From an uncultured delta proteobacterium (lineage in GTDB: Bacteria > Desulfobacterota > Desulfomonilia > UBA1062): a stretch of 64,000 nt of DNA. This document shows, piece after piece, positions 1 through 64,000 of this stretch. The notes under the pieces were generated by a model that did no database searches, had not been told where the DNA came from, and worked only from the letters and a program-made list of their open reading frames with translations. The position numbers were made by a program, and so were the translations under genes. The stretch spans positions 32,001 through 96,000 of the forward strand of contig CAWAUM010000013.1 in assembly GCA_963785235.1 (NCBI GenBank), in the 5' to 3' direction. The number at the start of each line of letters is the position of its first letter. Within the stretch, counting starts at the first letter, position 1.

Positions 1-626
1 ACAAGACAAGTCTCACGGATGTCTGAATGACGACAGGAACCACCAACCTTCTCTGTCGACTCCCGGCAGACACAATTCATCACAGCAATATCGTCTCTTA
101 GTCCTCCTACATATTTTTTCATATCGTTATAAGGTTCTATACGTATTTCTGGAGTAATAGCCTGACCAATAGGTATGGCACGCAGCTGAAGAGTGTTCGC
201 GCTAAACATGTCTTTCTGGAACTTCTCTTTTGTGTACTGTTCGAAATCATGCACATAATCTTTAGTCAGTCGATTGACCTGAAACTCGAACATCCCTACA
301 GCAAGCTGTGCCAAGCTGTATTGCTTTCCTTTCCCCTTGGATTCAAACGCACGCCCACCCATAATGGCACCTTTCTGAACAAGGTTGTCCAGCACCGTCT
401 CCAATTCTGTTGGAGTGATTGTAATGCCACTTTTCTGTACCCGCCTGTGTATCCGGCTGATAGTTTCTGGAAGGATGTTCAGATTTAGTGCGATTTCCGC
501 CTCGACAGGCGTAAAAAGATGTTTTAGAAGTCTTAGTTCTACTCCAGACGCGGTTTCTGAGAATGGTATCGGCATCTTGTTAATCTCTTCACGTAATTTA
601 CAATATACGTCATCTTGATTAACCAT
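1..626 (-). CDS. 4Fe-4S binding protein (N-terminal part; runs off the window)
   Basis: Hand translation MVNQDDVYCKLREEINKMPIPFSETASGVELRLLKHLFTPVEAEIAL...CVCR...CRHSDIRETCL. GGAGGA RBS upstream. Typical deltaproteobacterial ferredoxin-domain family. Not in ORF track. Confidence 0.7.
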   Translation of the reverse strand, partial: MVNQDDVYCKLREEINKMPIPFSETASGVELRLLKHLFTPVEAEIALNLNILPETISRIHRRVQKSGITITPTELETVLDNLVQKGAIMGGRAFESKGKGKQYSLAQLAVGMFEFQVNRLTKDYVHDFEQYTKEKFQKDMFSANTLQLRAIPIGQAITPEIRIEPYNDMKKYVGGLRDDIAVMNCVCRESTEKVGGSCRHSDIRETCL

Positions 627-830
627 ACGATCCTCCTTTTTTCTCTCTTAATGTTCACGCTACCATTGAAGCTTACTGACAACACCTTCATTACTTAACT
701 TATCTGAGTCAGAAAAAGTGCAGATTACCATTCGAGCTGAGTTCGGGGATACTGCCGGAGGGTTATTTCTATCCCAGGGAAGAACACCCGGTACGGGATC
801 TCTTGCGGAAACACTCCTATCTCGAAAGAC

Positions 831-887
831 TGCGAACATCACCGTGACAAGGCGGCGGTCAGATTCGATGTGATCGTTATCGCTCAA
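831..887 (-). pseudogene. Possible N-terminal remnant of a class III adenylate/guanylate cyclase
   Basis: GAGGGGGA RBS, then TTG and SDNDHIESDRRLVTVMFA, resembling the ERRxVTVxFAD cyclase start. Similarity stops immediately after. Confidence 0.3.
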
Positions 888-1298
888 AGACTCCCCCTCG
901 TACAAAAAGAAAGGGCTCTCTAGGTTGCTAGGAAAATCTCGTTGGATGAATCAGCTATAGCGTTAATTATAAAGCCTTGTGGTTAAATTACAAGACCAAA
1001 GCATTCTACATAGGGATGCTTACTTGTGGAGCGTTGATCTCTGCGATAAATGAGTGTTTTGAAGATGCCATAAATCTGATGATCTGCTGATGTAACCTAT
1101 TCTAAGAGCCGCCTCATCACTGACCACGCATAATGGCACGAAAGCTATTGTTTAAGTATATTAACAGCATAATGTCTTGCACTCAATATCTGGATATACT
1201 GCAATTGTGCTACGGATAACAATGGTGTTATATTGCAAAAGTTCAGTATAGTAATACGTTAGCTGGATGCTTCGCGCAAAATAAGGAGATTTCTGAAT

Positions 1299-1931
1299 AT
1301 GAATATTCGCTTAGAAACTATAGATGATTACTCTCAAGTAGAAGAACTTACACGAGAAACTTTCTGGAACTTATATACTCCAGGATGTGACGAACACTAT
1401 TTATGCCATATACTGCGAGAGCATAAAGACTTTATAGAAGAGCTAGATTATGTAGTAGAACTCAACGGAAATATTATTGCTTCTATTATGTATACAGATT
1501 CATTTTTAATAAGTGATGACCAAGAGAAAGTACAAATTGTATCTTTTGGACCTCTATGTGTTCATCCGGATCATCAGAGAAAAGGGATTGGTACTGCATT
1601 AATTGAAAAAACGACGTCCCTAGTTAAAAATATGGGTATTCCAGCGATTATTATTTACGGAGATCCACATAATTACTGCAAACATGGATTTAAGAATGGA
1701 ATAGACTACCAAGTAAGCAATATGAATGGTGAGTACCCACTGGGATTACTCGTTCTCGAGCTTCAGACGGGATTCTTTGGTAATAAAAAATGGAAGATTA
1801 AACAAAGTGATGTATTCGATTTTGATCATGAGGAAGTTATTGAATTCGATAAAAGATTTCCAGAAAAAGAAAAAAAATACAAATACAGTCAGGAATTATT
1901 CAAAATGAACATTAGAGCTTTCTTACAGTAG
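1299..1931 (+). CDS. GNAT family N-acetyltransferase (integron-cassette-borne)
   Basis: FGPLCVHPDHQRKGIGTALI acetyl-CoA-binding motif, YGDPHNYCKHGF, AAGGAG RBS, AT-rich. Confidence 0.9.
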   Translation: MNIRLETIDDYSQVEELTRETFWNLYTPGCDEHYLCHILREHKDFIEELDYVVELNGNIIASIMYTDSFLISDDQEKVQIVSFGPLCVHPDHQRKGIGTALIEKTTSLVKNMGIPAIIIYGDPHNYCKHGFKNGIDYQVSNMNGEYPLGLLVLELQTGFFGNKKWKIKQSDVFDFDHEEVIEFDKRFPEKEKKYKYSQELFKMNIRAFLQ

Positions 1932-1934
1932 CTT

Positions 1935-1992
1935 CAGCTAACCAATGCATCCACCGGACGGCTGACGCCGCCGGTGATGCCCGTTGTTACCC
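1935..1992 (+). mobile_element. Integron attC site
   Basis: R'' CAGCTAAC, hairpin GCATC(C)ACCGG(A)CGGC-TGAC-GCCGCCGGTGATGC with two extrahelical bases, R' GTTACCC. R'' is the exact complement of GTTAGCTG at 1258-1265. Confidence 0.85.
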
Positions 1993-2290
1993 AATGTGAT
2001 GATCTCTGCGATAGATGCGTGCTTATGAAATGCCTGGAAACCATTAATCTTGAAAAATAATCTACGATGAAATTAAGGCCAGGCCTGAGTGTAACACTTG
2101 GCACCGTTATCTTCATTTTATCATCCTGAGCTAAGGTATCGAGCTGTCGATATATTTTACAATGAAGATAATAATATTAATATAATATAATTAAATAGAT
2201 AGAAGTTGAATGATTAATCAGACTGTCGGGCAACTTTACACTTCACATAAACCTGGTAAATAAATTAATTAATATAAGATAGTTGGACGC

Positions 2291-2306
2291 TGGCACATAA
2301 TCTGCA
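2291..2306 (+). promoter_or_regulatory. Putative sigma54 -24/-12 promoter
   Basis: TGGCACATAATCTGCA (GG-N10-GC) upstream of the PilZ gene. Confidence 0.55.
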
Positions 2307-2366
2307 AAATATTATTCTAAGGATATCCGGATATCCTCGATATATCACCACTGTCCTAGAATAAAA

Positions 2367-2705
2367 GTGGGGTCACGTGTGATAGAAAAAAGAAAATATA
2401 AAAGGGCAAAAGTAAAGATAAAGGCCTGTTATAGCGAGGGTGCCTATACCAATGTAATAGCCAATGTCATTGATATAAGTAAGGGCGGCATGTATGTGCA
2501 GGATGGATATGCCCCAGAAGTCAAAGAAAACCTGGTAGCAAGCCTTGATGCTGAGGATTTAGGCAAGGTCATATGGGTGGAGGGCCGTGTTGTCAGGAAG
2601 ACTAGCGATGGCATTGGGGTATTGTTCACAAACACTGATGAGAAGGATTTAGACAACCTGCTGATTCTCTATGAGCGCCATGTTCTGATATCTCGGAGAC
2701 AATGA
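2367..2705 (+). CDS. PilZ domain protein
   Basis: EKRKYKR (RxxxR) and DISKGG (DxSxxG) motifs. Confidence 0.85.
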   Translation: MGSRVIEKRKYKRAKVKIKACYSEGAYTNVIANVIDISKGGMYVQDGYAPEVKENLVASLDAEDLGKVIWVEGRVVRKTSDGIGVLFTNTDEKDLDNLLILYERHVLISRRQ

Positions 2706-2799
2706 TAAAATCGTGTCATCCAGAGACAATTTTCCATTACCTGTGATTTCTGTAATATCTTCTCGGTTTAATGAATTCCAAATACTGAAGATCATGGGT

Positions 2800-4286
2800 T
2801 AAAACATACGAAGACTATTACTGCATGCGTGAGTGTTGCTCCTGATCTTGCCTCTCAAGGTGAATCGGTCAAGCCGTTTGTGGGTTCGGATATTTGCGAA
2901 TACCGGCTCCACGATGGCCATCCTCTGCGGATAGATCCTGCGACCCTTCTCGCTCTCGATCTTCTCTATCATGACCTTGGTGAGGTTGTTGCCATCCGGC
3001 CCGATGGGCACTGCTCAAGGTTCTTCGGACCACGGCCTTTCCCATGGATGCATTTACTCTCTTACCGTGCAACCTCTGGCAGTCCTGCTCCTGTGCACCA
3101 TACACTCGATAGAGTTACCCGGTACACCGATGGCTCTTTCACTTTCAGACTCAACATCTTTCCATTGGGACACTCATACTGATTTCTCTCTTCATCATAG
3201 AGGAAGTCATTCAGCCCATAATGTGTCCTGACCGAACGCCCCTTCCTCCCCTTGAACCGGGGATCCCTTGTGCGGAACCTCTTGTCCGGTATGTACGCAT
3301 CAATCTCCTCATCCATGCATTTCTGGATATTCATCTTGCTGTGGTAACCGCTGTCTGCTGTGAACGTTGTCCCTTTAAAATAATCCCGGGAGAGACCGAT
3401 CTTATCCAGGTTCTCCATGGCCCCATCCAGCATCGGAGGAACAAGATCATGATCATGACCAGCACCAAATGCCTCTGCATGAACGATCACCTGTCTCTTC
3501 GAGTCCACAAGCGCCTGGCCGTTATACCCCTGGATAGTCCCATTGGAGGAGACCATCTTCGATGACTCGTTGTCCGTCATGTTGCTCTTGATCTCCTTGC
3601 CCTTTACCCCGAGTCGCTCCCCGTTCTCCTTCAGCCACGCCTCGATCCGGTCTGCCTGCTTCTTCAGCTTCTCGATCTGCCTGCCACGATAGGAGCGATC
3701 ATCAGGGGGAGTTGTATCATCATCGTCCTTCCGGTCTTCCTCCTCCTGCTCCTTCAGCAATACCTTCACCTTCTCCTCAAGCTTTTCCCGCTTCGCCTTC
3801 AACTCAGATACCGTCCTGCTCCACTGCGGGGAGGCATTGCATTTTAAGCTTGCACCCGTCCAGTGCGAAGAACGTCCCCCCAAGCAGGTTCATCTCCTCG
3901 CAGACCAGCAGCACATCCCTGAAACAGCGGAAGAATCTCATCCTTCATGGATCTCACGAAGGTCGATATCGTGCTGTGGTCAGGATACTGCCCACAGCTA
4001 AAGCGCCATGAACACCACGTTCTCCTTGCATGCCTGCTCTATCTTCCTCGATGATATCAGTCCTCTGGAATACCCGAGCAGACACCACCTTCAGCAGTAT
4101 CCGGGGATCGTATGCCCGCCGTCCTGTCTCATCATTCCGGTACTTCTCATCGAACAGGCTCACGTCCATCCGCTCATCCACGAGCGTATGAATCGCATAC
4201 TCCAGGCTGCCCGGCATCAGCTGTTCCTTGAGCGAAACAGGTATCAGCATGTCCTGTGCATAGGTGTAAGGTTTATACTTGGCCAT
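2800..4286 (-). mobile_element. IS1182-family transposase, frameshifted and 3'-truncated
   Basis: GRRAYDPRILLK, GYNGQALVD, TADSGYHS and IVEPVFANIRTHKRLDRFTLRG spread over several frames. The usual C-terminal end is missing. Confidence 0.85.
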
Positions 4287-4527
4287 GGTGTCCTTTCGTT
4301 TCAGGAATCGGGAGAATAAGATAGAAATCTTTCCCTTGAAGACAATCTCATTATATCACATAACATATTGATAATAAAGAGCTAATTAACTTTTTTATGA
4401 TAATAATTGATCTGTTTAGATCTTCTAAACTCTTGGATTTTTTTAAATAAATAATCTTCATAAAACATTTGCGTAAGGAAGATTTTTCAACATTTCGCAC
4501 GGAAGTTACACTTTTTTATCAATCAAT

Positions 4528-4636
4528 ATCTGCATAGTTTTCGAGACATAATCAACGGTTTCTAAGGATAGGGGAGCCGATAATTTTATTGCATTATCAT
4601 AAGTCTGAGAAAAGTGAAGATTATTGGACATAATCT
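4528..4636 (+). repeat. Partial/divergent copy of the dispersed intergenic repeat
   Basis: CATAGTTTTCGAGACATAATCAACG and GAAAAGTGAAGATTATTGGACATAATCT share motifs with the copies at 7336 and 16831. Confidence 0.45.
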
Positions 4637-4806
4637 CTTATTCTTCCGCTGATAGATATCATTCAAGTATCTAATCTTTGCAGGCCAGCATTGGAGCTCA
4701 CATATATTACAGAAACCAAAGCTTTTGCAAAAGTGTCAGTGGCTTATAGAAATATGCACTTTGGTTGTCTATTCTGTAAGTTGAGATAGGCAAAGGTATC
4801 ATCGGT

Positions 4807-5085
4807 TCTGGATTTCCACGCCACGCTGCAGTTGCGGCCGGACTGGGAAACTCCGTGTGAAACAACCTCATCATTCATCAGCGACTGGGTCCCTAAGTGA
4901 TCTTCCTCACCATACTGACCGACCTCGGGCTGCCACCGGACCCTCCTATTACCAAGGATCTCTGCATCCATTGCAACATCTGTGTGGAGAACTGCCCCGG
5001 AAGGGCGCTCGATTGAGAGAAAAAGATAGACAAATTCAAGTGCATGAAATTTTCACAGCCCTCTGCGCTGGGACGGAATATATAA
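4807..5085 (+). pseudogene. Remnant of a QueG/reductive-dehalogenase-like 4Fe-4S protein
   Basis: HAAVAAGLGNSV*NNLIIHQRLGP*VIFLTILTDL...CIHCNICVENCPGRALD*EKKIDKFKC, with three in-frame stops. Confidence 0.7.
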
Positions 5086-5144
5086 ACTGTCGTTAATAGA
5101 TGACCCTAAACCGACATGTCTTCCTTGCTTCTGACGTTTTCTTG

Positions 5145-5726
5145 CTAAAAGAATTTTTCAAATATCTTTTCAAGGTCATTAAAGTATTCCATGTCATTGG
5201 TCAAACGCCACATGGTCGTAGCACCTTCTGTAAGGTATATCATCCTTCTGGATAATTCTCTGATGTCGACATCCTCATTTATTTTTTTGTTTTTCTGAAG
5301 ACCGGATAAAAACTCGCATAAAAGGTCTTCCCATCCCTTTATTATATTTCTAAATTTTTCATCGAATTTTTCATCCAGTTCTCCAGACATGCTAAACCTT
5401 GCATTGGCTATCGGACAGCCATTATAATTTTTCAATATTTGAATGCCGGCTTTAACCGTGGATACGCTTTTATTTATAAATTCCTGGATAGTCGAACTTG
5501 AATCCATTATGGATTTCAGCCTTGCCATGGATTCATTATTGTATGAAATAAGACATTCATAAATAAGATCATCTTTTGACGGGAAATACTGGTAAAAGCT
5601 AGCTTTTGCAACCTTGGATTCTTTTATGATCTGGTTTATGCCTGTACTGTTGATTCCCTGGATGTAAAAAAGCTCTAAAGCTTTTATGATGATCCTATTT
5701 CTTACATTTGTTTCCATAATTACCAT
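5145..5726 (-). CDS. TetR/AcrR family regulator
   Basis: LFYIQGINSTGINQIIKESKVAKASFYQYFPSKDDL HTH; GCP motif. Confidence 0.9.
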   Translation of the reverse strand: MVIMETNVRNRIIIKALELFYIQGINSTGINQIIKESKVAKASFYQYFPSKDDLIYECLISYNNESMARLKSIMDSSSTIQEFINKSVSTVKAGIQILKNYNGCPIANARFSMSGELDEKFDEKFRNIIKGWEDLLCEFLSGLQKNKKINEDVDIRELSRRMIYLTEGATTMWRLTNDMEYFNDLEKIFEKFF

Positions 5727-5782
5727 TTATAATGAATCAATTATTATCTCACGCAATAATTTTTAGGAACCATAATTTATTC

Positions 5783-5807
5783 TTGACAACGGACAGACAA
5801 GTCTGTC
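5783..5807. promoter_or_regulatory. TetR operator next to a -35 element
   Basis: Perfect palindrome GACAGAC-AA-GTCTGTC (5792-5807) following TTGACA, between divergent tetR and nitroreductase. Confidence 0.7.
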
Positions 5808-5864
5808 TAGTGTAAATAACAATACAATAAATAAGTTACTTCGGAAAGCAACTTTTTAATAAAA

Positions 5865-6746
5865 ATGGAGGTGCAGACCATGTTATTATCAAAACCCGTT
5901 ACTGATATTATCCGTAAGAGGTTCTCCGTAAGATCGTACATAAACGATCCCATTGAGGAAAATAAAAAAAAGAAATTAAGGGGATTTTTCCTCGAAAATA
6001 TCTCGGGACCACTGGGGTCCCAGGCGAGGTTTATACTGGTTTCGGCTTCATTGGAAGACAGGGAGGAGCTCAAAGGTCTGATATCATACGGAATGATACG
6101 GAACGTCCCCGGGTTTATCATAGGAGCTACAGGGTATGGCGAAAAAAATCTCGAGGATTTCGGGTATATGATGGAGAAGAACATCCTTATGGCGACTGAT
6201 ATGGAACTCGGCACCTGCTGGCTAGGCGCTACTTTCAATAGCAGCGGTTTTGCCAGGAAGATAAACCGCAGGGAAGACGAGATCGTTCCTGCGGTATGCG
6301 CTATAGGAAATCACAGGGAAAAAAGGACTGCATGGGAAAAAATAGTCCGAACAACCCTTGGTTCTGACAGACGCAAACCATGGGATGATCTTTTCTTCAC
6401 GGAAGGCGGTGCTTTAACCAGGGAGGAGGCAGGCAGCTACTCGTTATGCCTGGATATGGTACGCATTGCGCCTTCAGCAACCAACAATCAACCGTGGAGG
6501 ATTTTGAAGATGAAAGAGAAGAATATATTTCACTTTTATCTTCAAAGAACACTTGGTTATCAGACAATATCAAAAGCCACAGATAAAGAGGACGCGCAGC
6601 GCATGGATATTGGGGTTGCGATGTGTCACTTTGAGCTCACAGCGCTCGAGGCCGGACTTTCTGGAAAATGGCAGGTTGAATATCCGGGTATCGGACTGCC
6701 ATCAGGAAATGCGGAATACGTGGTTACATGGATCAGTGGCAAGTGA
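5865..6746 (+). CDS. Nitroreductase family protein (two-domain)
   Basis: RFSVRSY, LGTCWLG, APSATNNQPW and DIGVAMCHF motifs. Confidence 0.9.
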   Translation: MEVQTMLLSKPVTDIIRKRFSVRSYINDPIEENKKKKLRGFFLENISGPLGSQARFILVSASLEDREELKGLISYGMIRNVPGFIIGATGYGEKNLEDFGYMMEKNILMATDMELGTCWLGATFNSSGFARKINRREDEIVPAVCAIGNHREKRTAWEKIVRTTLGSDRRKPWDDLFFTEGGALTREEAGSYSLCLDMVRIAPSATNNQPWRILKMKEKNIFHFYLQRTLGYQTISKATDKEDAQRMDIGVAMCHFELTALEAGLSGKWQVEYPGIGLPSGNAEYVVTWISGK

Positions 6747-6941
6747 GAGAGGATGATGCCTTTTCCCGTTATGATTTAGGTCTGTCAGAGGAATATATAA
6801 TCATTATATGAACCTCATCCCCAAGAAGCACGGAGAGGAATATTGAAGTCAGGAAAATGAATGATTTCATTAAAATTGAATTTGAATCATTTCTTTTTCA
6901 TGATTCAGAACTTTTGAATACAATCTATTGAAGGAGGTTAT

Positions 6942-7334
6942 ATGCCCAAAGAGGGATATTATAAGAAAATGTTTTTTATTGGTGCTATCTGGAACTGGGT
7001 TGCAACGTTAACATTTGCAATAGGTTGGAAATTTTTATTTCCCTTGTTCGGGATGGCATTTCCAAACTATCTGGTGTTCTACATGTTGTTCCTTGGATTG
7101 TGTTTTGTCTTCGGAATTGGCTACTTCTGGGTTTCCCGTGATATATCCAGCAACCATGGCATTGTACGCATGGGGATTATCGGCAAATTGCTGGTCTTTG
7201 CCGGGTTTCTTATTGCCTGGGTAATGGGGGAAGTGCCCCTAATCATAGTGGGCTCTGGGGTTGTAGACCTAATTTTTGCCATACTGTTCATCGAGTTTCT
7301 CAAGTCATATGGAAAGATGGAGGTGCATGGATAA
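6942..7334 (+). CDS. Small ~4-TM membrane protein, paralogue of 8883..9293
   Basis: Hydrophobic segments, FGIGYFWVSRD motif, GGAGG RBS. Confidence 0.8.
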   Translation: MPKEGYYKKMFFIGAIWNWVATLTFAIGWKFLFPLFGMAFPNYLVFYMLFLGLCFVFGIGYFWVSRDISSNHGIVRMGIIGKLLVFAGFLIAWVMGEVPLIIVGSGVVDLIFAILFIEFLKSYGKMEVHG

Positions 7335-7335
7335 A

Positions 7336-7466
7336 GTAATCCAGAGTATAAATTACCTTTCATAATCAACGAAAAAGAGGGGCTAAGAAAAGTGAAGATT
7401 ACATGCCAGTTATGACGTTCTGGTATGAAGTCATAGTTTTCGTATGTTTCAACACAAGATCAACGG
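7336..7466 (+). repeat. Dispersed intergenic repeat, copy 1
   Basis: GTAATCCAGAGTATAAATTACCTTTCATAATCAACGAAAAAGAGGGGC...GATTACATGCCAGTTATGACGTTCTGGTATG...TATGTTTCAACACAAGATCA. Confidence 0.8.
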
Positions 7467-7536
7467 TCTCAGTAGATTGCAAAATCTAAGGAGACTGCGA
7501 ACTAGCAGTCATCTGAAAACTTCATTAGATGTAGCG

Positions 7537-8436
7537 TCAGGAAACCATATTTCCAATAATGTCTTTGACAGGTTTGATCTCCTTTATCAGGGCACTAACT
7601 TGTCCAGCACCAGCGGGATAAAGGTCAAAATCACCTGTAGACCATGCCTTACCGGCGTTCATCATGTTGTATTCCTGTGTGAGGTCCGCACCTGCGGCCA
7701 TGAGTTTAGCCAACTTAGGATTGATAATGGTTCGCATAGCCATGCCGCCCATGGGTAACAAGGTAGTGCTTGCATCGACACAGGCTACGATAGCCTCTTT
7801 CCATGACCTGGATGCCGGACTCTCTTCGGAAGCTAATAAGGCAGTTCCTATCTGCACACCTTGAGCGCCTAGCGCCAGGGCAGCCCGGTACCCCCGACGG
7901 TCTGCGATTCCACCGGCGGCTACAACAGGCACATCGACCATGTCACAAACCAAGGGAATCAGGATCATATTGGTGGACTCAGGTCCTGTTGTGCGGAGAC
8001 CGCCTGATTCTGCTCCAGAAACAACGATCCCGTTCGCACCTGCCTCAGTGGCCTTGGCGGCTAGAGGAGCCGCAAGGATCACATGGAGGACCTTCATGCC
8101 CAGCTCTTTGATTTTTGGATATATTTTTTTAGGGGACCCTGCCGAGGTAGTCACAGTCTTAATACCAGCTTCAGCTAATACCTCGAGTATGGCATCATTG
8201 TTGGGATTCATTGCAATCATGAGATTGGCCCCAAAAGGTTTGTCGGTAAGTTCCCTGATTTCGGCAATCATCTTTCTGACCTTGCTTACATCTGAGACAA
8301 AGCCCAGAGCCAGCATACCGAATGCGCCAGCCTCGGAGACGGCTGCCACCATCTTCGGGTTGTTCAATTCACCGATGGGGCCTTGAATAATAGGATATTT
8401 ACAACCCAGGATATCTAATAGTGTGGTTTTTTCCAT
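7537..8436 (-). CDS. Nitronate monooxygenase/FabK-like FMN oxidoreductase
   Basis: YPIIQG, KPFGANL, VVAAGGIAD, GAQGVQIGT and AGQVSALI motifs. Confidence 0.9.
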   Translation of the reverse strand: MEKTTLLDILGCKYPIIQGPIGELNNPKMVAAVSEAGAFGMLALGFVSDVSKVRKMIAEIRELTDKPFGANLMIAMNPNNDAILEVLAEAGIKTVTTSAGSPKKIYPKIKELGMKVLHVILAAPLAAKATEAGANGIVVSGAESGGLRTTGPESTNMILIPLVCDMVDVPVVAAGGIADRRGYRAALALGAQGVQIGTALLASEESPASRSWKEAIVACVDASTTLLPMGGMAMRTIINPKLAKLMAAGADLTQEYNMMNAGKAWSTGDFDLYPAGAGQVSALIKEIKPVKDIIGNMVS

Positions 8437-8597
8437 AAAGCCTCCATGAGAAACTATCGTTATCTTTCTTCAATCTGAGATTAAATCAAAAACGAATGAA
8501 TCTAACACCATGAATTAATATATAATTGAGAGAAGTTCGTTTGCAACAAAGAGATCACCTCGCATCCAAGGGCTCCTAGCTGTATATGGGGCTCCTA

Positions 8598-8861
8598 TTA
8601 TTCCAACGCTGCAGTAAAGGCTGATCCTGAATAATCTACGGTTATGGATACATTGTCGGAACTAAGACTTTTCTGTAGAGAAACATTCAATCCATTGCAA
8701 TTGAAGAGGATGTCATCGGTGTGCGGCTCATCCAGAGCTGCTTTAATAAATATCCCGGTTCAAACCGCTCCGGCAGGATATAATCTTAAAGAAGGGCGGA
8801 TAGTGTCCCTGCAAAGATTTTCGAGTTCTTTTTTCGCCTCTGGAGTAAGGTTGATCTTCAT
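8598..8861 (-). CDS. HesB/IscA-like selenoprotein candidate (in-frame UGA at 8760-8762)
   Basis: 87 aa if UGA is read through: MKINLTPEAKKEL...LRLYPAGAV-U-TGIFIKAALDEP...ITVDY. GAGGT RBS. GCTC-TGGAT-GAGC hairpin ~20 nt after the UGA. Confidence 0.7.
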
Positions 8862-8882
8862 ATATAACCTCTCATTTTGCAA

Positions 8883-9293
8883 TTATACAATGCGTCTGTT
8901 CTCTTCCTGTTTCTCTCCACGCAGCGCAGAAAGGAAAAGAATTGTCCATATGAAATCTCCCAATCCTCCTAGAAAAGCAAAGGTTGTTATCTGTCTACGG
9001 AAATAAAGGCGGGCAAAAGTGAGAAAGATGATCACTTTGGCCAGGCATCCCATCCAGATGATGCCCTGGTTCTTGTCCGGATCTCGTGACACGAGGTAGT
9101 AACCCAAGCCAAAGACACCCACTGCCCCCCAGAAGAATGCAAAGAATGTCCGTGGCAGAATCCCCGTAATTATATTCTTGGATCCGGATATCAGCCACAT
9201 GGTGAGGCTGGGCATCACCAGGCCATTGAATGCGAAACCAAAATTCCATAGGGAACCCCAATAATAGATTTGCTTCCGAGTTCCAATCTTCAT
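8883..9293 (-). CDS. Small ~4-TM membrane protein, paralogue of 6942..7334
   Basis: GSLWNF...FGLGYYLVSRDPDKNQGIIWMG motif. Confidence 0.8.
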   Translation of the reverse strand: MKIGTRKQIYYWGSLWNFGFAFNGLVMPSLTMWLISGSKNIITGILPRTFFAFFWGAVGVFGLGYYLVSRDPDKNQGIIWMGCLAKVIIFLTFARLYFRRQITTFAFLGGLGDFIWTILFLSALRGEKQEENRRIV

Positions 9294-9431
9294 GAGATCT
9301 ATCCCCCCTTATAATCTCCCTCAAAGGTGTTTTGAATAATAATTCCATATTATAGGATAATAAAACCAAGTATAAAGTTGTCAATTCATATTGTCTAATG
9401 AAATGATCAGGACAAAGAACATCAGTACGTC

Positions 9432-9587
9432 AAGTATAGATTTCGTGCTAAGGCCAATGGTTATTCAAAGAGCATAGATTTCTTTTATAATCATCGCAAA
9501 AGACGGGCATTGAAAATCATAGATTTCATGCCATACTTGGTGCTCAGAGCATGTAGCGTGAACACCATAGATTAGAAAATATTATCT
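9432..9587 (+). repeat. Dispersed intergenic repeat, copy 2
   Basis: GGCCAATGGTTATTCAAAGAGCATAGATTTCTTTTATAATCATCGCAAAAGACGGGCATTGAAAATCATAGATTTCATGCC...CCATAGATTAGAAAA. Confidence 0.85.
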
Positions 9588-9652
9588 CCGGCCCCTGCTA
9601 TGATCAAGATTCAATGGAGGTATACCCTCTTGAATGAATACCTGAGATCACT

Positions 9653-10471
9653 TCATCCCTCCGGCCCTTTATAGACACGGTTTATCTGAAAATCTATGAT
9701 TGCACGGTTGATCGATGGAAACCACCTACCTGTCATTTCAATGAACCTGGCTATGAATCCGGGTATTATAAGGAAACGATCTTTTTGTATGCCCTTAATT
9801 ACTTCATCTGCCACTACGTCAAGAGAGAGAACAGGGACAGTTTGCGTAACGACACGATTCTCTGTTGTACGATAGGTATTCAAATCATCCACCATGGGTG
9901 ATTCAAACTCACCAGGACATACAAGGTGGAACTTGATATTCAGGGGCTTGAGCTCCGCACGAAGGACATCGGTCAATCCGACGATAGCAAACTTGGAAGA
10001 ACAGTAAGCGGCATATCCAAACGTTCCGATCTTGCCTCCTAGGGAAGAGATATTTACTATTCTGCCCTGACCTTTCTTCCTGAAGATGGGTATTATAGCC
10101 TTGGTACAGTTCAGCACGCCGAAATAATTGATATCCATGACTTCCCGGAAGATCGATATAGGGAGCCTTTCAAAGTAACCTTCTCTGAGGATACCTGCGC
10201 TATTGATAAGGATATCCGGCAAGCCAAAAGTATCTGTAATGGTGTTTAGAGTCTTCTCTGTCGCGGTATAATCGGAAACATCACATGGGAATATCTCAAT
10301 TCTCTGACCGGCTATGCATATTGCGGATAACTCATCCTTGACCCTTGCCAGCTTATTCTTGTCCCTTGCGATGAGTGCAAGGTTAGCCCCACTCTTTACG
10401 AGTCGTTGAGCAAGGGCTCTTCCCAGTCCACTTGAGCCACCTGTAATGACAATAATCGAGTCCTTGAACAT
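9653..10471 (-). CDS. SDR oxidoreductase (KDSR-like subgroup)
   Basis: TGGSSGLG, NSAG, catalytic YCSSK, GTFGYAAY. Confidence 0.85.
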   Translation of the reverse strand: MFKDSIIVITGGSSGLGRALAQRLVKSGANLALIARDKNKLARVKDELSAICIAGQRIEIFPCDVSDYTATEKTLNTITDTFGLPDILINSAGILREGYFERLPISIFREVMDINYFGVLNCTKAIIPIFRKKGQGRIVNISSLGGKIGTFGYAAYCSSKFAIVGLTDVLRAELKPLNIKFHLVCPGEFESPMVDDLNTYRTTENRVVTQTVPVLSLDVVADEVIKGIQKDRFLIIPGFIARFIEMTGRWFPSINRAIIDFQINRVYKGPEG

Positions 10472-10549
10472 AAAGGTCTCCCCTCTTGTGCTAAAGTTGT
10501 CATGAACCTATTTAAGATATGTTTTGCAACCCTTCCCATTTATTAAGAG

Positions 10550-11524
10550 TTATATCTTGCTACTGCTTCCGGCAACGGCAGGTACACCATAGGACTTCAT
10601 TACCTCAACGAGAGATAAGATATTTTCCTCCCATACCTTCCGTTCAGTAGTCTGGACCCCAACCATCCCATAACCCAACCCAAGAGATTCATATTTTTCA
10701 ACACCCAATTGACGGTATGGAAGAAGCTGAACTTGAGTTACCCGGTTGTCCAGTTTGTCCCTGATGAATCCAGCTGTTGCTTCGATATTCTCCCTACTGT
10801 CATTGTGACCCGGAACTATGGGTATACGGATAATAAGCGGCTTGCCCTTCTTGGCGATGCTCAGGATATTTTTCAGAATACATACATTGTCCACACCGGT
10901 GTACTCCTTGTGTTTCCCGGGATCCATATGCTTGATATCGGTAATTATGAGATCTGCATAGGGAGCCACCTTAGCCAAAATGCCTGGATGAATAGCAAGT
11001 TCTGTTTCCATACACGTATGAATACCGTGTCTTTTACATTCTTTGAGTATCGCCCGGGTAAATTTCCATTGTATCAGCGGATCGCCTCCCGACAGGGTAA
11101 CCCCTCCACCGGAGTTTTCATAGAACTCGATGTCCGACATCACTACGTCAATGATATCATCAACGGAATATGTTTTTCCCCAGACCATGAGGGCATTCGC
11201 CGGGCAGACATCTGTGCATTTCAGGCAATCTGTACAGATATCCCGGTTGATCCCGGAAATTTTTCCTTCCTGTATCGAAAAGATCTGTTCATTTCCAAGA
11301 GGACAAGAGGAAAGACATTGGCCACATACTTCGATGCCGATGCAACGTGAAGCATACACACCTACTTGTGGATAGGCCTTCAAACTCTCCGGATTGCTGC
11401 ACCATTTGCAATGGAGTGGACATCCTTTGAGAAATATCTCTGTTCTGATACCAGGACCATCGTGGATGGTAAATCTTTGGATGTTAAAAACATAACCCTT
11501 GATGCGATTCTTGCTGGTCCCCAT
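10550..11524 (-). CDS. Glycyl-radical enzyme activating enzyme (radical SAM with ferredoxin insert)
   Basis: HDGPGIRT, CPLHCKWC, two auxiliary Cys clusters, GGVTLSGG. Confidence 0.95.
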   Translation of the reverse strand: MGTSKNRIKGYVFNIQRFTIHDGPGIRTEIFLKGCPLHCKWCSNPESLKAYPQVGVYASRCIGIEVCGQCLSSCPLGNEQIFSIQEGKISGINRDICTDCLKCTDVCPANALMVWGKTYSVDDIIDVVMSDIEFYENSGGGVTLSGGDPLIQWKFTRAILKECKRHGIHTCMETELAIHPGILAKVAPYADLIITDIKHMDPGKHKEYTGVDNVCILKNILSIAKKGKPLIIRIPIVPGHNDSRENIEATAGFIRDKLDNRVTQVQLLPYRQLGVEKYESLGLGYGMVGVQTTERKVWEENILSLVEVMKSYGVPAVAGSSSKI

Positions 11525-11627
11525 CCTGTTAACCTCTCTTGCAAACTGGTCCTATAAGTGATCCTGACATTCACTTGAGGCTGCTGCAGTTTGTTCAACC
11601 ACAGCCTCAAGTGATATGTCTGCGGAT

Positions 11628-14179
11628 TTATTCAAAGGAGAGTTCAGTCCTCCCCATAATGTCATACTGCAGCGGTTTGCTCAGTTCTACAAAGTAAGCA
11701 CTGTAGCCTGCTACTCTTACCAGCAAGTGTTTATATTGATCAGGATTTGCTAGTGCGCATTCCATGGTTTCCCTGCTTATTATATTGAACTGGCTGTGCA
11801 TCCCTTTTCTGTTGAAATAGACATCGAGAAGTGAAATCAGGTTGTCACGGCCTGATTCCCCAGCCACGCAGGTGGGGGTGAACTTCCAGTTGAGCAAGGT
11901 CCCATTTCCTGCTCGTATATGATCAAGCTTAGTGACTGATTTCGCCATAGCGCTTGGCCCTTTGATGTCATGTGATCCGGCCCATGTATGGACAGGCCCA
12001 AGACAATCGGAAACTGGCTCAAGCGCCTTTCTACCGTCGGGAGAAGCCCACTGTACAAGACCCATTGCGACATTGCATGAGACCGAATACACCCCGGGAA
12101 CATACTTACCGCCACGGGCATTGGGCCTGTCTTCGACGTGTTTGCAATAGGTATCGTATCCGAATTTTGCAAGTTCATCTGCATAGTCGTCATCGTTACC
12201 GTAGTGGTGCACTTTATCGCTGTTCACAAGAGCATACAGAGCCTCATGCCCGACCCAGTTGTCCTCGATGGCTTTGAGCAGCTTATCAGCTGTGATTTTC
12301 TTCTCCTCAAATACAAGTTGCTTGATGGTAGCAAAACCATCTGCTACGGTTCCAACCCCTACAGCCTGGGGACCGGTAAAATTGTAATGGGCTCCACCGG
12401 CTGACACATCTATGCCCTTCTCCGTACAATCATCAATGAGTGTAGACAAGTATGGGAGGGGCTTGAGGCGCTGGTGAACACGATCCATGATCTCTATGCC
12501 TTCAACCATCAGATCGACCCAGTATTTCATCTGCTTGTCATACGCATCAAGCACCTGGTCGAAGGATGTAAAATCAGTCAGGCTTCCTGTTGAAGGACCA
12601 ATCTTCTTCCCGATGCCGCCACAGACATCCCATCTGGGGCAATGCTGTCCGCACCCGATGCAACGGCCGTCGTTGATGGCCAGCTCCAAAATCTTTGATG
12701 TGCTGAAATAGGCTGCGTCATGCCAGCCGTACTCCTTCCCCCCAGCATCAATTTCCACGCACCCGACCACATGGTAATTCCGGGAGTCTTCCAGTGTTCT
12801 CCCAGAACGAAGAGATGCAGGTATAGCAGCCTGATCGTTAAACACCTTGGGCTGGCCGGTACCGATGCGAATAACGTTTGCTGTCTTGATTTTCAGCTCC
12901 CGGGGTGTTTTTTCATGCCACCTGACAGCAAACCATGGGACTCCAAGCCGGGTATGAGCATGTGCATCGAGTAACATGAATGTCAGATCATTTGTGGCAT
13001 CGTTTCCCTCTGAGTCAACACCACCGACCGTCAATGTATCTCCGCCCATACCTCTACCCGAGTTCGGTATCACTGTCAGACGGTCTCTAAGCTTGGTCCA
13101 CCAGATATGCTTGATGAAGTAGATCTCAAGGAGTTCCTGGATCGTCTCTTTTGTGGCATATCCACTTTCTATGTCTTTTTGATAAAAGGGGTATAAGTAT
13201 TGATCAATTCTTCCTATGGAGACTGAGTGGCCATTAGACTCGATCAGTACAATCGTGGTAGCAATGAACATGAGTTGGAGCGCCTCCCAGATAGAACGTG
13301 GAGGACTTTCCGACACCCAGTCACAGTTCGAGGCTACCTGCTCCAGGTCTTTTCTGCGTAGAATGTTTTTCTCTTTCCGTGCCATCTCCCTGGCAAGAGA
13401 CGCATATCGTCTCAGATAATTGGATGCTGCTTCAAGGGAGATCAACTCGGCCTGGTAGAATTCCTTCTTCCTGAGATCCTCGTTATGTGACCCTGCCAAC
13501 GCACCCATCTTCTCAATCACTTGCTTCTTGATGCCGCCGAAGCCAAGGGCGAAAAGTTTTTCGAAATTCGGCTGTAGATGGCCTATACCACCATACATGT
13601 AGAGGTTCAGAAGATAAATCCCCCGCCCCACGTGTGTTCCTTTTTCTGGTCCTCAGACATTTCGGCGAGGATAGCCTCCTCAATTGTTTTCCCCTTCCAG
13701 AACTCTTCTATCTCTTTGAGCTTCTTTGTCGACTTCTTCTGCGTATAATATTTATCATGCAAACGCTTGTTCAGAGGATGATTCTTTATCTCGTCCATGA
13801 CCCACGCATAGGAATGTTCAGGGAAAATCGGGGCGGATTTAATGGGTGCTGCCATCTCACCCACAATGAGCTCATCCTCTGTGATGCTAATGTTTACATT
13901 TTTGAGCACATGAGCTAGAGCCAAAGCGCACTTCATTATTTGGGGCTCGTCCACATACTTCCTGTATGCCTCGGTCACAAGGCACGCTCTCTGGTCGTCC
14001 ACTGTAAATTCCTGCGCATGGACATATGATAGGAAACGGTTGACCCTGGGAAAGGGAGAGGGGTTCTCGTCCATTCCAGACAGGGCGATGGGCCACTCCT
14101 TGTCATAAGGGATCAAGCCTATTGGTTTTGATTTTACAGTACCGGCTTTCTCCGGGGTCTGTACTTTTTCTGTGATCAT
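11628..14179 (-). CDS. Glycyl radical enzyme, diol-dehydratase-like eliminase (frameshift at ~13640)
   Basis: ORFs 13607..14179 and 11628..13631 join at an A-run. Motifs GGIGH, ESNGHS, GCVE, GWHDAAYF and the LVRVAGYS glycyl loop. Confidence 0.9.
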
Positions 14180-14283
14180 GGTATGCCTCCTGTATTCTGA
14201 TTGTCTGATTTATCTGTGAGATTGTCCTGATACGTACAATTCAGCTGGATTAAGTCTCTGCCTACTCGATTTCAGCATAATGT

Positions 14284-14646
14284 TCACTGTGCCATCATTT
14301 TCGACAGGGCTGCGGAAAACCACATAAATTCCTTGAAATTGCCCTCGATGATTAGCTTCTTCTCAGTGAGCGCAGCCAGTGAAGCCTCATCATTTTTACA
14401 GGTCATCACCTTGAAACCTGTGTCAGCATCACACCAGACCATGGCTACATCGCTTTTCTCACGATTTCCAGGACTTGAAGAGATGCTTCCTTTGTTGAAC
14501 ACATAGACACGCCCTTGGTCGCTCTTCGTGGTTTTAATTGCGACCTTGAGTTTCTTGTTCTGGATGTACTCCCTGAAAGCCTTGTTCTTCTTCGCAGCCC
14601 ATTTCAACTTACCGTACAGTATAAGGAGTAAAAGCTTGAATTTCAT
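14284..14646 (-). CDS. SCP2-like (sterol-carrier fold) small protein
   Basis: MKFKLLL start after RBS; DVAMVWCDADTG...KKLIIEGN...MWF pattern resembling SCP2-like domains. Confidence 0.6.
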   Translation of the reverse strand: MKFKLLLLILYGKLKWAAKKNKAFREYIQNKKLKVAIKTTKSDQGRVYVFNKGSISSSPGNREKSDVAMVWCDADTGFKVMTCKNDEASLAALTEKKLIIEGNFKEFMWFSAALSKMMAQ

Positions 14647-14685
14647 AAGACACCCCCTTTTTTTCTTGAAACGTATAAGAATCAT

Positions 14686-14701
14686 TACAATATGCATACC
14701 A
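14686..14701 (-). promoter_or_regulatory. Putative sigma54 promoter of the GRE operon
   Basis: TGGTATGCATATTGTA (GG-N10-GT variant), 40 bp upstream of the first operon gene and next to a sigma54 activator gene. Confidence 0.5.
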
Positions 14702-14841
14702 GGTGTTCTGGACGTAGGTGGTAACTGTTTATTATCTTGATATACCTAACATTATTACGTTTAGATGGGTTGAATCTTATTTTTTGAAAAAAGAATAAAC
14801 AACCATATTTGGTGGTTCTACTAAATATAGTTAAAAATGAT

Positions 14842-16452
14842 CTATGTATCCGATGATGACCTTCGCTGAATAGATATTCCAAGCTTCCGCATACGGCCTC
14901 TCAGTGTGTTCGGGTGTAATCCGAGAAGGGTTGCAGCTCCCTTTGCGCCATCGATTCTCCAATCTGTTTTTTCGAGAATCTTGAGGATATGGCGTCTTTC
15001 AATTTCAGAGAGATTCGTGATGGACGGTTCTTCATTAGAGCATGACCCTGGATCTTCGAGCTTTTCACTAAGATGGAGGGTATTACCACTGGTGATGATA
15101 ATGGCACGCTCGATTACATGCTCCAGTTCCCTCACATTACCTGGCCACGTGTAAGATCTCAGTCCCGTCATCGTCTGCTTAGGAATGCTATTGATCTCTT
15201 TGCGCATCTTCCTGGCGAATTTCATTACAAAATGCTCGACCAGGAGAGGAATATCCTCTTTCCGCTCTCTCAAGGAAGGAATGGTGATGGGAAAAACATT
15301 CAGGCGATAGTAAAGGTCTTGGCGGAAGCGCCCTTTCGATGCCTCTTCTTTGAGATTCCTGCTCGTAAGGGCAATGATACGTACATCAACCTTAATGGTT
15401 TTAGGACTGCCAAGTCGTTCGAACTCTCCATCCTGTATAGCTCTTAGGAGCTTAGCCTGCAACTCCAGGGGAAGCTCTGCAATCTCATCAAGAATTATCG
15501 TACCTTTATCAGCAAGCTCGAAACGTCCAATTTGTCTGCTGGAAGAGCCTGTGAATGCACCTTTTTCCCTTCCAAACAACTCGCTTTCAATTAAATTGGG
15601 AGGAAGGGCTGCACAGTTCACGATCACCAATGGGTGATTCTTCCTGGGGCTAAGGTCGTGAATCGCACTAGCGATCATTCCTTTTCCTGTTCCCGTTTCA
15701 CCAAGCACGAGTACTACTGAATCAGTGGGAGCTACCTGCTCCATCCGGAAAAAAACATGTCTAATCGTAATACTCTGCCCGACGATATTATGATATGCGC
15801 GCTCATTTTCAGTCTCTTGGCGTAGGTTTATCTTCTCTATATGGCCCTGTTTGCTGAAGCTCTGCATCTCTTGTAGGGCTGATTCATACTTTTCTTCCAT
15901 TTTCTTGCGGTGCAATGCACTGGTGATTATCTCTCCGGCGAGCTTTAGCCTGGGAATGAGCTCAGCCGGGAAATGTCTTTCCTGTCTCATACATGCAAAG
16001 GACAGCCCGCAGATGGGCTTGCCAGCAACCCTATATGGAATGACAATAACTGATTTCTCACCTATTGCCCGGGAAGACTCTTTGTCCACCGATGCTTCTT
16101 CTGGTAATTCTTCATGTCGGCTGAAGCATACAGTCTCATCATTTAATGCCTTCTTAAAAAGCCATGGGAAGTGTTCGGTGGTGATACTGGGAGGAAAGTT
16201 CTTGAACCCAGGGACAGTGTATTGGTGTGTCCACCGTGCCTCAGTCTGGTTTTCCGACAACTCCCAAAAGGTGCAGCGGTCTAAATCGAGACATTTAGCA
16301 ATTCGCTTCAATCCCCATTCAATCTCCTCATCGACCTCACTGGCAGGGGTGTTGGCGAACTGGGTTGAAATCTCTGATAGTAATTTATCGAGTTCGAGAG
16401 ACTGCTTCGGGCTTATGCCCATTAATGAAGATGTCGAAGCTTTATTCTTCAT
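14842..16452 (-). CDS. Sigma54-dependent activator (GAF + AAA+ + Fis HTH)
   Basis: GETGTGK, ESELFG, GAFTGS, WPGNVREL and a C-terminal HTH. Confidence 0.95.
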   Translation of the reverse strand: MKNKASTSSLMGISPKQSLELDKLLSEISTQFANTPASEVDEEIEWGLKRIAKCLDLDRCTFWELSENQTEARWTHQYTVPGFKNFPPSITTEHFPWLFKKALNDETVCFSRHEELPEEASVDKESSRAIGEKSVIVIPYRVAGKPICGLSFACMRQERHFPAELIPRLKLAGEIITSALHRKKMEEKYESALQEMQSFSKQGHIEKINLRQETENERAYHNIVGQSITIRHVFFRMEQVAPTDSVVLVLGETGTGKGMIASAIHDLSPRKNHPLVIVNCAALPPNLIESELFGREKGAFTGSSSRQIGRFELADKGTIILDEIAELPLELQAKLLRAIQDGEFERLGSPKTIKVDVRIIALTSRNLKEEASKGRFRQDLYYRLNVFPITIPSLRERKEDIPLLVEHFVMKFARKMRKEINSIPKQTMTGLRSYTWPGNVRELEHVIERAIIITSGNTLHLSEKLEDPGSCSNEEPSITNLSEIERRHILKILEKTDWRIDGAKGAATLLGLHPNTLRGRMRKLGISIQRRSSSDT

Positions 16453-16830
16453 ATTGGGGCCTTGAGAACATGCTCCATGATATGTAGAGTACTTTCTTCA
16501 CTTCTTTGTTATATCACTCTTATGCCTGATATAGAACATTTGTAAGATAAAACCACTAGAACATTTCAATGCAGGCTTCAAGAAAACAAGTTCACATGTC
16601 TTAATAATACATCTAACAGACTAATATTAAACATGTTATATTTCCCCTATATCTGTATAGATAAAGCTATTGTGATTAGATTGTGCAAAGATAAAAAGAT
16701 TACATCAGGAGATCTCACTTCAACAGGCTAACTCATGTATGAAATTATTCAGGGGCATCTGATTCAATCCAAAGTATAGATTTCTGCAAAAATGATCGGT
16801 TTCACAAGACCTGAAAAACTAAGGATTGAA

Positions 16831-16962
16831 CCAAGGCCAAAGGTTATTCCAGAGCATAGATTACTATTCATAATCATCAGAAATGAGGGGCATGGAAGAG
16901 TATAGATAACATGCCAGTTCACACGGTTTCTGATTATTGAGTGTTTCTATCCATAATCAACG
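16831..16962 (+). repeat. Dispersed intergenic repeat, copy 3
   Basis: CCAAGGCCAAAGGTTATTCCAGAGCATAGATTACTATTCATAATCATCAGAAATGAGGGGCATGGAAGAGTATAGATAACATGCCAG. Confidence 0.85.
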
Positions 16963-17147
16963 CTTTACCCAAAGTGAACATAACTGCGATAACTCATCGT
17001 TCTTCATTTTTACAGACTAACCATAGATCTCTGTTCAAAACTTACTACTCTCCTCTGATCAAGGGAGAGGGTTTTCCACCCGTACTTTTTGAAGCTTGCT
17101 TGGATTTATAAAGCCTATGGTTCGGAACGGACAACCACCCGGCTTCC

Positions 17148-17750
17148 CTATTCTTCCCGCCTGCGCATCCGGGTAACAAAACGCTCCCACCTGGGCGGAC
17201 CGGGAAGGCGGTGGGGGGTTACGGCCTCGCTGACAAAACGCACGTCCTCCACAGAATAGAAGGCCTGGGGGTTGTGCTGCTTGATTATGTCAACGATGTG
17301 TTCGATATTGCTGCGCTCCACAATGGAGAAAATGACCTTCACCGGTCCGGTGACACCTTCGGCATCGATGATGGTCAGCCCGTATCCTGCAGACCTGAGA
17401 TAGGTGATGAGGTCATCCGAATCCCTACGGGTGATGATGCGGATGATCACCTTTCCGATGGAAAGTTTGTTTTCTATGATGACTCCTACAAAATTCCCAG
17501 TGGCAAATCCTGCCGCATAGGTCACGAAACATACGGGATTTCCCATGTGCTGAAAGATCTGGCGTATGACCATGAGCCAGATGAGCACCTCGAAGAATCC
17601 GATAATAGACGCATAGTACCTGAGATTTCTGTTGATGAAGATAATGCGGACCGTATCCAGGCTTACGTCCATAACGCGGGCAAAGAAGATGAGTAAAGGC
17701 AGTATAAACCATGTGTACATCATAGAGTCGAAGAATGCCGGCATAGCCAT
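17148..17750 (-). CDS. DUF2179/UPF0316 membrane protein
   Basis: ARVMDVSLDTVR, GFFEVLIW, YAAGFATGNFVG, NPQAFYSVEDVR. Confidence 0.85.
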   Translation of the reverse strand: MAMPAFFDSMMYTWFILPLLIFFARVMDVSLDTVRIIFINRNLRYYASIIGFFEVLIWLMVIRQIFQHMGNPVCFVTYAAGFATGNFVGVIIENKLSIGKVIIRIITRRDSDDLITYLRSAGYGLTIIDAEGVTGPVKVIFSIVERSNIEHIVDIIKQHNPQAFYSVEDVRFVSEAVTPHRLPGPPRWERFVTRMRRREE

Positions 17751-17980
17751 TTCCCTCTCAGCTCGATACCTGTCAGCTCTAAGAAAACTTTTGCCTCATG
17801 CGGCCTGTGATAAGAATGTATCACTTATTGTGGAGAATGGGAACACCCCCTAAGATTTACAAAATATTGCAAAACAACTCGCAGGGTGATAAGATTATTG
17901 AGATGCTTCTCCTGGAAGCGAGAGACTTTCTTGCGGGTGGCATAGGGAAATGTACCCATGACAGTTCATTGGAGGTTTAC

Positions 17981-18949
17981 ATGGCAAAACGTTCATTCCG
18001 GATTGCCGGATGGCTCCTGATTCTTTCAAGCTTTGTGTTCCTGTCCGGTTGTGCACACAAGGCGCCGATCGAGCAACCCACGGGTTCCTATTTGGAGGAT
18101 ATTTATGCAACTGCCAATACGAACCCCGATGTGGAAATGTTCAACTCGGCCATGCCCCCATACCTCCAGTACATGGACAATCTCATCCTGCCTGTTTCTC
18201 CTGATTTACTATACTACAGGTTATCCGGGGCATATTACGGGTATGCCTTCTGCTTCGTTGAGGACACCGACAAGAAGGAGGCAAGTTCCCTTTACCTCAA
18301 GGGACGAGATTATGCCCTGACCGAGCTAAAACGTTACAGGATCTTCTTTACCGCCATGACCTATGAAAGCACTATCCTGGAATTCAAAGCGTCCCTGCCT
18401 GCCAGTTTCGACAAGAAGCACATTCAAGGCCTCTACTGGGCTGCCATGAACTGGGCCGGATGGGTGAACCTCAACCTTGCTACGCCGGAAGCCCTGGCAG
18501 ACATACCCAAGGTGGAGGCCATGCTTGAGTTTGTCATTCTGCTCGATGGGTCGTATAACAGCGGCAGCGCATATGCGGCACTTGGCGCCCTGCATGCAAG
18601 CCGGACCAAAGAACAAGGCGGAAACCCCGAGAGGGCCAAGGATGAGTTCGACGCTGCCTTCACCTACTCCGGCAACAGCATCCTTCTTTTCCATGTCATG
18701 TATGCCCAGTACTATGCCATCCAGATCCAGGACAAGGAGCTGTTCAGGAAGACGCTGACGACAGTCCTTGAAACACCTGCAAACACCTACCCGGACAAGA
18801 CCTTTATGAACGAAGTGGCCAGGAAAAAGGCAAAGGTGCTCCTGGATAACATTGATAAGTATTTCAAACCGGTTGAAATAAAAAAGCCGGCTGAAATACA
18901 GAAGACTGAAGAATCCGTGACTACTCCCCAGCCGAGCGAAACAAAGTGA
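17981..18949 (+). CDS. TatT-like (TPAT T-component) TPR lipoprotein
   Basis: Start MAKRSF after GGAGG; lipobox LSGC; GGNPERAKDEF, YAQYYA and NEVARKKAKVLL patterns. Confidence 0.75.
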   Translation: MAKRSFRIAGWLLILSSFVFLSGCAHKAPIEQPTGSYLEDIYATANTNPDVEMFNSAMPPYLQYMDNLILPVSPDLLYYRLSGAYYGYAFCFVEDTDKKEASSLYLKGRDYALTELKRYRIFFTAMTYESTILEFKASLPASFDKKHIQGLYWAAMNWAGWVNLNLATPEALADIPKVEAMLEFVILLDGSYNSGSAYAALGALHASRTKEQGGNPERAKDEFDAAFTYSGNSILLFHVMYAQYYAIQIQDKELFRKTLTTVLETPANTYPDKTFMNEVARKKAKVLLDNIDKYFKPVEIKKPAEIQKTEESVTTPQPSETK

Positions 18950-18987
18950 ACCCCAATACAAGGCCGGCTGAACCGGGCTTAATAACT

Positions 18988-19021
18988 ATCTGTCATCCCC
19001 GCCTTAGCGGGGGTGACAGAT
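18988..19021. terminator. REP-like hairpin, probable bidirectional terminator
   Basis: ATCTGTCATCCCCGC-CTTA-GCGGGGGTGACAGAT between convergent genes. Confidence 0.65.
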
Positions 19022-19068
19022 CTTTATTCAGCTTTACAATTCCCTCGGCCTATAATGACCTGATCAGC

Positions 19069-20619
19069 TCACACCATCTTCGGCCAGGAGGCCAGCAGAC
19101 GTCTGCTCATGCCCCGCTCGCCGTTGCTGCCGCGGGCAAGGGCAAGGGCCTTTATCAGCTCGGTCCTGGTGTCACGCGGGTCAATGACCTTGTCGATGAG
19201 GTTCAGACCGGCTGCCTCCCAGGGCTCGGCCTTGCGGATCATCTCCTTCATGAATGCGGTTTTCATCTCGTCGGCCCCGGGTGCGTCAGAGAAGTTCTGG
19301 CCAAAGGCGGCATTGATGGCCACATCTGCGGCCATGAATGAGATATCTGCAGTGGGCCAGGCGATAATGGAATCCGAGAGCTTCCCGCCCGCCATGTTGT
19401 GATGGGCCATGCCGTAGGACTTGCGGGTTATGAGGCTCACCACAGGCACAGTGGTGAGCTGGAGCGCCTTGATCATGGACATGATCTTCAAGGGCATCTT
19501 CCGCTCTTCTGCTTCCCTGCCCACGAGGAAACCCGGCGTGTCGTGGATGAAGATCATGGGGATGTTGAACGAATCGCACAGGCAGATGAAGGCGATGGCC
19601 TTGTCGCAGGCCCCCGGGCCCATGGCGCCCGCAGTCACCAGAGGGTTGTTGGCGAGCACGCCTACACTGTATCCGTCAAGGCGCGCCAGGCACGTGACCA
19701 GGCTGCCGTCGTAATAGGGCTTGAGCTCCAGGATGCTGTCACAATCGAAGATGAGGTTCAGTGCGTTGTGGATGTCATAGAGGGTCTTGGGGTCTTCCGG
19801 GACCGCCTCGAAGATGGATTCGATCCTTGCCCCTGAAGGATCGTCGCATGGCTTTATGGGCGGAAGCTCGTGGGCATTGCACGGCAGATAACCCAGCAGG
19901 CGGCGTATCAGCCAGAGGCACTCCTCTTCGTTCTCGGCGAACAGGTCCACCTGGCCGGTCACACGGGCATGGACCTCCCAGCCGCCGAGCTCCTCGGCTG
20001 TCGAGTTCTCGCCCGTGGCCACCTCGATGATGCGGGGCGATGTGACCGCCATGATGGCGCCCTTCACCTGTATGACCACATCCGAGATGGAGGCCTCCCA
20101 GGTGGGGCCGCCATAGCATTCGCCCATGATGGACACGATGAACGGCACCTCGCGGTTGTGGGCATCCACGATCTCCATGGCCTTCATGATGCCTGTGGCC
20201 CCCATGGTGTCGGGGATGCGCGCCCCGCCGCCGTCGCCGAGATGGACGCAGGGGAAGCCTTTGGTTGCGGCGTAGTGCAGGTTTTTAATCGCCTTGATGA
20301 CCCCTATGCGCCCGCCTGCCCCGGACATGACCGTTACATCGTCGCCTGAAACGTATACGGTGCGGTTGTCTATCAGGCCGAATCCGCACACCTTCCCGTC
20401 AGCCGGAGTCTTTGCGGCGGCCTCGGGAAGATCACTGTGGCAGAGCACGCCATACTCGTCAAAGGACCCCTTATCCAGGAGCAGGTCGATCCGCTCGCGG
20501 ACTGTAAGCCTTCCCTTGTCGTGCTGCTTCCTTACCTTCTTTTCGCCTCCCATGGCCTTGTTCTTTTCCATGCGGGAGGCAAGCTCGGCTATTTTATATG
20601 GATCGACTGGTTGGCTCAT
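19069..20619 (-). CDS. Acyl-CoA carboxylase, carboxyltransferase subunit
   Basis: GRLTVRERIDLLLD, GGARI, DTPGFLVG, IDPRDTR. Confidence 0.9.
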   Translation of the reverse strand: MSQPVDPYKIAELASRMEKNKAMGGEKKVRKQHDKGRLTVRERIDLLLDKGSFDEYGVLCHSDLPEAAAKTPADGKVCGFGLIDNRTVYVSGDDVTVMSGAGGRIGVIKAIKNLHYAATKGFPCVHLGDGGGARIPDTMGATGIMKAMEIVDAHNREVPFIVSIMGECYGGPTWEASISDVVIQVKGAIMAVTSPRIIEVATGENSTAEELGGWEVHARVTGQVDLFAENEEECLWLIRRLLGYLPCNAHELPPIKPCDDPSGARIESIFEAVPEDPKTLYDIHNALNLIFDCDSILELKPYYDGSLVTCLARLDGYSVGVLANNPLVTAGAMGPGACDKAIAFICLCDSFNIPMIFIHDTPGFLVGREAEERKMPLKIMSMIKALQLTTVPVVSLITRKSYGMAHHNMAGGKLSDSIIAWPTADISFMAADVAINAAFGQNFSDAPGADEMKTAFMKEMIRKAEPWEAAGLNLIDKVIDPRDTRTELIKALALARGSNGERGMSRRLLASWPKMV

Positions 20620-22584
20620 GGGTTGTTCTCCGTATCAATTGCTATGAGTATGGACCCCATCTTCACAAAATCACCCTGCTTCACGAAGATCTCCTTCACC
20701 ACGCCTTGCTCTACAGCAGTAATGATGTTTTCCATCTTCATGGACTCGATGATGATAAGGTCCTGGCCTTTGTTCACTCTCTGGCCCTGTTGCACCGATA
20801 CCAGTGCCACCTTGCCGTCCATGGGCGCCTCGCAGGCCCCCTTTTTATGGTGCTGGAACTCCATTGAATGGAACCGCGACAGATAGGTGAGCTGATGGTG
20901 CCCGAGGCTCAAGGAATGGAGGAACACCGTCTCCTTGTCAAGGGCATAGGAGAACTTGAGCTGCCTGCCATTGATGATGAGGGACATGGAATCAGAGTCC
21001 TTCCCGGCGACAAAGACGTCGTAGGTGTCTTTGTGGATGATAATTGTAAAGCTGTCTCCATCCTTTTTTCTGAAGTTGGCGCAATACTGAATTCCATGCA
21101 TCAGAAAACCTGCAAATTTCAAGGTGTGGTAGCCTGCCTGCCACCCCAGTTCCCGATGGCCTTCCTCGTGGTCGTTGAACCGGGCCACAATGGCGGCCAC
21201 GACGAGCACCCTCGCCTCTTCCTCCCTCAAGGCAGGTCTTTCCATGACAGGGGAGTCCTTGTCGAAAATAGTCGGTCTTGATCTGGCCCTTATGAAATGC
21301 CTCGCCCGTCACAAGGCGCGACAGGAAATCGATGTTGGTCGCCACGCCCAGTGCAGCGGTCTCATGAAGGGCCCGGTTCATCTTCCTGATGGCGTTTGCC
21401 CGGGAATCGGCGTGTGCGATCACCTTTGCCAGGAGGGGGTCGAAATCAATGGTTATCCGCGATGAGGTGGCCACACCACTGTCGGTCCGGGCACTTTTGG
21501 CAGCCTTCCACAGAATCAGATTCCCTGCAGAAGGGACAAAGTTATTATCCGGGTCTTCGGCATAGACCCTGCATTCCATGGCATGGCCGTTTATGGAGAG
21601 ATCCGCCTGGCTCACAGGCAGCGGCTCGCCTTCGGCAATGGCTATCTGCATCTCCACCAGGTCGAGGCCGGTTACGGCCTCGGTCACCGGGTGCTCCACC
21701 TGAAGCCTGGTGTTCATCTCCAGGAAGAAAAACTTTCCGTCATCGTCCAGCACGAACTCCACGGTGCCTGCGTTCGTATAGTTCACGGCTTTTGCTATGG
21801 CGATTGCCGCCTTTCCCATCTTCTTTCTCAAGGGCTCCGTCATGGCAGGAGACGGGGATTCCTCTATGAGCTTCTGATGCCTGCGCTGGACCGAGCACTC
21901 CCGCTCAGGGCAGTGGATGATCTTGCCGTGCAGGTCACCCAGGACCTGGAATTCGATATGCCGTACAGGGCTCAGGTATTTCTCAATGAGCAGGCTGTCA
22001 ATGCCGTACACGGCCAGGGACTTCTTTCGTGCAGCACGCAGCGAACCTTCCAGGAGCGAAGGGGCATCCACCCTGAAGATGCCGATGCCGCCACCGCCTG
22101 CCGAGGCCTTGATGAGGAGCGGATATCCTATGCTTAAAGCCCTTGCGGTGAGTTCCTCCATGGATTCCCCGCCCACCCTGAATCCCGGGATAACGGGAAC
22201 GCCTATCTTCTCGCAGAGTTCACGGGCTGCGATCTTGGAGCCCATAATCCTGATGGATTCCGGCGTTGGTCCGATAAACGTTATGCCCTCTGCGCAGCAG
22301 CGTGAAGCGAATTCAGGATTCTCCGAGAGGAGCCCGTAACCCGGATGGATTGCATCCGCACCGGCATCATGTGCCGCCTGGATGATCCTGTCCTGGTCAA
22401 GGTAGGCCCCGATCCCTGCCTCGCCCAGACAGATCGCCTCGTCCGCCATGTTCATGAACACGCTGCCCCGGTCAATCTGTGAATACACGGCAACGGTTGC
22501 AATCCCCAGTTTCCGGCAAGTCTTTATCACCCTGCAGGCTATTTCTCCGCGATTTGCGATCAACAGGCACTTTATCTTTTTCAT
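20616..22584 (-). CDS. Acyl-CoA carboxylase, biotin carboxylase + biotin carrier subunit (frameshift ~21265)
   Basis: IANRGEIA, HPGYG, RECSVQRRHQK and EMNTRLQVEH in one frame; ESMKME biotinylation motif in the next. Confidence 0.9.
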
Positions 22585-22912
22585 AGTTGCGACCGGGCCT
22601 CATGAATGTTCATATGTTATGATTTATTTCACTAAAAAATTATCACGAAACCACTATGGCTAAAAGACAAAAATCGTTTGACTGCTGCATTTATTTCATT
22701 ATGTGCAGAAAGAATTGATCCTTTTCATCGAGAACCATTGTTAAAGCGAGTCGTAAAGGCAGCTACTATATAGATCCCTCCAAGTTGCCGGTTATATTTT
22801 ACATTTTCTCCCTTGAATTTCGGCACCCAATCCTTACATTGAATTTGCTTATTGTACAGACCATGAACCATGAACGTCAGGAGGTTTGCTTTGATCAGCT
22901 GTAAATAATCGT

Positions 22913-22944
22913 TGTCAAGGGGACATTTCTAACGAGTCTTGACA
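22913..22944. mobile_element. Isolated IS-end-like sequence (IS481/ISNCY-type)
   Basis: TGTCAAGGGGACATTTCTAACGAGTCTTGACA with TGTCAAG/CTTGACA termini; no transposase adjacent. Confidence 0.45.
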
Positions 22945-23087
22945 TGTGTAGGGCTTTGGTCTTAAAATATGACTACGTCGCTTTATATTTAATGTCATGG
23001 CTCATCCATCCCTTGAGATTTTCATGGCAACCAGAGAGCTCTTCCTATTTGTAAAATGTAGATATGTTGGCAGGGAAATATTGAGAA

Positions 23088-23145
23088 TCCCGAACAATAG
23101 CATCCACCGGACGGCTTACAGTCGCCGGTAATCTACACGTTATGT
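23088..23145 (+). mobile_element. Integron attC site (slightly degenerate)
   Basis: CCCGAAC-AATA-GCATCCACCGGACGGCTTACAGTCGCCGGTAAT-CTACAC-GTTATGT; 17 bp identical to the attC at 1935. Confidence 0.7.
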
Positions 23146-23232
23146 TTACGGAAACAGGAGTTGCCATGGAATTTTTCGTGAGGTACCGGTACCCGATAGG
23201 TGACTGAACCGTAAGCTGCGACGGAGATCATC

Positions 23233-23715
23233 ATGTCAATTAGAAGCGTGCTGTTCGTACTGCTTGCCTTTGGAGTGCTTCTATTTGGTGGCTGCGCCAG
23301 CCTTCGGTACCCCGAACCCATTGACGTAATCATGGCGGGAGTTGAGCCGCTTCAAAGTCAGGGATTGGAGTTGCGAATGCTGGTCAAGCTGCGAATTCAA
23401 AATCCCAATGACTTGCCGCTGGACTTCAACGGTGTGTCAGTCCAGATGGATGTGCAAGGCAAGCGCTTCGCTACTGGCGTTAGCGACGCTGTTGGCAGCG
23501 TACCGCGCTTCGGTGAGACGATCGTTAGCGTCCCGGTGAGTATTTCGGTGTTCCGCATCGTGCACCAGGCCATGGACGTCATGACCAACGAATACCGCGG
23601 GAAGCTTGAGTATGAGATGACCGGGAGACTCGCAGGACCGGCGTTCAATAGCGTGCGTTTCAAGTCGAAGGGGGAGTTTACGCTGCCTGCGGAACTCTTC
23701 GGGAGTGGCAAGTGA
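23233..23715 (+). CDS. LEA type 2 / WHy domain lipoprotein
   Basis: Lipobox FGGC, LRIQNPND, VPRFGET. Confidence 0.9.
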   Translation: MSIRSVLFVLLAFGVLLFGGCASLRYPEPIDVIMAGVEPLQSQGLELRMLVKLRIQNPNDLPLDFNGVSVQMDVQGKRFATGVSDAVGSVPRFGETIVSVPVSISVFRIVHQAMDVMTNEYRGKLEYEMTGRLAGPAFNSVRFKSKGEFTLPAELFGSGK

Positions 23716-24034
23716 GCCGGCGTTTCTGCAATGAGCTACGAAAAGCTGTATGGGTGTCACACTCTCTAGTCTTAGCAGGTCACCATGTCCAGCATAGGTT
23801 TCAGTTCAAATCCTTCAGTTTTCAAGAATCCTGAAACAGTGAAGATATGGCAGGATATCATGGGTTAATATACAATTATTGGGAATAGCAATTGAGCGGA
23901 AATATCTATGATTCTGCATCAATTCTTTAGTTATTTTAAAAATATAGCCACAAGGTCTGTCTGAATGATATGTTGAGATCTCCTACAATCTTAGCTTGCA
24001 TTTTTTCCCTTAATCAAATTATTCTATTGATATC

Positions 24035-25905
24035 ATGCACATAACAAAATCCCTATCAAATCTAATTTCCAGACTTCAAAACTCAAAGTCAATATCCGGG
24101 ATTAACACATCCGAATCTAGAAAGATGTCTTTCCATGTCCTCATACAGGAGAATTCGTTTATCTTTTCTTTTATTTTCACAGGTATGTTGCTTTCTATAA
24201 TTTTATCGATTCTTCCTGTACATTATGAAACTAACGACGAATTCAGAATGATAACCATTCTGAGTGGAAATGGCGGATTCCCTGCTAGCCCCTATGTCCC
24301 ATATCTCAACCCAATACTAAGTTATGTTTTACATATTCTTTACAGAGTAAAACCATACTTTCCATGGTTTGGTGTATTCTTCTATGTCGTTTACTACTTA
24401 GGTTGGACTTTGATCTTGAGTGTCATATTCAGAACGAATGACAGATACAGTTTTATTTTAACAATTCCTATCCTTTTTTATTTTTTCTTTTTTCATTCTT
24501 CATATGTAAGTTTTACCTCGGCTTCTCTCTTTATGTCTTTCGGGGTTTTTCTCTGCACAATCGAATATTTCATCAGGAATGAAGCCCCGATAAAGAATAT
24601 CAGGATTTATTTTATATTCCTGGCTGTTTGTTTCTATCTTTCGTTCCTTCTTCGATGGGAATTGGTCCTCTATTCGCTTCTCCTTTTCTTACCCGCCGTC
24701 GTTTTCATAAAGAAAGGACGGTAATAAAAGTTCTCCCTATTCTTCTCCTGCTAGGCTTAGTGATATGTTTGAATATAGCATTTAACCACTTTATTAATTT
24801 ATCTCATCAGACATATCATGAATTCGACAAGCTGAGAATTGAGTTTCATGATACTCACAGAGGAGATTTTCATGATCGAATCACACCATATGCTCTCCAG
24901 AAAGCAGGATGGACATATAAAGATTACATAGCTTTCAGAGGCCTTTGGTTTATGCATGATAATTATACCTTCAACACAACGAATTTGAAAACATTTCTCA
25001 TAGAGAATAATCCTCGAAAAAACAGCTAAAGCTTATTTAGACAATATCATCCGCCAAGTAATAAAAAGTTATAATCGAAATAAGAATAAATCTATCTTAT
25101 TAGTAGTCTCTTTATTATCAATTCTTATTTATAGATCAACATACCTATTGCGACTCGATAAAGTTGATTTGTTAAAAATTGCAGTCTCTATAGGGACAAT
25201 TATATTAAGCGTACTGTTCTTTATGTATTATCGATTTATGCCGAGGGTTTATGGCCCACTTTATGTCTATTTGATCAGCATGTCGTATTTATTATTCAGC
25301 ATTGGAAAAGGCTCCGAACATAAAGTTATCCAGAATAACTGGATGAAATATCTTACTATTATTGTTGCAGGATCTTTAATGGCATATGCTATACTTATTG
25401 TACGTCAAGAAGTTGTTACTAATGTTCATGATCTTGACCAGTCCGCGAAATTCAGGACCGCAATCAATCAAGCTTTAACCGCATTGAAACTATTAATACT
25501 GCGTCACATCCTTTTATCATACTAATATGTGGTATTCCCTATGGCCTTCGCACTGACTTCATCCATCCTTTAATGGAATATAGAGATTTCCCCCGTATGA
25601 GAATTTTCCCAAATGGATGGTCAATATATTCGCCATATCATAAGATGGCACTAAAAAATCTTCACCTCCGCGATGGTCATGATTTTCTTAAGTGGCTTGT
25701 TGACCGAAAAGATGTGCTCTTAATGATCAATGCTTTTAATATAACCCAGGCAAATCAAGTTAACAAAATTGTATTTTTATTGAAATCTTACTACCTCAGC
25801 CATATATATCCCGGTATGAAACTGGATTTCATTCCTGTCTATGATTTTAGAAACAAGGAAGGATTGGGTCTAGTCTTTTTCCGATTAAAATCCGACCACG
25901 ATTGA
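24035..25905 (+). CDS. AT-rich polytopic membrane protein, possibly GT-C-like (split into 4 ORFs)
   Basis: Colinear ORFs 24035..24724, 24628..25029, 25148..25525 and 25573..25905; YETNDE loop after the first TM; many TM segments. Confidence 0.55.
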
Positions 25906-25951
25906 TAAAACATCATGTAGATCATATTTTGTGTTTCATTAAGAACTGAGA

Positions 25952-26026
25952 CTAATCACTATCCAGCACCCGCCGGACCGTCTCGGCCAGGATCTTCAAA
26001 CTTGCCGGCTTCATGATGCATTCCAT
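25952..26026 (-). pseudogene. C-terminal remnant of a receiver domain
   Basis: ECIMKPASLKILAETVRRVLDSD*, similar to the end of the kinase at 31041 (FVMKPIEMKVLAKTIRRVLDG). Confidence 0.55.
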
Positions 26027-26517
26027 TAGGGGTCACTATAGAAGATTGATCCACAGCAGCTGGTTTCCAATCTATAATGAATTGGGTAAGGTTACCAGAA
26101 TTGCTATTCACACGCTTGACATCACTGAATTAAAACAGACCTTTTTCAAAAGCAAGTTGTGACAAAATAATAAATCTCCATGATATATAATAAATAAGTT
26201 GCTGATCTTAAGATCGCAAACTGTAGAGTTCCTGCCGAACTCAATATTTTGCCGCTACTGAATATTTGTAATAATAACCATCACTATTTGACTTCCCCCT
26301 CACGCTTTTCATTCATTCAAACTAAAAGCCTGTGCTTGTTCTAAAAATTAAGTTTGCTTTACCCGGATGAGTCTTTATATAGAGCCAGGTCTCATCATGA
26401 AGCCTTGCCCGTAACAATTTGATGATTATAATACTTTTGACTACTGGTTGCAAACCGACGGTCTGCACTTGGTAGGGCGAATATTGGGGTTACCCCCCCC
26501 ATGGGAGATCTTGTCAG

Positions 26518-27726
26518 ATGAAGTATATCCATGCTTTTAATAACTTGGTGGAGAAGAAAAAGATCTATCCTGATTTCCCCGTTATTGACGGCGGGGCAAG
26601 CCCTGAAGTTGTTGTGAATGGAAAAAGGTTATTGATGTTCTCTTCCAATAATTACCTGGGTCTTACATCCCATCCCAGAATAAGGAGCGGCCCATGAGGC
26701 TATTGAAAAATACGGGACAGGTTCGGGGGGTTCCCGCCTCCTATCCGGAAACCTCAAAATCCATGAAGAGGCAGAACGAAAAATTGCCGCCTTTAAGGGC
26801 GGAGAGGCTGCCATTATCTTCCCCACGGGTTATTCAGCGAATGTCGGTGCCATCTCAGGGTTCCTCGACCTGCTGAAGATTTCTCCCCGTTATTTCTTCA
26901 TGAGAAGATGCATGGTTTTTTCCGACGACTTGAATCATGCAAGCATTATTGACGGGTGCAGATTGAGCGGGGCAAAGACCGTGGTGTATCCTCACAAGGA
27001 TATGGATGTTCTGGAAGCAAAGCTGAAACGCCATCGCGCCGGCGCAAGCTTATCATAACCGACGGTGTCTTCAGCATGGATGGTGATATCGCCCCCCTTG
27101 ATCAGATAGCATACCTGGCGAAAAAATATGATGCGGTCACCATGGTGGATGAAGCCCATGCCACAGGCATTCTCGGGACTCATGGACACGGTACTATTGA
27201 GCATTTCCACCCGAAGCCCTTGAAGGACATTGCCATCATAATGGGGACTTTCAGCAAATCCGTCGGAGCCGTGGGCGGGTATGTCGTAGGATCACATGAC
27301 CTGATACATTATCTCAGGGTAGCTTCCCGGTCGTATATGTTCTCGGCAGCCATGCCCCCGGCCACTGCTGCAACCATTATTGCCGCAATCGATCTCATGG
27401 AAAGCGACCCGACCTTAAGGACGAAGTTATGGGAGAATACCAACCATTTGAAGGAAGGGTTTAACGATCTGGGATTCAATACCTTTTCCAGCGAGACCCA
27501 GATCATCCCCATACTGATCGGCAAAGACGATAAAGGGGTGGAATTCTCCCGGCGCCTGGTTGACTACGGGATATACGGGCCATGCGTCAGATGGCCTGCG
27601 GTAACAAGAAACCAGTCCAGGATCAGATTTACCGTAATGGCCTCCCACACCAGGGAGCAGATCGATTATCTTCTTGATTGCTGCAGGTCTTTAGGGAGTA
27701 AGATGAACGTGTCTATGGGGAAATGA
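26518..27726 (+). CDS. Alpha-oxoamine synthase, serine palmitoyltransferase-like (frameshifts ~26685 and ~27038)
   Basis: SNNYLGL, GSGGSRLLSG, NHASIIDG, DGVFSMDGD, DEAH and PLP-Lys motif GTFSKS. Confidence 0.8.
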
Positions 27727-28550
27727 AAATGAAGGATTTTCTTGATAAAAACGTCTATATTACCGGCGGATCTACCGGTATCGGTCTTTCCACTGCCAAG
27801 CTCCTGGCGGCAGCGGGGGCCAACGTCATCATCTCCGCCCGGACAAAAGAAAAACTTGAAACAGCCATGGAAGAGATCGAGAGCCGCCGCATCTTACAGG
27901 CGCAGCGTTTCGCCTTCCGTCAACTCGACGTGGCGGACAATACAGAAGTGAACATTGTCATGACTGAGGCTGTTCAAAACTTCGGCATCCCGGACCTCCT
28001 CATTAATAATGCCGGGCGGGCCCTGCCACGCTGTTTCGAGGAAGTCACCTTCGCGCAGTTCGACGAGACCATGAAGACCAACCTCTACGGCAGCTGGAAT
28101 ACCACCACGGTCCTCATCCCGTACATGAAGCCCGGGGGCGGAGCAATCGTCAATGTGTCCTCCCTGTGCGGCTTCATGGGGGTCTTCGGCTATACGGACT
28201 ATTGTGCCTCGAAATTCGGCATCATCGGCCTCTCGGAGGCGCTCAGGCAGGAACTGCGGCGCTACGATATCACGGTTTCCGTACTCTGCCCTCCCGATAC
28301 CGACACACCGGGATACGCCACAGAAAACATCTGTAAACCTGAGGTGACCAGGGCGCTTTCGGCCGCAGCCAAGATCATGCAGCCGGATGAAGTTGCCAGG
28401 GAGCTTGATCGAGGGATCAAACGCAAGACCTTCATCATTATCCCCGGTGTGGACGGAAAATTCATCTATTTCATGAAGCGGCACTTCCCCTTCATCGTGG
28501 AGCTGATTATGCGTCGGGGTATCTGCAAGGTACAGAAGGGGAGCGTATAG
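27723..28550 (+). CDS. 3-ketodihydrosphingosine reductase-like SDR
   Basis: TGGSTGIG, GVFGYTDYCASK and PPDTDTPGYATENICKP (KDSR-type signature); overlaps the upstream stop codon. Confidence 0.8.
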   Translation: MKMKDFLDKNVYITGGSTGIGLSTAKLLAAAGANVIISARTKEKLETAMEEIESRRILQAQRFAFRQLDVADNTEVNIVMTEAVQNFGIPDLLINNAGRALPRCFEEVTFAQFDETMKTNLYGSWNTTTVLIPYMKPGGGAIVNVSSLCGFMGVFGYTDYCASKFGIIGLSEALRQELRRYDITVSVLCPPDTDTPGYATENICKPEVTRALSAAAKIMQPDEVARELDRGIKRKTFIIIPGVDGKFIYFMKRHFPFIVELIMRRGICKVQKGSV

Positions 28551-28561
28551 CCAGTTCAACA

Positions 28562-29488
28562 ATGAAGGCATGTAATCCTGAAAAGTTACTGAGTCTTGAA
28601 GAAGGTCTCACCATCGGCATGGCCGTGCTGTGCAATCTCATCATCCTTCTTTTCATGCACCTGGGGCAGGCACAAGACATCTTTGTGCTGAACATGCTCA
28701 TCACGGCGGTCATCCTCCTGGTAGCTTGTGTCCACCGGCGTTTTCCCCACACATGGCTGCAGTTTTTCCGGGACTGGTATGTGGTTTCTTTTCTGATCAT
28801 CATCTATCTGGAGAATCGCACACTCATCCCTCTCATCAACCCCCATGAACTGGACAGCCTCGTCATGGCCGTGGACCGGTTTCTTTTTGGCGGGCACGAC
28901 CCCACAGTCCTCATGGAAAGAATAATGTACCCTGCCCTTTCGGAAATACTGCAGATATCCTATGCGAGCTTCTATTTTCTTCCGCTCTCACTGTGTGTGA
29001 TCCTCTATTCCCTCAGGGAGGCCAGGGATGACTTTCATGTTGTGGCATCCACCATATTCATGGGATTCTATCTCTCCTACATCGGGTATTACTTCACCCC
29101 GGTCCTCGGGCCGAGATTCACCATGGAACACCTGCAAAGCGTTCCCCTGAGAGGATTGTGGACCTTTGACTTTCTCAGAAACCTACTGGCACAGACTGAA
29201 GGAAGGATGTACGACTGCATGCCGAGCGGACACGCCCTCGTCTCTGTTCTCACCGTGCTTCTGTCCTGGCGATACGCCAAGAGATTTTTTCCTGTTGCCC
29301 TTGCCTGGACAGTTCTCCTGAGCTTCTCAACGGTGTACCTGCGCTATCACTATGTGAGCGACCTCATTGCAGGCATGGCGCTGGGTGTGCTGGTGTTCCA
29401 GTTCGGCCCCGGCCTCGCGGAGGCAACCATGCGCGGCACAGAGAAAGAACAGGGGATACCTGAATCGATGCAGCTCAGGAAGGAGTAA
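28562..29488 (+). CDS. PAP2-superfamily membrane protein, Aur1/IPC-synthase-like
   Basis: PVLGPR, CMPSGH and YLRYHYVSD motifs; multiple TMs. Confidence 0.75.
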   Translation: MKACNPEKLLSLEEGLTIGMAVLCNLIILLFMHLGQAQDIFVLNMLITAVILLVACVHRRFPHTWLQFFRDWYVVSFLIIIYLENRTLIPLINPHELDSLVMAVDRFLFGGHDPTVLMERIMYPALSEILQISYASFYFLPLSLCVILYSLREARDDFHVVASTIFMGFYLSYIGYYFTPVLGPRFTMEHLQSVPLRGLWTFDFLRNLLAQTEGRMYDCMPSGHALVSVLTVLLSWRYAKRFFPVALAWTVLLSFSTVYLRYHYVSDLIAGMALGVLVFQFGPGLAEATMRGTEKEQGIPESMQLRKE

Positions 29489-29539
29489 CCGGGGTGTTCC
29501 GGTTAGACGAAAGGCCCCTGGTAGCTCCGGCACGTCTTA

Positions 29540-30667
29540 TCAGGGAATAGGTCTTTCATAGATTCGATAGGTTTTGTAGAGCTCAGGGGTGAACGGTTTC
29601 AGTTCATGTATCATCTTTGTATTGGTCTCAACAATCAGCGAGCAATCCGACTCCCAGACATCCGAGAGGAGACTCTGTTCAATAATCTTCAGGTAGAAAA
29701 TCTCATCGATGTGCTGCCCCTGATATTCCGGGAGCACCCCCATGATGACGGTTCTCACCCTCTTGGTTTTTTTTGCTTCTCTCATGAACCTTAAGAGCCG
29801 CCACGGGTAGAGCCTTCCGTTTAAGATCCGTAGTGCCGGATTGACGTCCGGTATGGTGATAACGAAGCCTATGGTCTTTCCATCCTTCTCCGCAAATATG
29901 GTAAATTCAGGGGTGAGTAACATCTTCACTTCGGCAAAGAACATCTCCGTCTGTTTTTCTGTCAGCGGAAGATGGCCCCAGTTACCCTCCCAGGCGGCAT
30001 TGAAGATGTGCTGCACATCTTTCACCCTTTTTGCCAGGTCCCTCTTGTCGAGGTTTTTGAATACCGTGTCCGTTGTGGAGAGAAGGCCCTTTCTCACTTC
30101 ATCCAGATAGGGTACATGTTGGGCGTAATTGACGCGCTTCACCAGGAAACAGTGCCAGTCGATGCATTTTACAAACCCGCATGCCTCGGCAAGATCCTTA
30201 TAATAAGGGGCAAAGTGGAAAAGACCCACTGATGGGATGTTCCCCTCCCCTTCCACCTCGAAACCAACCGAGTCGTAGATGGCGAAGCTCTGCGGGCCGT
30301 TCATAATCTTCTTGCCCTTGTGCTTGAGCCAGGAAGATGCGGTATCGAACAGTGCACGGGCAACCTCCGGGTCATTGACGGCCTCGAAGAACCCGAAGAA
30401 CCCCGTGCCGTTGTCATATTTGTTTTCATAAAGATGATTCACGTGGGCTGTGATACGGCCGACAAGCCTGCTGTTTTTATATGCCAGAAAAAACTCTGCC
30501 TCACCTATCTCAAAAAAGTATCCTTTTTCCCTGTCGAAAAAATTTTTCTGGTCACTGATGATAGGTGGGATCCATGCCGGATCATTCTCGTAGATCCGGG
30601 CTGTCCATGGGAACATCATGAAGTCTTTCATCATGCCCTTAGTATCAGCGCGCCTCACCTCAACCAT
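29540..30667 (-). CDS. Tandem-GNAT protein, bacterial ceramide synthase (bCerS)-like
   Basis: IYENDPAWIPP, VGRITA, GFFGFFE, AWEGNWG, PDVN, MGVLPEYQ, KTYRIYE pattern. Confidence 0.7.
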   Translation of the reverse strand: MVEVRRADTKGMMKDFMMFPWTARIYENDPAWIPPIISDQKNFFDREKGYFFEIGEAEFFLAYKNSRLVGRITAHVNHLYENKYDNGTGFFGFFEAVNDPEVARALFDTASSWLKHKGKKIMNGPQSFAIYDSVGFEVEGEGNIPSVGLFHFAPYYKDLAEACGFVKCIDWHCFLVKRVNYAQHVPYLDEVRKGLLSTTDTVFKNLDKRDLAKRVKDVQHIFNAAWEGNWGHLPLTEKQTEMFFAEVKMLLTPEFTIFAEKDGKTIGFVITIPDVNPALRILNGRLYPWRLLRFMREAKKTKRVRTVIMGVLPEYQGQHIDEIFYLKIIEQSLLSDVWESDCSLIVETNTKMIHELKPFTPELYKTYRIYERPIP

Positions 30668-30809
30668 GTCAATTCACCTCCATCGCACGATAAGATACTA
30701 TATAAGGAGGATGCGCTCAGATGCCAGCCCTATAACGGGAATATGGTGTAAGGATTTGGTGTTAAAAACGTGTATAAAATGATTATATGATATTATATAT
30801 GGGGGAACC

Positions 30810-30974
30810 ATGAGACAGACCATAAATGCCACCCAGGCTGTAAGAACCTTTTCGGAGCTTCTCAATGAGATTAAATACAAGGGAACGACATATACCATAG
30901 AGCGATCAGGTAAACCTATTGCATGTTATCTACACATTTGCATGCCCCTCTTTTTCGATGATTATGAAAAATAA
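30810..30974 (+). pseudogene. Truncated Phd/YefM-type antitoxin
   Basis: MRQTINATQAVRTFSELLNEIKYKGTTYTIERSGKPIA, then reads into repeat copy 4. No toxin gene follows. Confidence 0.7.
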
Positions 30975-31005
30975 TGGCCTGGAATAACTATTGGCTCTGG
31001 CCTCT
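30921..31005 (-). repeat. Dispersed intergenic repeat, copy 4
   Basis: Reverse complement: GCCAATAGTTATTCCAGGCCATTATTTTTCATAATCATCGAAAAAGAGGGGCATGCAAATGTGTAGATAACATGC. Confidence 0.85.
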
Positions 31006-31040
31006 AGGCTCTGCCCAAGATGATAATACATGAGAGATTA

Positions 31041-34000
31041 TTACCATCCATCAAGTACCCTCCGGATAGTCTTAGCCAATACTTTCATTTCTATGGGTTT
31101 CATGACAAATTCTCGAATGCCGATCTTTTCTGTCTTCTCCTTCGAGATATGTTCACTATACCCAGAGCATAGGATGATTGGGATGTCATGCCGGATCTCC
31201 ATAAATTTCTGAGCCAGTCTGTCCCCTGTCATACCCGGCATTGTCATGTCTGTAATAATCAGGTCATATTTGTCAGGACTATCCTGAAAGAGTTTCAGTG
31301 CCTCAACACTGCTTGTTCTCGTTTCTATAGTATATCCTAATTTGCTGAGCATTTTCTCTGCTAGATTTACCAAGACGGGTTCATCGTCTACAAAGAGAAT
31401 ATGCTCCTTTCCTGTCGGGATTGTCTCTTCCTCTTCATGCGTCACTACCTCTTTCATGGATTCAATTTCAGGCAAAAATATTTCAAAAGACGTACCCTTA
31501 CCAGGGGTGCTCTTGCATATTATATTGCCACCATGACTTATCACTATCCCATGAACAACCGACAACCCCAGACCGGTTCCTCGACCCATTTCCTTTGTAG
31601 TGAAATAAGGCTCGAAGATCCGATCAAGAATTTCAGAGGGTATCCCATGGCCGGTATCACTGACCGAAAGTATGAGATAGTTTCCAAGATGAAGGTTCAA
31701 TTCGTGTGCCTCAGTCTCTTTATTGATATTCACTCTCTTCAGACTTATCTTAAGTACACCTCCGGTCTTATCCATGGCATGAGATGCATTTGTACAGAGA
31801 TTCAGAAGAATCTGATTTATCTGCGTAGGATTCGACATGATCAGGCCGGAATCGGTTAGGTCCTGTTGAATATCAATGGTTGTGGGTATAACAGAACGCA
31901 GCATCTTGATGGAATCCTTAACAACAGTACGCAGCGCAATAGGTGAATATTCGACATCTGTTTTTCTGCTAAATGTAAGGATGTGTTTTGCAAGCTCTTT
32001 GGCTCGATCAGCTGCTTTGAGAACTTCTTTGATTTCTCTCTTTGCCTTCTGAGGTTCTGATACATCTTCTATAGCAAGCTCGGAATATCCGATGATAGCT
32101 GAGAGGATATTATTGAAGTCATGTGCAATACCCCCTGCCAGCGTACCTATTGATTCCATTTTTTGAGCCTGTGTAAGTTGAGCTTCCAGCCTGTCTTTTT
32201 CTTTTTCAGCCCGTTTGCGTTCTGTGATGTCCTGGATTACGCCCATAGCACCAACAACCTTACCACTAGAGTCCCGCAACGGCTCCGTTGAAACATTTAC
32301 GTAGATAGCCCGACCATCCTTAGTCTGCCTCATGACCTCGCTATTACTGTATCCAGAACCTGATAACACTTTGGAAATAAGGGCCTTGAACTCACCCCAC
32401 TTCTCTTCAGGTACGATGGGATTGTACTGGCCAATTGCCTCTTTTTTACTCCACCCAAAAATGCGTTCAGCAGCAGGGCTCCAGCTCGTGACTCTCAAAT
32501 CATGATCAAGGGTGAAAATCGCCAGAGGTGAAGCATCAATGATTGCTTGCAGCGCCTGGTTTGTTTTTTGGAGATCTTCCTCCGCTCTCCTGCGGTCGGT
32601 AATATCGACAAAGGTAACTACAATCTGCGCCAGTTCATTATTCTCATCTGAAACCGGAAATGCGCTCACTAAAACCCAAACATCTTCCTTTTTGGTGGAA
32701 CGATGTACTCCCATGACAGCGTTCCAAAAAGGCTTCCTTGTAGCCAGTACTCTCATGACCGGGTATTCTTCCAGAGGCATGGCGGTTCCATTCTCCAGGA
32801 AAAAATGCCAGTCCGGGTCGATTACCTGTTTTCCAAGGATCTGCTCCTCTGTAAGGCCGAGAAGCTCCTGTGCCTGTCGATTGCACGTCTGTATTTGTGT
32901 ATCAACCCCATGCACGACAACTGCAGCCTGAATATTCTGAATCAGCTCACGATACTTTTTCTCGCTGCTACGCAGTGCTTCCTCTGCGTGCTTGCGCTCG
33001 GTGATATCTCGAGTTACGCCCATGATGCCTGAGGGCTCGCCATTCTTATTATAGACGATGTTCATGGTTGCCTCTGTCCAGACGGTGGAGCCATCCTTAC
33101 GGATCATCTCGAGTTCAGAGGTGAATGACCAATTGGGTCCGTGACGATGCCCACTTAACTCCAGAGTTAATTCTCTATCGAGAATAGTTTTGGCCTTCTG
33201 ATAGGATTCTGGTGTCAGGATCTGATCCATGGTCTGTTTCAATGCCTCTTCTGCGGTGTATCCTCTAAGTTGCTGCACAGACGGGGTCACGAAGGTGTAG
33301 CCCAGATTTATGTCAAAGAACCAAATAACATCACGAACATTCTCTCCAAGGATGCGGTATTTCTCCTCACTCTTTCGTAGTGCCTCCTCAGCGAGTTTCC
33401 GCTCGGTAATGTCAGTATTGGTTCCCTCAAAATACAGGATGTTCCCTTGTGTATCATGGACCACATGGACATTGATGGAAATCCAGAACCTGGTCCTGTC
33501 CCTTCGGAATATCTCCACCTCATACCCTTCCACCTTATCGTATTCACGGAGCAGGCGCACCATCTCCTGGCGGTCTGCTGGATTTACGTAGAGCTCCTGG
33601 CCGATATCCTTTACAGAATCGATCATCTCCTGTGGCGAACCGAATCCAGACATCCGCGCAAAGGCAGGGTTCACACTCAGATACCTGCCCTCTGGTGTAC
33701 TCTGGTAGATACCTTCGGTCGCGTTCTCAAAGATCGCCCGATACTTTTCCTCGCTTTCAGCAAGCGCCTCTTCTGCCCTGCGCTTGTCCGTAATATCCCG
33801 GATGCACTCGATTGCCCCGATGACTTGCCCTGAGAAATCATATATGGGATGCGCCCACCCTGAAAGGAATCGTTTCTCCCCCTTGACCACCGGCACATCG
33901 GTTTCACCGATGAGGAGATCGCCTTTGCGCATGATGTTGTAATATATCTTCTCGACTTCTTCCTTGGGCATGAGTACGAGATCGATAAGAATCGGCCGTC

Positions 34001-35243
34001 TTTCACCATAGAAGGGGATAGCATACTCATAATCACCCTTTCCGATCATGTCACTGGGGCTGTAACCAGTCATGTTCTCTATGGCCTTGTTCCAAGCAGT
34101 TATCCTGCCCTGTTTGTCAATGACCAGGGTTGCATCGGGAAGGAACTCAATGATATCAGATAGATGTCGCTCTGATTCTCTTAGCGCCTCTTCTGCTTGC
34201 CTACGCTCGGTTATATCTTCAAATGTAGTATATACCTGGTAGGGCTTATCTTCTCCTGGCTGGAATTGTGGTACTGCATCAATTTCAATCCATTTATACG
34301 TCACTTCCTGCTGATTTTTAATTCCCATGATTGAATTTAATACAGGCTTACCAGTCTGCATTACGATCATAGCCGGGTGTGTTTCACCGGGATATGGTGA
34401 TCCATCTTCATGAATAGCTTCCCAGTTGGGATCAAGAGAGGTATTTCCCTTCAATTGATCTAGATTACATCTAAGAATACGTTCCGCAGCAGGGTTTGCA
34501 TCGATGATCCGACCATCAGAAACCTGATAAACAACACCTTGTACCATTGATTCAAACAGATGACGGTGTTTTTTTTCACTTTCTCGCAAGGATATTTCAC
34601 GTGCATTGAGAACCATATGGGACTTTTGTAAGTAGACATAAAATATTAACAGAAACACCAGTAAGAATGTCAGGGACATGGGTAGGGCTGCATCGGAGAT
34701 CACATCCCATTTCCAGTCAGCTGCTTCGACATCCATCCCAATAACCAAGATCGCTTTTCCTGTGATAGGATCAATCACTGGTGAGAAAGCACTGACAAAG
34801 GTCCCATATTCATCTCTATAAGGACCTACAGTTATTGCTTTACAAGTTAGAAAAACTGATCTTAGTTTTTCAGGTGGATTTTTGTATATAGTTCCTGGTG
34901 GAGAAGCATCCGGATCATTTACTTGGAGATTTTCAGGACCAAAAATTATAGTACTACCTTTCTGAACCACACTATACAGGCTGCGGCAGCCTATATCTTT
35001 TGCTAACTTTTTCATCCAATCTTCCAGTTTCATAAAGCTAGGATTGGTACGATCGTTCAGGGTAAAAGAGAGGGCTTTTACGTCATTTTGATCCACACTG
35101 TCCGCTATAATCTGAATACGGAGAAGAAGATTTTCACGGAGTTGTCTGTCACTTCTTTTGGCTATCCACGATGAAAATAAGATTCCAGACATGGCTATTA
35201 CTATTACTAAGACCCATACCCATCCTTTTCTAAAGGAAGTCAT
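31041..35243 (-). CDS. Hybrid sensor histidine kinase (periplasmic domain, ~6 PAS, HisKA, HATPase, REC)
   Basis: Repeated DITER PAS ends, AHDFNNIL, GTGLGL, TDMTMPGM. Confidence 0.95.
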   Translation of the reverse strand: MTSFRKGWVWVLVIVIAMSGILFSSWIAKRSDRQLRENLLLRIQIIADSVDQNDVKALSFTLNDRTNPSFMKLEDWMKKLAKDIGCRSLYSVVQKGSTIIFGPENLQVNDPDASPPGTIYKNPPEKLRSVFLTCKAITVGPYRDEYGTFVSAFSPVIDPITGKAILVIGMDVEAADWKWDVISDAALPMSLTFLLVFLLIFYVYLQKSHMVLNAREISLRESEKKHRHLFESMVQGVVYQVSDGRIIDANPAAERILRCNLDQLKGNTSLDPNWEAIHEDGSPYPGETHPAMIVMQTGKPVLNSIMGIKNQQEVTYKWIEIDAVPQFQPGEDKPYQVYTTFEDITERRQAEEALRESERHLSDIIEFLPDATLVIDKQGRITAWNKAIENMTGYSPSDMIGKGDYEYAIPFYGERRPILIDLVLMPKEEVEKIYYNIMRKGDLLIGETDVPVVKGEKRFLSGWAHPIYDFSGQVIGAIECIRDITDKRRAEEALAESEEKYRAIFENATEGIYQSTPEGRYLSVNPAFARMSGFGSPQEMIDSVKDIGQELYVNPADRQEMVRLLREYDKVEGYEVEIFRRDRTRFWISINVHVVHDTQGNILYFEGTNTDITERKLAEEALRKSEEKYRILGENVRDVIWFFDINLGYTFVTPSVQQLRGYTAEEALKQTMDQILTPESYQKAKTILDRELTLELSGHRHGPNWSFTSELEMIRKDGSTVWTEATMNIVYNKNGEPSGIMGVTRDITERKHAEEALRSSEKKYRELIQNIQAAVVVHGVDTQIQTCNRQAQELLGLTEEQILGKQVIDPDWHFFLENGTAMPLEEYPVMRVLATRKPFWNAVMGVHRSTKKEDVWVLVSAFPVSDENNELAQIVVTFVDITDRRRAEEDLQKTNQALQAIIDASPLAIFTLDHDLRVTSWSPAAERIFGWSKKEAIGQYNPIVPEEKWGEFKALISKVLSGSGYSNSEVMRQTKDGRAIYVNVSTEPLRDSSGKVVGAMGVIQDITERKRAEKEKDRLEAQLTQAQKMESIGTLAGGIAHDFNNILSAIIGYSELAIEDVSEPQKAKREIKEVLKAADRAKELAKHILTFSRKTDVEYSPIALRTVVKDSIKMLRSVIPTTIDIQQDLTDSGLIMSNPTQINQILLNLCTNASHAMDKTGGVLKISLKRVNINKETEAHELNLHLGNYLILSVSDTGHGIPSEILDRIFEPYFTTKEMGRGTGLGLSVVHGIVISHGGNIICKSTPGKGTSFEIFLPEIESMKEVVTHEEEETIPTGKEHILFVDDEPVLVNLAEKMLSKLGYTIETRTSSVEALKLFQDSPDKYDLIITDMTMPGMTGDRLAQKFMEIRHDIPIILCSGYSEHISKEKTEKIGIREFVMKPIEMKVLAKTIRRVLDGW

Positions 35244-35436
35244 TTGGTAACCCTCCTATGAAACATAGGTGGTAAATTTTATAAAGGCACAACATCTAAA
35301 TAATATACATTCGGTTGTATCTTGGAAGTACTACTTATTGGAGTCAAAAAAAGAGTAAAACCGATTCATATAAATTCATTATAACTAACACTATGGATAT
35401 TAACAAGTATGGTTAAGAAATTACTTCGAACATATG

Positions 35437-35563
35437 TTTTCTAATCTATGGTATCCAGGCTACTAGTTCAGATCGCCGGGTTTCGCATGTTATCAACGCT
35501 TTTCCATGCCCCGCTTTTTCGATGATTATCAGAATAAATCTAGGCTCTGGAATAACCATTGGT
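35437..35563 (-). repeat. Dispersed intergenic repeat, copy 5
   Basis: Reverse complement: ACCAATGGTTATTCCAGAGCCTAGATTTATTCTGATAATCATCGAAAAAGCGGGGCATGGAAAAGCGTTGATAACATGC...CCATAGATTAGAAAA. Confidence 0.85.
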
Positions 35564-35586
35564 CTGAACGAACCCTATCATTGCTA

Positions 35587-35856
35587 TCAGGCAAACAAGT
35601 CTGCATGTGTCCCTGTCCGCTCAAAGAAAATCCGGTCTCCTTCTATTTTGTAAATGAGTAACCAATCAGGCTCGATGTGACATTCCCACCTGTATTGGTA
35701 GTTCCCTCTGAGCTTATGATTCCTATAACGGGGATTCAGATTTTCTTGATTGATCAGGGCTCTTAGCACTTCTTTGATCTTGCCGAGATCGTTCCCTCTT
35801 TTCTTTGCCCTGGTAAGGTCCTTCTCAAATTTTTTCGTGTAAACAGGTGTGAGCAT
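35587..35856 (-). CDS. yafQ: YafQ family mRNA interferase toxin
   Basis: HKLRGNY...WECHIEPDWLLIY...RTGTHADLF. Confidence 0.95.
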   Translation of the reverse strand: MLTPVYTKKFEKDLTRAKKRGNDLGKIKEVLRALINQENLNPRYRNHKLRGNYQYRWECHIEPDWLLIYKIEGDRIFFERTGTHADLFA

Positions 35857-36114
35857 TTAAAGGCCTAGTTTTTTGAACATATCATCTGCATCTCTGCATT
35901 CAACAAGATTTTTGCCTTCATCAGTTTCTTGAAAGACCTTCTGAGTCTCCTCATTGGGAATCATCACATCAAAGGGGAGTCCCCTCCTTAAAGATATCTG
36001 GTGGAAGAACAAGCTGATAGCCTGGGTGGTGTTGAGGCCTAAATGGTTCAATATATCCTCTACGTCCTTCTTGAGCCTACTATCTATCCTTGCTCGCACT
36101 GATGAATCCTTCAT
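35857..36114 (-). CDS. dinJ: RelB/DinJ family antitoxin
   Basis: VRARID...LGL..TQAI...GLPFDVMIPNEET. Confidence 0.9.
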   Translation of the reverse strand: MKDSSVRARIDSRLKKDVEDILNHLGLNTTQAISLFFHQISLRRGLPFDVMIPNEETQKVFQETDEGKNLVECRDADDMFKKLGL

Positions 36115-36132
36115 AAAATACCTCTAAACATA

Positions 36133-36161
36133 TTTGTAGTCCTGATGTGCTACATTGTCAA
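36133..36161 (-). promoter_or_regulatory. TA operon sigma70 promoter with autoregulatory palindrome
   Basis: TTGACA-17 bp-TACAAA, overlapped by TGTAG-N10-CTACA. Confidence 0.7.
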
Positions 36162-36203
36162 GGGCCTTAATCCCTCAGAAATGAGAAACCTGCATATAAT
36201 GAT

Positions 36204-36308
36204 TTACCTGCTCTTCATCACATCAATGACCTCCAAAGGTGCACCAGGCCTGATATACCTGTTCGTGGTCTGCAAAGACTTATGTCCGAGGGCTTTCTGT
36301 AGTATATC
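36204..36308 (-). pseudogene. C-terminal remnant of a tyrosine recombinase
   Basis: DILQKALGHKSLQTTNRYIRPGAPLEVIDVMKSR* (box II LGH...TT..Y). Confidence 0.75.
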
Positions 36309-36316
36309 ATAAAACT

Positions 36317-36458
36317 GATGATCTTGGGTTGAAACATATGAAGCCTCTCACAGCATACCAGACCGTCACAAATGGCATGAAATCTTTAGTTTTCATTACC
36401 CCACTTTTTCGATGATTATAAAAAGCAATCTATGCTCTGAAATCACGATTAACCTTGG
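36317..36458 (-). repeat. Dispersed intergenic repeat, copy 6
   Basis: Reverse complement: TTCAGAGCATAGATTGCTTTTTATAATCATCGAAAAAGTGGGGTAATGAAAACTAAAGATTTCATGCCATTTGTGACGGTCTGGTATG...TATGTTTCAACCCAAGATCA. Confidence 0.85.
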
Positions 36459-36462
36459 GGCA

Positions 36463-36516
36463 GGGAGGCGGTAGAGATCTTCACATCCGCAAGGATGCAA
36501 AGATCCACCGCCTCCC
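36463..36516. terminator. Long hairpin after the lipoprotein gene
   Basis: GGGAGGCGGT...CATCC-GCAA-GGATG...ACCGCCTCCC. Confidence 0.6.
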
Positions 36517-36523
36517 TTTTGTA

Positions 36524-38656
36524 TCAAAATAAATCGTCGAAGGTTGTGAGAATGGTGCTGTCTATGGTGCCGTTAGCATCCGTATCAACCTCAAGCTTGA
36601 CATTCCCGCCAGTGGAGACCGTCATTTTCACCTTACTGTCATCTTCAGCCGTGATCTCGGCGTTCCCAGTGCTTGGTCTTATGGGGTCTGTTCCCAAGAT
36701 AGGAGGTAACACAGAAAGCGAGAGGTTGCCGGGTATGCCGGAAACCCGGTAGATCATGGGGTTGCCGGTGGAGATGCTGTATGCCCCGGTCGACAGGTTT
36801 GTATTTGTTATATTCCAGAAGGTGCTTAATTGTATTACAACACCATCTCCTGTTATGGAGAGCGTGCCGTCAGGGGTGTTGGTTGCCCTATCTACCACCA
36901 ATGTCACCGAGTCCTCCCTGTGCAGCAGGAGATCTCCTGCAAACGAAGTCTCCAGATCTTCGTCATCCTTGACGGTTACATCGAGGTCAGACGCGGTGAG
37001 TTCAGCCGTGTAGGTTCCACCTGTGGCAAGGGTTCCAGTGCAGCTGGTGATCAGCGCGGTCATAGTGCCGGTCAATGTGATATTGGCGCCACCATAACTC
37101 GTGGCATAGTTGTTCATGGTGATTACATAGGGGCCTCCTGCAGGGATCAATGTCGGTGCAGGATTTATACTCAGACCGCCTGTGCCGTTGAGCGCAGGGT
37201 TGTCCCTCACCTTGATGAGGGTGTCCAGAGCGAATCCGCCGACCAGGGTGGACTGGTTGATGGCGTTTACGCTCCTGCCTGCAAGGGAAGCGGCATTGGC
37301 GGAGTTGATGGTGCCCAGGGTACCGGTTACGGTCATGGTATAATCATTCTCGCCCAGGCTGATGGTATCTCCCGAACTGTCCATCTTCGCAATCATGAAG
37401 GAGCCTGCTGCTGCACCTGCAATGGCAAACCCACCGTCCGATGCCGCCACGACAGAGCCTGCCGATTCGAAGCTGCTTGGGGCCCGGCCTTTCACCTTCT
37501 GCCAGAGAGGATTTCCTGATGAATCGAGCTTGATGAGGTATACCTCGCTCGCTGGATTAGAGCCCAGGGGATCGTATGAATCCGTCGCCCCGGCGATGAT
37601 GTATCCCCCGTCGGAACAGAGGTCCACATCTCCGCCGGCATCGCCCGTGCTGGCTACACCGAACGACCTTTTCCAGTCCACAGTGCCCTGGGCGTTCACC
37701 TTGATCACCAGGACATCATTATATCGGAAATCATTATACGAGTCAGAGAAGGTGTTGCCCACCAGTATGAAGCCGCCATCCGGGGTTGTCTTCACCGAAG
37801 TGGCAGCCCCACCACCGAAATACTTTGGCCATCCCTGGAGGGATTCTCCATCGGCATCTATCCGGTTGACCCACACTTCATCGTCCGGATTGCCTTCCGT
37901 GCCGGCGATGATGAACCCCTGGCTGTCGTCCGGGACGATGGACGTGGCAACATCAGTGCCGAACTTCTTCGCTGCATAAGTCTTTTCCCATTGCAGAACG
38001 CCGTCCCGGTTGATCTTTGCGGCATAGAAATTCTGGTCGTTCCCCTCCTTGTTCATGGCATTACCCACGAACAGGAACCCGTCCGGATTGCCTGACCCGT
38101 CCTTGCTCTCGCACACCGAGGTAGCTCCACCCGAATATGAAACCTTATAATCCCACTTGGGCCATCCGGGAAGGGCCTCGCCATCTGCATTCATCCTCAG
38201 GACCAGAAACGTGCCGGGGTCGCTTTTATTGGTTACGCTCCGGTGCACGCCCCCTGCGACATATCCCCCGTCAGAGGTCCTCCGTATGCAATTGAGGATG
38301 ATAGTGTTGCCGGTGTCGTCATACTCCTTTTCCCAGAGGATCTTCCCTTTGCTGTCGACTCTGACCACTGCCCCCGTGGCAGCATTGGAGCCGTCGGCCT
38401 GCCTGAAGCCCGCGGCGATAAACCCGTGGTCAGAGGTTTCCAGGATCGACGCGGCGCCGCTGTACGCATTGCCCCCGAGCCTTGTCCAGAATATGGGGAT
38501 GCTGTTTTCTCCAGTGCCCGGGGATCCCCACTGATCCGGTTCCGTGTCCTCATCCACTCCGCCACCACCACCTCCTCCGCCGCACCCGGCAAGGATCAGG
38601 GCAAGGAGAAAGGTGGCAGCAAGAAGCACGATTCTGCCTGTACAGATTTTGTACAT
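36524..38656 (-). CDS. Surface lipoprotein with beta-propeller-type repeats and beta-rich C-terminus
   Basis: Lipobox LAGC + poly-Gly; repeated T-x-DGG-[FY]-I-x-AG and K-x-D-x-x-G-x-x-x-W units. Confidence 0.8.
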   Translation of the reverse strand: MYKICTGRIVLLAATFLLALILAGCGGGGGGGGVDEDTEPDQWGSPGTGENSIPIFWTRLGGNAYSGAASILETSDHGFIAAGFRQADGSNAATGAVVRVDSKGKILWEKEYDDTGNTIILNCIRRTSDGGYVAGGVHRSVTNKSDPGTFLVLRMNADGEALPGWPKWDYKVSYSGGATSVCESKDGSGNPDGFLFVGNAMNKEGNDQNFYAAKINRDGVLQWEKTYAAKKFGTDVATSIVPDDSQGFIIAGTEGNPDDEVWVNRIDADGESLQGWPKYFGGGAATSVKTTPDGGFILVGNTFSDSYNDFRYNDVLVIKVNAQGTVDWKRSFGVASTGDAGGDVDLCSDGGYIIAGATDSYDPLGSNPASEVYLIKLDSSGNPLWQKVKGRAPSSFESAGSVVAASDGGFAIAGAAAGSFMIAKMDSSGDTISLGENDYTMTVTGTLGTINSANAASLAGRSVNAINQSTLVGGFALDTLIKVRDNPALNGTGGLSINPAPTLIPAGGPYVITMNNYATSYGGANITLTGTMTALITSCTGTLATGGTYTAELTASDLDVTVKDDEDLETSFAGDLLLHREDSVTLVVDRATNTPDGTLSITGDGVVIQLSTFWNITNTNLSTGAYSISTGNPMIYRVSGIPGNLSLSVLPPILGTDPIRPSTGNAEITAEDDSKVKMTVSTGGNVKLEVDTDANGTIDSTILTTFDDLF

Positions 38657-38954
38657 AACTTATCCTCCTGAATAATATGATGCGGGGGTCAAAGATGTGT
38701 CAGCTTTGCCAGTAACAGTTTATCTGGTCAAGCACAGCATCTTAATTATACAAGCAATCTAGGTGATCGTAAATACATATTATAAAATGACTATTTAAAA
38801 AGTGATCTATATTTTGGAAGAGGCATTGGCCCTGTACGAAATCTATTGTCTTGAGAAAAAAAGCCGTTGAGTGCTCCGGCGAAAGAGAAAACATTCTTCA
38901 CCAACCTCCTTTACTCGTGTATAATTGCTTAACTTTAAAAAGGAGAATGGACAA

Positions 38955-39614
38955 ATGAAGAAAAGTATAGTGTGGGCCGGGTGTTATATGCTGATATTAG
39001 CCGGCCTTTTAGCTTGCGGGACAAACAAGGGAGGTGTCGATGAAGACACGGGCAAAGTTAATCCACCTAATAACGTGCAAACATACGAGGTGACCTCATT
39101 TGATACTTGGACCATGACATCGACAGAAGGTGATAGTGCTTCACTTATGTTTTCTCATACCAGTGAAGTATTATCGTGGGCTGATTATGTTTATAATTCA
39201 GGCAGCATTGATATGACCATGTTGATATGGGCGAGAGTACTCCTGCAGTATCCTATTACAGAAGATGACACCTGGTTCGAGTCTGGAGGTTCCAACAACT
39301 TCACTCTCGACTCCACGATCGTGGTCGAAGATACCGATGCGCAGGTGGAAGTGCAGGCCGGTACGTTTACCTCCTGTGTGGTGACATCAGAGACCACCAG
39401 TGTCGATCCGGCATACAACAACGGCAAATATATTGAAGTACGAAAAAGATATTTCGCACCTGCCGTGGGGTTGGTAAGAGTAGAGGATACGTGGCATACA
39501 GGAGAAGTTACAACGGGTGAATTGATTGATTTTGAGGTTCATGATCCTGATCCGGATGATTATTTCCCCCTTGCGATAGGCGACTGGTGGAAATTCGAGT
39601 GGACGTCAAATTAG
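38955..39614 (+). CDS. Lipoprotein with PAGTF/FAPGVG-type beta domain
   Basis: MKKSIVW start after GGAG; lipobox LLAC; VQAGTF, YFAPAVGLVR, YFPLAIGDWW. Confidence 0.75.
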   Translation: MKKSIVWAGCYMLILAGLLACGTNKGGVDEDTGKVNPPNNVQTYEVTSFDTWTMTSTEGDSASLMFSHTSEVLSWADYVYNSGSIDMTMLIWARVLLQYPITEDDTWFESGGSNNFTLDSTIVVEDTDAQVEVQAGTFTSCVVTSETTSVDPAYNNGKYIEVRKRYFAPAVGLVRVEDTWHTGEVTTGELIDFEVHDPDPDDYFPLAIGDWWKFEWTSN

Positions 39615-39843
39615 GAAGACTTACCTCTTTATGATAAAACCTTATCACTGAACATCCAGATATCAACAACTTCAAAAAATCAGAGCATCCTTCAATACAC
39701 GAAACCCTTATTCAACAGATTCCAATAAAATCATTACTTTCATTGGCCCCGAGAAACTGAATAGTTCGTGATAATCAGCGCTCTCAGCTTGTTTCCTGAA
39801 TACCTTAGATTCAAATCCAAGATGTTCAGACTTCTTCAAGGCC

Positions 39844-42100
39844 TCATTCCCCAAATGGAAATATGTGCTTAAGGGCCTTCCATAAACCGGGCATACCTTC
39901 CTCTGAGGCCTCTTTCGGCTCGGTACCTTTCATATAAGGCAGCGTGACCGGGGAGTCTGTCCAGCTTGTGGCTCGTTTGCCGTTTATGGAATCAATAGCG
40001 CATAAGGTCACATCATCGGGTACGTCCCATGGTTTGGGCACGGCAAGTCGGGCAACAATCCTGGCGGCAAAAGGCATGGCCCCTGTTGCACCCGTATAGC
40101 CGATAGCCCTGAAGGCATCATCCCCGAGCCAGGTAATGACCACCATGTCTTTCGTATAGGCGGCAAACCATGAATCTCTCATCTCATTGGTGGTTCCTGT
40201 CTTGGCGCACATCCCGTCAGGCATACCAAAAGTCTTGGCCGACTTTGCCGTACCACTGCGGATTGTCTCCTGAAGTGCTGTGTTGATAAGATATGTGGGC
40301 CCGGGGTCGAGAACCCTCTGGGGTTGCTTGTGAGCTGACCGCCAGAACACGGCCCCATGTTCGTCTACAATAGCCTCCAGACTCCATGACTCAACCCTTA
40401 AACCCCCGGTGGCAAAGACCGAATACATACCTGCAACATCAAGGGGCGAACAATCAATGGCTCCAAGCAACAGTGCCGGCTGCTTGAGCACGGTTGAACG
40501 CGGAAGCACATTCTTCACCTCAGGAACAATGCTCTCAAGTCCCACAGCGAGCCCGAGCCGGACAGTAGCCAGATTGTAGGACTGGGCCAGGGCATTCAAG
40601 AGCAAGATGTTGCCGTGACTTACCTTGTCAAAATTCATTGGCGCCCAGATGTTCATTATCTCGAGCTTTATTGTCAGGGGGCTGTCATCCAGGATGCTCG
40701 ACAGTGAGTAGCCGCCCTTGAGGGCAGAGTAATAGATAATGGGTTTAATGAGAGATCCGATACTTCGTCTGATGGAGGTGACCCTGTTGAACTGGGATGT
40801 TCCATAGTCCCTGCCGCCCACCATGGCCTTTATTGCGCCGGTTGCAGGATTGACAATGACCGAGGCAACCTGGATGTTCTTTGCAAGTGATGCTGTTCCA
40901 CTTTCCAAGACGTCTTCCATGATCCTTTGCATATTCATGTCAAGGGTCGTGAAGATACGTAATCCGCCTTTTGTGAGAAATTCCTCTTCAGGATAGAGCG
41001 CCCGGGCCGAAGACAGGACATGATCGATAAAGAACGGGGCCTGCCTTGCAGGTTTGATGAAGGAGACTACGCTTAAGGGTTTGTGCACTGCCTGGTCGTA
41101 TTGGGCTGATGTGATCTTGCCTTGCTCTCTCATAACGGCCAGGACCGTATTTCTCCTCGCCATCGCCATCTTCGGATGCGTATATGGGGAGTAGATGTTC
41201 GGCGCACGAATGAGGCCCACGAGCAAGGCTGATTCATGCAGGGCAAGATCAGTGAGATCCTTATCGAAGAAGAGCTTTGAGGCCCTGCCGAACCCATAGA
41301 TGCCTGCAGGACCGAAGCGCCCAAGGTAGATCTCGTTCATGTACATGGTGAGGATCTCATCCTTGGTAAAGACAATCTCCATGATGGAAGACAGCCATAT
41401 CTCCTTGAGCTTCCGGCTCAATGTCCTCTCATGCGTAAGGAACAGGTTCTTCACGAGCTGCTGGGTTATGGTGGAGCCGCCCTCAACCACCTGGGCGTGG
41501 AACACATCCGCAAGCAGCGCCCTTAACATGGACCTTATATCGATGCCTGAGTGTTCGTAAAACCTTCTGTCTTCAACGCACAAGAGGGCATTAATCAATT
41601 GCTCCGGGCAATCCTACGTTTGATGAGCTCTCTGTCCTCAAACCCGGCATCGTAAACGGTTGCAATGCATTCAGGCTCCACACCGGGCCGATGCAATTTC
41701 CTGGCGGTTTTTTTCAGAGATGATCGTCTTTATCTGATTTCCATCCAGGAACACCCTTACCTTTCGAGCCTACCTGGACACCATCCGGATATTCGAATGG
41801 ATGGAGATAGATGATGATGCCATCTTTGAATAGATGATACTGGCCCGGCGATGCCACGGTGGAAGAACTGCGGTATCCCAGATGTGCAAGCCTGGATATC
41901 AGGCCCGTTCGTCTGATGTCCAGCCCTGGGGCAAGATCAAAGGGAGCGCTGTAGATCCTGGTGGGCAGATGCCAAAGGGACCCGGTGTTGATCTTCATCA
42001 TCTCCCGATAGACGTTGACCGTTACTACTGCCCCATAAAGAATACAGAAAAATCCCAGTGCAAGGATTATCGACAGGGCAATTTTTTTTGTGCGTTTCAC
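39844..42100 (-). CDS. mrcB: Class A penicillin-binding protein PBP1B-like (frameshifts ~41600-41730)
   Basis: N-terminal TM and UB2H-like segment; EDRRFYEH, GGSTITQQL; SLIK, SYN and KTG motifs. Confidence 0.85.
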
Positions 42101-42209
42101 AGCCTAACTTCTATAGGCTCAGCGCTATTATGGTGTCAATGCTGCGGGATGAAGGCGAGAAAACCTAGCACACCTATAAATGGCCTTGGTTAAGCTCGGA
42201 AAAACCTGA

Positions 42210-42258
42210 CCTGTTGAAAGTATGCATCCAGCAAAGCTGAATGCATACTTTCAACAGG
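42210..42258. repeat. Long inverted repeat (terminator or IS-end-derived miniature element)
   Basis: CCTGTTGAAAGTATGCAT...ATGCATACTTTCAACAGG, perfect 18-bp stem. Confidence 0.7.
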
Positions 42259-42308
42259 CTAATTTTTTTGCTTAGGGAAATTCAAAAGGTGATCTGATCA
42301 AACAACCT

Positions 42309-43136
42309 TTATGACTGCCTTTTCCTTAAGACCTCGCGCTGTCTTCTGAAGAGATAGCGTATGATATCCTCTTTTGTATCACCATCAACCTGGAGATATT
42401 TCACCGCCACGGCATAACGTCTGGCCTGTGTACTTGTGAGCCCTTTGACCCGGATAACCTCGCCTGCAAACCTGACAAAAAGGAGCGGAACCAGGGGCAG
42501 GATGAGATGGATCTCCACCAGATCACCAATCTCATATGCCTGCTCTGACAAAAACCGGATGCCGGTGGCCGAGATGTTGACATCCTTGAGCGTACTGTTC
42601 ATGAGTGATCGGAATTCTTCTGCAAGGAACATATGGATTAAAAGATCCAGTTTCCGGTTGATCTCCCAGAGATTCTGGTTCACCTGTGTCTCTTTCTGAT
42701 AGGCTGATTCATCAGCGCCAGGGTATCCGTATTTACCTTTGAGAAACGAATCTATGATGAGCTTGTTTGCATGAATGCGCTCCAGCGCAACAGGCAACAG
42801 GCGTGTCTTTTCGCTTGCATGGCATATCAAGCCCACGTGATGGTAAACCTTGTCATAAATCCTTACATCCTGGCGTCTTTCATGCCCCGGGGATAAATAG
42901 CATTCGATAGAGAGCCTGAAGCCTTTTCCTGTCCGCTCAATGATCTTGGCAAGCACGGAGTCGTTACCATCCGTCACCTTTAAGATCTCACCCAAGGCTA
43001 CTTCAATGCCTGATTCGGGCATAAAGATGAATATATCCTCTTCATTAAATTCAGTTACCGTGCCCTTTACCTTTTTCCCGTCAGGACCGGAGGCATAAAG
43101 CACTGTGCCCAGATCAAGCAGACTGTCAATATTCAT
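42309..43136 (-). CDS. PilZ domain protein
   Basis: ERRQDVR and NISATG motifs. Confidence 0.8.
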   Translation of the reverse strand: MNIDSLLDLGTVLYASGPDGKKVKGTVTEFNEEDIFIFMPESGIEVALGEILKVTDGNDSVLAKIIERTGKGFRLSIECYLSPGHERRQDVRIYDKVYHHVGLICHASEKTRLLPVALERIHANKLIIDSFLKGKYGYPGADESAYQKETQVNQNLWEINRKLDLLIHMFLAEEFRSLMNSTLKDVNISATGIRFLSEQAYEIGDLVEIHLILPLVPLLFVRFAGEVIRVKGLTSTQARRYAVAVKYLQVDGDTKEDIIRYLFRRQREVLRKRQS

Positions 43137-43155
43137 TCCATTATCCTAATAAATT

Positions 43156-44136
43156 TTAGATGTCCTTATAGATTTCTACGCGGTTTCGGCCTTTGCCTTT
43201 TGCCAGATAGAGCCCTGTGTCTACCTGTTTTACAAGATCCGTATGCGTTCGTCCATCCTGATATTGGCCGATACCGATACTGATGGTAATGGCAAGATCA
43301 CCCTGGAATCTCATCTTCTCAACTACGGCACGCAATCTCTCAGCCAGAAGAGATGCCTTATAGATCCCGGTCTGGGGAAGTAAAATCATGAATTCCTCGC
43401 CCCCATAGCGAAATACCATGTCGCTCTTGCGAAGCCTGCTCTGAAACTTGTTTGCAATAGAACTCAGAACCATGTCACCTACCTGATGACCATGCTCATC
43501 GTTAACTCTCTTGAAATGGTCGATATCAATCATCATGAGCGAGAAGGTTGTCTTATAGCGCCTTGCGCGCTCCCACTCCGCTATGAGGGTCTCGGAGAAG
43601 GCCCGGTAATTGAGCAGTCCGGTGAGCCCGTCCCTGAACGCCATATTCATGAGGAGTTCATTGTCCATCAATTTGGCAATGGCGGGCGTCAAATAATTGG
43701 CCCAATCCCTGAAAATGGCCTCATGAACACCGGGATTAATTGAGAGGATCACCTGCATATATGAACTGCTTACAAGAGAGATATCGATCCTGGATGGGCT
43801 GTATGGGGCCTGTCCGCCGGCCAGCACCCGTGTATAGGCAAACCGTTCGGACTTAAGAACCCTCATGGCATCATAATCCCCCCCATCTTTGCCTTCAAGC
43901 ACCGAGTAAGCCCTCAACTCCAAGCCTTTTGTGCTTGTATAGAGTGCAGGAGAAGCCAAGGGAAAGGTCTGGCCCATGAGTGATGCCAGTTCGGTAAAGG
44001 CGCTATGGGAATTATGGCTCATCAAGATGCTCATGATGCTCTCGGTGAACAACCCTAACGGCCTGTTACGGCTCTGATCGAGGGATATTGTCTTTCTTTT
44101 CATGGATGATTCTCTGGCTTCTCGTACGATCATCAT
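43156..44136 (-). CDS. Diguanylate cyclase
   Basis: DGLTGLLN, DIDHFK, RKSD I-site, YGGEEF. Confidence 0.9.
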   Translation of the reverse strand: MMIVREARESSMKRKTISLDQSRNRPLGLFTESIMSILMSHNSHSAFTELASLMGQTFPLASPALYTSTKGLELRAYSVLEGKDGGDYDAMRVLKSERFAYTRVLAGGQAPYSPSRIDISLVSSSYMQVILSINPGVHEAIFRDWANYLTPAIAKLMDNELLMNMAFRDGLTGLLNYRAFSETLIAEWERARRYKTTFSLMMIDIDHFKRVNDEHGHQVGDMVLSSIANKFQSRLRKSDMVFRYGGEEFMILLPQTGIYKASLLAERLRAVVEKMRFQGDLAITISIGIGQYQDGRTHTDLVKQVDTGLYLAKGKGRNRVEIYKDI

Positions 44137-44178
44137 ATCTCCCCTTATTGTTTGATCGTGTATAACACCATGGCATTA

Positions 44179-44194
44179 TGCAAAGTATGTGCCT
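44179..44194 (-). promoter_or_regulatory. Putative sigma54 promoter of the DGC-PilZ pair
   Basis: AGGCACATACTTTGCA (GG-N10-GC). Confidence 0.6.
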
Positions 44195-44515
44195 TGATTA
44201 ATCCCCGACCTTGATATATAGTGTCCTGGCATTGTGCATGCCAGCCACGAAGTGGAGATTCATGCAGCACAAACAAGGGAAACAGAGAGGACCAGCTCAC
44301 TTAGGAACCGCAACACATGGAAAATGGCCAAGATACTACCAGAGTGTTACACAGGAACTTTACTATTCGATTCTTTTCAAATCAATTCAACAGGGGTCAT
44401 GGTCGCAGCCATACCAGTGCCTCGCCCCTCATCGTCACAGGCAAATTGCGCCAGGAAATACCGGAAAAGATGTCAGAAACCTGACATAAAGACATATGAA
44501 GGCAGCAGGGAAACT

Positions 44516-45076
44516 ATGAAGAATGACAATATCGATATCAGGTGGCATGGTCGCGGCGGACAAGGCGCCATTACTGCGGCAAAGATCGTTGCCAAGGCCA
44601 TGTTTTCCTCGGGCTATGCGGGTGTGGTCATGGTGCCGACCTTCGGGACAGAGAGGAGGGGTGCTCCGGTATTCACCTCGCTTAAAATATCCAGAGAAAA
44701 GATCTATGACCTCTCCCCCATTGAAAAACCAGACATCATTGTAGTGCTCGACCACGTTTTACTCGAAGAGCAAAATATCACAAGCGGGCTTAAGGATGAC
44801 GGCCTCATTGTCGTCAATTCACCCTGCAGCATCGATGACTACCGGTTTGATGGCAGGAAGGTGGCTATCTGCGATGTGAGCTCGCTCTCAATAAAGGCAG
44901 GGCTCCCTGAGGGCATGGTGAATTCCGGCATCATAGGTGCATTTGCCTTTGCCAGCTCTATCATCGGCATGGATGCACTTGTAGAGGCCATCAAGGAAGA
45001 ATTCTCGGATCGCAGACCGGATAAAAATGCCCAGGCAGCCATGCTGGCATATGAAAACACGATTATCGGAGGGTGA
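44516..45076 (+). CDS. porC: 2-oxoacid:ferredoxin oxidoreductase gamma subunit
   Basis: IRWHGRGGQGA, FGTERRGAPV; likely start MKNDN. Confidence 0.9.
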   Translation: MKNDNIDIRWHGRGGQGAITAAKIVAKAMFSSGYAGVVMVPTFGTERRGAPVFTSLKISREKIYDLSPIEKPDIIVVLDHVLLEEQNITSGLKDDGLIVVNSPCSIDDYRFDGRKVAICDVSSLSIKAGLPEGMVNSGIIGAFAFASSIIGMDALVEAIKEEFSDRRPDKNAQAAMLAYENTIIGG

Positions 45077-45079
45077 AAG

Positions 45080-45394
45080 GTGGGTACACGCCAATACGGC
45101 CACAAGACATCGCATAGTGAACCAGGCCCGGGTGATGGCGGCAGGACCGGCTCATGGAGGGTAGCACGCCCTATCATGGATGCAAGCACCTGCATCCCGG
45201 CAAAACGGGGCACGGCATCCTGCTTCATCTGCTGGCTCTACTGCCCGGACGGGGTTATCACCAGGACCGTACCCCCGACAATCGACTATGAATACTGCAA
45301 GGGCTGCGGGATCTGCGCAGAGGAATGTCCCACCAAGGCCATCACCATGGTGGAAGAGTCGTGTTTCATACAGACAGAAGAGAGGAAGCGGTAG
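45080..45394 (+). CDS. porD: 2-oxoacid:ferredoxin oxidoreductase delta subunit
   Basis: TGSWRVARP, CWLYCPD, YCKGCGICAEECP. Confidence 0.9.
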   Translation: MGTRQYGHKTSHSEPGPGDGGRTGSWRVARPIMDASTCIPAKRGTASCFICWLYCPDGVITRTVPPTIDYEYCKGCGICAEECPTKAITMVEESCFIQTEERKR

Positions 45395-45395
45395 A

Positions 45396-46601
45396 ATGCA
45401 CATCATCGAATCCGGCAATGTCGCTGCCGCGCTGGGAGTAAAGCTCTCGCGGGCACAGGTCATTGCAGCATACCCCATAACCCCCCAGACCCCGCTCACC
45501 GAGAAACTCTCGGAGTTCATCGAGTCCGGCCAGATGGATGCCCAGTATGTCCCTGTGGAGAGCGAGCACAGCGCCCTTGCGGTCTGCATAGCCGCTTCAT
45601 CCACCGGAGCCAGGGCCTTCACCGCCACCAGCGCCAACGGGCTGCTCTATATGCACGAGCAGATCCACTGGGCAGCAGGCGCCAGGCTGCCCCTGGTCAT
45701 GTGCGTGGTGAACAGGGGGGTCGGCGCGCCATGGACCATCTGGAACGACCACCAGGATTCCATCTCCCAGCGTGACACAGGGTGGATACAGATTTATGTC
45801 AATGACCACCAGCAGATCATAGACGGCGTCATCAAGGCCTTCATGCTCGCCGAGGAGGTCATGATCCCTGTCATGCTCTGCTATGACGGCTATCTGCTCT
45901 CCCATACCTATATGCCCTTCGAAGTACCGGGCCAGGAGCTCTCGGATGCATTTCTGCCTCCCTATAAACCGCCCTACGCGCTGGACCCTGCAAATCCGGC
46001 CAACTTGAATACCGTTACGTTACCCGATGTGAGGGTTGATGCGAAAGGCCGTACCGCCCACGGTTACATGGAGATCAGGTCCCTCCTCCAGGAAGATATG
46101 CAAGACGCAATCAATGTGATGAGCCGCGTGGAGGAGCGTTTCAAGGAACACTTCGGCCGGGGCGGCAACCCACATTATGAGACATATAAGTGCGAGGATG
46201 CAAGGTTCATCGCCGTAAGCCTGGGATCGCTCTCATATCACCTGCGCGAGGTTATTGACAGGCTAAGGGATGACGGCATCAAGGCCGGGATCATGAGCAT
46301 TCACCTCTACCGGCCTTTTCCGGCCCAGGTTATTGCACAAGGGCTTGCAGGCGCCGAAGGGGTGGTTGTCTTCGAAAAGGCACTCAGCTATGGATATGAA
46401 GGCGCTCTGTGCTCTGATGTAAAAGCGGCCCTGTACACCTTTAACGGATCCCAAAAGAAGAGGCCCTTTGTACATAATTATATCCTTGGCCTCGGCGGCA
46501 GGGAGATAAAGACCACTGACCTCTATGAAGCCTTCAAAGACTCCTGCCTCAACAAAGGCAAGGCAGGCGCCGGCCTTAAGTGGATCGGGTTGAAGATCTA
46601 A
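45396..46601 (+). CDS. porA: 2-oxoacid:ferredoxin oxidoreductase alpha subunit
   Basis: AYPITPQT, VESEHSA, GLGGRE. Confidence 0.9.
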   Translation: MHIIESGNVAAALGVKLSRAQVIAAYPITPQTPLTEKLSEFIESGQMDAQYVPVESEHSALAVCIAASSTGARAFTATSANGLLYMHEQIHWAAGARLPLVMCVVNRGVGAPWTIWNDHQDSISQRDTGWIQIYVNDHQQIIDGVIKAFMLAEEVMIPVMLCYDGYLLSHTYMPFEVPGQELSDAFLPPYKPPYALDPANPANLNTVTLPDVRVDAKGRTAHGYMEIRSLLQEDMQDAINVMSRVEERFKEHFGRGGNPHYETYKCEDARFIAVSLGSLSYHLREVIDRLRDDGIKAGIMSIHLYRPFPAQVIAQGLAGAEGVVVFEKALSYGYEGALCSDVKAALYTFNGSQKKRPFVHNYILGLGGREIKTTDLYEAFKDSCLNKGKAGAGLKWIGLKI

Positions 46602-46614
46602 GGAGAACAATGCC

Positions 46615-47530
46615 ATGCATATGAAGACCACCATCCTGAGCCTGCCTGAAGAGGAATTCGTACACCCCGGCAACAGGGCCTGTGCAGGCTGCGGCCTGGG
46701 CATCGCATACAGGATCGCGCTGAAGGCACTTGGCAATAACACCATCCTCGTTGTGCCTCCGAGCTGCCTTACGGTTCTTCAGGGGCTCTATCCGGTGGCA
46801 GCCACTAAACTCCCCTGCCTGAATGTCACCTTTGCCTCGACTGCCGCGGCATCCACAGGGATGGTTGCCGCACTCAAGGCGCTCAAGAAGGACATCAAGG
46901 TCGTGGCATGGGCCGGAGACGGCGGCACGGCCGACATCGGGCTCCAGGCACTCTCAGGAGCAGCCGAGCGCGGAGACAACTTCCTGTTCATCTGCTACGA
47001 CAACGAGGGCTATATGAACACCGGTGTTCAGCGCTCGGGAACCACGCCCCAGTGGGCCATCACATCAAACACCCCCATCAAGGGAAAGATACAGCAGAAA
47101 AAGGATGTCCCTTCCATTATGGCGGCGCATCATCTCTCCTATGTAGCCACCTGCTCCGCATCCTACCCCCTGGACCTCTATGACAAGGTCAAAAAGGCCG
47201 TGACGTTCCCCGGTCTTAAATACATCCATATCCAGATCCCCTGCCCTCCCGGGCTGGGGTTTCGAGGCCCGGTATGCCGTGAAGCTGGGCAAGCTTGCGG
47301 TTGAGACGGGGCTGTTCGAACTTTACGAGGTGGAGCAGGATATACAACGGCTTACCGGTGCATCCAGGAAGATCGCAGACAAACGTGCCCTTGTGCCTGT
47401 AGCAGAATTTTTCAAGGCACAGAGCCGGTTCAGGCTGATGGACTCATCCCGGATCGAAACTATCCAGGAGCAGATCAACAGGAAATGGGCCGGCGCCTTC
47501 GAGATCGCAGGCGATACGGACGAACCCTAG
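46615..47530 (+). CDS. porB: 2-oxoacid:ferredoxin oxidoreductase beta subunit (frameshift ~47250)
   Basis: ACAGCG, GDGGTADIG, YDNEGYMNTG, PCPPG. Confidence 0.9.
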
Positions 47531-48507
47531 CGCAGCGCAAGCTCCAGGTGCTCCCTGTCTAGATTGCCGCCCGACATGATGAGCGCCACCTTCTTGCCCT
47601 TGAGCTTTTCCTTTATCTTTATCGCAGCAATGAGTGAGGCCGCACCGGCGCCCTCGGCGAGGTTGTGCGTGGTGGTGAGAGCCAGGCGGATTCCCTCGAG
47701 AATCTCATCTTCGCTCAAGAGGACAACCTCTTTGATATGGTCCTTCATTATGACATAGGGGAGCTGGAATACACTCCTGGCCGCCAGACCGTCCGCTATG
47801 GTCTCCGCTTCATCCAGTACAACCCACTCGCCTTTTTGGAGAGAGTTATAGAAGGCAGCGGCCTTGGCTGCCTGTACACCTATAATCTCTACTGCCGGAT
47901 TGATGGCCTGTGCAACCCGGAGCAAAGAGGCGCATCCCCCGCCTCCTCCGATGGGGCAGATGATCACGTCCACGTCCGGCAGGTCTTCGAAGATCTCAAG
48001 GCCCATGGTGCCGATTCCATTGAGCATCGCAGGTTCATTTCCCTGTTCAACATAATAGTAGCCGGCAGCCGCAACCAGCTCATCACAATAGAACTGGGCA
48101 TCATAGAAATCATGGCCATGCACGATAAGTTCCGCCCCAAAGCTCTCAATAATACGATTGATCTCGGGGTTGTTGTTCTCCGGGACCACAACGGTGCATG
48201 GCGTGTGAAACCACTGGCCGGCCCATGCCATGGCAAGACCGTGGTTGCCTCTTGTGGAGACGAGCACGCCATTTGCCACATCCTCCTTGGGGATTGTCTG
48301 GAAGAAGTTCAAGGCCCCGCGGATCTTGAAGGAGCCTGTGGGCAGGTGGTTTTCATGCTTCACAAAGGCATCGCACCCGATGATCCTGCTGAGCTCCGAG
48401 TAATAAATGAGGTTCGTCCGGTGAATATAGGTTTTGATGGCTGTCTTTGCCTTCAGTATATCCTTGATTGTTACATGAGAGCTCAGTCGTTCGTACTTTT
48501 TCAGCAT
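47527..48507 (-). CDS. PLP-dependent threonine/serine dehydratase family protein
   Basis: PTGSFKIRGA, GNHG, PIGGGG, SGGN. Confidence 0.9.
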   Translation of the reverse strand: MLKKYERLSSHVTIKDILKAKTAIKTYIHRTNLIYYSELSRIIGCDAFVKHENHLPTGSFKIRGALNFFQTIPKEDVANGVLVSTRGNHGLAMAWAGQWFHTPCTVVVPENNNPEINRIIESFGAELIVHGHDFYDAQFYCDELVAAAGYYYVEQGNEPAMLNGIGTMGLEIFEDLPDVDVIICPIGGGGGCASLLRVAQAINPAVEIIGVQAAKAAAFYNSLQKGEWVVLDEAETIADGLAARSVFQLPYVIMKDHIKEVVLLSEDEILEGIRLALTTTHNLAEGAGAASLIAAIKIKEKLKGKKVALIMSGGNLDREHLELALR

Positions 48508-48530
48508 AGCACCACCCGCATTATTTCGGA

Positions 48531-49184
48531 TTAAAATTTGTATCCCGGTTTCTTGGGACGTGCCCTTACCATCTGGACAAACAGGCCTATCACGATGCCG
48601 AGGAAAATGAATATCCCTCCGATGAAGGTAAAGATCAATTTCTCTGATGTCTTTAACCTGGTATTCTCTGCATCAATGACACTTAGCTTCTTTGAGCATT
48701 CCCTTGAATCCTGCACCAGCTTGTCATAATCCCGTTTAAGACTGGGGCAGTCGGCGAATGCAACCTCCGGGGGGACTACTATGCCCTGCGTCCTGTCGTT
48801 AGGAGAAGCAGCACCGCCTGTTGTGTGGCTTGCGATCAGGCCGCGTAACCGCATGTTCTCGATCTGCAACGCACTGAACTTATCCTCCAGCTGTTTCACA
48901 TGGAGGGTTTTCGGTGGCTGAGCACTCAGGAAGCGCCCGGCGACCCACCCCTCTTTCCCGTCCTTGGTCTGGATCCGTATCCACCCCTTCCCTTCCTCAA
49001 GGACTTCCACATATTCATTGGTGCTTGCCGTGCCCATGGCTGAAGATGTTTCATCAGGGGCGGACCGGAGCGTAATAACGATCCAGTCCCTCACGTACAT
49101 GCTCTTTGCATACAGACAGACCGGGATAGAAAAGGCTACAAACGCGCAGATAAGAACTACGGAACCTACAACTCCTCTACTCAT
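48531..49184 (-). CDS. SH3 domain protein (TIGR04211/YgiM-like)
   Basis: Signal peptide, LRSAP...EGWV SH3b domain, coiled coil, C-terminal TM. Confidence 0.8.
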   Translation of the reverse strand: MSRGVVGSVVLICAFVAFSIPVCLYAKSMYVRDWIVITLRSAPDETSSAMGTASTNEYVEVLEEGKGWIRIQTKDGKEGWVAGRFLSAQPPKTLHVKQLEDKFSALQIENMRLRGLIASHTTGGAASPNDRTQGIVVPPEVAFADCPSLKRDYDKLVQDSRECSKKLSVIDAENTRLKTSEKLIFTFIGGIFIFLGIVIGLFVQMVRARPKKPGYKF

Positions 49185-49457
49185 TGCAGAACCTCATATA
49201 CACACTCTATAATCAGTGTGATCATAGAGTATCGTATAACTTGACCCCATGCAATACTTTCCATGTATATTTCTTTACCCCTTTCGTTTTCTTCTTTGAA
49301 ATATAAATGAATTTTAAATGTACAATAATCAATAGGCTTAGGGTAATTGCAAAAATCACACTATCAGTATGACCCCATCCGGAACTTCGATGGAGAGGCA
49401 CATGTAATCCAGACTTATCATCATCTGACAATGCAAGTGATCATGGGTCTGCTCATG

Positions 49458-52400
49458 TCAATCATTTCTGTCTGCAATGGATACCTGGCTTTTAGGGGGG
49501 CTACCACTTGAAGATTCCCCTGGAGGAGATGACACTCCATGTTTCTCTTTACGCCGATCAGCGAGTTTATCAAATATGTAGAAAAACAGCGGCACATAGA
49601 GCATTGCCAGGGTTGTTTCACCGATCATGCCGCCCATTATACCTGTACCTATAGAATGACGGGCATTTGCACCGGCACCGGTTGCGATCGCCAGCGGCAG
49701 CACGCCCAGGATGAAAGCGAGAGATGTCATGATGATGGGCCTCAGGCGTTCCTCGCCGGCCTGAATGGTTGCATCCATGACTGACAGCCCCTGTTTCTTC
49801 AGCTCCACGGCAAACGCCACCCTCAGCACTGCGTTCTTAGCGCCGAGCCCGATCAGCACCAGGAGGCCGATCTGGAAGTAGACGTCGTTGTTGAGGCCCC
49901 GCATCCAGTTGAAGACAAGGGCGCCGAAAATGCCGAAGGGTACTGCCGTCAAGACCGAGCAGGGCAGGATCCAGGATTCGAACTGCGCAGACAGCACGAG
50001 GAATACGATGATGATGCCGAAGATGAAGGCTATTGCCGAGGTGCTCCCCGACTTCTTCTCCTCGTAGGCCATCCCCGACCAGGCGAAGCTGTACCCGTCA
50101 GGGAGTACCTCCTGAGCAATTTCCTCCATTGCCTTGATCGCAGTTCCGGAGCTGTACTCGGTCGCCGCGGAGCCCGTGATCTGGGCGGCCGGGAACCCGT
50201 TGAAGTGCGGCACCAGGTCGGGCCCCGTCACGTAGCTGGTCTTCACCAGGGCGGAGAGCGGGACCATGTCGCCCTTGTTCGAGCGCGTATAGAGGTTGAT
50301 GATGTCGGACGGGTTTTCCCGGTAAGGGGCCTCGGACTGTAGCACAACGTTCCACACGCGGCTGTACTGGTTGAACTGGCTGACAGTGATCGAGCCGAAC
50401 TGGGCCTGCAGGGCGCTGTACACGTCGTCGACCGGGACGTCGAGGAGCACCGACTTGGAGCGGTCGACCTCGGCCTTGAGCTGCTGCGAGGTGGCGCGGA
50501 ACGTGGTGTTCATGCCGGAAAGCTCGGGCCGCTCCTTCGCCTTTGCGATGAACTGTTTGGTGACCTCGCCCAGGCGCACGGGATCACCACCCCCCTTGTC
50601 CTGGATCCAGAACTCGAACCCGCCCGTGGTTCCGATGCCCGGGATGGGCGGCGGAGCGATCGGGAGGAAGACGCCCGTGTTGATGTTGTGGGACCCTGCG
50701 TACACATCGAGGAGCACGGCCTTGGCGTTCTCCTTCTTGGCGCGGGCGATGGACGAGTAGCGCTCCTCGAAGTCCTTGAATGTCGTGAAGAAGGTGGCGA
50801 CATTCGACTTGTACTGTCCGTCGATGAGGCTGAATCCGTTCACCGTGGTCCGGTCCTGAACCGCCACGTTCTTCGCGAACAGCTCGTCTATCTTGGCGGA
50901 GGCCTCCACGGTGCGGGAGAAGCTCGTGGCGTCCGGCATGATGAGCTGCCCCATCACGTAGCCCTGGTCCTCGTTGGGCACGAAGCTGGTGGGGATGGTG
51001 AGGAACAGGTGTACGAGGGCATAGAGCATGAAGGCCAGCAGGACGAAGGCCACGGTCATGCGCTTGATCATGAGCACCACCGCGTCGCCGAAGCCGGCGG
51101 TGAAGCGGTCGAACTTGGCGTTGAACCAGTCGAAGAAGCGGTTGAGCATCCCGAAGACGCCCGTCCTGGAAGACTCGCTGTGCGTAAGCAGGATGCTGCA
51201 CATGACGGGGCTCAGGGTCAGGGCCACGAACCCCGAGATGACCACGGAAATGACGATGGTGACGGCGAACTGCTTGTAGAGCTGTCCGGTGGTCCCGGGG
51301 AGGAACGCGGCCGGGATGAAAATCGAGGCCATGACGAGCACCACGGCGACGAGGGCGCCCCCGATCTCCTCCATGGCCTTGATGGTGGCTTCTCTGGCGG
51401 GAAGCTTGAACTTGGTCATATTGCGCTCCACGTTCTCCACCACGACGATGGCGTCGTCGACCACCATGCCGATAGCGAGCACGAGGCCGAAGAGCGTGAG
51501 GAGGTTGATGGAGAAGCCCATGACCAGCATCCCGGCGAAGGCTCCGATCAGCGCCACGAAAATCGCCACGATGCAGATGATCGTGGAGCGGAACTTCTGC
51601 AGGAAGATATAGACGACCAGGATCACCAGCAGGATGGCCTCGAACAGGGTGTGGACCACCTCCTTGATGGAGATGCGCACGAAGTCCGTTGTGTCAAGCG
51701 CGATGGTGTACTCGATGCCCTCGGGCATCGATGCCTTCAGATTTTCGAGGGTCTTCTTGACGTTCTTCGAGACCTCGAGCCCGTTGGCGCCCGGCTGCTG
51801 GTACACGATGATGGGAGAGGCGTGCATGCCGTTGAGCCTGTTGTCATCGATGTACTGCTTGCGGCCCACCTCGGCCCGGGCTACGTCCTTGAGCCGCACG
51901 ATCGCGCTGCCGTCCTGGCTGGACTTAAGGATGATGTTCTCGTACTCCTTCGGCTGCACGAAGGGGGACTGCGTCACTACGGGGAACGTCAGCTGCACGT
52001 CCTTGCTGCTTGGCTGCTGGCCGATTTGGCCGGCGCCGAAGAGGGCGTTCTGCCTGGCCACGGCGTTCTGGATGTCGGAGGTGGTGATCCCCATCGAGGC
52101 CATCTTGTTCGGGTTCATCCAGATGCGCATCGCCTGGTCCGGTACGCCGAAAATCATCGCCTGGCCCGCGCCGTTCACCCGCTTGATGGCGTCGAGGACG
52201 TAGACGTTGGTGTAGTTGGTCACGTATTCCGGGCTGTACCGGCCGTCCTTGTTGAAGAAGGCGATGATCATCAGGGGGGAGGTCGATTTCTTCTGCACCG
52301 ACACCCCGTACTTCGTCACCGAATCGGGCAGGCTCGGCGCCGCCAGGTTGACCCTGTTCTGCACCTGCACCTGGGCGTTGTCCGGGTCGGTGCCCAGCTC

Positions 52401-52685
52401 GAAGTAGACGGTGATGGTCAGCTGGCCCGTGTTGGAGCTGGTGGATGTCATGTAGAGCATGTTGTCGATGCCGTTGATCTGGGCCTCGATGGGGGCTGCC
52501 ACCGAGTCGCCCACGGTCTTCGAATCGGCGCCGGGGTACATCGCGGTCACAGTGATCTGGACCGGGGTGATCGTGGGGTACATCTCCACGGGCAGGGTCT
52601 TTATCGCGACCAAGCCGGCGATGACGATGAGGAACGAAACGACGGTGGCGAAGATGGGCCGTTCTATGAAGAACTTCGAAAACAT
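49458..52685 (-). CDS. RND efflux permease (HAE1 family)
   Basis: MFSKFFIERP, IGMVVDDAIVVVEN, KNAVL, RLRPIIMTS. Confidence 0.95.
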   Translation of the reverse strand: MFSKFFIERPIFATVVSFLIVIAGLVAIKTLPVEMYPTITPVQITVTAMYPGADSKTVGDSVAAPIEAQINGIDNMLYMTSTSSNTGQLTITVYFELGTDPDNAQVQVQNRVNLAAPSLPDSVTKYGVSVQKKSTSPLMIIAFFNKDGRYSPEYVTNYTNVYVLDAIKRVNGAGQAMIFGVPDQAMRIWMNPNKMASMGITTSDIQNAVARQNALFGAGQIGQQPSSKDVQLTFPVVTQSPFVQPKEYENIILKSSQDGSAIVRLKDVARAEVGRKQYIDDNRLNGMHASPIIVYQQPGANGLEVSKNVKKTLENLKASMPEGIEYTIALDTTDFVRISIKEVVHTLFEAILLVILVVYIFLQKFRSTIICIVAIFVALIGAFAGMLVMGFSINLLTLFGLVLAIGMVVDDAIVVVENVERNMTKFKLPAREATIKAMEEIGGALVAVVLVMASIFIPAAFLPGTTGQLYKQFAVTIVISVVISGFVALTLSPVMCSILLTHSESSRTGVFGMLNRFFDWFNAKFDRFTAGFGDAVVLMIKRMTVAFVLLAFMLYALVHLFLTIPTSFVPNEDQGYVMGQLIMPDATSFSRTVEASAKIDELFAKNVAVQDRTTVNGFSLIDGQYKSNVATFFTTFKDFEERYSSIARAKKENAKAVLLDVYAGSHNINTGVFLPIAPPPIPGIGTTGGFEFWIQDKGGGDPVRLGEVTKQFIAKAKERPELSGMNTTFRATSQQLKAEVDRSKSVLLDVPVDDVYSALQAQFGSITVSQFNQYSRVWNVVLQSEAPYRENPSDIINLYTRSNKGDMVPLSALVKTSYVTGPDLVPHFNGFPAAQITGSAATEYSSGTAIKAMEEIAQEVLPDGYSFAWSGMAYEEKKSGSTSAIAFIFGIIIVFLVLSAQFESWILPCSVLTAVPFGIFGALVFNWMRGLNNDVYFQIGLLVLIGLGAKNAVLRVAFAVELKKQGLSVMDATIQAGEERLRPIIMTSLAFILGVLPLAIATGAGANARHSIGTGIMGGMIGETTLAMLYVPLFFYIFDKLADRRKEKHGVSSPPGESSSGSPPKSQVSIADRND

Positions 52686-52688
52686 GGC

Positions 52689-53939
52689 CTAGCTTCTCCC
52701 GTGCTGGTCGTCGCCCTTGGCAGCCTCGGGCTTTTTATCCTCCGGATTCGGCTGTGCGGCGGGCGGTGCGGGCTGGTCGTTTGCGGCGGTGCCCTTGATG
52801 ACCACCGCCTGGCCCGGCGTCAGCGTCTGGCCGCCGTCGACCACCACGGATTCGCCGGCATGGAGCCCCTCGTTGATGAACCAGCTGTTCCCCAGCCATT
52901 CGCCGACTTCCACGGGCCGGTTTTCGACCTTGTTGTCCTTGCCCACGACCCAGACGTAATGACCCTTGGCCCCCTGCTGGACGGCCCGCTGGGGAACGAG
53001 GATAGCTCCCGGGCGGACGGCGCCGAGGATGTGCGCCCGCACGTACTGGCCTGGCCTCAGCACGTCGTCCGGGTTGGGGATCGTCGCGCGGATGAGGAAG
53101 GTGCCCGTATCCTGGTTGAACTCGGCGTCGGCAAACGTGATGCGCCCCTTGTGGGGGAAGACCGATCCGTCGGCGAGGACGATCTCAACCTCGTACTCGT
53201 TCGTCTTGGGCGTACGGACCAGACCGCTTTTCACCTGGCTTTTCACGTTGAGCATGTCCTCTTCGGACAGGCTGAAGCTCACCCACATGGGATCGATCTG
53301 GGAGACGTAGGTGAGGAGGCTGTTCTGCATGTTGATGTACGAGCCTTCCTGGACCCGGGAGTAGCTGGAGAGACCCGACACCGGGGTGGTGATGGTGGTG
53401 TAGCCGAGGTTGAACCTTGCTTGGGAGACATCCGCCTTGGCCTTCTGCACAGCCGCGGCCGCCTCCTGCTCCTTGCCGATCGCATCATCGAGGTCCTTCT
53501 GGGAGAGCGCGTTCTGCTTGGCAAGGGGCCTGACACGCGCAAGGTCGGCCTGGGCGGTTTTGAGCCGGGCCGTCTGCTCGGCAAGGGCGCCTTCCATCGC
53601 TTCCACCTGCGCCTGGAAGGGCTTGGGGTCCATCCTGAACATTACCTGGCCCACCTTGACAAAGCTGCCTTCGACATATTCCCGTTTGTCGAGGAACCCG
53701 TCCACCCTGGACCGGATCTCCACCTGGTGAGAGCTCTGGGTCTGTGCGACGAACTCTCTGGTAACCGGAGTATCCCGGGGCTCGATCTTGATCACGGTTA
53801 CCTGGGGTGTCTGCTGGCCCGGTAAAGAGGCCTTTTTCTGGCAGCCGGAAGCAAGAAGGGTGAATACCGATACGAGCACGATAAAACTCCATATGATTCG
53901 ATTAAAAGATTTCCCTGTTTTATTCATATCAATATTCAA
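52689..53939 (-). CDS. RND periplasmic adaptor (MFP) lipoprotein
   Basis: Lipobox ASGC, VEIRSRVDG, LRPGQYV, VPQRAV. Confidence 0.95.
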   Translation of the reverse strand: MNIDMNKTGKSFNRIIWSFIVLVSVFTLLASGCQKKASLPGQQTPQVTVIKIEPRDTPVTREFVAQTQSSHQVEIRSRVDGFLDKREYVEGSFVKVGQVMFRMDPKPFQAQVEAMEGALAEQTARLKTAQADLARVRPLAKQNALSQKDLDDAIGKEQEAAAAVQKAKADVSQARFNLGYTTITTPVSGLSSYSRVQEGSYINMQNSLLTYVSQIDPMWVSFSLSEEDMLNVKSQVKSGLVRTPKTNEYEVEIVLADGSVFPHKGRITFADAEFNQDTGTFLIRATIPNPDDVLRPGQYVRAHILGAVRPGAILVPQRAVQQGAKGHYVWVVGKDNKVENRPVEVGEWLGNSWFINEGLHAGESVVVDGGQTLTPGQAVVIKGTAANDQPAPPAAQPNPEDKKPEAAKGDDQHGRS

Positions 53940-54349
53940 TATTTTTCATTATCCTATGTACTGAAAGCCCCCGTTTGTTAACGCCCTATCGACCTTATCA
54001 TTACTATCCCGGATTGTTGCAAGCTCTGACGAATCTGATTCTGGTTTTCCCCCATCCATACAATTGTTGCCAACCTGCCTTACACGTTTAACTATGACTT
54101 TGATAATTGATAATTAAACTATTATAGTTATTAATTGTGGCTGCTGTAAAAAAGCATAATCCAATGAATTATACTGATAGTATTCTAGCATAAATAGTAT
54201 TCTTATAAAATAAGATAAACCTGTTTCATGGCGTGGTCAATCAATGTTAATATCTTCACATGCTCAGGTTTTTTGTAAAAACATCACACCAGATAAAAAA
54301 AGATATACTACTTAATGAATTTCTCCAATCAGCGCTTGAGTCTGCCAAG

Positions 54350-54652
54350 ATGGAGTATACATCGGACAAGCCCATCGCGGAGGCCGCTTTGGCCGGAACA
54401 CGGCTACGCCTGAGGCCCATCCTCATGACCAGCTTCGCCTTCATCCTGGGCTGCGTGACGCTGGCCACGGCTATGGGTGCAGGCATCATTGCCTGCAGGG
54501 TCATGGGAGCTGAAGTCATCCGTGACATGCCGGCGGCCACCGGCATCGCCATCTTCCTCATCCCGGTAACATTCACCCTGATCCAGAGACTCGCCCAGCA
54601 GGGAGATGACAGCAAAGCACCTGAGAATAAGGAGGTCAGCCCCCATGCATAA
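54350..54652 (+). pseudogene. C-terminal fragment of a second RND permease
   Basis: RLRLRPILMTSFAFILG; stop overlaps the OMF start; N-terminus absent. Confidence 0.8.
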
Positions 54653-56091
54653 AACCCTACTCATATCCTTTGTCGCAGTGCTGCTTGCCGGATGCGCCCT
54701 GGGGCCCGACTACATACGCCCGGCCGTTGATACGCCCCAGACATGGAGATATGAGGTGAAAGAGGCGAAAGAGGTGGCTAATACCCGGTGGTGGGAGCAG
54801 TTCGGCGACCCGGTCCTGAACGAGATGATTCTGAATGCGCTCAAAGAGAACAAAGACCTCAGGATCGCTGCCGCACGGGTGGATGAATACGAAGGCCGCC
54901 TCATGGTGAGCCGCGCCGACCTCTTTCCCAAGGCGGATGCATCGTACAAGGCCAGCAAGAATCGTATCTCCGAGCACAGCTCAAGTAGAATCTCATCACT
55001 CATTGCCAACCCCTATAACCAGTACCAGGCCGGCTTCGGCGCCTCCTGGGAGCTCGATATCTGGGGACGCTACCGCAGGGCCGACGAGGCAGCCCGCGCA
55101 GACCTCCTGGCCACCGAGGAAGCCAGGCAGGGGACGATCCTCTAGCCTCTGCTCGTCCGTAGCCGTGGGATATGTCAACCTCAGGGACCTTGACAACCAG
55201 CTCATCATAGCCAGGCGCACGGCAGAAAACACGAAAGGGACCCTGGATCTGTTCCAGAGCCGTGCGAAAGGCGGGGTCATATCCGACCTTGAGCTGAGCC
55301 AGGTGAAATCCCAGTATGCCCTCACGTTGACAAGGATCCCGGCCATAGAGAAGCTCATCAGCCAGCAGGAAGATGCGCTGTCCATCCTACTGGGCAGGAA
55401 TCCCGGTGCCATAGTCCGGGGAAAGACCATCGCCGAGCTTATGCTGCCGATGGTTCCCCAGGGCCTGCCGTCCGATCTCCTGGAGCGAAGGCCCGATATC
55501 CGTCAGGCGGAGCAGGGACTCATTGCAGCCAATGCACGCATCGGGGAGGCCCGGGCATTATACTACCCGAATATCTCTTTGACCGGCGCCTTCGGGTGGT
55601 CCAGCTCCCACCTCTCCGACCTCCTCACCTCTCCTGCCAGGGTATGGAACTGGGGCGGCGCCATCGGCGCGCCGATCTTCGCGGGCGGCGCCATCAGAGG
55701 ACAGAACAAGGCGGCTGAGGCCATGCAGCAGGAGACCCTTTTCGCCTATCAGAAGACCGTCCAGAATGCCTTCCGGGAGGTGAATGACTCCCTGATGAAT
55801 CAGAAGTATACCCGGGAGCAGCTCGACGCCCAGAAGATGCAGGTGGATGCGCTCCGCGATTATGCCCGCATCGCCAGGCTCAGGTTCGACAACGGTTACA
55901 CGAGCTACATCGAGGTGCTCGATGCCGAGAGCAGCCTCTTCGAGGCCGAGCTCTCCTACTCCCAGACACAGGGCACCCTCTTCTCTGATCTGGTCGGAAT
56001 ATACAAGACCATGGGCGGCGGATGGGTGACTGAGGCGGACAGGCTTTCAACACCCCGGGACAACAAGGAAACTCAGAACATGAACCAGTGA
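54645..56091 (+). CDS. Outer membrane efflux factor, NodT/OprM family (frameshift ~55140)
   Basis: LAGCALGPDY, SWELDIWG, LPSDLLERRPDI, KTMGGGW. Confidence 0.9.
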
Positions 56092-56119
56092 ATGAATTCA
56101 TCCTCCACAGGGACGAACT

Positions 56120-57793
56120 ATGACACAGTATCTCATCACCATCATCCGGGAAAACCCTGAAGTTCTGGTTTTTTTATCGCTGGCCGTGGGCTATCTCATG
56201 GGGAAGATCAAGATCAGGGGCTTCGGCATCGGCACCACCGCCTCGGTGCTGCTGGTCGCCATGGCCCTTGGCCAGTTCGGCATCGACGTCCCGCCCATAT
56301 TAAAGAGCATCAGCTTCGCGCTCTTTGCCTTCTGCATCGGCTACCAGGTGGGCCCGCAGTTCTTCGGGGCACTGCGCAAGGAGGGCATGAACTACCTCTG
56401 GATCACCATCGTGGTCGTATTGACAGGACTTGCCACTGCAGTGATCCTGGGCAAGGCGTTTCATTTCGACAAAGGAACTACGGCCGGTCTCTTTGCAGGC
56501 GCCATGACCCAGTCTGCCGTGATCGGCACGGCCAACGGCGCGGTGGGCCAACTGGCCATCTCCGCTGCAGATAAGCAGGTGCTCAGCAACAACATAGCCG
56601 TCGCCTATGCCATAACCTATCTCTTCGGCGTCATCGGCGTCATCGTGTTCTTCAAGCTCCTTCCTAACATACTCAGGATCAACCTGAAGGCCGAGGCAAA
56701 TAAACTCGAGAAACAGATGGGTGGGGGCTCTGAACTCAGGAGCCCGGAACTGTTCTCCTGGTCGAAACAGGTGGGCTTACGGGCATATGAGGCAACAAAG
56801 GCCGTCGGCCAGAAGGTAGGCGAGGTTGAAGGCACGTTCCCTGCGCGTGTGGCCGTATACCATATCAGGCGTGCCGGGGCACTGCTTGAAGTATCACAGG
56901 ATACGCTTATAGAGCCCTCGGACATCCTGGTGCTGGGGGGCAAGTATGTGGGGCTCATCCATGCCCCGGACATCATCGGAAGAGAGGTGGATGTATCAGA
57001 GGTCATTGACATGATCGGCGAATCCCTGGATGTGTGCGTGCTCAATAGCGCCGTGGTGGGAAAGACGCTGGGCGATATCGCCAGAAACAAGGGCGCCCAC
57101 GGTATCTTCCTGGCAAGGATGACCAGGCAGGGACATGACCTGCCCATTCTGGCAGATACCGTGATCAATAAGTGCGACATCCTGCAACTCGTCGGCACGG
57201 CTGAAGATGTGGAACGTGCTGCCCAGGCACTTGGCTATCCGGAGCGGCCCACATCAGTGACTGACCTCGTCATGGTAGGCCTGGGATGTGTTGTAGGGAC
57301 ATTGATCGGCATGATCGTCATCCCGGTAGGGGGCATCCCCATCACGCTGGGCACGGGTGGAGGGGTGCTTGCGGCAGGTCTTGTGTGCGGCTGGCTGCGC
57401 TCGGTCCACCCGACCTTCGGCCAGATCCCTGACGGCGGCCAGTGGCTGTTGAACGACCTGGGTCTGAGCCTCTTTGTGGCCTGCATAGGACTGAGTTCCG
57501 GCAAGGCGGCACTCCAGGCGCTTCAGAGCAACGGCATCACCATATTCCTGGCAGGCATCGTCATGGCCCTGGTGCCCATCATGGTGGCAGCCCTCTTCGG
57601 GAAATTCATCCTGAAGATGAACCCCATCCTGCTCCTGAGCGGTCTCACAGGCGCCCGGGTCATCCCCCAGGCCATGACCGCCCTGCAGGAGGATGCCGGG
57701 AGCGCGACCCTGGCCCTGGGCTTTGCCGCACCTTTTGCCTTTGCAAATGTGTTTCTCACGGTCATGGGCAGCATCATCATCAACATCATGTGA
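56120..57793 (+). CDS. aspT: AspT/YidE family aspartate:alanine-type antiporter
   Basis: IGYQVGPQFF, AGAMTQSAVIG, two TrkA-C-like domains. Confidence 0.85.
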   Translation: MTQYLITIIRENPEVLVFLSLAVGYLMGKIKIRGFGIGTTASVLLVAMALGQFGIDVPPILKSISFALFAFCIGYQVGPQFFGALRKEGMNYLWITIVVVLTGLATAVILGKAFHFDKGTTAGLFAGAMTQSAVIGTANGAVGQLAISAADKQVLSNNIAVAYAITYLFGVIGVIVFFKLLPNILRINLKAEANKLEKQMGGGSELRSPELFSWSKQVGLRAYEATKAVGQKVGEVEGTFPARVAVYHIRRAGALLEVSQDTLIEPSDILVLGGKYVGLIHAPDIIGREVDVSEVIDMIGESLDVCVLNSAVVGKTLGDIARNKGAHGIFLARMTRQGHDLPILADTVINKCDILQLVGTAEDVERAAQALGYPERPTSVTDLVMVGLGCVVGTLIGMIVIPVGGIPITLGTGGGVLAAGLVCGWLRSVHPTFGQIPDGGQWLLNDLGLSLFVACIGLSSGKAALQALQSNGITIFLAGIVMALVPIMVAALFGKFILKMNPILLLSGLTGARVIPQAMTALQEDAGSATLALGFAAPFAFANVFLTVMGSIIINIM

Positions 57794-57842
57794 ACAGGAC
57801 AGACGGCTTGGCACGCAGGCAGTGCCAGGAAACGGATTGTAT

Positions 57843-58553
57843 ATGTGGAAAAAACTGATCAGATATCTACTGAGCGATCCCCGGGATCACATCATGAGTG
57901 TCTTCCTCGGTCTCCTGTGCATCGAGGTCTTCATATTCGGGCCTCTGGCGCGCGCCGAAGGGTCCATGGTTGTCATCTTTAACGGCATCGTATTCTCCTT
58001 GCTGCTCATCATAGGCGTCCTTGCCATGACACCGACCCATATCATAACCCAGGTTGCCTCTACTGCAATCATTGCCTTGGCTATAGCGCTACGCTGGATG
58101 GCAAATCTTTCAGGCTCTTCAACACTCTATCTCTGGGACAAGGTCTCCTCCCTGGCTGCAGCGCTGACGTTTTTGGCCCTTGTGTTATGGCAGGTCTACA
58201 GAGAGAGCCCGGCAACGGTGCACAAGATCCGTGGGGCCATAGCCGCCTATCTGCTCATGGCAGTGATCTTCGCCTTTTTGTACAACATCACCGAGCTGGT
58301 GCTTCCGGGTGCCTTTACCCTTGCCCAGCAGGGCGGAAACCTCCGGTATTCCCAGGTGGAGCCGTTCCTCTATTTCAGTGTCTCCACCCTGACTACGGTC
58401 GGGTTCGGCGACATCACTGCCGTCCATCCTCTAGCCCGTTCCCTCGTGATGATGGAATCCATCATCGGCATCCTTTATCCGCCTGTCCTCATTGGCGTCC
58501 TGGTCTCCCTGCATATTGAGTGGCTGCGGGAAAGAAGTGGGAAACAGGGATGA
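57843..58553 (+). CDS. Potassium channel family protein (Ion_trans_2)
   Basis: YFSVSTLTTVGFGDI filter motif. Confidence 0.85.
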   Translation: MWKKLIRYLLSDPRDHIMSVFLGLLCIEVFIFGPLARAEGSMVVIFNGIVFSLLLIIGVLAMTPTHIITQVASTAIIALAIALRWMANLSGSSTLYLWDKVSSLAAALTFLALVLWQVYRESPATVHKIRGAIAAYLLMAVIFAFLYNITELVLPGAFTLAQQGGNLRYSQVEPFLYFSVSTLTTVGFGDITAVHPLARSLVMMESIIGILYPPVLIGVLVSLHIEWLRERSGKQG

Positions 58554-59894
58554 ACTTCCAGGAAAACATGGGCTCTGAAGGATCCCTTCACCGCATCCTC
58601 ATCGTCCGCCTTCTCACGGTAGGAGCATGTCATCTCCATAGCCGTGATGGCCCTTGTCCTGTGGGTGGAGCTCAGGAACATCAATGAGCGCGTGAAGAGC
58701 CAGGCATCGGTTGCCTCCGAACGTCTACGGTGGACCCTCATGGCTGACCTCGATGCGCCGGGCCTCGGTGACCATGCCCGGATCCAGCGCTCCCTTGAAA
58801 AACCCCTGTCCATACCGGCACGGCCCGCAGAAGGATCGTTTGTCTATGCGCGCATCACGGATCCAGGCTTCACTGTTATTGCACAGGTGAGCGACCCTGC
58901 CTATGCACATATGGGGGTCATCACCTCCCGGGTCCTTTCGGGCCTGGACCGGGCCGCACTCAGGGAACAAGGCGTCTGGGAAAAGGTCTCCCGGGTGGAG
59001 GGTGCCCCTGTCATCCACATGGGTTATGCTTTGAAGAACAGTTCCGGCAAGCGGGTAGGCTATATCGAAGGGGTCTATGCCATCTCACGGAAGTACCTAG
59101 CCCAGGCGCGCCTGCAGGCGGCCGTGACTGCGATCATTGCCGCGGGCATCGTGCTGCTCACCACCCTGATCCTCTACCCTGCCATCAATCGGCTCCTGGG
59201 AAGGGTTTCAGGCCTGACAACAGGCCTGCTCCATGCCAACCTGGAGATCCTGAACGTGCTGGGAAGCGCCATTGCCAAGAGGGACAACGACACGGATATC
59301 CACAACTACCGGGTCACCATCTATGCCATCCGTCTCGGGCAGGAGCTGGGCCTGTCAGGCGCAGAGATGCGCTCGCTCATCAAGGGGGCGTTCCTCCACG
59401 ATGTGGGAAAGATCGGCATCAGGGACAGCATCTTGCTGAAGCCCGGGCGTCTGACGCATGAGGAGTTCGAAGAGATGAAGCAGCATGTGCGGCACGGACT
59501 GGATATCGTGGGCCGCTCCGCCTGGCTGAAGGATGCCTCACCGGTAGTGGGAAACCACCATGAGCGCTATGACGGCACCGGCTATCTCGAGAGTCTGAGC
59601 GGCAGCGACATACCAAAGGTAGCGCGTATCTTTGCCATAGCCGATGTCTTTGATGCGTTGACCTCCAAACGCCCCTACAAGGCAGCCATGGGCTATGAGG
59701 AATCCATGAAGATACTCCAGGAAGGCAGGGGCAGTCATTTCGACCCGGAGATCATGGACAGCTTCGCGAAGATCGCGCCGGAGCTCTATGATACCTATGC
59801 CAACCGGGACGACAAAACGCCCAGGGACGACCTGAGACGCATAGGTGCGCCATATTTCGGGCCCGATCTTGCCCAAGTCGTCTCCCGTGATTGA
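58550..59894 (+). CDS. Membrane-bound HD-GYP phosphodiesterase (probable frameshift ~58625)
   Basis: LHDVGKIG, HHERYDGTGY, ADVFDALTSKRPYK; ATG at 58550 overlaps the upstream stop. Confidence 0.85.
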
Positions 59895-60087
59895 GGGACT
59901 TGTCTTTTACTGTGATGGACCAGGGATGAGATGGTACAGAAGAGAGGGTATACGGATAACGTACGTCGTCGACCTGAGGGTCTTGTTCCGGAATAGAGGC
60001 TATCATCCCATGCGCTGTTTTCTGAAATGATCCGGGCCACATGTTAGATCTGAAAAGATACTTAGGATACCAGAAGAGGAGGATCAC

Positions 60088-61378
60088 ATGGATCTCTTAA
60101 AAGAAATCTTCACGAATGAGGTGTTCCCGGCCATAGGGTGTACCGAGCCCATTTCCTGCGCATACACAACGGCGGCTGCTGTAGAGCAGTTGCAGGCCCC
60201 CCCGGAGAGTATCGACCTCATCGTGGACCCCGGCACCTTCAAGAACGGCGCTGCTGTAACGGTGCCGAACAGCGGCGGGGAAAAGGGCAATGTTATTGCC
60301 GCTGCCCTCGGTGCAGTTATAGCCAGGTCCGACATGAGGCTGGAGATCCTGAAGGAGGTCACCCCTGAAGTGCTGAAGAAGGCGAAAAACCTCCTTGAGA
60401 AAGGGGCCGTCAAGTATATCTGCAAGGAAGATGAGAAGAACTTTCATGTGGAGGTGTCGGCTAGGAGCAATGGTTCACATGTCCGCTGCGTGGTGTCTGA
60501 GGGACATACCAATATCACCTCCCTGGAAAAGGACGGGAAGTCCATTATTGCCACGCACCCCCATGGACGTGCAAATGCACAGGGATACCGGGATGCCATG
60601 CGCACAATGAAACTGGAAGAGGTGCTCCGGGAGGCGATAAAACTCGATGATGACATGCGGGCATACATCCAGCGCGGCATCGACATGAACATGACCATTG
60701 CGGAAAAGGGCATAGACATGAGGCGTACGGGCTACCAGATCAGGCAGATGATGGTAGACGGCCTCAAGGCGGACGACCTCTTCTACCAGGTGAAGTCCGC
60801 GTCGCGTGCGCCGTGGATGCCCGCATGGGCGGTATGCCGGAGCCGGTCATGACCTCGGGAGGATCGGGCAACCAGGGTACGCTCACTATCATAGCGCCGT
60901 ATGTAGTGGGCCGCCACCAGGGGATTGAGATCGGCCGTATACAGGAGAGCATCGCCATCAGCCATGCCGTCAACTCGTATGTCAAGTGCTTCACCGGCGA
61001 GCTCTCGGTCATCTGCGGCTGCGCCATAGCCGCCAGCATTGCATCAGCAGTCGCATGGTCTACCAGAAGGCGGGTATCGACATGGCAAAGATCAACCTTG
61101 CCATGGACAATGTCATCGGCGACCTGTGCGGCATCATCTGCGACGGCGCCAAGCCCGGGTGCTCCATGAAGATCATGAGCGGCGCGGAGACGGCCATGCG
61201 TTCGGCGTTCATGGCCCTTTCCGGATACGGTCTCTCATCGGATGACGGGGTGCTCGGCAGATCGCCGGAGGAGTCCATCCTCAATATCGGCAAGGTATCG
61301 CTCCAGGGCATGTTCGCCGTGGACCCCACCGTGGTCCATATCATTCAGGACAAGTCAAGCCGGAGCGGCCTGGCCTGA
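60088..61378 (+). CDS. L-cysteine desulfidase / serine dehydratase-like alpha family (YhaM-like; two frameshifts)
   Basis: PAIGCTEP, DARMGG, GSGNQG, ICGC and CDGAKPGC across three ORFs. Confidence 0.85.
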
Positions 61379-61559
61379 TCCTGGCGGTTCCCGTAACCAT
61401 CATGGGGCAATGGTCACAGCTGTTTCGTTACCGGCCCTATCATATATGGAGATAACCGGATTGCGCACAGCCTCCATTAAGCGAGGCTGCCCCGCCGTTA
61501 TCCAACGCAGGAAGTCAAGGCAGACAGGGAAACCGGTTGGATAGGTGCTGAAGCGTCTC

Positions 61560-62930
61560 CTATAGCTTCCCGTTTCCCAGGTCACGGATGATGTCATCCA
61601 GTCGTCCCCTGGTATCGGCCTCTATCTCTTCAAGGGCGTTCTTTTCGCGCGCCTCAAACCGCAGCACGATTACAGGCTGCGTGTTTGACGGTCTCACCAG
61701 CCCCCATGTGTCTCCCCTGGTAAATCGTACGCCGTCGATATCCACACATTCGTCGTATTGACTCTTTGCATAGACCTTGAACCTCTCTACCGCTTCAAAC
61801 TTGATCTTATCAGGACATTCAATGCGGATTTCCGGGGTGTTCTCAACCTTGGGAAGGTTATCGAAAATCGCCTGGGGGTCTGCCTGGTTGGACAGGATCT
61901 CCAAAAGCCTGGCAGATGCATAAATGGCGTCATCGAATCCGTACCACCGGTCGAGAAAGAATATGTGGCCGCTCATCTCGCCTGCCAGGGCTGCCTGCTC
62001 AAGATAAAGACGGGCCTTCATGAGCGAGTGGCCTACCTTGCCCATTATGGGGATACCGCCCGCCCTGGCCACCTCATCGAAAAATGCCTTGGAGCACTTC
62101 ACCTCACCGATGATCTTCTCTCCACTCTTTTCCCGTAATATGTCGCAGGCAAGTATGGCGGTGATCATGTCGCCGTAAACAGTATTCCCTTTTGCATCTA
62201 TGACACCGATACGGTCAGCATCCCCATCATACCCGATCCCAATGTCCGCCCCCCTGCTCAAAACCTCCGACTTCAGCATGGCAAGACCTTCTAAGGTGGT
62301 CGGGTCCGGGTGGTGGTTGGGAAAATTACCATCGGGATCCAGACAGATGCCGCTCACCTCCATGCCGAGCGCATTGCATATCGCCATGCCGGGTGCGCCG
62401 CCAACACCGTTTCCCGGGTCAATAACCACCTTTAACCGCCTTTTGCCGGGTTTAATGCGGGATACGATGTCGTCGATATACTCGGGCATGATATCGTAAC
62501 ACGTGCACTGTGCCTGTCCATTGATGACGCGGCCCTCTTCCATGAGGCCCCTGATCTTCTGGATCTCCTCTCCGTAGATGGTCATCTTGCCAAGGGCTAT
62601 CTTGAACCCGTTGTTGTCAGCCGGGTTATGCGAGCCGGTCACCTCTATGCCCCCATCAACATTCAGCCTGAAGAGAGAAAAGTACATCACCGGCGTGGGG
62701 ACCATGCCGAGATCGACCACCTCAATACCGCTTTCGGTGAGGCCCTTCTTCAGAATCTCTTTAAAGAGAGGGGAACTCAACCGCGCATCCATCCCCAGGC
62801 TGATACGCTTGACCCGGTGATCATGGAAATAAACGCCTAGCGCACGGGAAAGCCCTTCAACAAACTCTTCATCCAGATCCGTGCCAACAACCCCACGGAT
62901 ATCATATTCCCTGAAGACTTCAGGATTCAT
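61560..62930 (-). CDS. algC: Phosphomannomutase/phosphoglucomutase
   Basis: FREYDIRG, TGSHNP, DGDADR, GEMSGH. Confidence 0.9.
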   Translation of the reverse strand: MNPEVFREYDIRGVVGTDLDEEFVEGLSRALGVYFHDHRVKRISLGMDARLSSPLFKEILKKGLTESGIEVVDLGMVPTPVMYFSLFRLNVDGGIEVTGSHNPADNNGFKIALGKMTIYGEEIQKIRGLMEEGRVINGQAQCTCYDIMPEYIDDIVSRIKPGKRRLKVVIDPGNGVGGAPGMAICNALGMEVSGICLDPDGNFPNHHPDPTTLEGLAMLKSEVLSRGADIGIGYDGDADRIGVIDAKGNTVYGDMITAILACDILREKSGEKIIGEVKCSKAFFDEVARAGGIPIMGKVGHSLMKARLYLEQAALAGEMSGHIFFLDRWYGFDDAIYASARLLEILSNQADPQAIFDNLPKVENTPEIRIECPDKIKFEAVERFKVYAKSQYDECVDIDGVRFTRGDTWGLVRPSNTQPVIVLRFEAREKNALEEIEADTRGRLDDIIRDLGNGKL

Positions 62931-63295
62931 TATCCCTCCTCATGCTGTCCTTATGTGCTGACCTTTTTGACACTTATCCCTGAAAACTGTCGAAAACATA
63001 CTAGTTCACCCATGAAAGGCTCGTCAAGAAACAACACACTTTTTTGGATTACTCTTGTTGAGGTTATTTTGTAAAAAATCGGTTTCCCCCATTGTCTTTC
63101 ATCATTTTCATTCTTCTCAACAGGCTTTATTCTGGAGAATCATGAAGGGATCATCTTGAAAATATCGCTATCTATGATATCTCCAGCCTGATTTTGTATT
63201 AATTCTGCAACGAAATAAAAAACCCTGTGTAGTACATTTTCAACATGAACGGGAGAACCAATAGATATTCCTTTGATTATACATATTTTTATCAT

Positions 63296-63311
63296 TGGCA
63301 TGCAAGTTGTA
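63296..63311 (+). promoter_or_regulatory. Putative sigma54 promoter
   Basis: TGGCATGCAAGTTGTA (GG-N10-GT variant) upstream of the porin-like gene. Confidence 0.4.
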
Positions 63312-63436
63312 TAAGAAATAATGGAAAGATATGAATTATCGGCGTTTTGAGGGAGAACGGCCTTGCCAGGACAATAGATTAAAGTCGAGCAGGGCAAAAA
63401 TCGAAAAGAGGGAAAACCACTAAGGAGGAAGATAGG

Positions 63437-64000
63437 ATGAAGAAGGTTTTTTTAGCAGTACTGATTGTCTTCTGTGCCACGGCAGCATACGCCGGGACAT
63501 ATGTAGACCCACTTACAGGCCCCCTGACAAACAGGGATAAGGTTTATCCCACATTTGGCACACCCCTGGTACAGTTCGATATCAGCGGTGAATTCGATGC
63601 CAGGGGCTATTACTGGGATAACGCTGCAATGAGAAAGGATTCAACAACCACACCGACCGTGCAGAATTCCTACATGAGAGGCTATCTGGATCTGTGGCCC
63701 AAGCTGAAGATCGGCGACACCCAGATCATCACCAAGATTCAGATGAGGGACCAGAACCCCTGGGCTCCTTTTTACAAAACCAATGGTACTGAACTTTTAG
63801 ACGTAACCTATGATATTCCAACACCCAAGGCGAACGACAATATCTCGGTGGAACGCGCATACATCCACCACAATTTCAATGAGAAGTGGTTCACCGAGAT
63901 CGGCCTTATGAGCGGCCAGTACTGGGGCACTAACTTTGGCGATAACATGTTGCCCAGGTGGCGTGTGAAGTTCCAGGGCATGACCGATTTCGGCGCTGTA
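63437..64000 (+). CDS. Porin-like outer membrane protein (partial; runs off the window)
   Basis: AGGAGG RBS; signal peptide MKKVFLAVLIVFCATAAYA; DISGEFDARG, ISVERAY and WGTNFGD beta-strand patterns. Confidence 0.65.
   Translation, partial: MKKVFLAVLIVFCATAAYAGTYVDPLTGPLTNRDKVYPTFGTPLVQFDISGEFDARGYYWDNAAMRKDSTTTPTVQNSYMRGYLDLWPKLKIGDTQIITKIQMRDQNPWAPFYKTNGTELLDVTYDIPTPKANDNISVERAYIHHNFNEKWFTEIGLMSGQYWGTNFGDNMLPRWRVKFQGMTDFGAV

Follow-up and report, generated by a model that had tools for sequence, protein, structure and literature searches.

A Mosaic Intergenic Repeat Family in an Uncultured Desulfomonilia Bacterium and Its Probable Role as a Target of an IS1182-Family Insertion Sequence

Introduction

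REP elements have been described as specific targets of the insertion sequences (ISs) ISPpu9, ISPpu10, ISPsy8, ISPa11 and ISRm19/22 (Tobes and Pareja 2006, PMC1525189). The repeat family analyzed here resembles REP elements and BIMEs in being dispersed, non-coding and intergenic, in being hit selectively by certain ISs and in its link to genome plasticity, and it shares with BIMEs a mosaic build with motifs in alternating orientation; however, REP elements are GC-rich palindromes of 20–40 nt, whereas the present units are AT-rich and 145–275 nt long. The REP-targeting ISs named above are not known to belong to the IS1182 family. Within the IS1182 family, IS1272 inserts into inverted-repeat (stem-loop) targets and is reported to take the place of the inverted repeat that it hits, with no target duplication and no sequence similarity from one target to another (Wan et al. 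2017, PMC5678879). The IS considered below is placed in the same family by its NCBIfam model and is alike in the inverted-repeat symmetry of the target, a length of 1.8–1.9 kb and short inverted ends, but it uses a defined sequence box, a fixed-offset insertion point and a 3-bp duplication.

Modular small repeats are also known from other bacteria, such as the pneumococcal BOX elements, the Correia elements of Neisseria and the REPINs. The present family is similar to these in its modular or fold-back build, intergenic position, patchy occurrence among close relatives and lack of coding capacity, while no sequence relation to them is known, and neither a conserved RNA fold nor a mobilizing enzyme was identified for it. 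A third comparison is with integron attC sites and pdif modules, since here too repeats lie between self-contained gene units, including a toxin-antitoxin pair, whose content varies among relatives. attC sites are imperfect palindromes that fold as single strands, with conserved R and L boxes (RYYYAAC/GTTRRRY) at their ends, and pdif modules are each flanked by 28-bp XerC-spacer-XerD sites in alternating orientation. By eye, no RYYYAAC/GTTRRRY boxes were seen at the repeat ends in the copy alignment, and the 11-6-11 layout of pdif was not present in its conserved motifs. Moreover, the repeats differ from both systems in having no integrase or Xer-type site, a mixed orientation, no attC-like fold and modules that are not bounded by the repeats, and the enzyme acting on the site is predicted to be a DDE transposase.

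Copies and Build of the Repeat

Iterated nhmmer recovered six main copies (E-values of 2e-21 to 1e-35) in the window, i.e., the whole 64,000-nt stretch of DNA that was analyzed, all of them intergenic relative to crude ORF calls (Table 1; the nhmmer match of the third copy covers 16831–16964). These six had been reported in a preliminary description of the stretch, and both the repeat search of the window (families D1 and D2, inverted pairs I1–I9) and nhmmer recovered them where it had placed them, but three shorter minus-strand copies had been overlooked. The order by strand along the window is three minus, three plus and three minus. The observation that the housekeeping half is free of copies holds for this window, with no nhmmer match in 36459–64000. 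The similarity of the partial copy described at 4528 to the family is real, but what lies there is a U-type module on the minus strand, next to the 5′ end of a degenerate IS; in relatives, two copies have this U variant in front of module A. On its truncated 3′ side, the degenerate IS is directly joined to the short copy at 2744–2844.

Table 1. Positions of the repeat copies and associated features in the window
Feature	Position	Strand	Evidence
Repeat copy, A from model position 16 + core + B	7338–7467	+	nhmmer E = 2e-31
Repeat copy, A + core + B3	9449–9591	+	nhmmer E = 1.7e-26
Repeat copy, U (16773–16832) + A + core + B2	16773–16964	+	nhmmer E = 1.3e-29
Repeat copy, A with 4-nt deletion + core + divergent B	30865–31000	-	nhmmer E = 2e-21
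Repeat copy, A + core + B3	35435–35566	-	nhmmer E = 1.1e-28
Repeat copy, A + core + B1	36314–36458	-	nhmmer E = 1.4e-35
Short copy, core + B + tail	1034–1153	-	nhmmer 1076–1153, model 67–144; family D3
Short copy, core + B + tail with terminal motif	1999–2124	-	nhmmer 2041–2124, model 62–144; family D3
Short copy, B from model position 85 + tail	2744–2844	-	nhmmer 2784–2844
U-type module, flanking 5′ end of degenerate IS	4505–4582	-	sequence similarity
Degenerate IS1182-family IS	2843–4504	-	84% nt identity over 1665 bp to intact C5 copy; Pfam DDE_Tnp_1
yafQ-dinJ segment, duplicated on contig C1	35480–36227	-	Pfam YafQ_toxin + RelB
Full IS target site GAT-N4-NNN-N4-ATC, middle of module A	16859–16875, 35524–35540, 36414–36430		motif match
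Core-type half target site	7396–7407, 9521–9532, 16904–16915	+	motif match
Core-type half target site	35484–35495, 36374–36385	-	motif match

From left to right, the family is built of module U, which is optional, then module A, the core of 22 nt, module B and lastly a tail mirroring U. The upstream module (about 65 nt) and the downstream tail (about 75 nt) occur in some copies only, and with them the unit is longer than the 90–155 bp first proposed. It had also been stated that the repeat is not a long palindrome, which is true for the A-B part only, because the beginning of U pairs with the last part of the tail as an inverted repeat of about 30–55 nt. In the tail of the 1034–1153 copy the terminal inverted-repeat motif is found at 1034–1051 with no mismatch, and the terminal motif of the 1999–2124 copy has no mismatch to the 14-nt core of the motif. 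Every module bears at least one short GAT box, in either orientation, and these boxes form inverted pairs bounding units of 65–110 nt. In some copies the same near-identical U and A are joined to different B variants. B3 is a rare B variant, common to the 9449–9591 and 35435–35566 copies (inverted pair I2, 76% over 96 nt), and the best match of the 7338–7467 copy is the inverted 36314–36458 copy (pair I1, 79% over 126 nt). The best-matching pairs of the window are nested as well as inverted, namely 7338/36314, 9449/35435 and 16831/30865, an arrangement that may stem from nested insertions, from an inversion or from chance.

An ATAATCA stretch is invariant in all 24 aligned copies, which come from six genomes. 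The presence of invariant motifs within a family of 61% median identity suggests selection. The conserved ATAAT could be read as a −10 box, so that the repeat would be a promoter driving downstream genes, or else a small structured RNA. Three minus-strand window copies do lie 190–200 nt upstream of co-oriented start codons, and a GGCATG...CATGCC hairpin occurs in many copies. However, the mismatches in this hairpin are not compensated, and RNAalifold found no consensus base pair on either strand of the 24 aligned copies. A simple sigma-70 scan detected no promoter within the repeats, roughly half of the copies face a convergent gene from its 3′ side, and the invariant stretch is accounted for as half of an IS target site, as described below. 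The repeat matches no Rfam family: the whole window gave no match at the gathering score, and the only match at E ≤ 1 in 30800–36600 lies inside the kinase gene and not in a copy. An RNA or promoter is thus a highly improbable explanation of the family.

Several other candidate signals were discarded. The ATAGAT hexamer is not strongly enriched genome-wide on its own, a search for the terminal motif allowing up to five mismatches gave 453 mostly meaningless hits, and a comparison by eye with sigma-54 and Fur boxes showed no fit in spacing or key bases.

The IS1182-Family Element and Its Target Site

The degenerate IS in the window retains transposase fragments at 3062–3883 and 3954–4286 with several in-frame stop codons. 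The intact transposase on contig C5 matches NCBIfam NF033551 (IS1182) with a score of 312 bits, above the cut-off of 270, over profile positions 2–487 of 488, and the Pfam domains of the IS transposase are DUF772, DDE_Tnp_1 and DDE_Tnp_1_6. On this sequence evidence, the repeat motif is targeted by the DDE transposase that an IS of the IS1182 family encodes. The element is 1810 bp long in one relative and about 1860 bp in this genome, carries 17-nt inverted ends exactly where the identity between copies falls off, and has a MITE of 147 bp (147–148 nt) with the same ends.

In the relative G004, five IS copies are mutually 99.7–99.9% identical over 1810 bp, whereas their 95-nt flanks have a mean identity of only 69% on the A+core side and 54% on the B side. 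When the IS is excised in silico, leaving one duplicate, the sequence of uninterrupted copies is restored. The alignments show the repeats to be older than the IS copies inside them, given the identity profile, the coincidence of the inverted ends with the fall in identity and the target sequence regained on excision. The same three observations contradict a reading in which the repeat is a deletion derivative of the IS, formed by joining two IS ends, which had been considered since A+core and B flank the IS in G004.

Both the IS and its MITE insert 10 nt past the G with which the GAT box begins, and the 3-bp duplication corresponds to positions 8–10 counted from this G, giving GAT-N4-NNN-N4-ATC as the ideal target site. 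Matching 3-bp duplications were found for 10 of 13 IS copies and for all four MITEs. Among 39 TIR-like ends collected with a loose pattern, 19 have GAT at −10 to −8, where the background frequency per position is 2.1%; the 20 ends without the box are mostly the far side of a half site, with some chance matches. Seven IS copies are inserted at the core-type half site, and MITEs occupy exactly the A-module full site in copies other than those of the window (G000 C12:208–355 and G011 contig C419). An empty and a filled site can be compared directly at C12:184386, where the copy is uninterrupted in G000 and its G011 orthologue carries a 148-nt MITE with a 3-bp duplication. By sequence criteria, these junctions establish the GAT box as an exact and specific landing site of the IS1182-family IS and its MITE. 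Five of the six main window copies carry the core-type half site, just after which the IS would enter, though none of the six contains an IS today and the only one nearby is the degenerate element. The preliminary description had interpreted the repeats as recombination sites; what survives of this is that a conserved motif serves as the specific substrate of an enzyme that breaks DNA, and the enzyme in question is a DDE transposase rather than a tyrosine recombinase or cassette integrase. A link to IS200/IS605 or RAYT elements was rejected, since neither of the two Y1 (RAYT-like) transposase genes of the genome has a repeat match or core motif within about 1.5 kb.

Distribution and Age of the Family

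A scan of the genome and its relatives, as the preliminary description had proposed, showed the family to be real and genome-wide, with 41 nhmmer matches in this genome, and it is also present in six of 14 other genomes of the genus, with one match in another genus. Loci with the exact pattern come mostly from Desulfomonilia or 'delta proteobacterium' MAGs (14 of 17). The transposase was detected in five of the 14 genomes, four of which also have the repeat, while seven genomes have neither. The repeat without a detected transposase occurs in G005 (71% complete) and G011 (88% complete, 530 contigs), and G001 has transposase fragments without the repeat at the threshold used. In the fragmented metagenome assemblies of these bacteria, contigs often terminate at the repeats.

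Within this genome the pairwise identity of copies has a median of 61% and no pair exceeds 89%, implying no recent movement of the repeats here, and the family is old as judged from this divergence. These values bear on the possibility that the repeats are themselves non-autonomous MITEs with GAT boxes as ends, moved in trans by the IS1182-family enzyme or a lost relative, which would make them parasites instead of passive pads and would be compatible with their role as targets. Such an origin would suit the inverted U and tail ends, the inverted pairs of GAT boxes, the resemblance of the box to the inner part of the IS ends (GTTGA in common) and the patchy occurrence within the genus. However, both ends are present in only a few copies, the IS ends are unlike those of U and the tail, and the true MITE of the IS is the separate 147-bp element. 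At the outer ends of the repeat no target duplication could be made out, no clean empty site for the repeat itself was found in relatives at the loci checked, and the copies checked in close relatives are either orthologous or at synteny breaks. Together with the lack of recent movement, this leaves a MITE origin unlikely.

Synteny and Gene Context

In the synteny test, which covered six loci and a single control region, five of the six repeat loci outside the window coincide with synteny breaks with relatives, two of them broken at the repeat core, while a 9.3-kb control stretch is colinear in all four relatives. At the remaining locus, L100, gene order in G011 and G002 stays colinear through the repeat. 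The family is likely a rearrangement hotspot, with repeats tending to lie at places of altered gene order, though this may reflect no more than better survival of the repeats in variable regions. At L091 and L094 the duplications flanking the IS copies do not match, and the flanks derive from two different target sites.

The breaks would also be expected of a dedicated module-shuffling system comparable to attC or pdif, in which a site-specific recombinase excises and inserts modules. In its favor, three co-oriented minus-strand copies follow the stop codons of a 710-aa gene, yafQ-dinJ and the kinase gene by 21–66 nt (21 nt from the yafQ stop to the 35435–35566 copy and 41 nt from the hybrid kinase stop to the 30865–31000 copy). 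The toxin-antitoxin unit is duplicated at 390093–390840 of contig C1 (listed as 100% identity by rounding, with four mismatches), including A+core of the 35435–35566 copy, and one end of the duplication falls at a repeat core. Its other end, however, lies outside any repeat, 87 nt short of the next one.

Nor are the modules bounded by the repeats, as had been claimed for the intervals between copies. These intervals span 0.9–14 kb and hold whole operons with their own regulators, but the conserved modules of relatives do not stop at the repeats: the GRE module common to G007 and G004 is only 10549–14658 of the 9591–16831 interval, and a recurrent breakpoint at 28553–28562 has no repeat. The 7338–7467 copy begins 2–4 nt after the stop codon of the ORF at 6942–7334, and the 16773–16964 copy is flanked by a sigma-54 activator gene and a conserved DUF5698 gene (Pfam). 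In integrons, all attC sites share one orientation and each follows a promoterless cassette. The idea that orientation delimits units did not hold either, since the order in the window is mixed, without a consistent relation to adjoining genes, and among the 21 A-bearing copies about 12 are directed toward a downstream gene of the same orientation.

The tyrosine recombinase that such a system would need was expected to co-occur with the repeats, but Phage_integrase and window-ORF Pfam searches found none in the window, no IntI-type integrase stands beside the repeats, and all five tyrosine recombinases of the genome lie elsewhere, on C2, C5 and C12; one short ORF of this kind on C5 does follow a U-B copy at 197 nt. 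No conserved fold-back like that of attC was detected on either strand. Public contigs from four DNA runs on window 19000–38999, which are short and of low depth, yielded a single joint between two copies (30975 to 35543), and this was discounted because one side is only 20 nt, too short, with four extra letters, and may stem from a third copy. We conclude that the repeats are not an integron-like system and show no sign of dedicated cassette-shuffling machinery; a recombinase-based shuffling system, already weakened as an idea, is very unlikely.

Discussion

The family described here is a new mosaic intergenic repeat, similar to REP/BIME elements or to MITEs. We consider it probable (about 0.6) that these are old, non-coding repeats serving as the target of an IS1182-family IS, whose activity would have reshuffled the surrounding DNA without any dedicated cassette recombinase. 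Highly similar IS copies would gather in the repeats, and recombination between them, followed by loss or decay of the IS, would reshuffle the DNA on both sides. From this we infer both the position of repeats at the borders of variable modules and the re-assortment of A and B variants at the core, so that IS targeting would be the cause of the module borders. Chimeric repeats free of the IS require its precise or near-precise loss, and such loss was not observed in the genomes compared.

A more far-reaching version, which we regard as doubtful, is that repeats and IS together form a landing-pad system that exchanges modules. The GAT boxes would then be retained for directing transposition into intergenic pads, where it does no harm, pairs of ISs in the pads would move or recombine the intervening DNA, and, after IS loss, re-assorted pad halves would mark the borders of a newly placed module. 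If true, the module traffic of integrons and pdif would have a counterpart based on a DDE transposase in a lineage of uncultured anaerobes.

With the reading of the repeats as IS1182-family targets, the tempting picture of a new integron-like system is replaced by a more ordinary and testable one, that of a lineage-specific mosaic repeat acting as homing site of an IS1182-family IS. A sharp target rule, with a fixed offset from the GAT box and a 3-bp duplication, is unusual for this poorly studied family and is directly testable. Should the association with synteny breaks extend to the whole genome, the repeats would show where these bacteria of sediment and peat rebuild their flexible genome, and they would aid the interpretation of their fragmented metagenome assemblies.

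Distribution and Structure of the Repeat Family

The six intergenic repeat copies named in the preliminary description were all recovered, both by a repeat search, in which they form two families in direct orientation and a number of inverted pairs (74-85% alike over 52-126 nt), and by an nhmmer profile made from these six copies and iterated three times (match threshold E ≤ 1e-3), with E-values between 2e-21 and 1e-35. Three shorter copies that had been overlooked were also obtained with the profile, as listed in the table. A total of 41 matches were detected in the 3.9-Mb genome, all of them intergenic relative to crude ORF calls, and the housekeeping half of the window (36459-64000) contained none, as had been described.

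Repeat copies of the window and miniature elements (MITEs) with the ends of the IS1182-family insertion sequence (IS) in contigs C1, C2 and C12 of the same genome
Feature	Location	Strand	Basis or description
Repeat copy	window 7338-7467	+	nhmmer
Repeat copy	window 9449-9591	+	nhmmer
Repeat copy	window 16831-16964	+	nhmmer
Repeat copy	window 30865-31000	-	nhmmer
Repeat copy	window 35435-35566	-	nhmmer
Repeat copy	window 36314-36458	-	nhmmer
Shorter repeat copy	window 1076-1153	-	nhmmer
Shorter repeat copy	window 2041-2124	-	nhmmer
Shorter repeat copy	window 2784-2844	-	nhmmer
MITE	C1:402387-402533		147-148 bp, IS-type inverted ends, matching 3-bp duplication
MITE	C2:265295-265441		147-148 bp, IS-type inverted ends, matching 3-bp duplication
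MITE	C12:208-355		147-148 bp, IS-type inverted ends, matching 3-bp duplication; within module A of a repeat copy

Alignments including the flanks revealed that the repeat is modular in build, with an optional leftmost module U (~65 nt), an optional module A (~70 nt), a core (~22 nt) with a GGCATG...CATGCC hairpin in many copies, a module B (~55 nt) with at least four variants, and a tail (~75 nt). The end of the tail and the beginning of U are reverse complements, with a similarity ~30-55 nt long. The modules join directly after a recurrent motif with RTGCC at its end, and different B variants are found in copies with near-identical U and A. The full element contains about six occurrences of a short GAT-centred box, some in one orientation and some in the other.

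The repeat family is old and mosaic. The pairwise identity of the copies in the genome has a median of 61%, with none above 89%. Of the 14 other genus genomes, six carry the family. A single match came from a different genus of the same taxonomic family, and 16 genomes of a second family gave none. When 185,579 species genomes were scanned with an exact pattern, 17 loci were obtained, of which 14 come from Desulfomonilia or “delta proteobacterium” MAGs. Neither strand showed consensus base pairs in RNAalifold (24 aligned copies from six genomes), Rfam gave no match at gathering score anywhere in the window and none at E ≤ 1 inside the repeat copies, and a simple scan of the copies detected no sigma-70 promoter.

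An IS1182-Family Element Inserted into the Repeats

The DDE fragment at window 3062-3883 is part of a degenerate IS (window 2843-4504), which shares 84% identity over 1665 bp with an intact IS on contig C5. The transposase of the intact IS (502 aa) scores 312 bits, against a cut-off of 270, in a full-length match to the NCBIfam model of the IS1182 family. Three matches that had appeared to hold module A only, from the congeneric genome G004, consist of A and core, then the IS, then B. The five IS copies of G004, each 1810 bp in length, are mutually 99.7-99.9% identical, and their 95-nt flanks have a mean identity of 69% on the left (A and core) and 54% on the right (B). The 17-nt inverted repeat of the IS coincides exactly with the point of this identity drop, and when the IS and one of its two 3-bp duplicates are removed, the sequence of uninterrupted repeat copies is obtained. 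The flank identity drop, the inverted ends and the restored target thus show that the IS is a discrete unit, which landed in resident repeats at one point in several independent events. The same three features led us to reject the reading of the repeat as two joined IS ends. At one locus of G004 (L089, contig C6, ~6900-7000), the second half of module A and the core are tandemly duplicated in the left flank of the IS.

ISs targeting REP elements are a known precedent (PMC1525189), as is IS1272, which is of the same IS1182 family as the IS found in these repeats and is described as targeting inverted repeats (PMC5678879).

The transposase was detected in five of the 14 other genomes of the genus, four of which have the repeat, the fifth (G001) having transposase fragments only, and seven genomes contain neither. 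Two genomes, one 71% complete and the other 88% complete in 530 contigs, have the repeat with no transposase match, and one of these two contains the MITE. Since the genomes are kin, the co-occurrence of transposase and repeat is suggestive only.

Target Site of the IS and Its MITE

The target rule was deduced from IS copies of three sub-lineages (G000, the genome of the window, and its congeners G002, G003, G004 and G010) and from a 147-bp MITE that shares the ends of the IS. In 19 of 39 TIR-like ends, the G of a GAT box precedes the element boundary by 10 nt, compared with an expected 2.1% per position; the ends without the box mostly represent the opposite side of a half site, and a few are chance matches to the loose search pattern. 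The ideal target site is symmetric, GAT-N4-NNN-N4-ATC, with the middle of module A forming a full site and the core a half site; among the six window copies, four retain the full site and five the core half site. The two 3-bp duplicates agree in 10 of the 13 IS copies, differ in two and are ambiguous in one; they agree in all four MITEs examined. One clean empty/filled pair was also obtained: C12:184386 in G000 is an uninterrupted copy, whilst the orthologous copy in G011, a close relative, carries the 148-nt MITE with a 3-bp duplication. These results demonstrate a highly specific IS1182-family insertion target inside the repeat family. We make no claim that the fixed-offset insertion rule is unpublished.

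Other Features of the Window and Genome

The glycyl-radical enzyme (GRE) gene (window 11628-14179, minus strand) consists of two ORFs that overlap by 25 nt, one of 190 aa for the N-terminal part (13607-14179) and one of 667 aa (11628-13631); the split could be due to a frameshift or a misassembly, or the gene could be a pseudogene. The 33-kb contig C8 carries a second version of window 22692-28559, 90-97% identical with five larger indels of 0.7-5.8 kb; C8 could be paralogous to this stretch or stem from a second strain within the assembly. After the SDR gene, the arrangement on C8 is the same as in the relative G003. An aminotransferase ORF (window 26956-27726) matches profile positions 142-359 of 361 only, its N-terminal part being absent, and a 680-bp insertion relative to C8 lies just upstream (window 26234-26913). 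Between leuS and the PBP1A gene, a palindrome with 33-nt arms was observed (window 42200-42268), and colinearity with relatives is broken there (window 42157-42307). Octamers of GGCTGCAAGAT, which may represent another repeat or a promoter motif, are among the commonest intergenic words genome-wide, with 3-7x enrichment over coding DNA. On contig C5, a short ORF (C5:581505-582122, 205 aa) encodes a tyrosine recombinase reduced to its catalytic domain; it lies downstream of a U-B repeat copy, at a distance of 197 nt, within a 45-kb stretch rich in short repeat copies.

Relation of the Repeats to Gene Modules and Rearrangements

The repeats had been proposed as recombination sites of a module-shuffling system that resembles a cassette array. 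However, no recombinase was found in the window, and the repeat orientation is mixed, without relation to the neighbouring genes. The GRE operon had been taken as a repeat-bounded unit, yet the GRE module that this genome shares with the relatives G007 and G004 covers only window 10549-14658 of the interval 9591-16831. The yafQ-dinJ toxin-antitoxin pair, also regarded as such a unit, occurs twice in the genome with part of the adjacent repeat (window 35480-36227 and C1:390093-390840, ~99.5% identity), but the duplicated segment reaches the core on one side only. A recurrent breakpoint at window 28553-28562 has no repeat.

Other observations favour an association of the repeats with genome plasticity. 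Of six repeat loci outside the window, five are in intergenic DNA in which synteny is broken relative to one or more relatives; the sixth is colinear across the repeat. Breakpoints inside the repeat were indeed found, the break lying at the core in two cases. The DUF5698 gene to the right of the 16831 copy is present in all 14 relatives and the GRE side is not; no repeat was detected near the DUF5698 orthologue in the stretches examined of G002 and G003. A single control, a 9.3-kb stretch of the housekeeping half, was colinear in all four relatives.

In two IS copies, the flanks stem from two separate target sites, a configuration that recombination between ISs would be expected to produce. 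We infer that near-identical ISs would accumulate in the target sites of the repeats and would turn these repeats into rearrangement hotspots, which would account for the presence of repeats at module borders and for how A and B are re-assorted at the core.

Follow-up and report, generated by a model that had tools for sequence, protein, structure and literature searches.

The nearest characterised relative of the glycyl radical enzyme (GRE) analysed here, a member of an oxygen-sensitive enzyme class, is HpfG, the dehydratase of 2,3-dihydroxypropanesulfonate (DHPS), at 51-55% identity; the C-terminal piece of our enzyme is 55% identical to the GRE of Hungatella hathewayi (L068, 1720 bits on the HpfG model NF048009), and for L001, a relative of full length, the identity to this protein is 51%. 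HpfG and HpfH are known from Klebsiella oxytoca and Enterococcus gilvus, and the cluster is also found in H. hathewayi, which carries the characterised HpfD according to PMC12890257. The closest solved structures are those of glycerol dehydratase (1r8w) and of the 1,2-propanediol dehydratases 5i2a and GRM3 PDH (9rco), at 511-515 bits. Small subunits encoded beside the catalytic subunit are known for other GREs (BSS beta/gamma, HPAD gamma and MASS beta/gamma/delta); as described for X-succinate synthases and HPAD in a review (PMC13450708), they are HiPIP-like [4Fe-4S] or rubredoxin-like.

Within the 64,000-nucleotide stretch of DNA analysed here (the window), five co-oriented genes on the minus strand code for a sigma-54 activator, a small protein of predicted SCP2 fold, the GRE, its activase and an SDR (Table 1), as the earlier note had read them, with profile matches for all but the small ORF. 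The activator combines an AAA+ sigma-54 interaction domain, a lid and a Fis-type HTH, and the profile search gave no family match for its residues 1-200. The small ORF could be extended to 14697, the start at 14646 being favoured by conservation and by a GGGGG Shine-Dalgarno-like run. The C-terminal GRE piece covers positions 145-647 of the PFL-like Pfam profile together with the glycine-radical domain. The best equivalog model of the activase is HpfH (NF048008), at 390.5 bits, under the cut-off of 500 of that model. The SDR starts 78 nt downstream of the activase and reached the cut-off of no NCBIfam model. Families of microcompartment shell proteins and aldehyde dehydrogenases were found in none of the 30 ORFs scanned (1299-41598), which bears out their previously noted absence. 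At a distance of 13 kb, the window also has a trio of sphingolipid-like genes.

Table 1. Features of the GRE locus, in positions of the window
Feature	Position	Strand	Evidence
Sigma-54-dependent transcriptional activator, 536 aa	14842..16452	-	PF00158 224.3 bits, PF25601, PF02954
Small protein of predicted SCP2 fold, 120 aa	14284..14646	-	fold match and conserved start
GRE, N-terminal piece, 190 aa	13607..14179	-	PF02901 profile positions 17-140, 83.6 bits; NF048009 positions 2-168, 152 bits
Frameshift site, A5 run on coding strand	13641..13645	-	one base fewer than relatives
GRE, C-terminal piece, 667 aa	11628..13631	-	PF02901 549.9 bits, PF01228 95.6 bits, NF048009 943.8 bits
GRE-activating radical SAM enzyme, 324 aa, ferredoxin-like cluster domains	10550..11524	-	TIGR02494 343.8 bits, cut-off 174.35
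Classical SDR oxidoreductase, 272 aa	9653..10471	-	PF00106 186.4 bits

The GRE gene is present in the operon, but not as an intact ORF; it lies in two pieces that had been overlooked, with one base missing in an A-run and a premature TGA closing the N-terminal piece. Frames 0 and 2 meet in cagAAAAAgg on the coding strand, and all seven homologues compared show an uninterrupted QKKGTHVGRG or a near variant across the break. Metagenome contigs from two runs, X1 (about 98% identical) and X2 (about 95%), which by these identities over aligned pieces are 95-98% relatives and not the same strain, each have one extra letter behind position 13640. The genome holds many more split genes, including prfC and that of a fatty-acid cis/trans isomerase. 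Because related contigs and homologues read through and so many genes of the genome are split, the break in the GRE is probably an assembly indel. The assembly does lack the one base and does have the premature TGA, no run covering the break comes from the same strain, and several further GRE paralogues of the genome are likewise in pieces, as would be expected if the gene were a recently inactivated pseudogene and the operon non-functional in this organism. This appears unlikely, since the two pieces show no other damage and no more stops and match full-length relatives at 86% identity, the break sits in a homopolymer, and genes of the housekeeping type, prfC among them, are split as well, as is typical where an assembly is rich in indels; the question is, moreover, independent of the function of the module.

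The linkage of the SCP2 and GRE genes claimed in the earlier note proved to be conserved among close relatives. The SCP2 gene lies directly upstream of the GRE gene in 28 of 28 assessable loci whose GRE is at least 72% identical and near the GRE in none of the 49 loci where identity is 69% or less; it also adjoins the GRE in three of the four genomes of the organism's own order that hold a GRE of more than 1300 bits, and one fused SCP2-GRE form exists in the database (P0121). In all but one of the 28 SCP2-positive loci (27/28) the activase gene follows that of the GRE. The linkage did not extend to the other two genes of the proposed operon. A sigma-54 homologue occurs near the module in a single one of the 28 loci (L008, 41% identity, opposite orientation), and in 23/28 a TetR regulator is found instead, the sigma-54 activator being specific to the locus studied here and outside the conserved module; an SDR match is found within 7 kb in 2/28 loci (26-36% identity), in no case immediately following the activase. 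TetR-GRE-activase arrangements without SCP2 are present in G006, of the same family, and in a Syntrophomonadaceae sister group (L032 and L033), which indicates that the SCP2 partner is dispensable in close relatives. No lipid-metabolism gene was consistently linked in the related loci compared, whose flanks differ from locus to locus. In L047 the genes after the activase are those of an additional SCP2 protein, an Fe-ADH and an aldehyde:ferredoxin oxidoreductase, an arrangement in line with an aldehyde product. Elsewhere in the genome under study, a paralogue of the SCP2 protein adjoins an OleD/HpnA-like reductase, a ThDP enzyme and a FadD-like ligase, and two further GREs have N-terminal SCP2-like extensions, a context that might lend slight support to an amphiphilic substrate.

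The small protein has no Pfam or NCBIfam match of its own, and PF02036 (SCP2) was matched in 1 of 23 members of its family (E 9.5e-4); the protein has no conserved Cys motif. Foldseek with its AlphaFold model (pLDDT 92.1) retrieved SCP2, UbiJ-SCP2 and alkylsulfatase C-terminal domains (prob 1.00; 42 matches at E<=0.001), and the nearest ESM Atlas cluster is a 'putative SCP2 domain-containing protein' (score 0.96); judged from the model, the fold is that of SCP2. A complex with the GRE was predicted with an ipSAE of 0.76 (0.78, 0.75 and 0.76 in the runs), against 0.00 for the best of three controls. For comparison, 116 of 157 solved complexes attained that mark, as did 2 of 215 mismatched pairs; as the alignments used here were our own, these counts apply only approximately. 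The runs share at least 93% of contacts, with a partner pLDDT of at least 87, and the prediction supports binding of the two proteins, as previously suggested. The predicted interface takes in the C-terminal segment just past the glycyl radical motif (831-836), and its residues 364 and 705 would lie directly beside two pocket elements, the loop 370-378 and the strand of Y695; placed in this way along the sequence, the SCP2 cavity may face the substrate channel. Interface residues L140, L717 and Y836 are hydrophobic in the SCP2-positive clade only. The excess of clade-discriminating positions at the interface is marginal (3/19 vs 23/523 elsewhere, Fisher p=0.057), and conserved residues on the SCP2 side are not significantly enriched there (9/20 vs 28/100, p=0.11). 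Relatives without SCP2 have also kept most of the GRE surface that forms the predicted interface, a point against the reading proposed below.

All the GRE motifs quoted in the earlier note (GGIGH, ESNGHS, GCVEI, GWHDAAYF, PGVY and NSGRGMGG) were found in the C-terminal piece, which also contains PGVYS, a four-Cys insert, the glycyl radical motif RVAGYS and the loop NSGRGMGGD. Aligned to 5i2a, 1r8w and 9rco, the GRE proved to retain the counterparts of all the catalytic residues H164, H281/S282, C433, E435, D447 and Y640 of glycerol dehydratase. Glu435 and His164 of glycerol dehydratase are named in the review mentioned above (PMC13450708). NSGRGMGG stands in place of FGGYPMY of 1r8w, with one residue inserted, and the comparison of loop and catalytic residues supports the assignment to a dehydratase/eliminase-type GRE with a remodelled pocket loop. 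The features supposed to be unique to this GRE are also found in the characterised, small-substrate HpfG, whose loop reads RNGRGFGGE and in which GCVEI is frequent. All 30 members in the alignment, two true HpfG among them, have G-R-G-x-G-G without change, and sister subfamilies have other sequences in its place. The loop Arg, by its position in the alignment, would be directed into the pocket, and because it is common to the sulfonate enzyme HpfG it points to a substrate with an anionic group rather than to a purely hydrophobic diol. In the tree, the GRE belongs to a clade of 29 rows (SH-aLRT 100) separate from the 7-row HpfG clade; clustering with a small-substrate GRE, which had been named as an argument against the earlier reading, is therefore seen as kinship to HpfG but not as membership of its clade. 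Twenty-six positions are conserved in the clade and different in all SCP2-less relatives, and several of them (M195, Q203, W357/W358, D378, A448, N465, H467 and G477) adjoin active-site motifs.

We propose that the GRE is a member of a distinct, uncharacterised glycyl radical 1,2-eliminase (dehydratase-type) subfamily related to HpfG, with the SCP2-fold protein as accessory subunit or substrate carrier and an amphiphilic, probably anionic diol as substrate, a reading that we give, as a whole, an even chance of being right. If the mechanism is like that of glycerol dehydratase and HpfG, the activase would use SAM to create the radical at the Gly in RVAGYS, from which it would pass to the Cys of GCVE, and this Cys would remove a hydrogen atom from C1 of the substrate, a vicinal diol; the C1 hydroxyl would be deprotonated by the Glu of GCVE and the leaving C2 hydroxyl protonated by the His of GGIGH, and loss of water would yield an aldehyde. 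N-S-G-R-G-M-G-G-D replaces the glycerol dehydratase loop that contacts glycerol C3 and, as HpfG has a related loop and a sulfonate as C3 substituent, the substrate may be of the 2,3-dihydroxypropyl type, or similar, with an anionic group. The SCP2 protein would dock at the end of the GRE barrel where two pocket-forming strands emerge, and would hold or hand over the hydrophobic part of an amphiphile. In place of free DHPS, the substrate would then be, for instance, a long-chain hydroxy-sulfonate or the anionic head group of a lipid. Expression would normally be controlled by the TetR repressor, and in this genome by the sigma-54 activator in that position, and the adjoining SDR may reduce the aldehyde product here.

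Alternatively, the GRE could be an environmental DHPS dehydratase isofunctional with HpfG, the SCP2-like protein being incidental or having a role away from the substrate. NF048009 is indeed its best NCBIfam model, full-length relatives of the clade score 1106-1141 bits (cut-off 1000), and NCBI's pipeline has given several relatives in the database the name (2S)-3-sulfopropanediol dehydratase; moreover, the loop with its Arg, the insert with four Cys and GCVEI recur in true HpfG, an enzyme that acts on a small, soluble compound with no SCP2 protein involved. True HpfG, however, score 1714-1720 bits, and among nine proteins with other pocket loops (e.g. FGNGGIGGP and SSGTIMGGT) five reach 1017-1085 bits and four 973-1009, one of these passing (1008.8), so that the cut-off does not define function. 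With the GRE in a separate clade that has its own residues beside the active-site motifs, an HpfD-type Fe-ADH in 1/28 loci, no conserved exporter or sulfonate transporter in the 28, and a strict SCP2 linkage left unexplained, we consider this alternative rather improbable.

An SCP2-fold protein acting as a structural or gate-keeping subunit like BSS-beta or HPAD-gamma, which would form a lid on either the entrance to the active site or the glycyl radical domain of an enzyme for a small soluble substrate, and would carry no lipid, would fit the 831-836 segment and the surface conserved across the superclade at the predicted interface, and PMC13450708 describes BSS small subunits as modulating access. 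We regard it as distinctly unlikely, because the small subunits covered there are Fe-S or rubredoxin-like and no conserved Cys motif exists here, SCP2 folds are characteristically lipid-binding (descriptions of the PDB matches), and SCP2 modules recur on two distant GREs of the genome and next to lipid-type enzymes. On the reading of the earlier note, taken here to mean a neutral substrate, the SCP2 protein would deliver a vicinal diol or an amino-alcohol that is bulky and hydrophobic (a sphingoid base, a glycerolipid or a dihydroxy fatty acid), and the SDR would act on the carbonyl product as an integral step. Its SCP2 part survives in the linkage and the predicted docking; the purely hydrophobic diol is opposed by the invariant Arg common to HpfG, and the His/Glu pair of the GRE is that of C-O eliminases. 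The SDR step, although an SDR follows the activase both here and in the SCP2-fused GRE cluster of contig 7 of the same genome, is contradicted by the scarcity of SDR matches in related loci and their lack of orthology, and even with the sphingolipid-like trio counted in its favour this version seems very unlikely.

The GRE of the proposed eliminase subfamily shares all catalytic residues with true HpfG, and differs from it near the pocket in loop Met/Asp vs Phe/Glu, YNFT vs YNGI and LNWKF vs LNLRF; its loci are without HpfD or HpfE partners and have the SCP2 partner and TetR, absent from true HpfG loci. Glycerol and propanediol dehydratases have the same His/Ser/Cys/Glu/Asp/Tyr set and the same expected radical dehydration chemistry, but their loop is F-[GA]-G-Y-x-x-[YF], one residue shorter, they are devoid of the 15-residue Cys-rich insert, and the GRE has no microcompartment context. 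The SCP2-fused paralogue of contig 7 is 24-36% identical, belongs to a distant clade and carries as an N-terminal fusion what is a separate gene here. Like the known GRE small subunits, the SCP2-fold protein is small and encoded beside the catalytic subunit; unlike them, it has an SCP2 fold without a Cys motif and an eliminase-type GRE as partner, and a lipid-carrier-type partner is not described for the GRE class. Its fold is also that of the C-terminal domain of the alkylsulfatases SdsA1/Pisa1, of UbiJ-SCP2 and of the MFE-2 SCP2-like domain (Foldseek TM 0.55-0.67), at 11-24% sequence identity and here as a free-standing protein with a radical-enzyme partner. By comparison with the SCP2 enzymes that act on amphiphiles, an accessory role next to the catalytic unit is plausible for this protein too.

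ORF calls and a profile search recovered the five co-oriented minus-strand genes that the earlier note had described between 9653 and 16452, and the glycyl radical enzyme (GRE) gene among them proved to be broken into two ORFs in two frames, which that note had missed. The product of the gene that follows the GRE combines Radical_SAM and Fer4 domains with a CxxxCxxC motif, read as CPLHCKWC in the translation, as is characteristic of GRE-activating radical SAM enzymes. A scan of 30 ORFs from 1299 to 41598 gave no match to a microcompartment shell protein or an aldehyde dehydrogenase, in agreement with the earlier description. With TGGCAC-N5-TTGCW as the -24/-12 consensus of sigma-54 promoters, no site with two or fewer mismatches was found between 14646 and 14842, and the scan of the whole window gave 21 matches against 32 expected by chance; a sigma-54-like element with three mismatches, TGGTATGCATATTGTA, was spotted by eye. 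A scan of positions 9200-16800 for sigma-70 promoters and terminators yielded no informative promoter and, on the minus strand, no terminator-like site within the row of genes.

Coordinates of the features discussed (window positions unless a locus or contig is named)
Feature	Position	Strand	Evidence or remark
sigma-54 enhancer-binding protein	14842-16452	-	PF00158, 224 bits
three-mismatch sigma-54-like element	14701-14686	-	found by eye
small ORF (SCP2 protein)	14284-14697; conserved start 14646	-	predicted SCP2 fold; start after GGGGG Shine-Dalgarno-like run
GRE, N-terminal piece, 190 aa	13607-14179	-	PF02901, 83.6 bits
GRE, C-terminal piece, 667 aa	11628-13631	-	PF02901, 549.9 bits; PF01228, 95.6 bits
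frame junction of the GRE	13641-13645	-	run cagAAAAAgg on the coding strand
four-Cys insert of the GRE	12621-12662	-	residues 324-337 of the C-terminal piece
GRE activase	10550-11524	-	TIGR02494, 343.8 bits (cut-off 174.35)
classical SDR	9653-10471	-	family profile match
ORF of ~130 aa	6942-7334	+	no family match
NMO/FabK-like gene	7537-8436
ORF of ~130 aa	8883-9293	-	no family match
aminotransferase fragment, SDR, PAP2-family protein	26956-29488	+
split genes (adjacent or overlapping ORFs)	window 20616-22584; L088 8180-10517; L087 12102-13750; G000 contigs C1, C7, C9
small-protein paralogue	L087 9471-9863 (G000 contig C10, 219001-234000)	-	46% identical
GRE of contig 7	L088 4191-7884		24-36% identical to window GRE
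GRE of contig 12	L084 922-3900		993-aa ORF; PF02036 at E 0.011
TetR-GRE-activase row of G006	L089 4235-7806		no SCP2 gene
activase and following genes, Syntrophaceae	L047 10474-14062

Two further groups of genes in the window were recorded. One is a row made up of a class I/II aminotransferase fragment (only the C-terminal 60% of its profile is matched), an SDR and a PAP2-family protein; it has the look of a sphingolipid-type trio, and its SDR is 60% identical to the one upstream of the SCP2-GRE module in the related locus L010. The two ORFs of ~130 aa are homologous to each other and flank the NMO/FabK-like gene in inverted orientation.

The two GRE frames meet in a short homopolymer run, across which all seven homologues listed (7/7) read QKKGT[HN].GRG.YLLNLY unbroken. 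Contigs from two public metagenome runs, X1 and X2, which are ~98% and ~95% identical to the window over the aligned pieces, each carry one extra base exactly at this site, and the near-identical pieces found in runs X3 and X4 do not cover it. In the genome assembly (G000; 13 contigs, 93% complete), three further GRE paralogues, one of them in at least five pieces, a fatty-acid cis/trans isomerase (CTI) and release factor 3 (prfC) are split as well, as is, probably, a biotin carboxylase/BCCP in the window; these split genes point to an indel-rich assembly. A homopolymer at the junction was shown for the window GRE only and is possible for the biotin carboxylase, and none of five or more bases was found at the CTI, prfC and contig-7 GRE junctions. 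Because of the extra base in X1 and X2, the reading-through of the homologues and the many other split genes, we regard an assembly indel as the likely cause of the GRE split. That the broken frame is genuine and the GRE a true pseudogene in the window's strain is unlikely, and is in any case independent of the function of the module.

With matches to PF02901 and PF01228 and with both RVAGYS and GCVE present, the protein belongs to the GRE superfamily, its frame being broken once in the assembly. The closest solved structures are GRE propanediol/glycerol dehydratases, namely 5i2a (514.7 bits), 1r8w (511.3 bits) and the GRM3 propanediol dehydratase 9rco (506 bits). Every motif quoted in the earlier note was found, and in the alignment to the glycerol dehydratase 1r8w the equivalents of H164, H281/S282, C433, E435, D447 and Y640 are kept in the window and in 82 relatives. 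This is the eliminase set, which comprises Cys-x-Glu, the GxGH His, the ESNGHS Ser/His, the GWHD Asp and the PGxY Tyr, and H281/S282, C433, D447 and Y640 are active-site residues of glycerol dehydratase. For that enzyme, a recent GRE review names Glu435 as the base and His164 as the acid (PMC13450708). By these residues the GRE falls with the C-O 1,2-eliminases of the glycerol/propanediol dehydratase type, and dehydration is its predicted reaction. An alkylsuccinate-synthase-like activation of hydrocarbons was also considered (the hosts include Smithella) and was rejected on account of the eliminase His/Glu set; the scores of 241 bits with MasD and 195 bits with BSS, versus about 511-515 with glycerol and propanediol dehydratases, likewise count against it.

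Among curated families the best match is NF048009, that of HpfG, the dehydratase of 2,3-dihydroxypropanesulfonate (DHPS) and the nearest characterised relative. The window pieces reach 943.8 and 152 bits, both short of the cut-off of 1000, and intact relatives reach 1106-1141 bits. The family was scored on L001, L012, L016, L025, L033, L035, L036, L043, L068, L070 and L071, the passing sequences other than HpfG giving 1009-1142 bits, and the proteins of Hungatella hathewayi (L068) and a member of the Fusobacteriaceae gave 1720 and 1714 bits. Several subfamilies whose pocket loops differ entirely (FGNGGIGGP, SSGTIMGGT and others) score 1009-1085 bits, and further ones stay narrowly under the cut-off, at 973-987 bits; since different-loop subfamilies pass, the cut-off takes in a superclade and not an orthologous group. 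As they do so well below the scores of true HpfG, environmental genomes probably bear the name "(2S)-3-sulfopropanediol dehydratase" too often, since it would be given to the SCP2-linked clade and to at least two other-loop subfamilies, and the spread of environmental DHPS dehydration is probably overstated. True HpfG is represented here by the H. hathewayi sequence, standing in for those of K. oxytoca and E. gilvus; the pathway enzyme HpfD has been identified in H. hathewayi (PMC12890257).

To the glycerol dehydratase Tyr339 region corresponds the segment that the earlier note had singled out, and the HMMER alignment to 1r8w bears this out: NSGRGMGG replaces FGGYPMY, with one extra residue. 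The loop reads N-S-G-R-G-M-G-G-D in the SCP2-linked clade and R-N-G-R-G-F-G-G-E in true HpfG, and all 30 rows of an alignment with two HpfG sequences among them keep G-R-G-x-G-G, which is lost in other subfamilies. We infer that the loop Arg may serve an anionic group of the substrate, such as the DHPS sulfonate; according to the GRE review, no structure of HpfG exists (PMC13450708). The GCVEI variant, to which attention had also been drawn, is shared by HpfG and is thus not special to the window GRE.

This shared loop and the curated family name would suit a plain DHPS dehydratase. In a maximum-likelihood tree of 83 rows (quick search, rooted on three paralogues of the same genome), true HpfG forms a clade of 7 rows that includes H. 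hathewayi (SH-aLRT 100), and the SCP2-linked clade of the window, with 29 rows (SH-aLRT 100), lies outside it; a Syntrophomonadaceae trio is sister to the latter, and two large gut-type subfamilies fall between it and HpfG. The window C-terminal piece is 55% identical to the H. hathewayi HpfG, and the full-length GRE of the related locus L001 is 51% identical. The SCP2-linked clade is not simply HpfG: twenty-six positions are conserved within it yet different in all five (5/5) aligned SCP2-less relatives, and several of them (M195, Q203, W357/W358, D378, A448, N465, H467 and G477) lie beside active-site motifs. Moreover, an Fe-ADH of the HpfD type was found in only 1/28 SCP2-positive loci (L047), versus 10 more distant loci, and neither an HpfE-type exporter nor any other transporter is conserved near the GRE in the related loci. 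A plain DHPS dehydratase therefore appears improbable.

The linkage of the small gene to the GRE was examined in species-representative genomes, which supplied 78 related loci. In 28/28 loci with upstream DNA in which the GRE is at least 72% identical, the small ORF immediately precedes it (a 29th locus, L006, begins at a contig edge), and the ORF was found in 0/49 loci at 69% identity or less. Among the 28 SCP2-positive loci, the activase follows the GRE in 27 and a TetR-family regulator lies upstream in 23; all other neighbours vary, and a sigma-54 activator was found in one. The SDR, which the earlier note had counted as part of the operon, does not share this conservation: an SDR lies within 7 kb in 2/28 loci, where it is 26-36% identical, and in no case does it follow the activase. 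The two observations against which that note had staked its reading, grouping with a characterised small-substrate GRE and loss of the SCP2/SDR linkage, were thus each made in part, for the GRE is related to HpfG but outside the HpfG clade, and the SDR is unlinked but the SCP2 gene is linked.

Four of the 52 genomes surveyed in the order to which the organism belongs hold a GRE scoring >1300 bits on the clade alignment, and in three of these four the small gene adjoins it. The fourth, G006, belongs to the same family and has a TetR-GRE-activase row with an altered loop, NSGRHVGGS, and neither an SCP2 gene nor any remnant in its 384-nt TetR-GRE spacer. Members of the SCP2-linked clade are labelled Thermodesulfobacteriota, Bacillota (Syntrophomonadaceae), Spirochaetota, Elusimicrobiota and Actinomycetota, with Smithellaceae, Desulfobacteraceae, Syntrophomonadaceae, Spirochaetota and others among the hosts, and the SCP2-GRE module evidently moves as a unit. 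A Syntrophaceae locus (L047) has three further genes behind the activase, for a divergent second SCP2-like protein (30% identical), an Fe-ADH and an aldehyde:ferredoxin oxidoreductase of the tungsten type, an arrangement that fits an aldehyde product.

The small protein of the window itself matched no family, PF02036 (SCP2) included; one of 23 family members matched PF02036 at E 9.5e-4, and three of the 23 showed weak matches to the alkylsulfatase C-terminal family (Alkyl_sulf_C). Its AlphaFold model, built from a 23-row alignment, has the SCP2 alpha/beta layout (pLDDT 92.1, pTM 0.85), and Foldseek returned SCP2, UbiJ-SCP2, MFE-2 SCP2-like and alkylsulfatase C-terminal domains (42 matches at E<=0.001, TM 0.55-0.67, top probability 1.00). 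The nearest ESM Atlas cluster is annotated "putative SCP2 domain-containing protein" (score 0.96). By the model and these matches the small protein has an SCP2 fold, with binding of a lipid or other hydrophobic ligand as a putative function. A single database protein, P0121 (364 aa, on a 4.9-kb contig), joins the small protein to the GRE N terminus; it was the only such fusion found among longer database proteins, a low yield that is weak evidence.

Docking was predicted with the intact pair of L001, 86% (GRE) and 78% (small protein) identical to that of the window. The ipSAE was 0.76 (runs 0.78, 0.75 and 0.76), the best of three controls giving 0.00; the mark applied is reached by 116/157 solved complexes and 2/215 mismatched pairs, a calibration that is rough here since custom alignments were used. 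The runs share at least 93% of contacts, with partner pLDDT of at least 87, and the prediction supports binding of the small protein to the GRE. On the GRE the predicted interface comprises residues 134-141, 364, 506-510 (in a four-Cys insert), 636-640, 705, 716-717 and 831-836; residues 364 and 705 lie right beside the pocket loop (370-378) and the strand with the Tyr640 equivalent, and docking would occur at the barrel end where the pocket strands emerge. The interface residues L140, L717 and Y836 are hydrophobic in the SCP2-positive clade only. Discriminating positions number 3/19 at the interface versus 23/523 elsewhere (Fisher p=0.057), and on the SCP2 side conservation was not significantly enriched at the predicted interface (p=0.11). 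That the small protein is a gate-keeping subunit without a lipid is quite unlikely.

The four-Cys insert, C-x2-C-x3-C-x5-C (CIGCGQHCPRWDVC), is kept across almost the whole HpfG-like superclade, true HpfG included, is absent from glycerol/propanediol dehydratases and forms part of the predicted docking surface. It is a possible metal site, of which we know of no description.

At least eight GRE loci are present in the genome, as are further SCP2-like proteins. One of these, a small-protein paralogue, is encoded in a TetR-flanked cluster (L087), between an OleD/HpnA-like reductase (extended SDR) and a ThDP enzyme that resembles acetolactate synthase or 2-hydroxyacyl-CoA lyase, with no model above cut-off; the cluster also encodes a Zn-ADH, TetR and a FadD-like ligase. 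Within the order, most SCP2-like matches have scores similar to that of this paralogue and do not lie beside an HpfG-like GRE. Two other, distant GREs carry N-terminal SCP2-like extensions, that of contig 7 in a row of TetR, split GRE, activase and SDR, and that of contig 12 in a single ORF.

Taken together, these results are best accounted for by a new HpfG-related subfamily of GRE 1,2-eliminases with a dedicated SCP2-fold subunit. Its substrate would be a diol that also carries an anionic group and a hydrophobic part, and the product would be an aldehyde; in the window an SDR follows the activase. The earlier proposal of a neutral bulky lipid with the SDR as an integral step agrees with the conserved SCP2 linkage, and is very unlikely in view of the unconserved SDR and the putative anion-binding Arg. 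A more specific extension of the subfamily assignment is that the two proteins form a two-subunit radical "lipid head-group dehydratase" for an anionic amphiphile, a tentative and on balance unlikely reading. The SCP2 subunit would extract the amphiphile from membrane or environment and feed its polar end to the HpfG-like pocket, where the Arg loop would grip the anion and the diol would be dehydrated to an aldehyde; candidate substrates are (lyso)phosphatidylglycerol, through its free glycerol head, a sulfonolipid/capnine-type hydroxy-sulfonate or a surfactant-like dihydroxyalkane sulfonate. If true, the enzyme would be the first GRE with a lipid substrate and with a non-metallo accessory subunit, and would open an oxygen-free route of attack on lipid head groups in sediments, peat and digesters.

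To our knowledge, the characterised GRE eliminases all act on small soluble molecules. The chemistry proposed here is probably ordinary GRE dehydration; what is out of the ordinary is the partner, and likewise the implied class of substrate. A full-text literature search that paired glycyl radical enzymes with SCP2 or sterol carrier gave nothing relevant, its only result being a fungal genomics paper, and the 2026 GRE review contains 0 occurrences of either term (PMC13450708). As known accessory subunits the review gives only the iron-sulfur or rubredoxin-like proteins of X-succinate synthases and HPAD, the small subunits of BSS, MASS and HPAD being HiPIP-like or rubredoxin-like (PMC13450708). 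In contrast, the small protein described here has a predicted SCP2 fold, and it is set apart from those subunits because no invariant Cys or four-Cys metal motif occurs among its 23 aligned members. An SCP2-fold protein as the strictly conserved partner of an HpfG-related dehydratase would therefore represent a new kind of GRE subunit, and it is a hint that anaerobes may direct radical chemistry at amphiphilic or lipid substrates.

Follow-up and report, generated by a model that had tools for sequence, protein, structure and literature searches.

In the 64,000-nucleotide stretch of delta proteobacterial DNA analysed here (the window), the locus at 26518-30667 encodes four proteins homologous to sphingolipid enzyme types; their compact packing rather probably stems from a loss of ~19-20 kb and not from an operon that evolved as such (Table 1). 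The preliminary description had reported three tightly coupled genes and a convergent GNAT gene. All four were found in place and each family assignment was upheld, as were motifs and gene order, whereas the synthase is not a single ORF and the SDR-PAP2 coupling is not conserved. The route it had proposed, SPT > KDSR > bCerS > head-group transferase, stands gene by gene and fails at the operon level, because the SDR-PAP2 joint appears contig-specific, the synthase is interrupted and the synthase+SDR module is patchy. A phosphosphingolipid pathway built from known families is plausible for the strain or a recent ancestor. As for how it would run in the cell, we infer substrates, step order and head group as follows: the synthase would join an amino acid, probably serine, to an acyl thioester, giving a 3-keto long-chain base; the KDSR-like SDR would reduce its keto group; the bCerS-family GNAT would N-acylate the base; and the PAP2 enzyme would transfer a phospho-head group from a glycerophospholipid to the ceramide.

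Table 1. Features of the locus and its upstream flank, in window positions
Feature	Position	Strand	Basis
Rearranged upstream region, patches common with contig C8 (88-95% identity)	22689..26234		Sequence comparison
Alpha-oxoamine synthase (AOS), Spt-like, not BioF	26518..27726	+	Pfam Aminotran_1_2, NCBIfam AOS models
First frame break, synthase	26681..26686	+	One base missing after 26681, one after 26685 (G003 alignment)
Second frame break, synthase	27036..27037	+	One base missing after 27036; extra base in both G003 and the C8 copy
Classical SDR, 3-ketosphinganine-reductase type, intact, 275 aa	27723..28550	+	adh_short 173 bits
Joint between duplicated synthase+SDR segment and conserved PAP2-GNAT pair	28551..28561	+	End of C8 and G003-SDR-flank homology
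Aur1/IPC-synthase-like PAP2 membrane protein, 308 aa, candidate phospho-head-group transferase	28562..29488	+	Pfam PF14378, PF01569, PF14360
Tandem-GNAT N-acyltransferase, YghO/CC_1154 (bCerS) family, 375 aa, convergent	29540..30667	-	BLASTP, hhalign, fold

The SDR carries the motifs TGGSTGIG, YCASK and PPDTDTPG (residue 190), and its start codon overlaps the stop of the synthase (ATGA), coupling the two genes in translation. Its C-terminal 101 residues had a single match among 177,635 PDB sequences, the TSC10 3-ketosphinganine reductase (8jat), which supported the KDSR/Tsc10 type claimed for it. The tandem GNAT is homologous over its full length to E. coli YghO (32% identity, E 4e-61 by BLASTP; probability 100% by hhalign), and the best structural matches of its model (pLDDT 93.6) are solved tandem-GNAT proteins. 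Among the enzymes of dihydroceramide synthesis, PMC9386255 lists YghO with Caulobacter CC_1154 for the acyl-CoA N-acyltransferase, and the YghO homology agrees with the earlier assignment to the Caulobacter-type bCerS. Against the relative G003, the GNAT gene had a dN/dS of 0.17 and the PAP2 gene one of 0.29.

The PAP2 gene scored 80.4, 48.4 and 31.9 bits against PAP2_3, PAP2 and PAP2_C, respectively, and its product carries the motifs PSGH (residue 221) and STVYLRYHYVSD (residue 256), with the H224, H263 and D267 columns invariant in 36 homologues. When the AF2 model (pLDDT 88.6) was searched against the PDB with Foldseek, two structures and no others reached E<=0.001, the IPC synthases 9vj4 and 9ivc (TM 0.54-0.66); SMSr ranked fourth (TM 0.33-0.38). 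The protein is thus predicted to fold most like inositol-phosphorylceramide synthase, in line with the Aur1 type proposed initially. With yeast Aur1-Kei1 IPC synthase and the sphingomyelin-synthase family (9ivc, 9vj4, 8ijq) it has in common the PAP2 fold, the PSGH and ST-YL--HY--D motifs and the absence of the phosphatase motif K-x6-RP; it differs in its low identity (15-17%), its shorter length and the absence of a Kei1 partner. MIPS is present in this assembly (G000) and in G003 and was not found in G006, G007 and G024, all of which have the PAP2 gene, so the head group is probably not inositol in general.

The packing of the locus was compared with that on C8, another contig in this assembly, and in the relatives G003 and G011. 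C8 holds another copy of synthase+SDR, 97% identical (95% for the SDR) and 5'-truncated, its synthase lacking the equivalent of window positions 26235-26912. There, the truncated synthase and the SDR are accompanied by an activase, a PKS, a PPTase, a FemAB-like gene, an ABC transporter and a B12-radical-SAM gene, and the contig ends exactly at the ATGA with which the PAP2 gene opens. A PKS/ABC/B12-radical-SAM operon lies before PAP2 in C8 and in the closest relative, G011; the B12-radical-SAM gene also precedes PAP2 in G003, where the same island separates synthase and PAP2 (~21 kb apart). The tight SDR-PAP2 spacing (11 nt) was seen on this contig only. Judged from these alignments, the joint is a contig-specific deletion of ~19-20 kb or a variant joint; this haplotype would have lost the stretch from activase to B12-radical-SAM gene, which would have produced the compact arrangement. 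The rearranged region upstream of the synthase contains a low-GC (0.35) insert at ~24076-25911, whose ORFs had no Pfam matches.

The four genes do not form a conserved unit. Only PAP2 and GNAT are kept, convergent in 12/12 relatives' loci, none of which had an AOS or SDR match. Synthase and SDR lie intact side by side in none of the genomes examined: G003 has an intact synthase and an SDR cut to its last ~185 bp, and G011 (88% complete) has neither an AOS match nor a close SDR. On this comparison every copy of the module examined appears damaged somewhere, the present one as assembled. The old, conserved pair of this family is PAP2+GNAT; synthase+SDR is an accessory of patchy occurrence, with the G000/G003 lineage as the only one found to have it.

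Aminotran_1_2 and the NCBIfam AOS models match three synthase pieces in succession (26518-26697, 26684-27058 and 26953-27726, with GTFSKS at nt 27244). This three-frame reading arises because single bases are missing, relative to the intact 448-aa G003 orthologue (92% nucleotide identity), at the breaks listed in Table 1. Since the essential rpoC of the same assembly also falls into two frames through one extra base, the three bases missing from the synthase could reflect a real lesion or errors of assembly alike. The locus could accordingly be a working compact operon with consensus errors, in which Spt, KDSR, bCerS and an Aur1-like transferase would make a phosphosphingolipid without CerR; we regard this as possible but doubtful. 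It is favoured by further single-base indels in the assembly relative to both G011 and G003 (one at 21264, splitting a BC-BCCP gene, another at 47248), by the presence of every catalytic motif, and by a 474-nt environmental contig from run X3 (~98.7% identical, 6 mismatches over 26549-27020) that has both bases of the first break; the second break lies outside the coverage of near-identical public contigs. An estimated dN/dS of 0.14 against G003 (396 codons, exactly 3 gap letters) shows purifying selection until very recently. Moreover, no clear CerR was detected in the window, as described previously, and the genome's best CerR-like match is weak (75 bits vs. 120-143 bits for cluster-linked ones), so under this reading a KDSR-type reductase would be needed. 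However, three deletions in 1.2 kb exceed the rate elsewhere in the assembly (~1 indel per 4-8 kb). The truncated synthase on C8 and the deleted SDR of G003 indicate that decay of the module is real in this lineage, and the deletion took the native upstream region of PAP2, replacing the GGAG box found 8 nt before its start in G011. If the missing bases are errors, no gene of the set is lacking in this haplotype, and the working pathway first proposed stands.

A further reading, likewise possible but doubtful, is that the PAP2+GNAT pair acts in this family independently of the synthase, on a substrate formed without any oxoamine synthase (a sphingoid base obtained by salvage, or some other amino lipid), synthase+SDR belonging to a PKS-island route like SgaAB to a PKS-derived amino-alcohol or sphinganine. 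In family f1, 14/17 genomes with the GNAT (92-99% complete) lack an AOS at E<=1e-20, vs. AOS in 43/43 carriers of the sister family f2. The best bioF-HMM scores in five carriers are 24-30 bits. No third gene conserved beside the pair was found, and PKS plus AOS sphinganine synthesis is known (PMC12134224). Of the nine closest named GNAT loci, 0/9 have an AOS within 10 kb and 6/9 have PAP2. The wider GNAT family supports the gene-by-gene reading: of its 80 named loci, 50 have an AOS match <=10 kb from the GNAT, 45 a full AOS ORF immediately upstream in the same orientation (median gap 86 nt), 32 a CerR-like epimerase-fold gene beside it (E 1e-34 to 1e-42 against the E. coli spt-cluster oxidoreductase) and 17 a PAP2 gene downstream. 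Nevertheless, this GNAT keeps the residues near-invariant across both AOS-linked and AOS-less clades, AOS-GNAT-PAP2 operons occur in other phyla (L085, L089, L100 and L125), and the only lineage of this genus that has the module carries it <=21 kb from the pair and pointing towards it.

The joint has few bases in common and no long repeat to mislead an assembler, and on C8 a distance of 18.6 kb separates the 1.65-kb synthase+SDR repeat from PAP2. This speaks against an assembly chimera or collapsed repeat, with the real PAP2 preceded by the radical-SAM operon, which we consider unlikely even though C8 stops within the start of PAP2 and the radical-SAM gene precedes PAP2 in G011. None of the public contigs listed bridges the joint, hence a two-copy or chimeric assembly is possible. 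When a contig stops at the point where its similarity to another starts, as C8 does, the usual cause is a genuine branch formed by two haplotypes or two copies.

By sequence, the identification of the synthase as an Spt is insecure, as its G003 orthologue scores near the BioF models (410 against CFB-Spt, cut-off 640; 428.9 against bioF, just above the cut-off of 426.45) and has its top score, below cut-off, with the BioF/Kbl-related TIGR01825. The suggested phylogeny placed it on a long branch, weakly separated from BioF/Kbl (support 73-87), and it resembles E. coli Kbl (36%) as much as E. coli Spt (37%). That it is a BioF or Kbl in a coincidental neighbourhood is nevertheless very improbable, and BioF was rejected, since G003 keeps a separate bioB-bioF-bioA cluster (C17) whose AOS is merely 35% identical, bioA and bioB above family cut-offs are absent from G000 (extending the earlier remark that no bio genes lie nearby) and from G011, the nearest sequences (47% identity) are GNAT-linked synthases, and the gene overlaps (ATGA) a KDSR-type reductase, not a threonine dehydrogenase.

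The mix of enzymes, previously termed hybrid, is not new in kind, given that a bacterial KDSR and an AUR1 homologue are already described in Bacteroides. Work by Stankeviciute (2022) is said to be a further source on the proteobacterial dihydroceramide pathway. This pathway is described as comprising Spt, AcpR, AasR, the epimerase-fold reductase CerR/CC_1164 and the N-acyltransferase bCerS/CC_1154/YghO (PMC9386255, PMC11087976). Our synthase is of the same AOS family and the GNAT family occurs in Spt-GNAT-CerR-like clusters of other phyla, whereas the window lacks an ACP and an acyl-ACP synthetase, the synthase-adjacent reductase is a classical SDR and this GNAT's own subclade has no synthase linkage. 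Compared by description only, Bacteroides thetaiotaomicron likewise combines a KDSR (BT_0972; PMC9278070), an AUR1-like PI-dihydroceramide synthase (BT_1522; PMC9246714) and a soluble Spt; there the genes are described as scattered, BT_1522 lying within an inositol-lipid cluster. SgaAB of Pseudomonas fluorescens MYb115, which makes PKS-derived sphingolipids (PMC12134224), resembles by description the fuller C8/G003 locus, with an iterative-type PKS (ER-KS-AT-ACP-KR-DH) and a PPTase near the synthase; it differs in that PKS and synthase are here kept apart by a convergent activase gene of 1413 aa and in that the window itself has no PKS. In Gemmatimonadota and other phyla, Spt-bCerS-(CerR)-PAP2 operons join the same GNAT and PAP2 families to an oxoamine synthase, in the order synthase, GNAT, PAP2 on one strand and with an epimerase-fold reductase. 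The present locus differs in its convergent GNAT and its KDSR-type SDR, and its joint would be secondary.

In our view, the retention of a ceramide-synthase-type and Aur1-type pair without a serine palmitoyltransferase is a more interesting observation than the pathway.

The four genes named in the preliminary description were all found between positions 26518 and 30667, and each belongs to a known family (Table). The gene set is real and sensibly annotated, and does not form a conserved hybrid operon. The tight packing that had been pointed out was confirmed at two places: the start of the SDR gene overlaps the stop of the alpha-oxoamine synthase (AOS) gene as ATGA, and PAP2 begins 11 nt after the SDR gene. 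The second of these joints, however, proved to be secondary.

Table. Positions of the features discussed (window positions unless a genome and contig are named; G000, source genome; G003, same-genus relative with an intact synthase; G011, closest relative; L-numbers, named loci)
Feature	Location	Strand	Remarks
AOS synthase	26518-27726	+	Three frames: 26518-26697, 26684-27058, and 26953-27726; stops at 26695 and 27056; PLP-lysine motif GTFSKS at nt 27244
Single bases absent versus G003	after 26681, 26685, and 27036		No other gaps in the synthase
SDR	27723-28550	+	
PAP2	28562-29488	+	
Tandem GNAT	29540-30667	-	375 aa, convergent
Part-copy on contig C8 of G000 (33 kb)	equivalent to 26913-28559		97% identical; 3' two-thirds of synthase plus SDR
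Deleted from the C8 copy	equivalent to 26235-26912		
Lipid-type island upstream of PAP2, fuller haplotype	G000:C8:43-18642; G003:C2 (L013, L047); G011:C293 (L057)		C8 genes after the SDR, in order: convergent 1413-aa BcrAD/BadFG-type activase; 2570-aa PKS (ER-KS-AT-ACP-KR-DH); PPTase; 281-aa protein without a Pfam family; FemAB-like; ABC transporter; B12-binding radical-SAM protein
Genes preceding the G003 synthase	G003:C2 (L047) 11606-14007		
KDSR-like SDR paralogues beside an NAD-dependent epimerase-fold gene	G003:C10 (L049) 9123-12450; G015:C17 (L048)		
Low-GC (0.35) stretch, 1.8 kb	24076-25911		No Pfam matches for its four ORFs (110-229 aa)
Biotin carboxylase/BCCP	20616-22584	-	Two overlapping ORFs; extra base near 21264
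TolC-like outer-membrane factor	54606-56091	+	Two overlapping frames; OEP repeat split
Region including the ORF before the TolC-like gene	54260-56091	+	
rpoC	G000:C3:149409-149678		Two frames; one extra base (CTC[A]GTC)
Hybrid histidine kinase, 1400 aa	31041-35243	-	At least 5 PAS domains plus a receiver domain
Repeat, ~80 nt	35485-35565; 30921-30999		

The AF2 model of the GNAT protein (pLDDT 93.6) had tandem-GNAT proteins as best matches. NCBIfam has no family for it, Pfam returned just a weak PF00583 match of sub-threshold quality, and a search of the ESM Atlas retrieved generic GNAT clusters only. Comparison with E. coli YghO revealed full-length homology (32% identity over 383 columns, E = 4e-61; hhalign probability 100% over 364 columns). 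In PMC9386255, yghO and Caulobacter CC_1154 are listed together under the acyl-CoA N-acyltransferase that acts in dihydroceramide synthesis. In E. coli FDN-24, yghO adjoins genes annotated as spt, acyl carrier protein, NAD(P)-dependent oxidoreductase, and fatty acyl-AMP ligase. The homology supported the proposed membership of the bCerS family, for which the predicted activity would be N-acylation of a long-chain base.

The GNAT family comprises 6153 representative clusters at E ≤ 0.001. Among 80 named GNAT loci from many phyla, 50 had an AOS match within 10 kb, and in 45 a full AOS ORF lay directly upstream on the same strand (median gap 86 nt); CerR-like epimerase-fold, PAP2, and CDP-alcohol phosphatidyltransferase genes were present in 32, 17, and 10 loci, respectively. 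The epimerase cluster matched the oxidoreductase of the E. coli spt cluster (E = 1e-34 to 1e-42). AOS linkage was found in none of the nine loci of the GNAT's own subclade. A CerR search of the source genome with the spt-cluster oxidoreductase as query gave a best match of 75 bits, which looks like a generic epimerase. According to PMC11334938, bCerS and CerR are often not co-localized with Spt (serine palmitoyltransferase); the localization of Spt, bCerS, and CerR is also given in PMC11087976. Directly beyond the GNAT gene lies the hybrid histidine kinase, with paralogues of 65-70% identity on contigs C1, C3, and C5. Copies of the ~80-nt repeat, 76-86% identical, are present on C1, C3, C7, C9, and C13 as well as in G003 and G011; the repeat resembles a MITE or REP element.

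The PAP2 protein matched PAP2_3 (PF14378, 80.4 bits), PAP2, and PAP2_C in Pfam. It has PSGH at residue 221, STVYLRYHYVSD, H263, and D267, and its His-His-Asp columns were invariant across 36 homologues; the phosphatase C1 motif K-x6-RP is absent. The only matches of its model (pLDDT 88.6) at E ≤ 0.001 were the IPC synthases 9vj4 (E = 1.5e-4, TM 0.61/0.66) and 9ivc (E = 3.1e-4), both ranking above PAP2 phosphatases and SMSr. Motifs and predicted fold agreed with the Aur1-type reading first given and make the protein a candidate Aur1/IPC-synthase-type transferase. The expectation that carriers would have MIPS for inositol-lipid supply did not hold throughout: G000 and G003 have MIPS, but searches of the PAP2 carriers G006, G007, and G024 (98-99% complete) found none.

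Of 14 same-genus genomes, 10 had a strong PAP2 orthologue; such orthologues also occurred in two other genera of the source family (f1), and in none of the 16 genomes of the sister family (f2). The GNAT was convergent to PAP2 in 12 of 12 relatives' loci, and none of these had an AOS or SDR match. Together with a distance of about 21 kb between synthase and PAP2 in G003, this contradicted the idea of a conserved synthase-SDR-PAP2-GNAT operon. The radical-SAM operon upstream of PAP2 was found, among relatives' loci, only in G003 and G011. Across 16 loci no third gene is kept beside the PAP2-GNAT pair, with a B12-radical-SAM gene recurring in three; such genes adjoin the pair in loci L059 and L060.

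We have surveyed 83 genomes of the class that were at least 90% complete, scoring AOS absence in f1 at E ≤ 1e-20. All 44 f2 genomes had AOS genes and 43 had a distant GNAT homologue. In f1, the GNAT was present in 17 of 38 genomes (13 with the close type, 64-90% identical, and 4 with the distant type), and just three of these carriers (G002, G003, and G004) had any AOS, leaving 14 without; moreover, the G004 copy and one G002 copy score as BioF. The best bioF-HMM matches in five carriers reached 24-30 bits. Five more genomes of unstated completeness reached via the named loci, at most three of them additional to the survey, had no AOS at E ≤ 1e-10. Judged from gene content, the PAP2-GNAT pair is independent of the synthase in most carriers.

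The SDR has the classical motifs TGGSTGIG (residue 14) and YCASK (residue 160), scored 173 bits against Pfam adh_short, and contains PPDTDTPG, which we take to be typical of KDSR (3-ketosphinganine reductase). The sole PDB-sequence match of its C-terminal 101 aa was the TSC10 3-ketosphinganine reductase (8jat, E = 0.0019), while over the whole length generic SDRs outscored TSC10. The KDSR/Tsc10 assignment was thus retained, at a moderate level of predicted likeness. Several f1 genomes that lack AOS nevertheless carry SDRs with this motif (50-67% identity), e.g., G007, G009, G012, G014, G015, G019, and G024. The KDSR-like paralogues that adjoin an epimerase-fold gene in G003 and G015 are likewise in genomes or loci that have no AOS, and these epimerases share only 24-26% identity with the oxidoreductase of the E. 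coli spt cluster. In G003, the L049 paralogues also adjoin HMG-CoA reductase and an ArnT-like glycosyltransferase.

The three pieces of the synthase matched successive stretches of the Pfam Aminotran_1_2 or NCBIfam AOS models. The intact G003 orthologue (448 aa, 92% DNA identity) aligned over its full length with known structures of Spt, Kbl, and BioF, its best PDB matches being Sphingobacterium Spt (312 bits) and Thermus BioF/Kbl (309 bits). Its NCBIfam scores were 448.6 for TIGR01825 (below the cut-off), 428.9 for bioF (just above the cut-off of 426.45), and 410 for CFB-Spt, against a cut-off of 640. Trees were built by quick search from 43 GNAT-linked synthases, 12 f2 synthases, and E. coli BioF, Kbl, and Spt, leaving out AOS matches with fewer than 330 aligned residues. 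In these trees the synthase fell on the same side as E. coli Spt and the GNAT-linked synthases; it did so on a long branch, with a support of only 73-87 for the split from BioF and Kbl. This placement is too weak to settle Spt membership. The predicted reaction would be the condensation of serine with a long acyl thioester. Kbl is an unlikely identity. BioF was rejected in agreement with the preliminary description, since G003 has a second AOS between bioB and bioA on contig C17, as a separate bioB-bioF-bioA cluster, and genome searches found no bioA or bioB above cut-off in G000 or G011.

ORF listing and stop-to-stop translation gave three frames for the synthase, resulting from the three missing bases. 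A 474-nt contig of the public sequencing run X3, which spans 26549-27020 with 6 mismatches, has the first two of these bases; among the matches listed from four public runs, no piece lay over 27036 or across the SDR|PAP2 joint. The gaps may be assembly errors. Elsewhere in the 13-contig assembly the essential rpoC is split by an extra base outside any homopolymer, with rpoB whole, which shows that the assembly carries single-base indel errors. Single-base indels versus G011 (92-96% identity, about 12.5 kb aligned) and G003 were also found at 21264, 47248, and near 41770, the first in the biotin carboxylase-BCCP gene, for which one fused protein is expected in G011. The split TolC-like frames and the neighboring AcrB-type remnant probably reflect further frame errors or broken genes; the ORF before the TolC-like gene encodes no more than the final ~75 residues of such a pump. 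Within 1.2 kb, three gaps exceed the rate elsewhere, about one per 4-8 kb, although errors do cluster. The dN/dS of the synthase versus G003 was 0.14 (396 codons), as low as that of the GNAT (0.17) and lower than that of PAP2 (0.29), so that any inactivation would be very recent. Given the indel problems elsewhere in the assembly, the synthase counts only as a possible pseudogene. Programmed frameshifting seems unlikely on a reading of the breaks, which are plain single-base gaps relative to intact relatives.

The layouts of C8, G011, and G003 indicated that the SDR|PAP2 joint of the window arose by loss of roughly 19-20 kb. In the C8 copy the SDR is followed by the island, and the contig ends 43 nt past the stop codon of the radical-SAM gene, precisely on the ATGA with which PAP2 opens; G011 and G003 have this radical-SAM gene leading directly into PAP2. 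In G003 the island separates synthase and PAP2, and the SDR is cut to its last ~185 bp. The shortened joint would represent a second haplotype or, alternatively, a second copy, and no long repeat that could explain a mis-join was found there. The island transporter is of the ABC-2 type, and the G003 island also has an EptA-like sulfatase-fold gene. The intact G003 synthase is preceded by an iron-type alcohol dehydrogenase and by a 308-aa protein with just the catalytic domain of 2-oxoacid dehydrogenase acyltransferases, of which G000 has no counterpart. Upstream in the window, the low-GC stretch, which the C8 counterpart lacks, may represent the remains of a mobile insert.

With three gaps in the window synthase, a 5' truncation of the C8 synthase, and the SDR deletion in G003, the synthase-SDR module is patchy, and in the assemblies each copy seen has damage at some point; the module was not found in G011 (88% complete). 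Of the proposed pathway, in which Spt, KDSR, bCerS, and a head-group transferase would act in turn, the enzyme types fit and the chemistry is a reasonable inference, but the operon is the product of a secondary joint. A wider reading seems to us possible, with the balance somewhat against it: that a Thermodesulfobacteriota-type anaerobe family and Spirochaetota-labelled relatives keep a GNAT/Aur1-like pair under purifying selection, often with a KDSR-like SDR and without any AOS, and that the window represents a rare lineage in which an Spt-like/KDSR-like module and a PKS island were inserted beside the pair. A pair without AOS would be explained by long-chain bases from an Spt-free route, by salvage of sphingoid bases from partners, or by "ceramide" enzymes building an undescribed N-acyl phospholipid.

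Several elements are already in print: Spt-like genes in MAGs of 38 phyla and the sphingolipid potential of anaerobes, with Desulfobacterota among the potential producers (PMC11334938), a bacterial KDSR (PMC9278070), a bacterial AUR1 homologue (PMC9246714), and PKS-derived sphingolipids (PMC12134224). If the route works, an anaerobic deltaproteobacterial-type lineage would join the predicted phosphosphingolipid makers, and a synthase-coupled KDSR-type reductase would be paired with a bCerS-type acyltransferase, a pairing relevant to the dispute over which step comes first in bacteria, reduction or acylation. The point worth following is that the downstream enzyme pair is kept widely without Spt, although Spt is the metagenome marker for sphingolipid producers. 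Either this marker misses producers or salvagers, or both enzyme families have a second lipid product.
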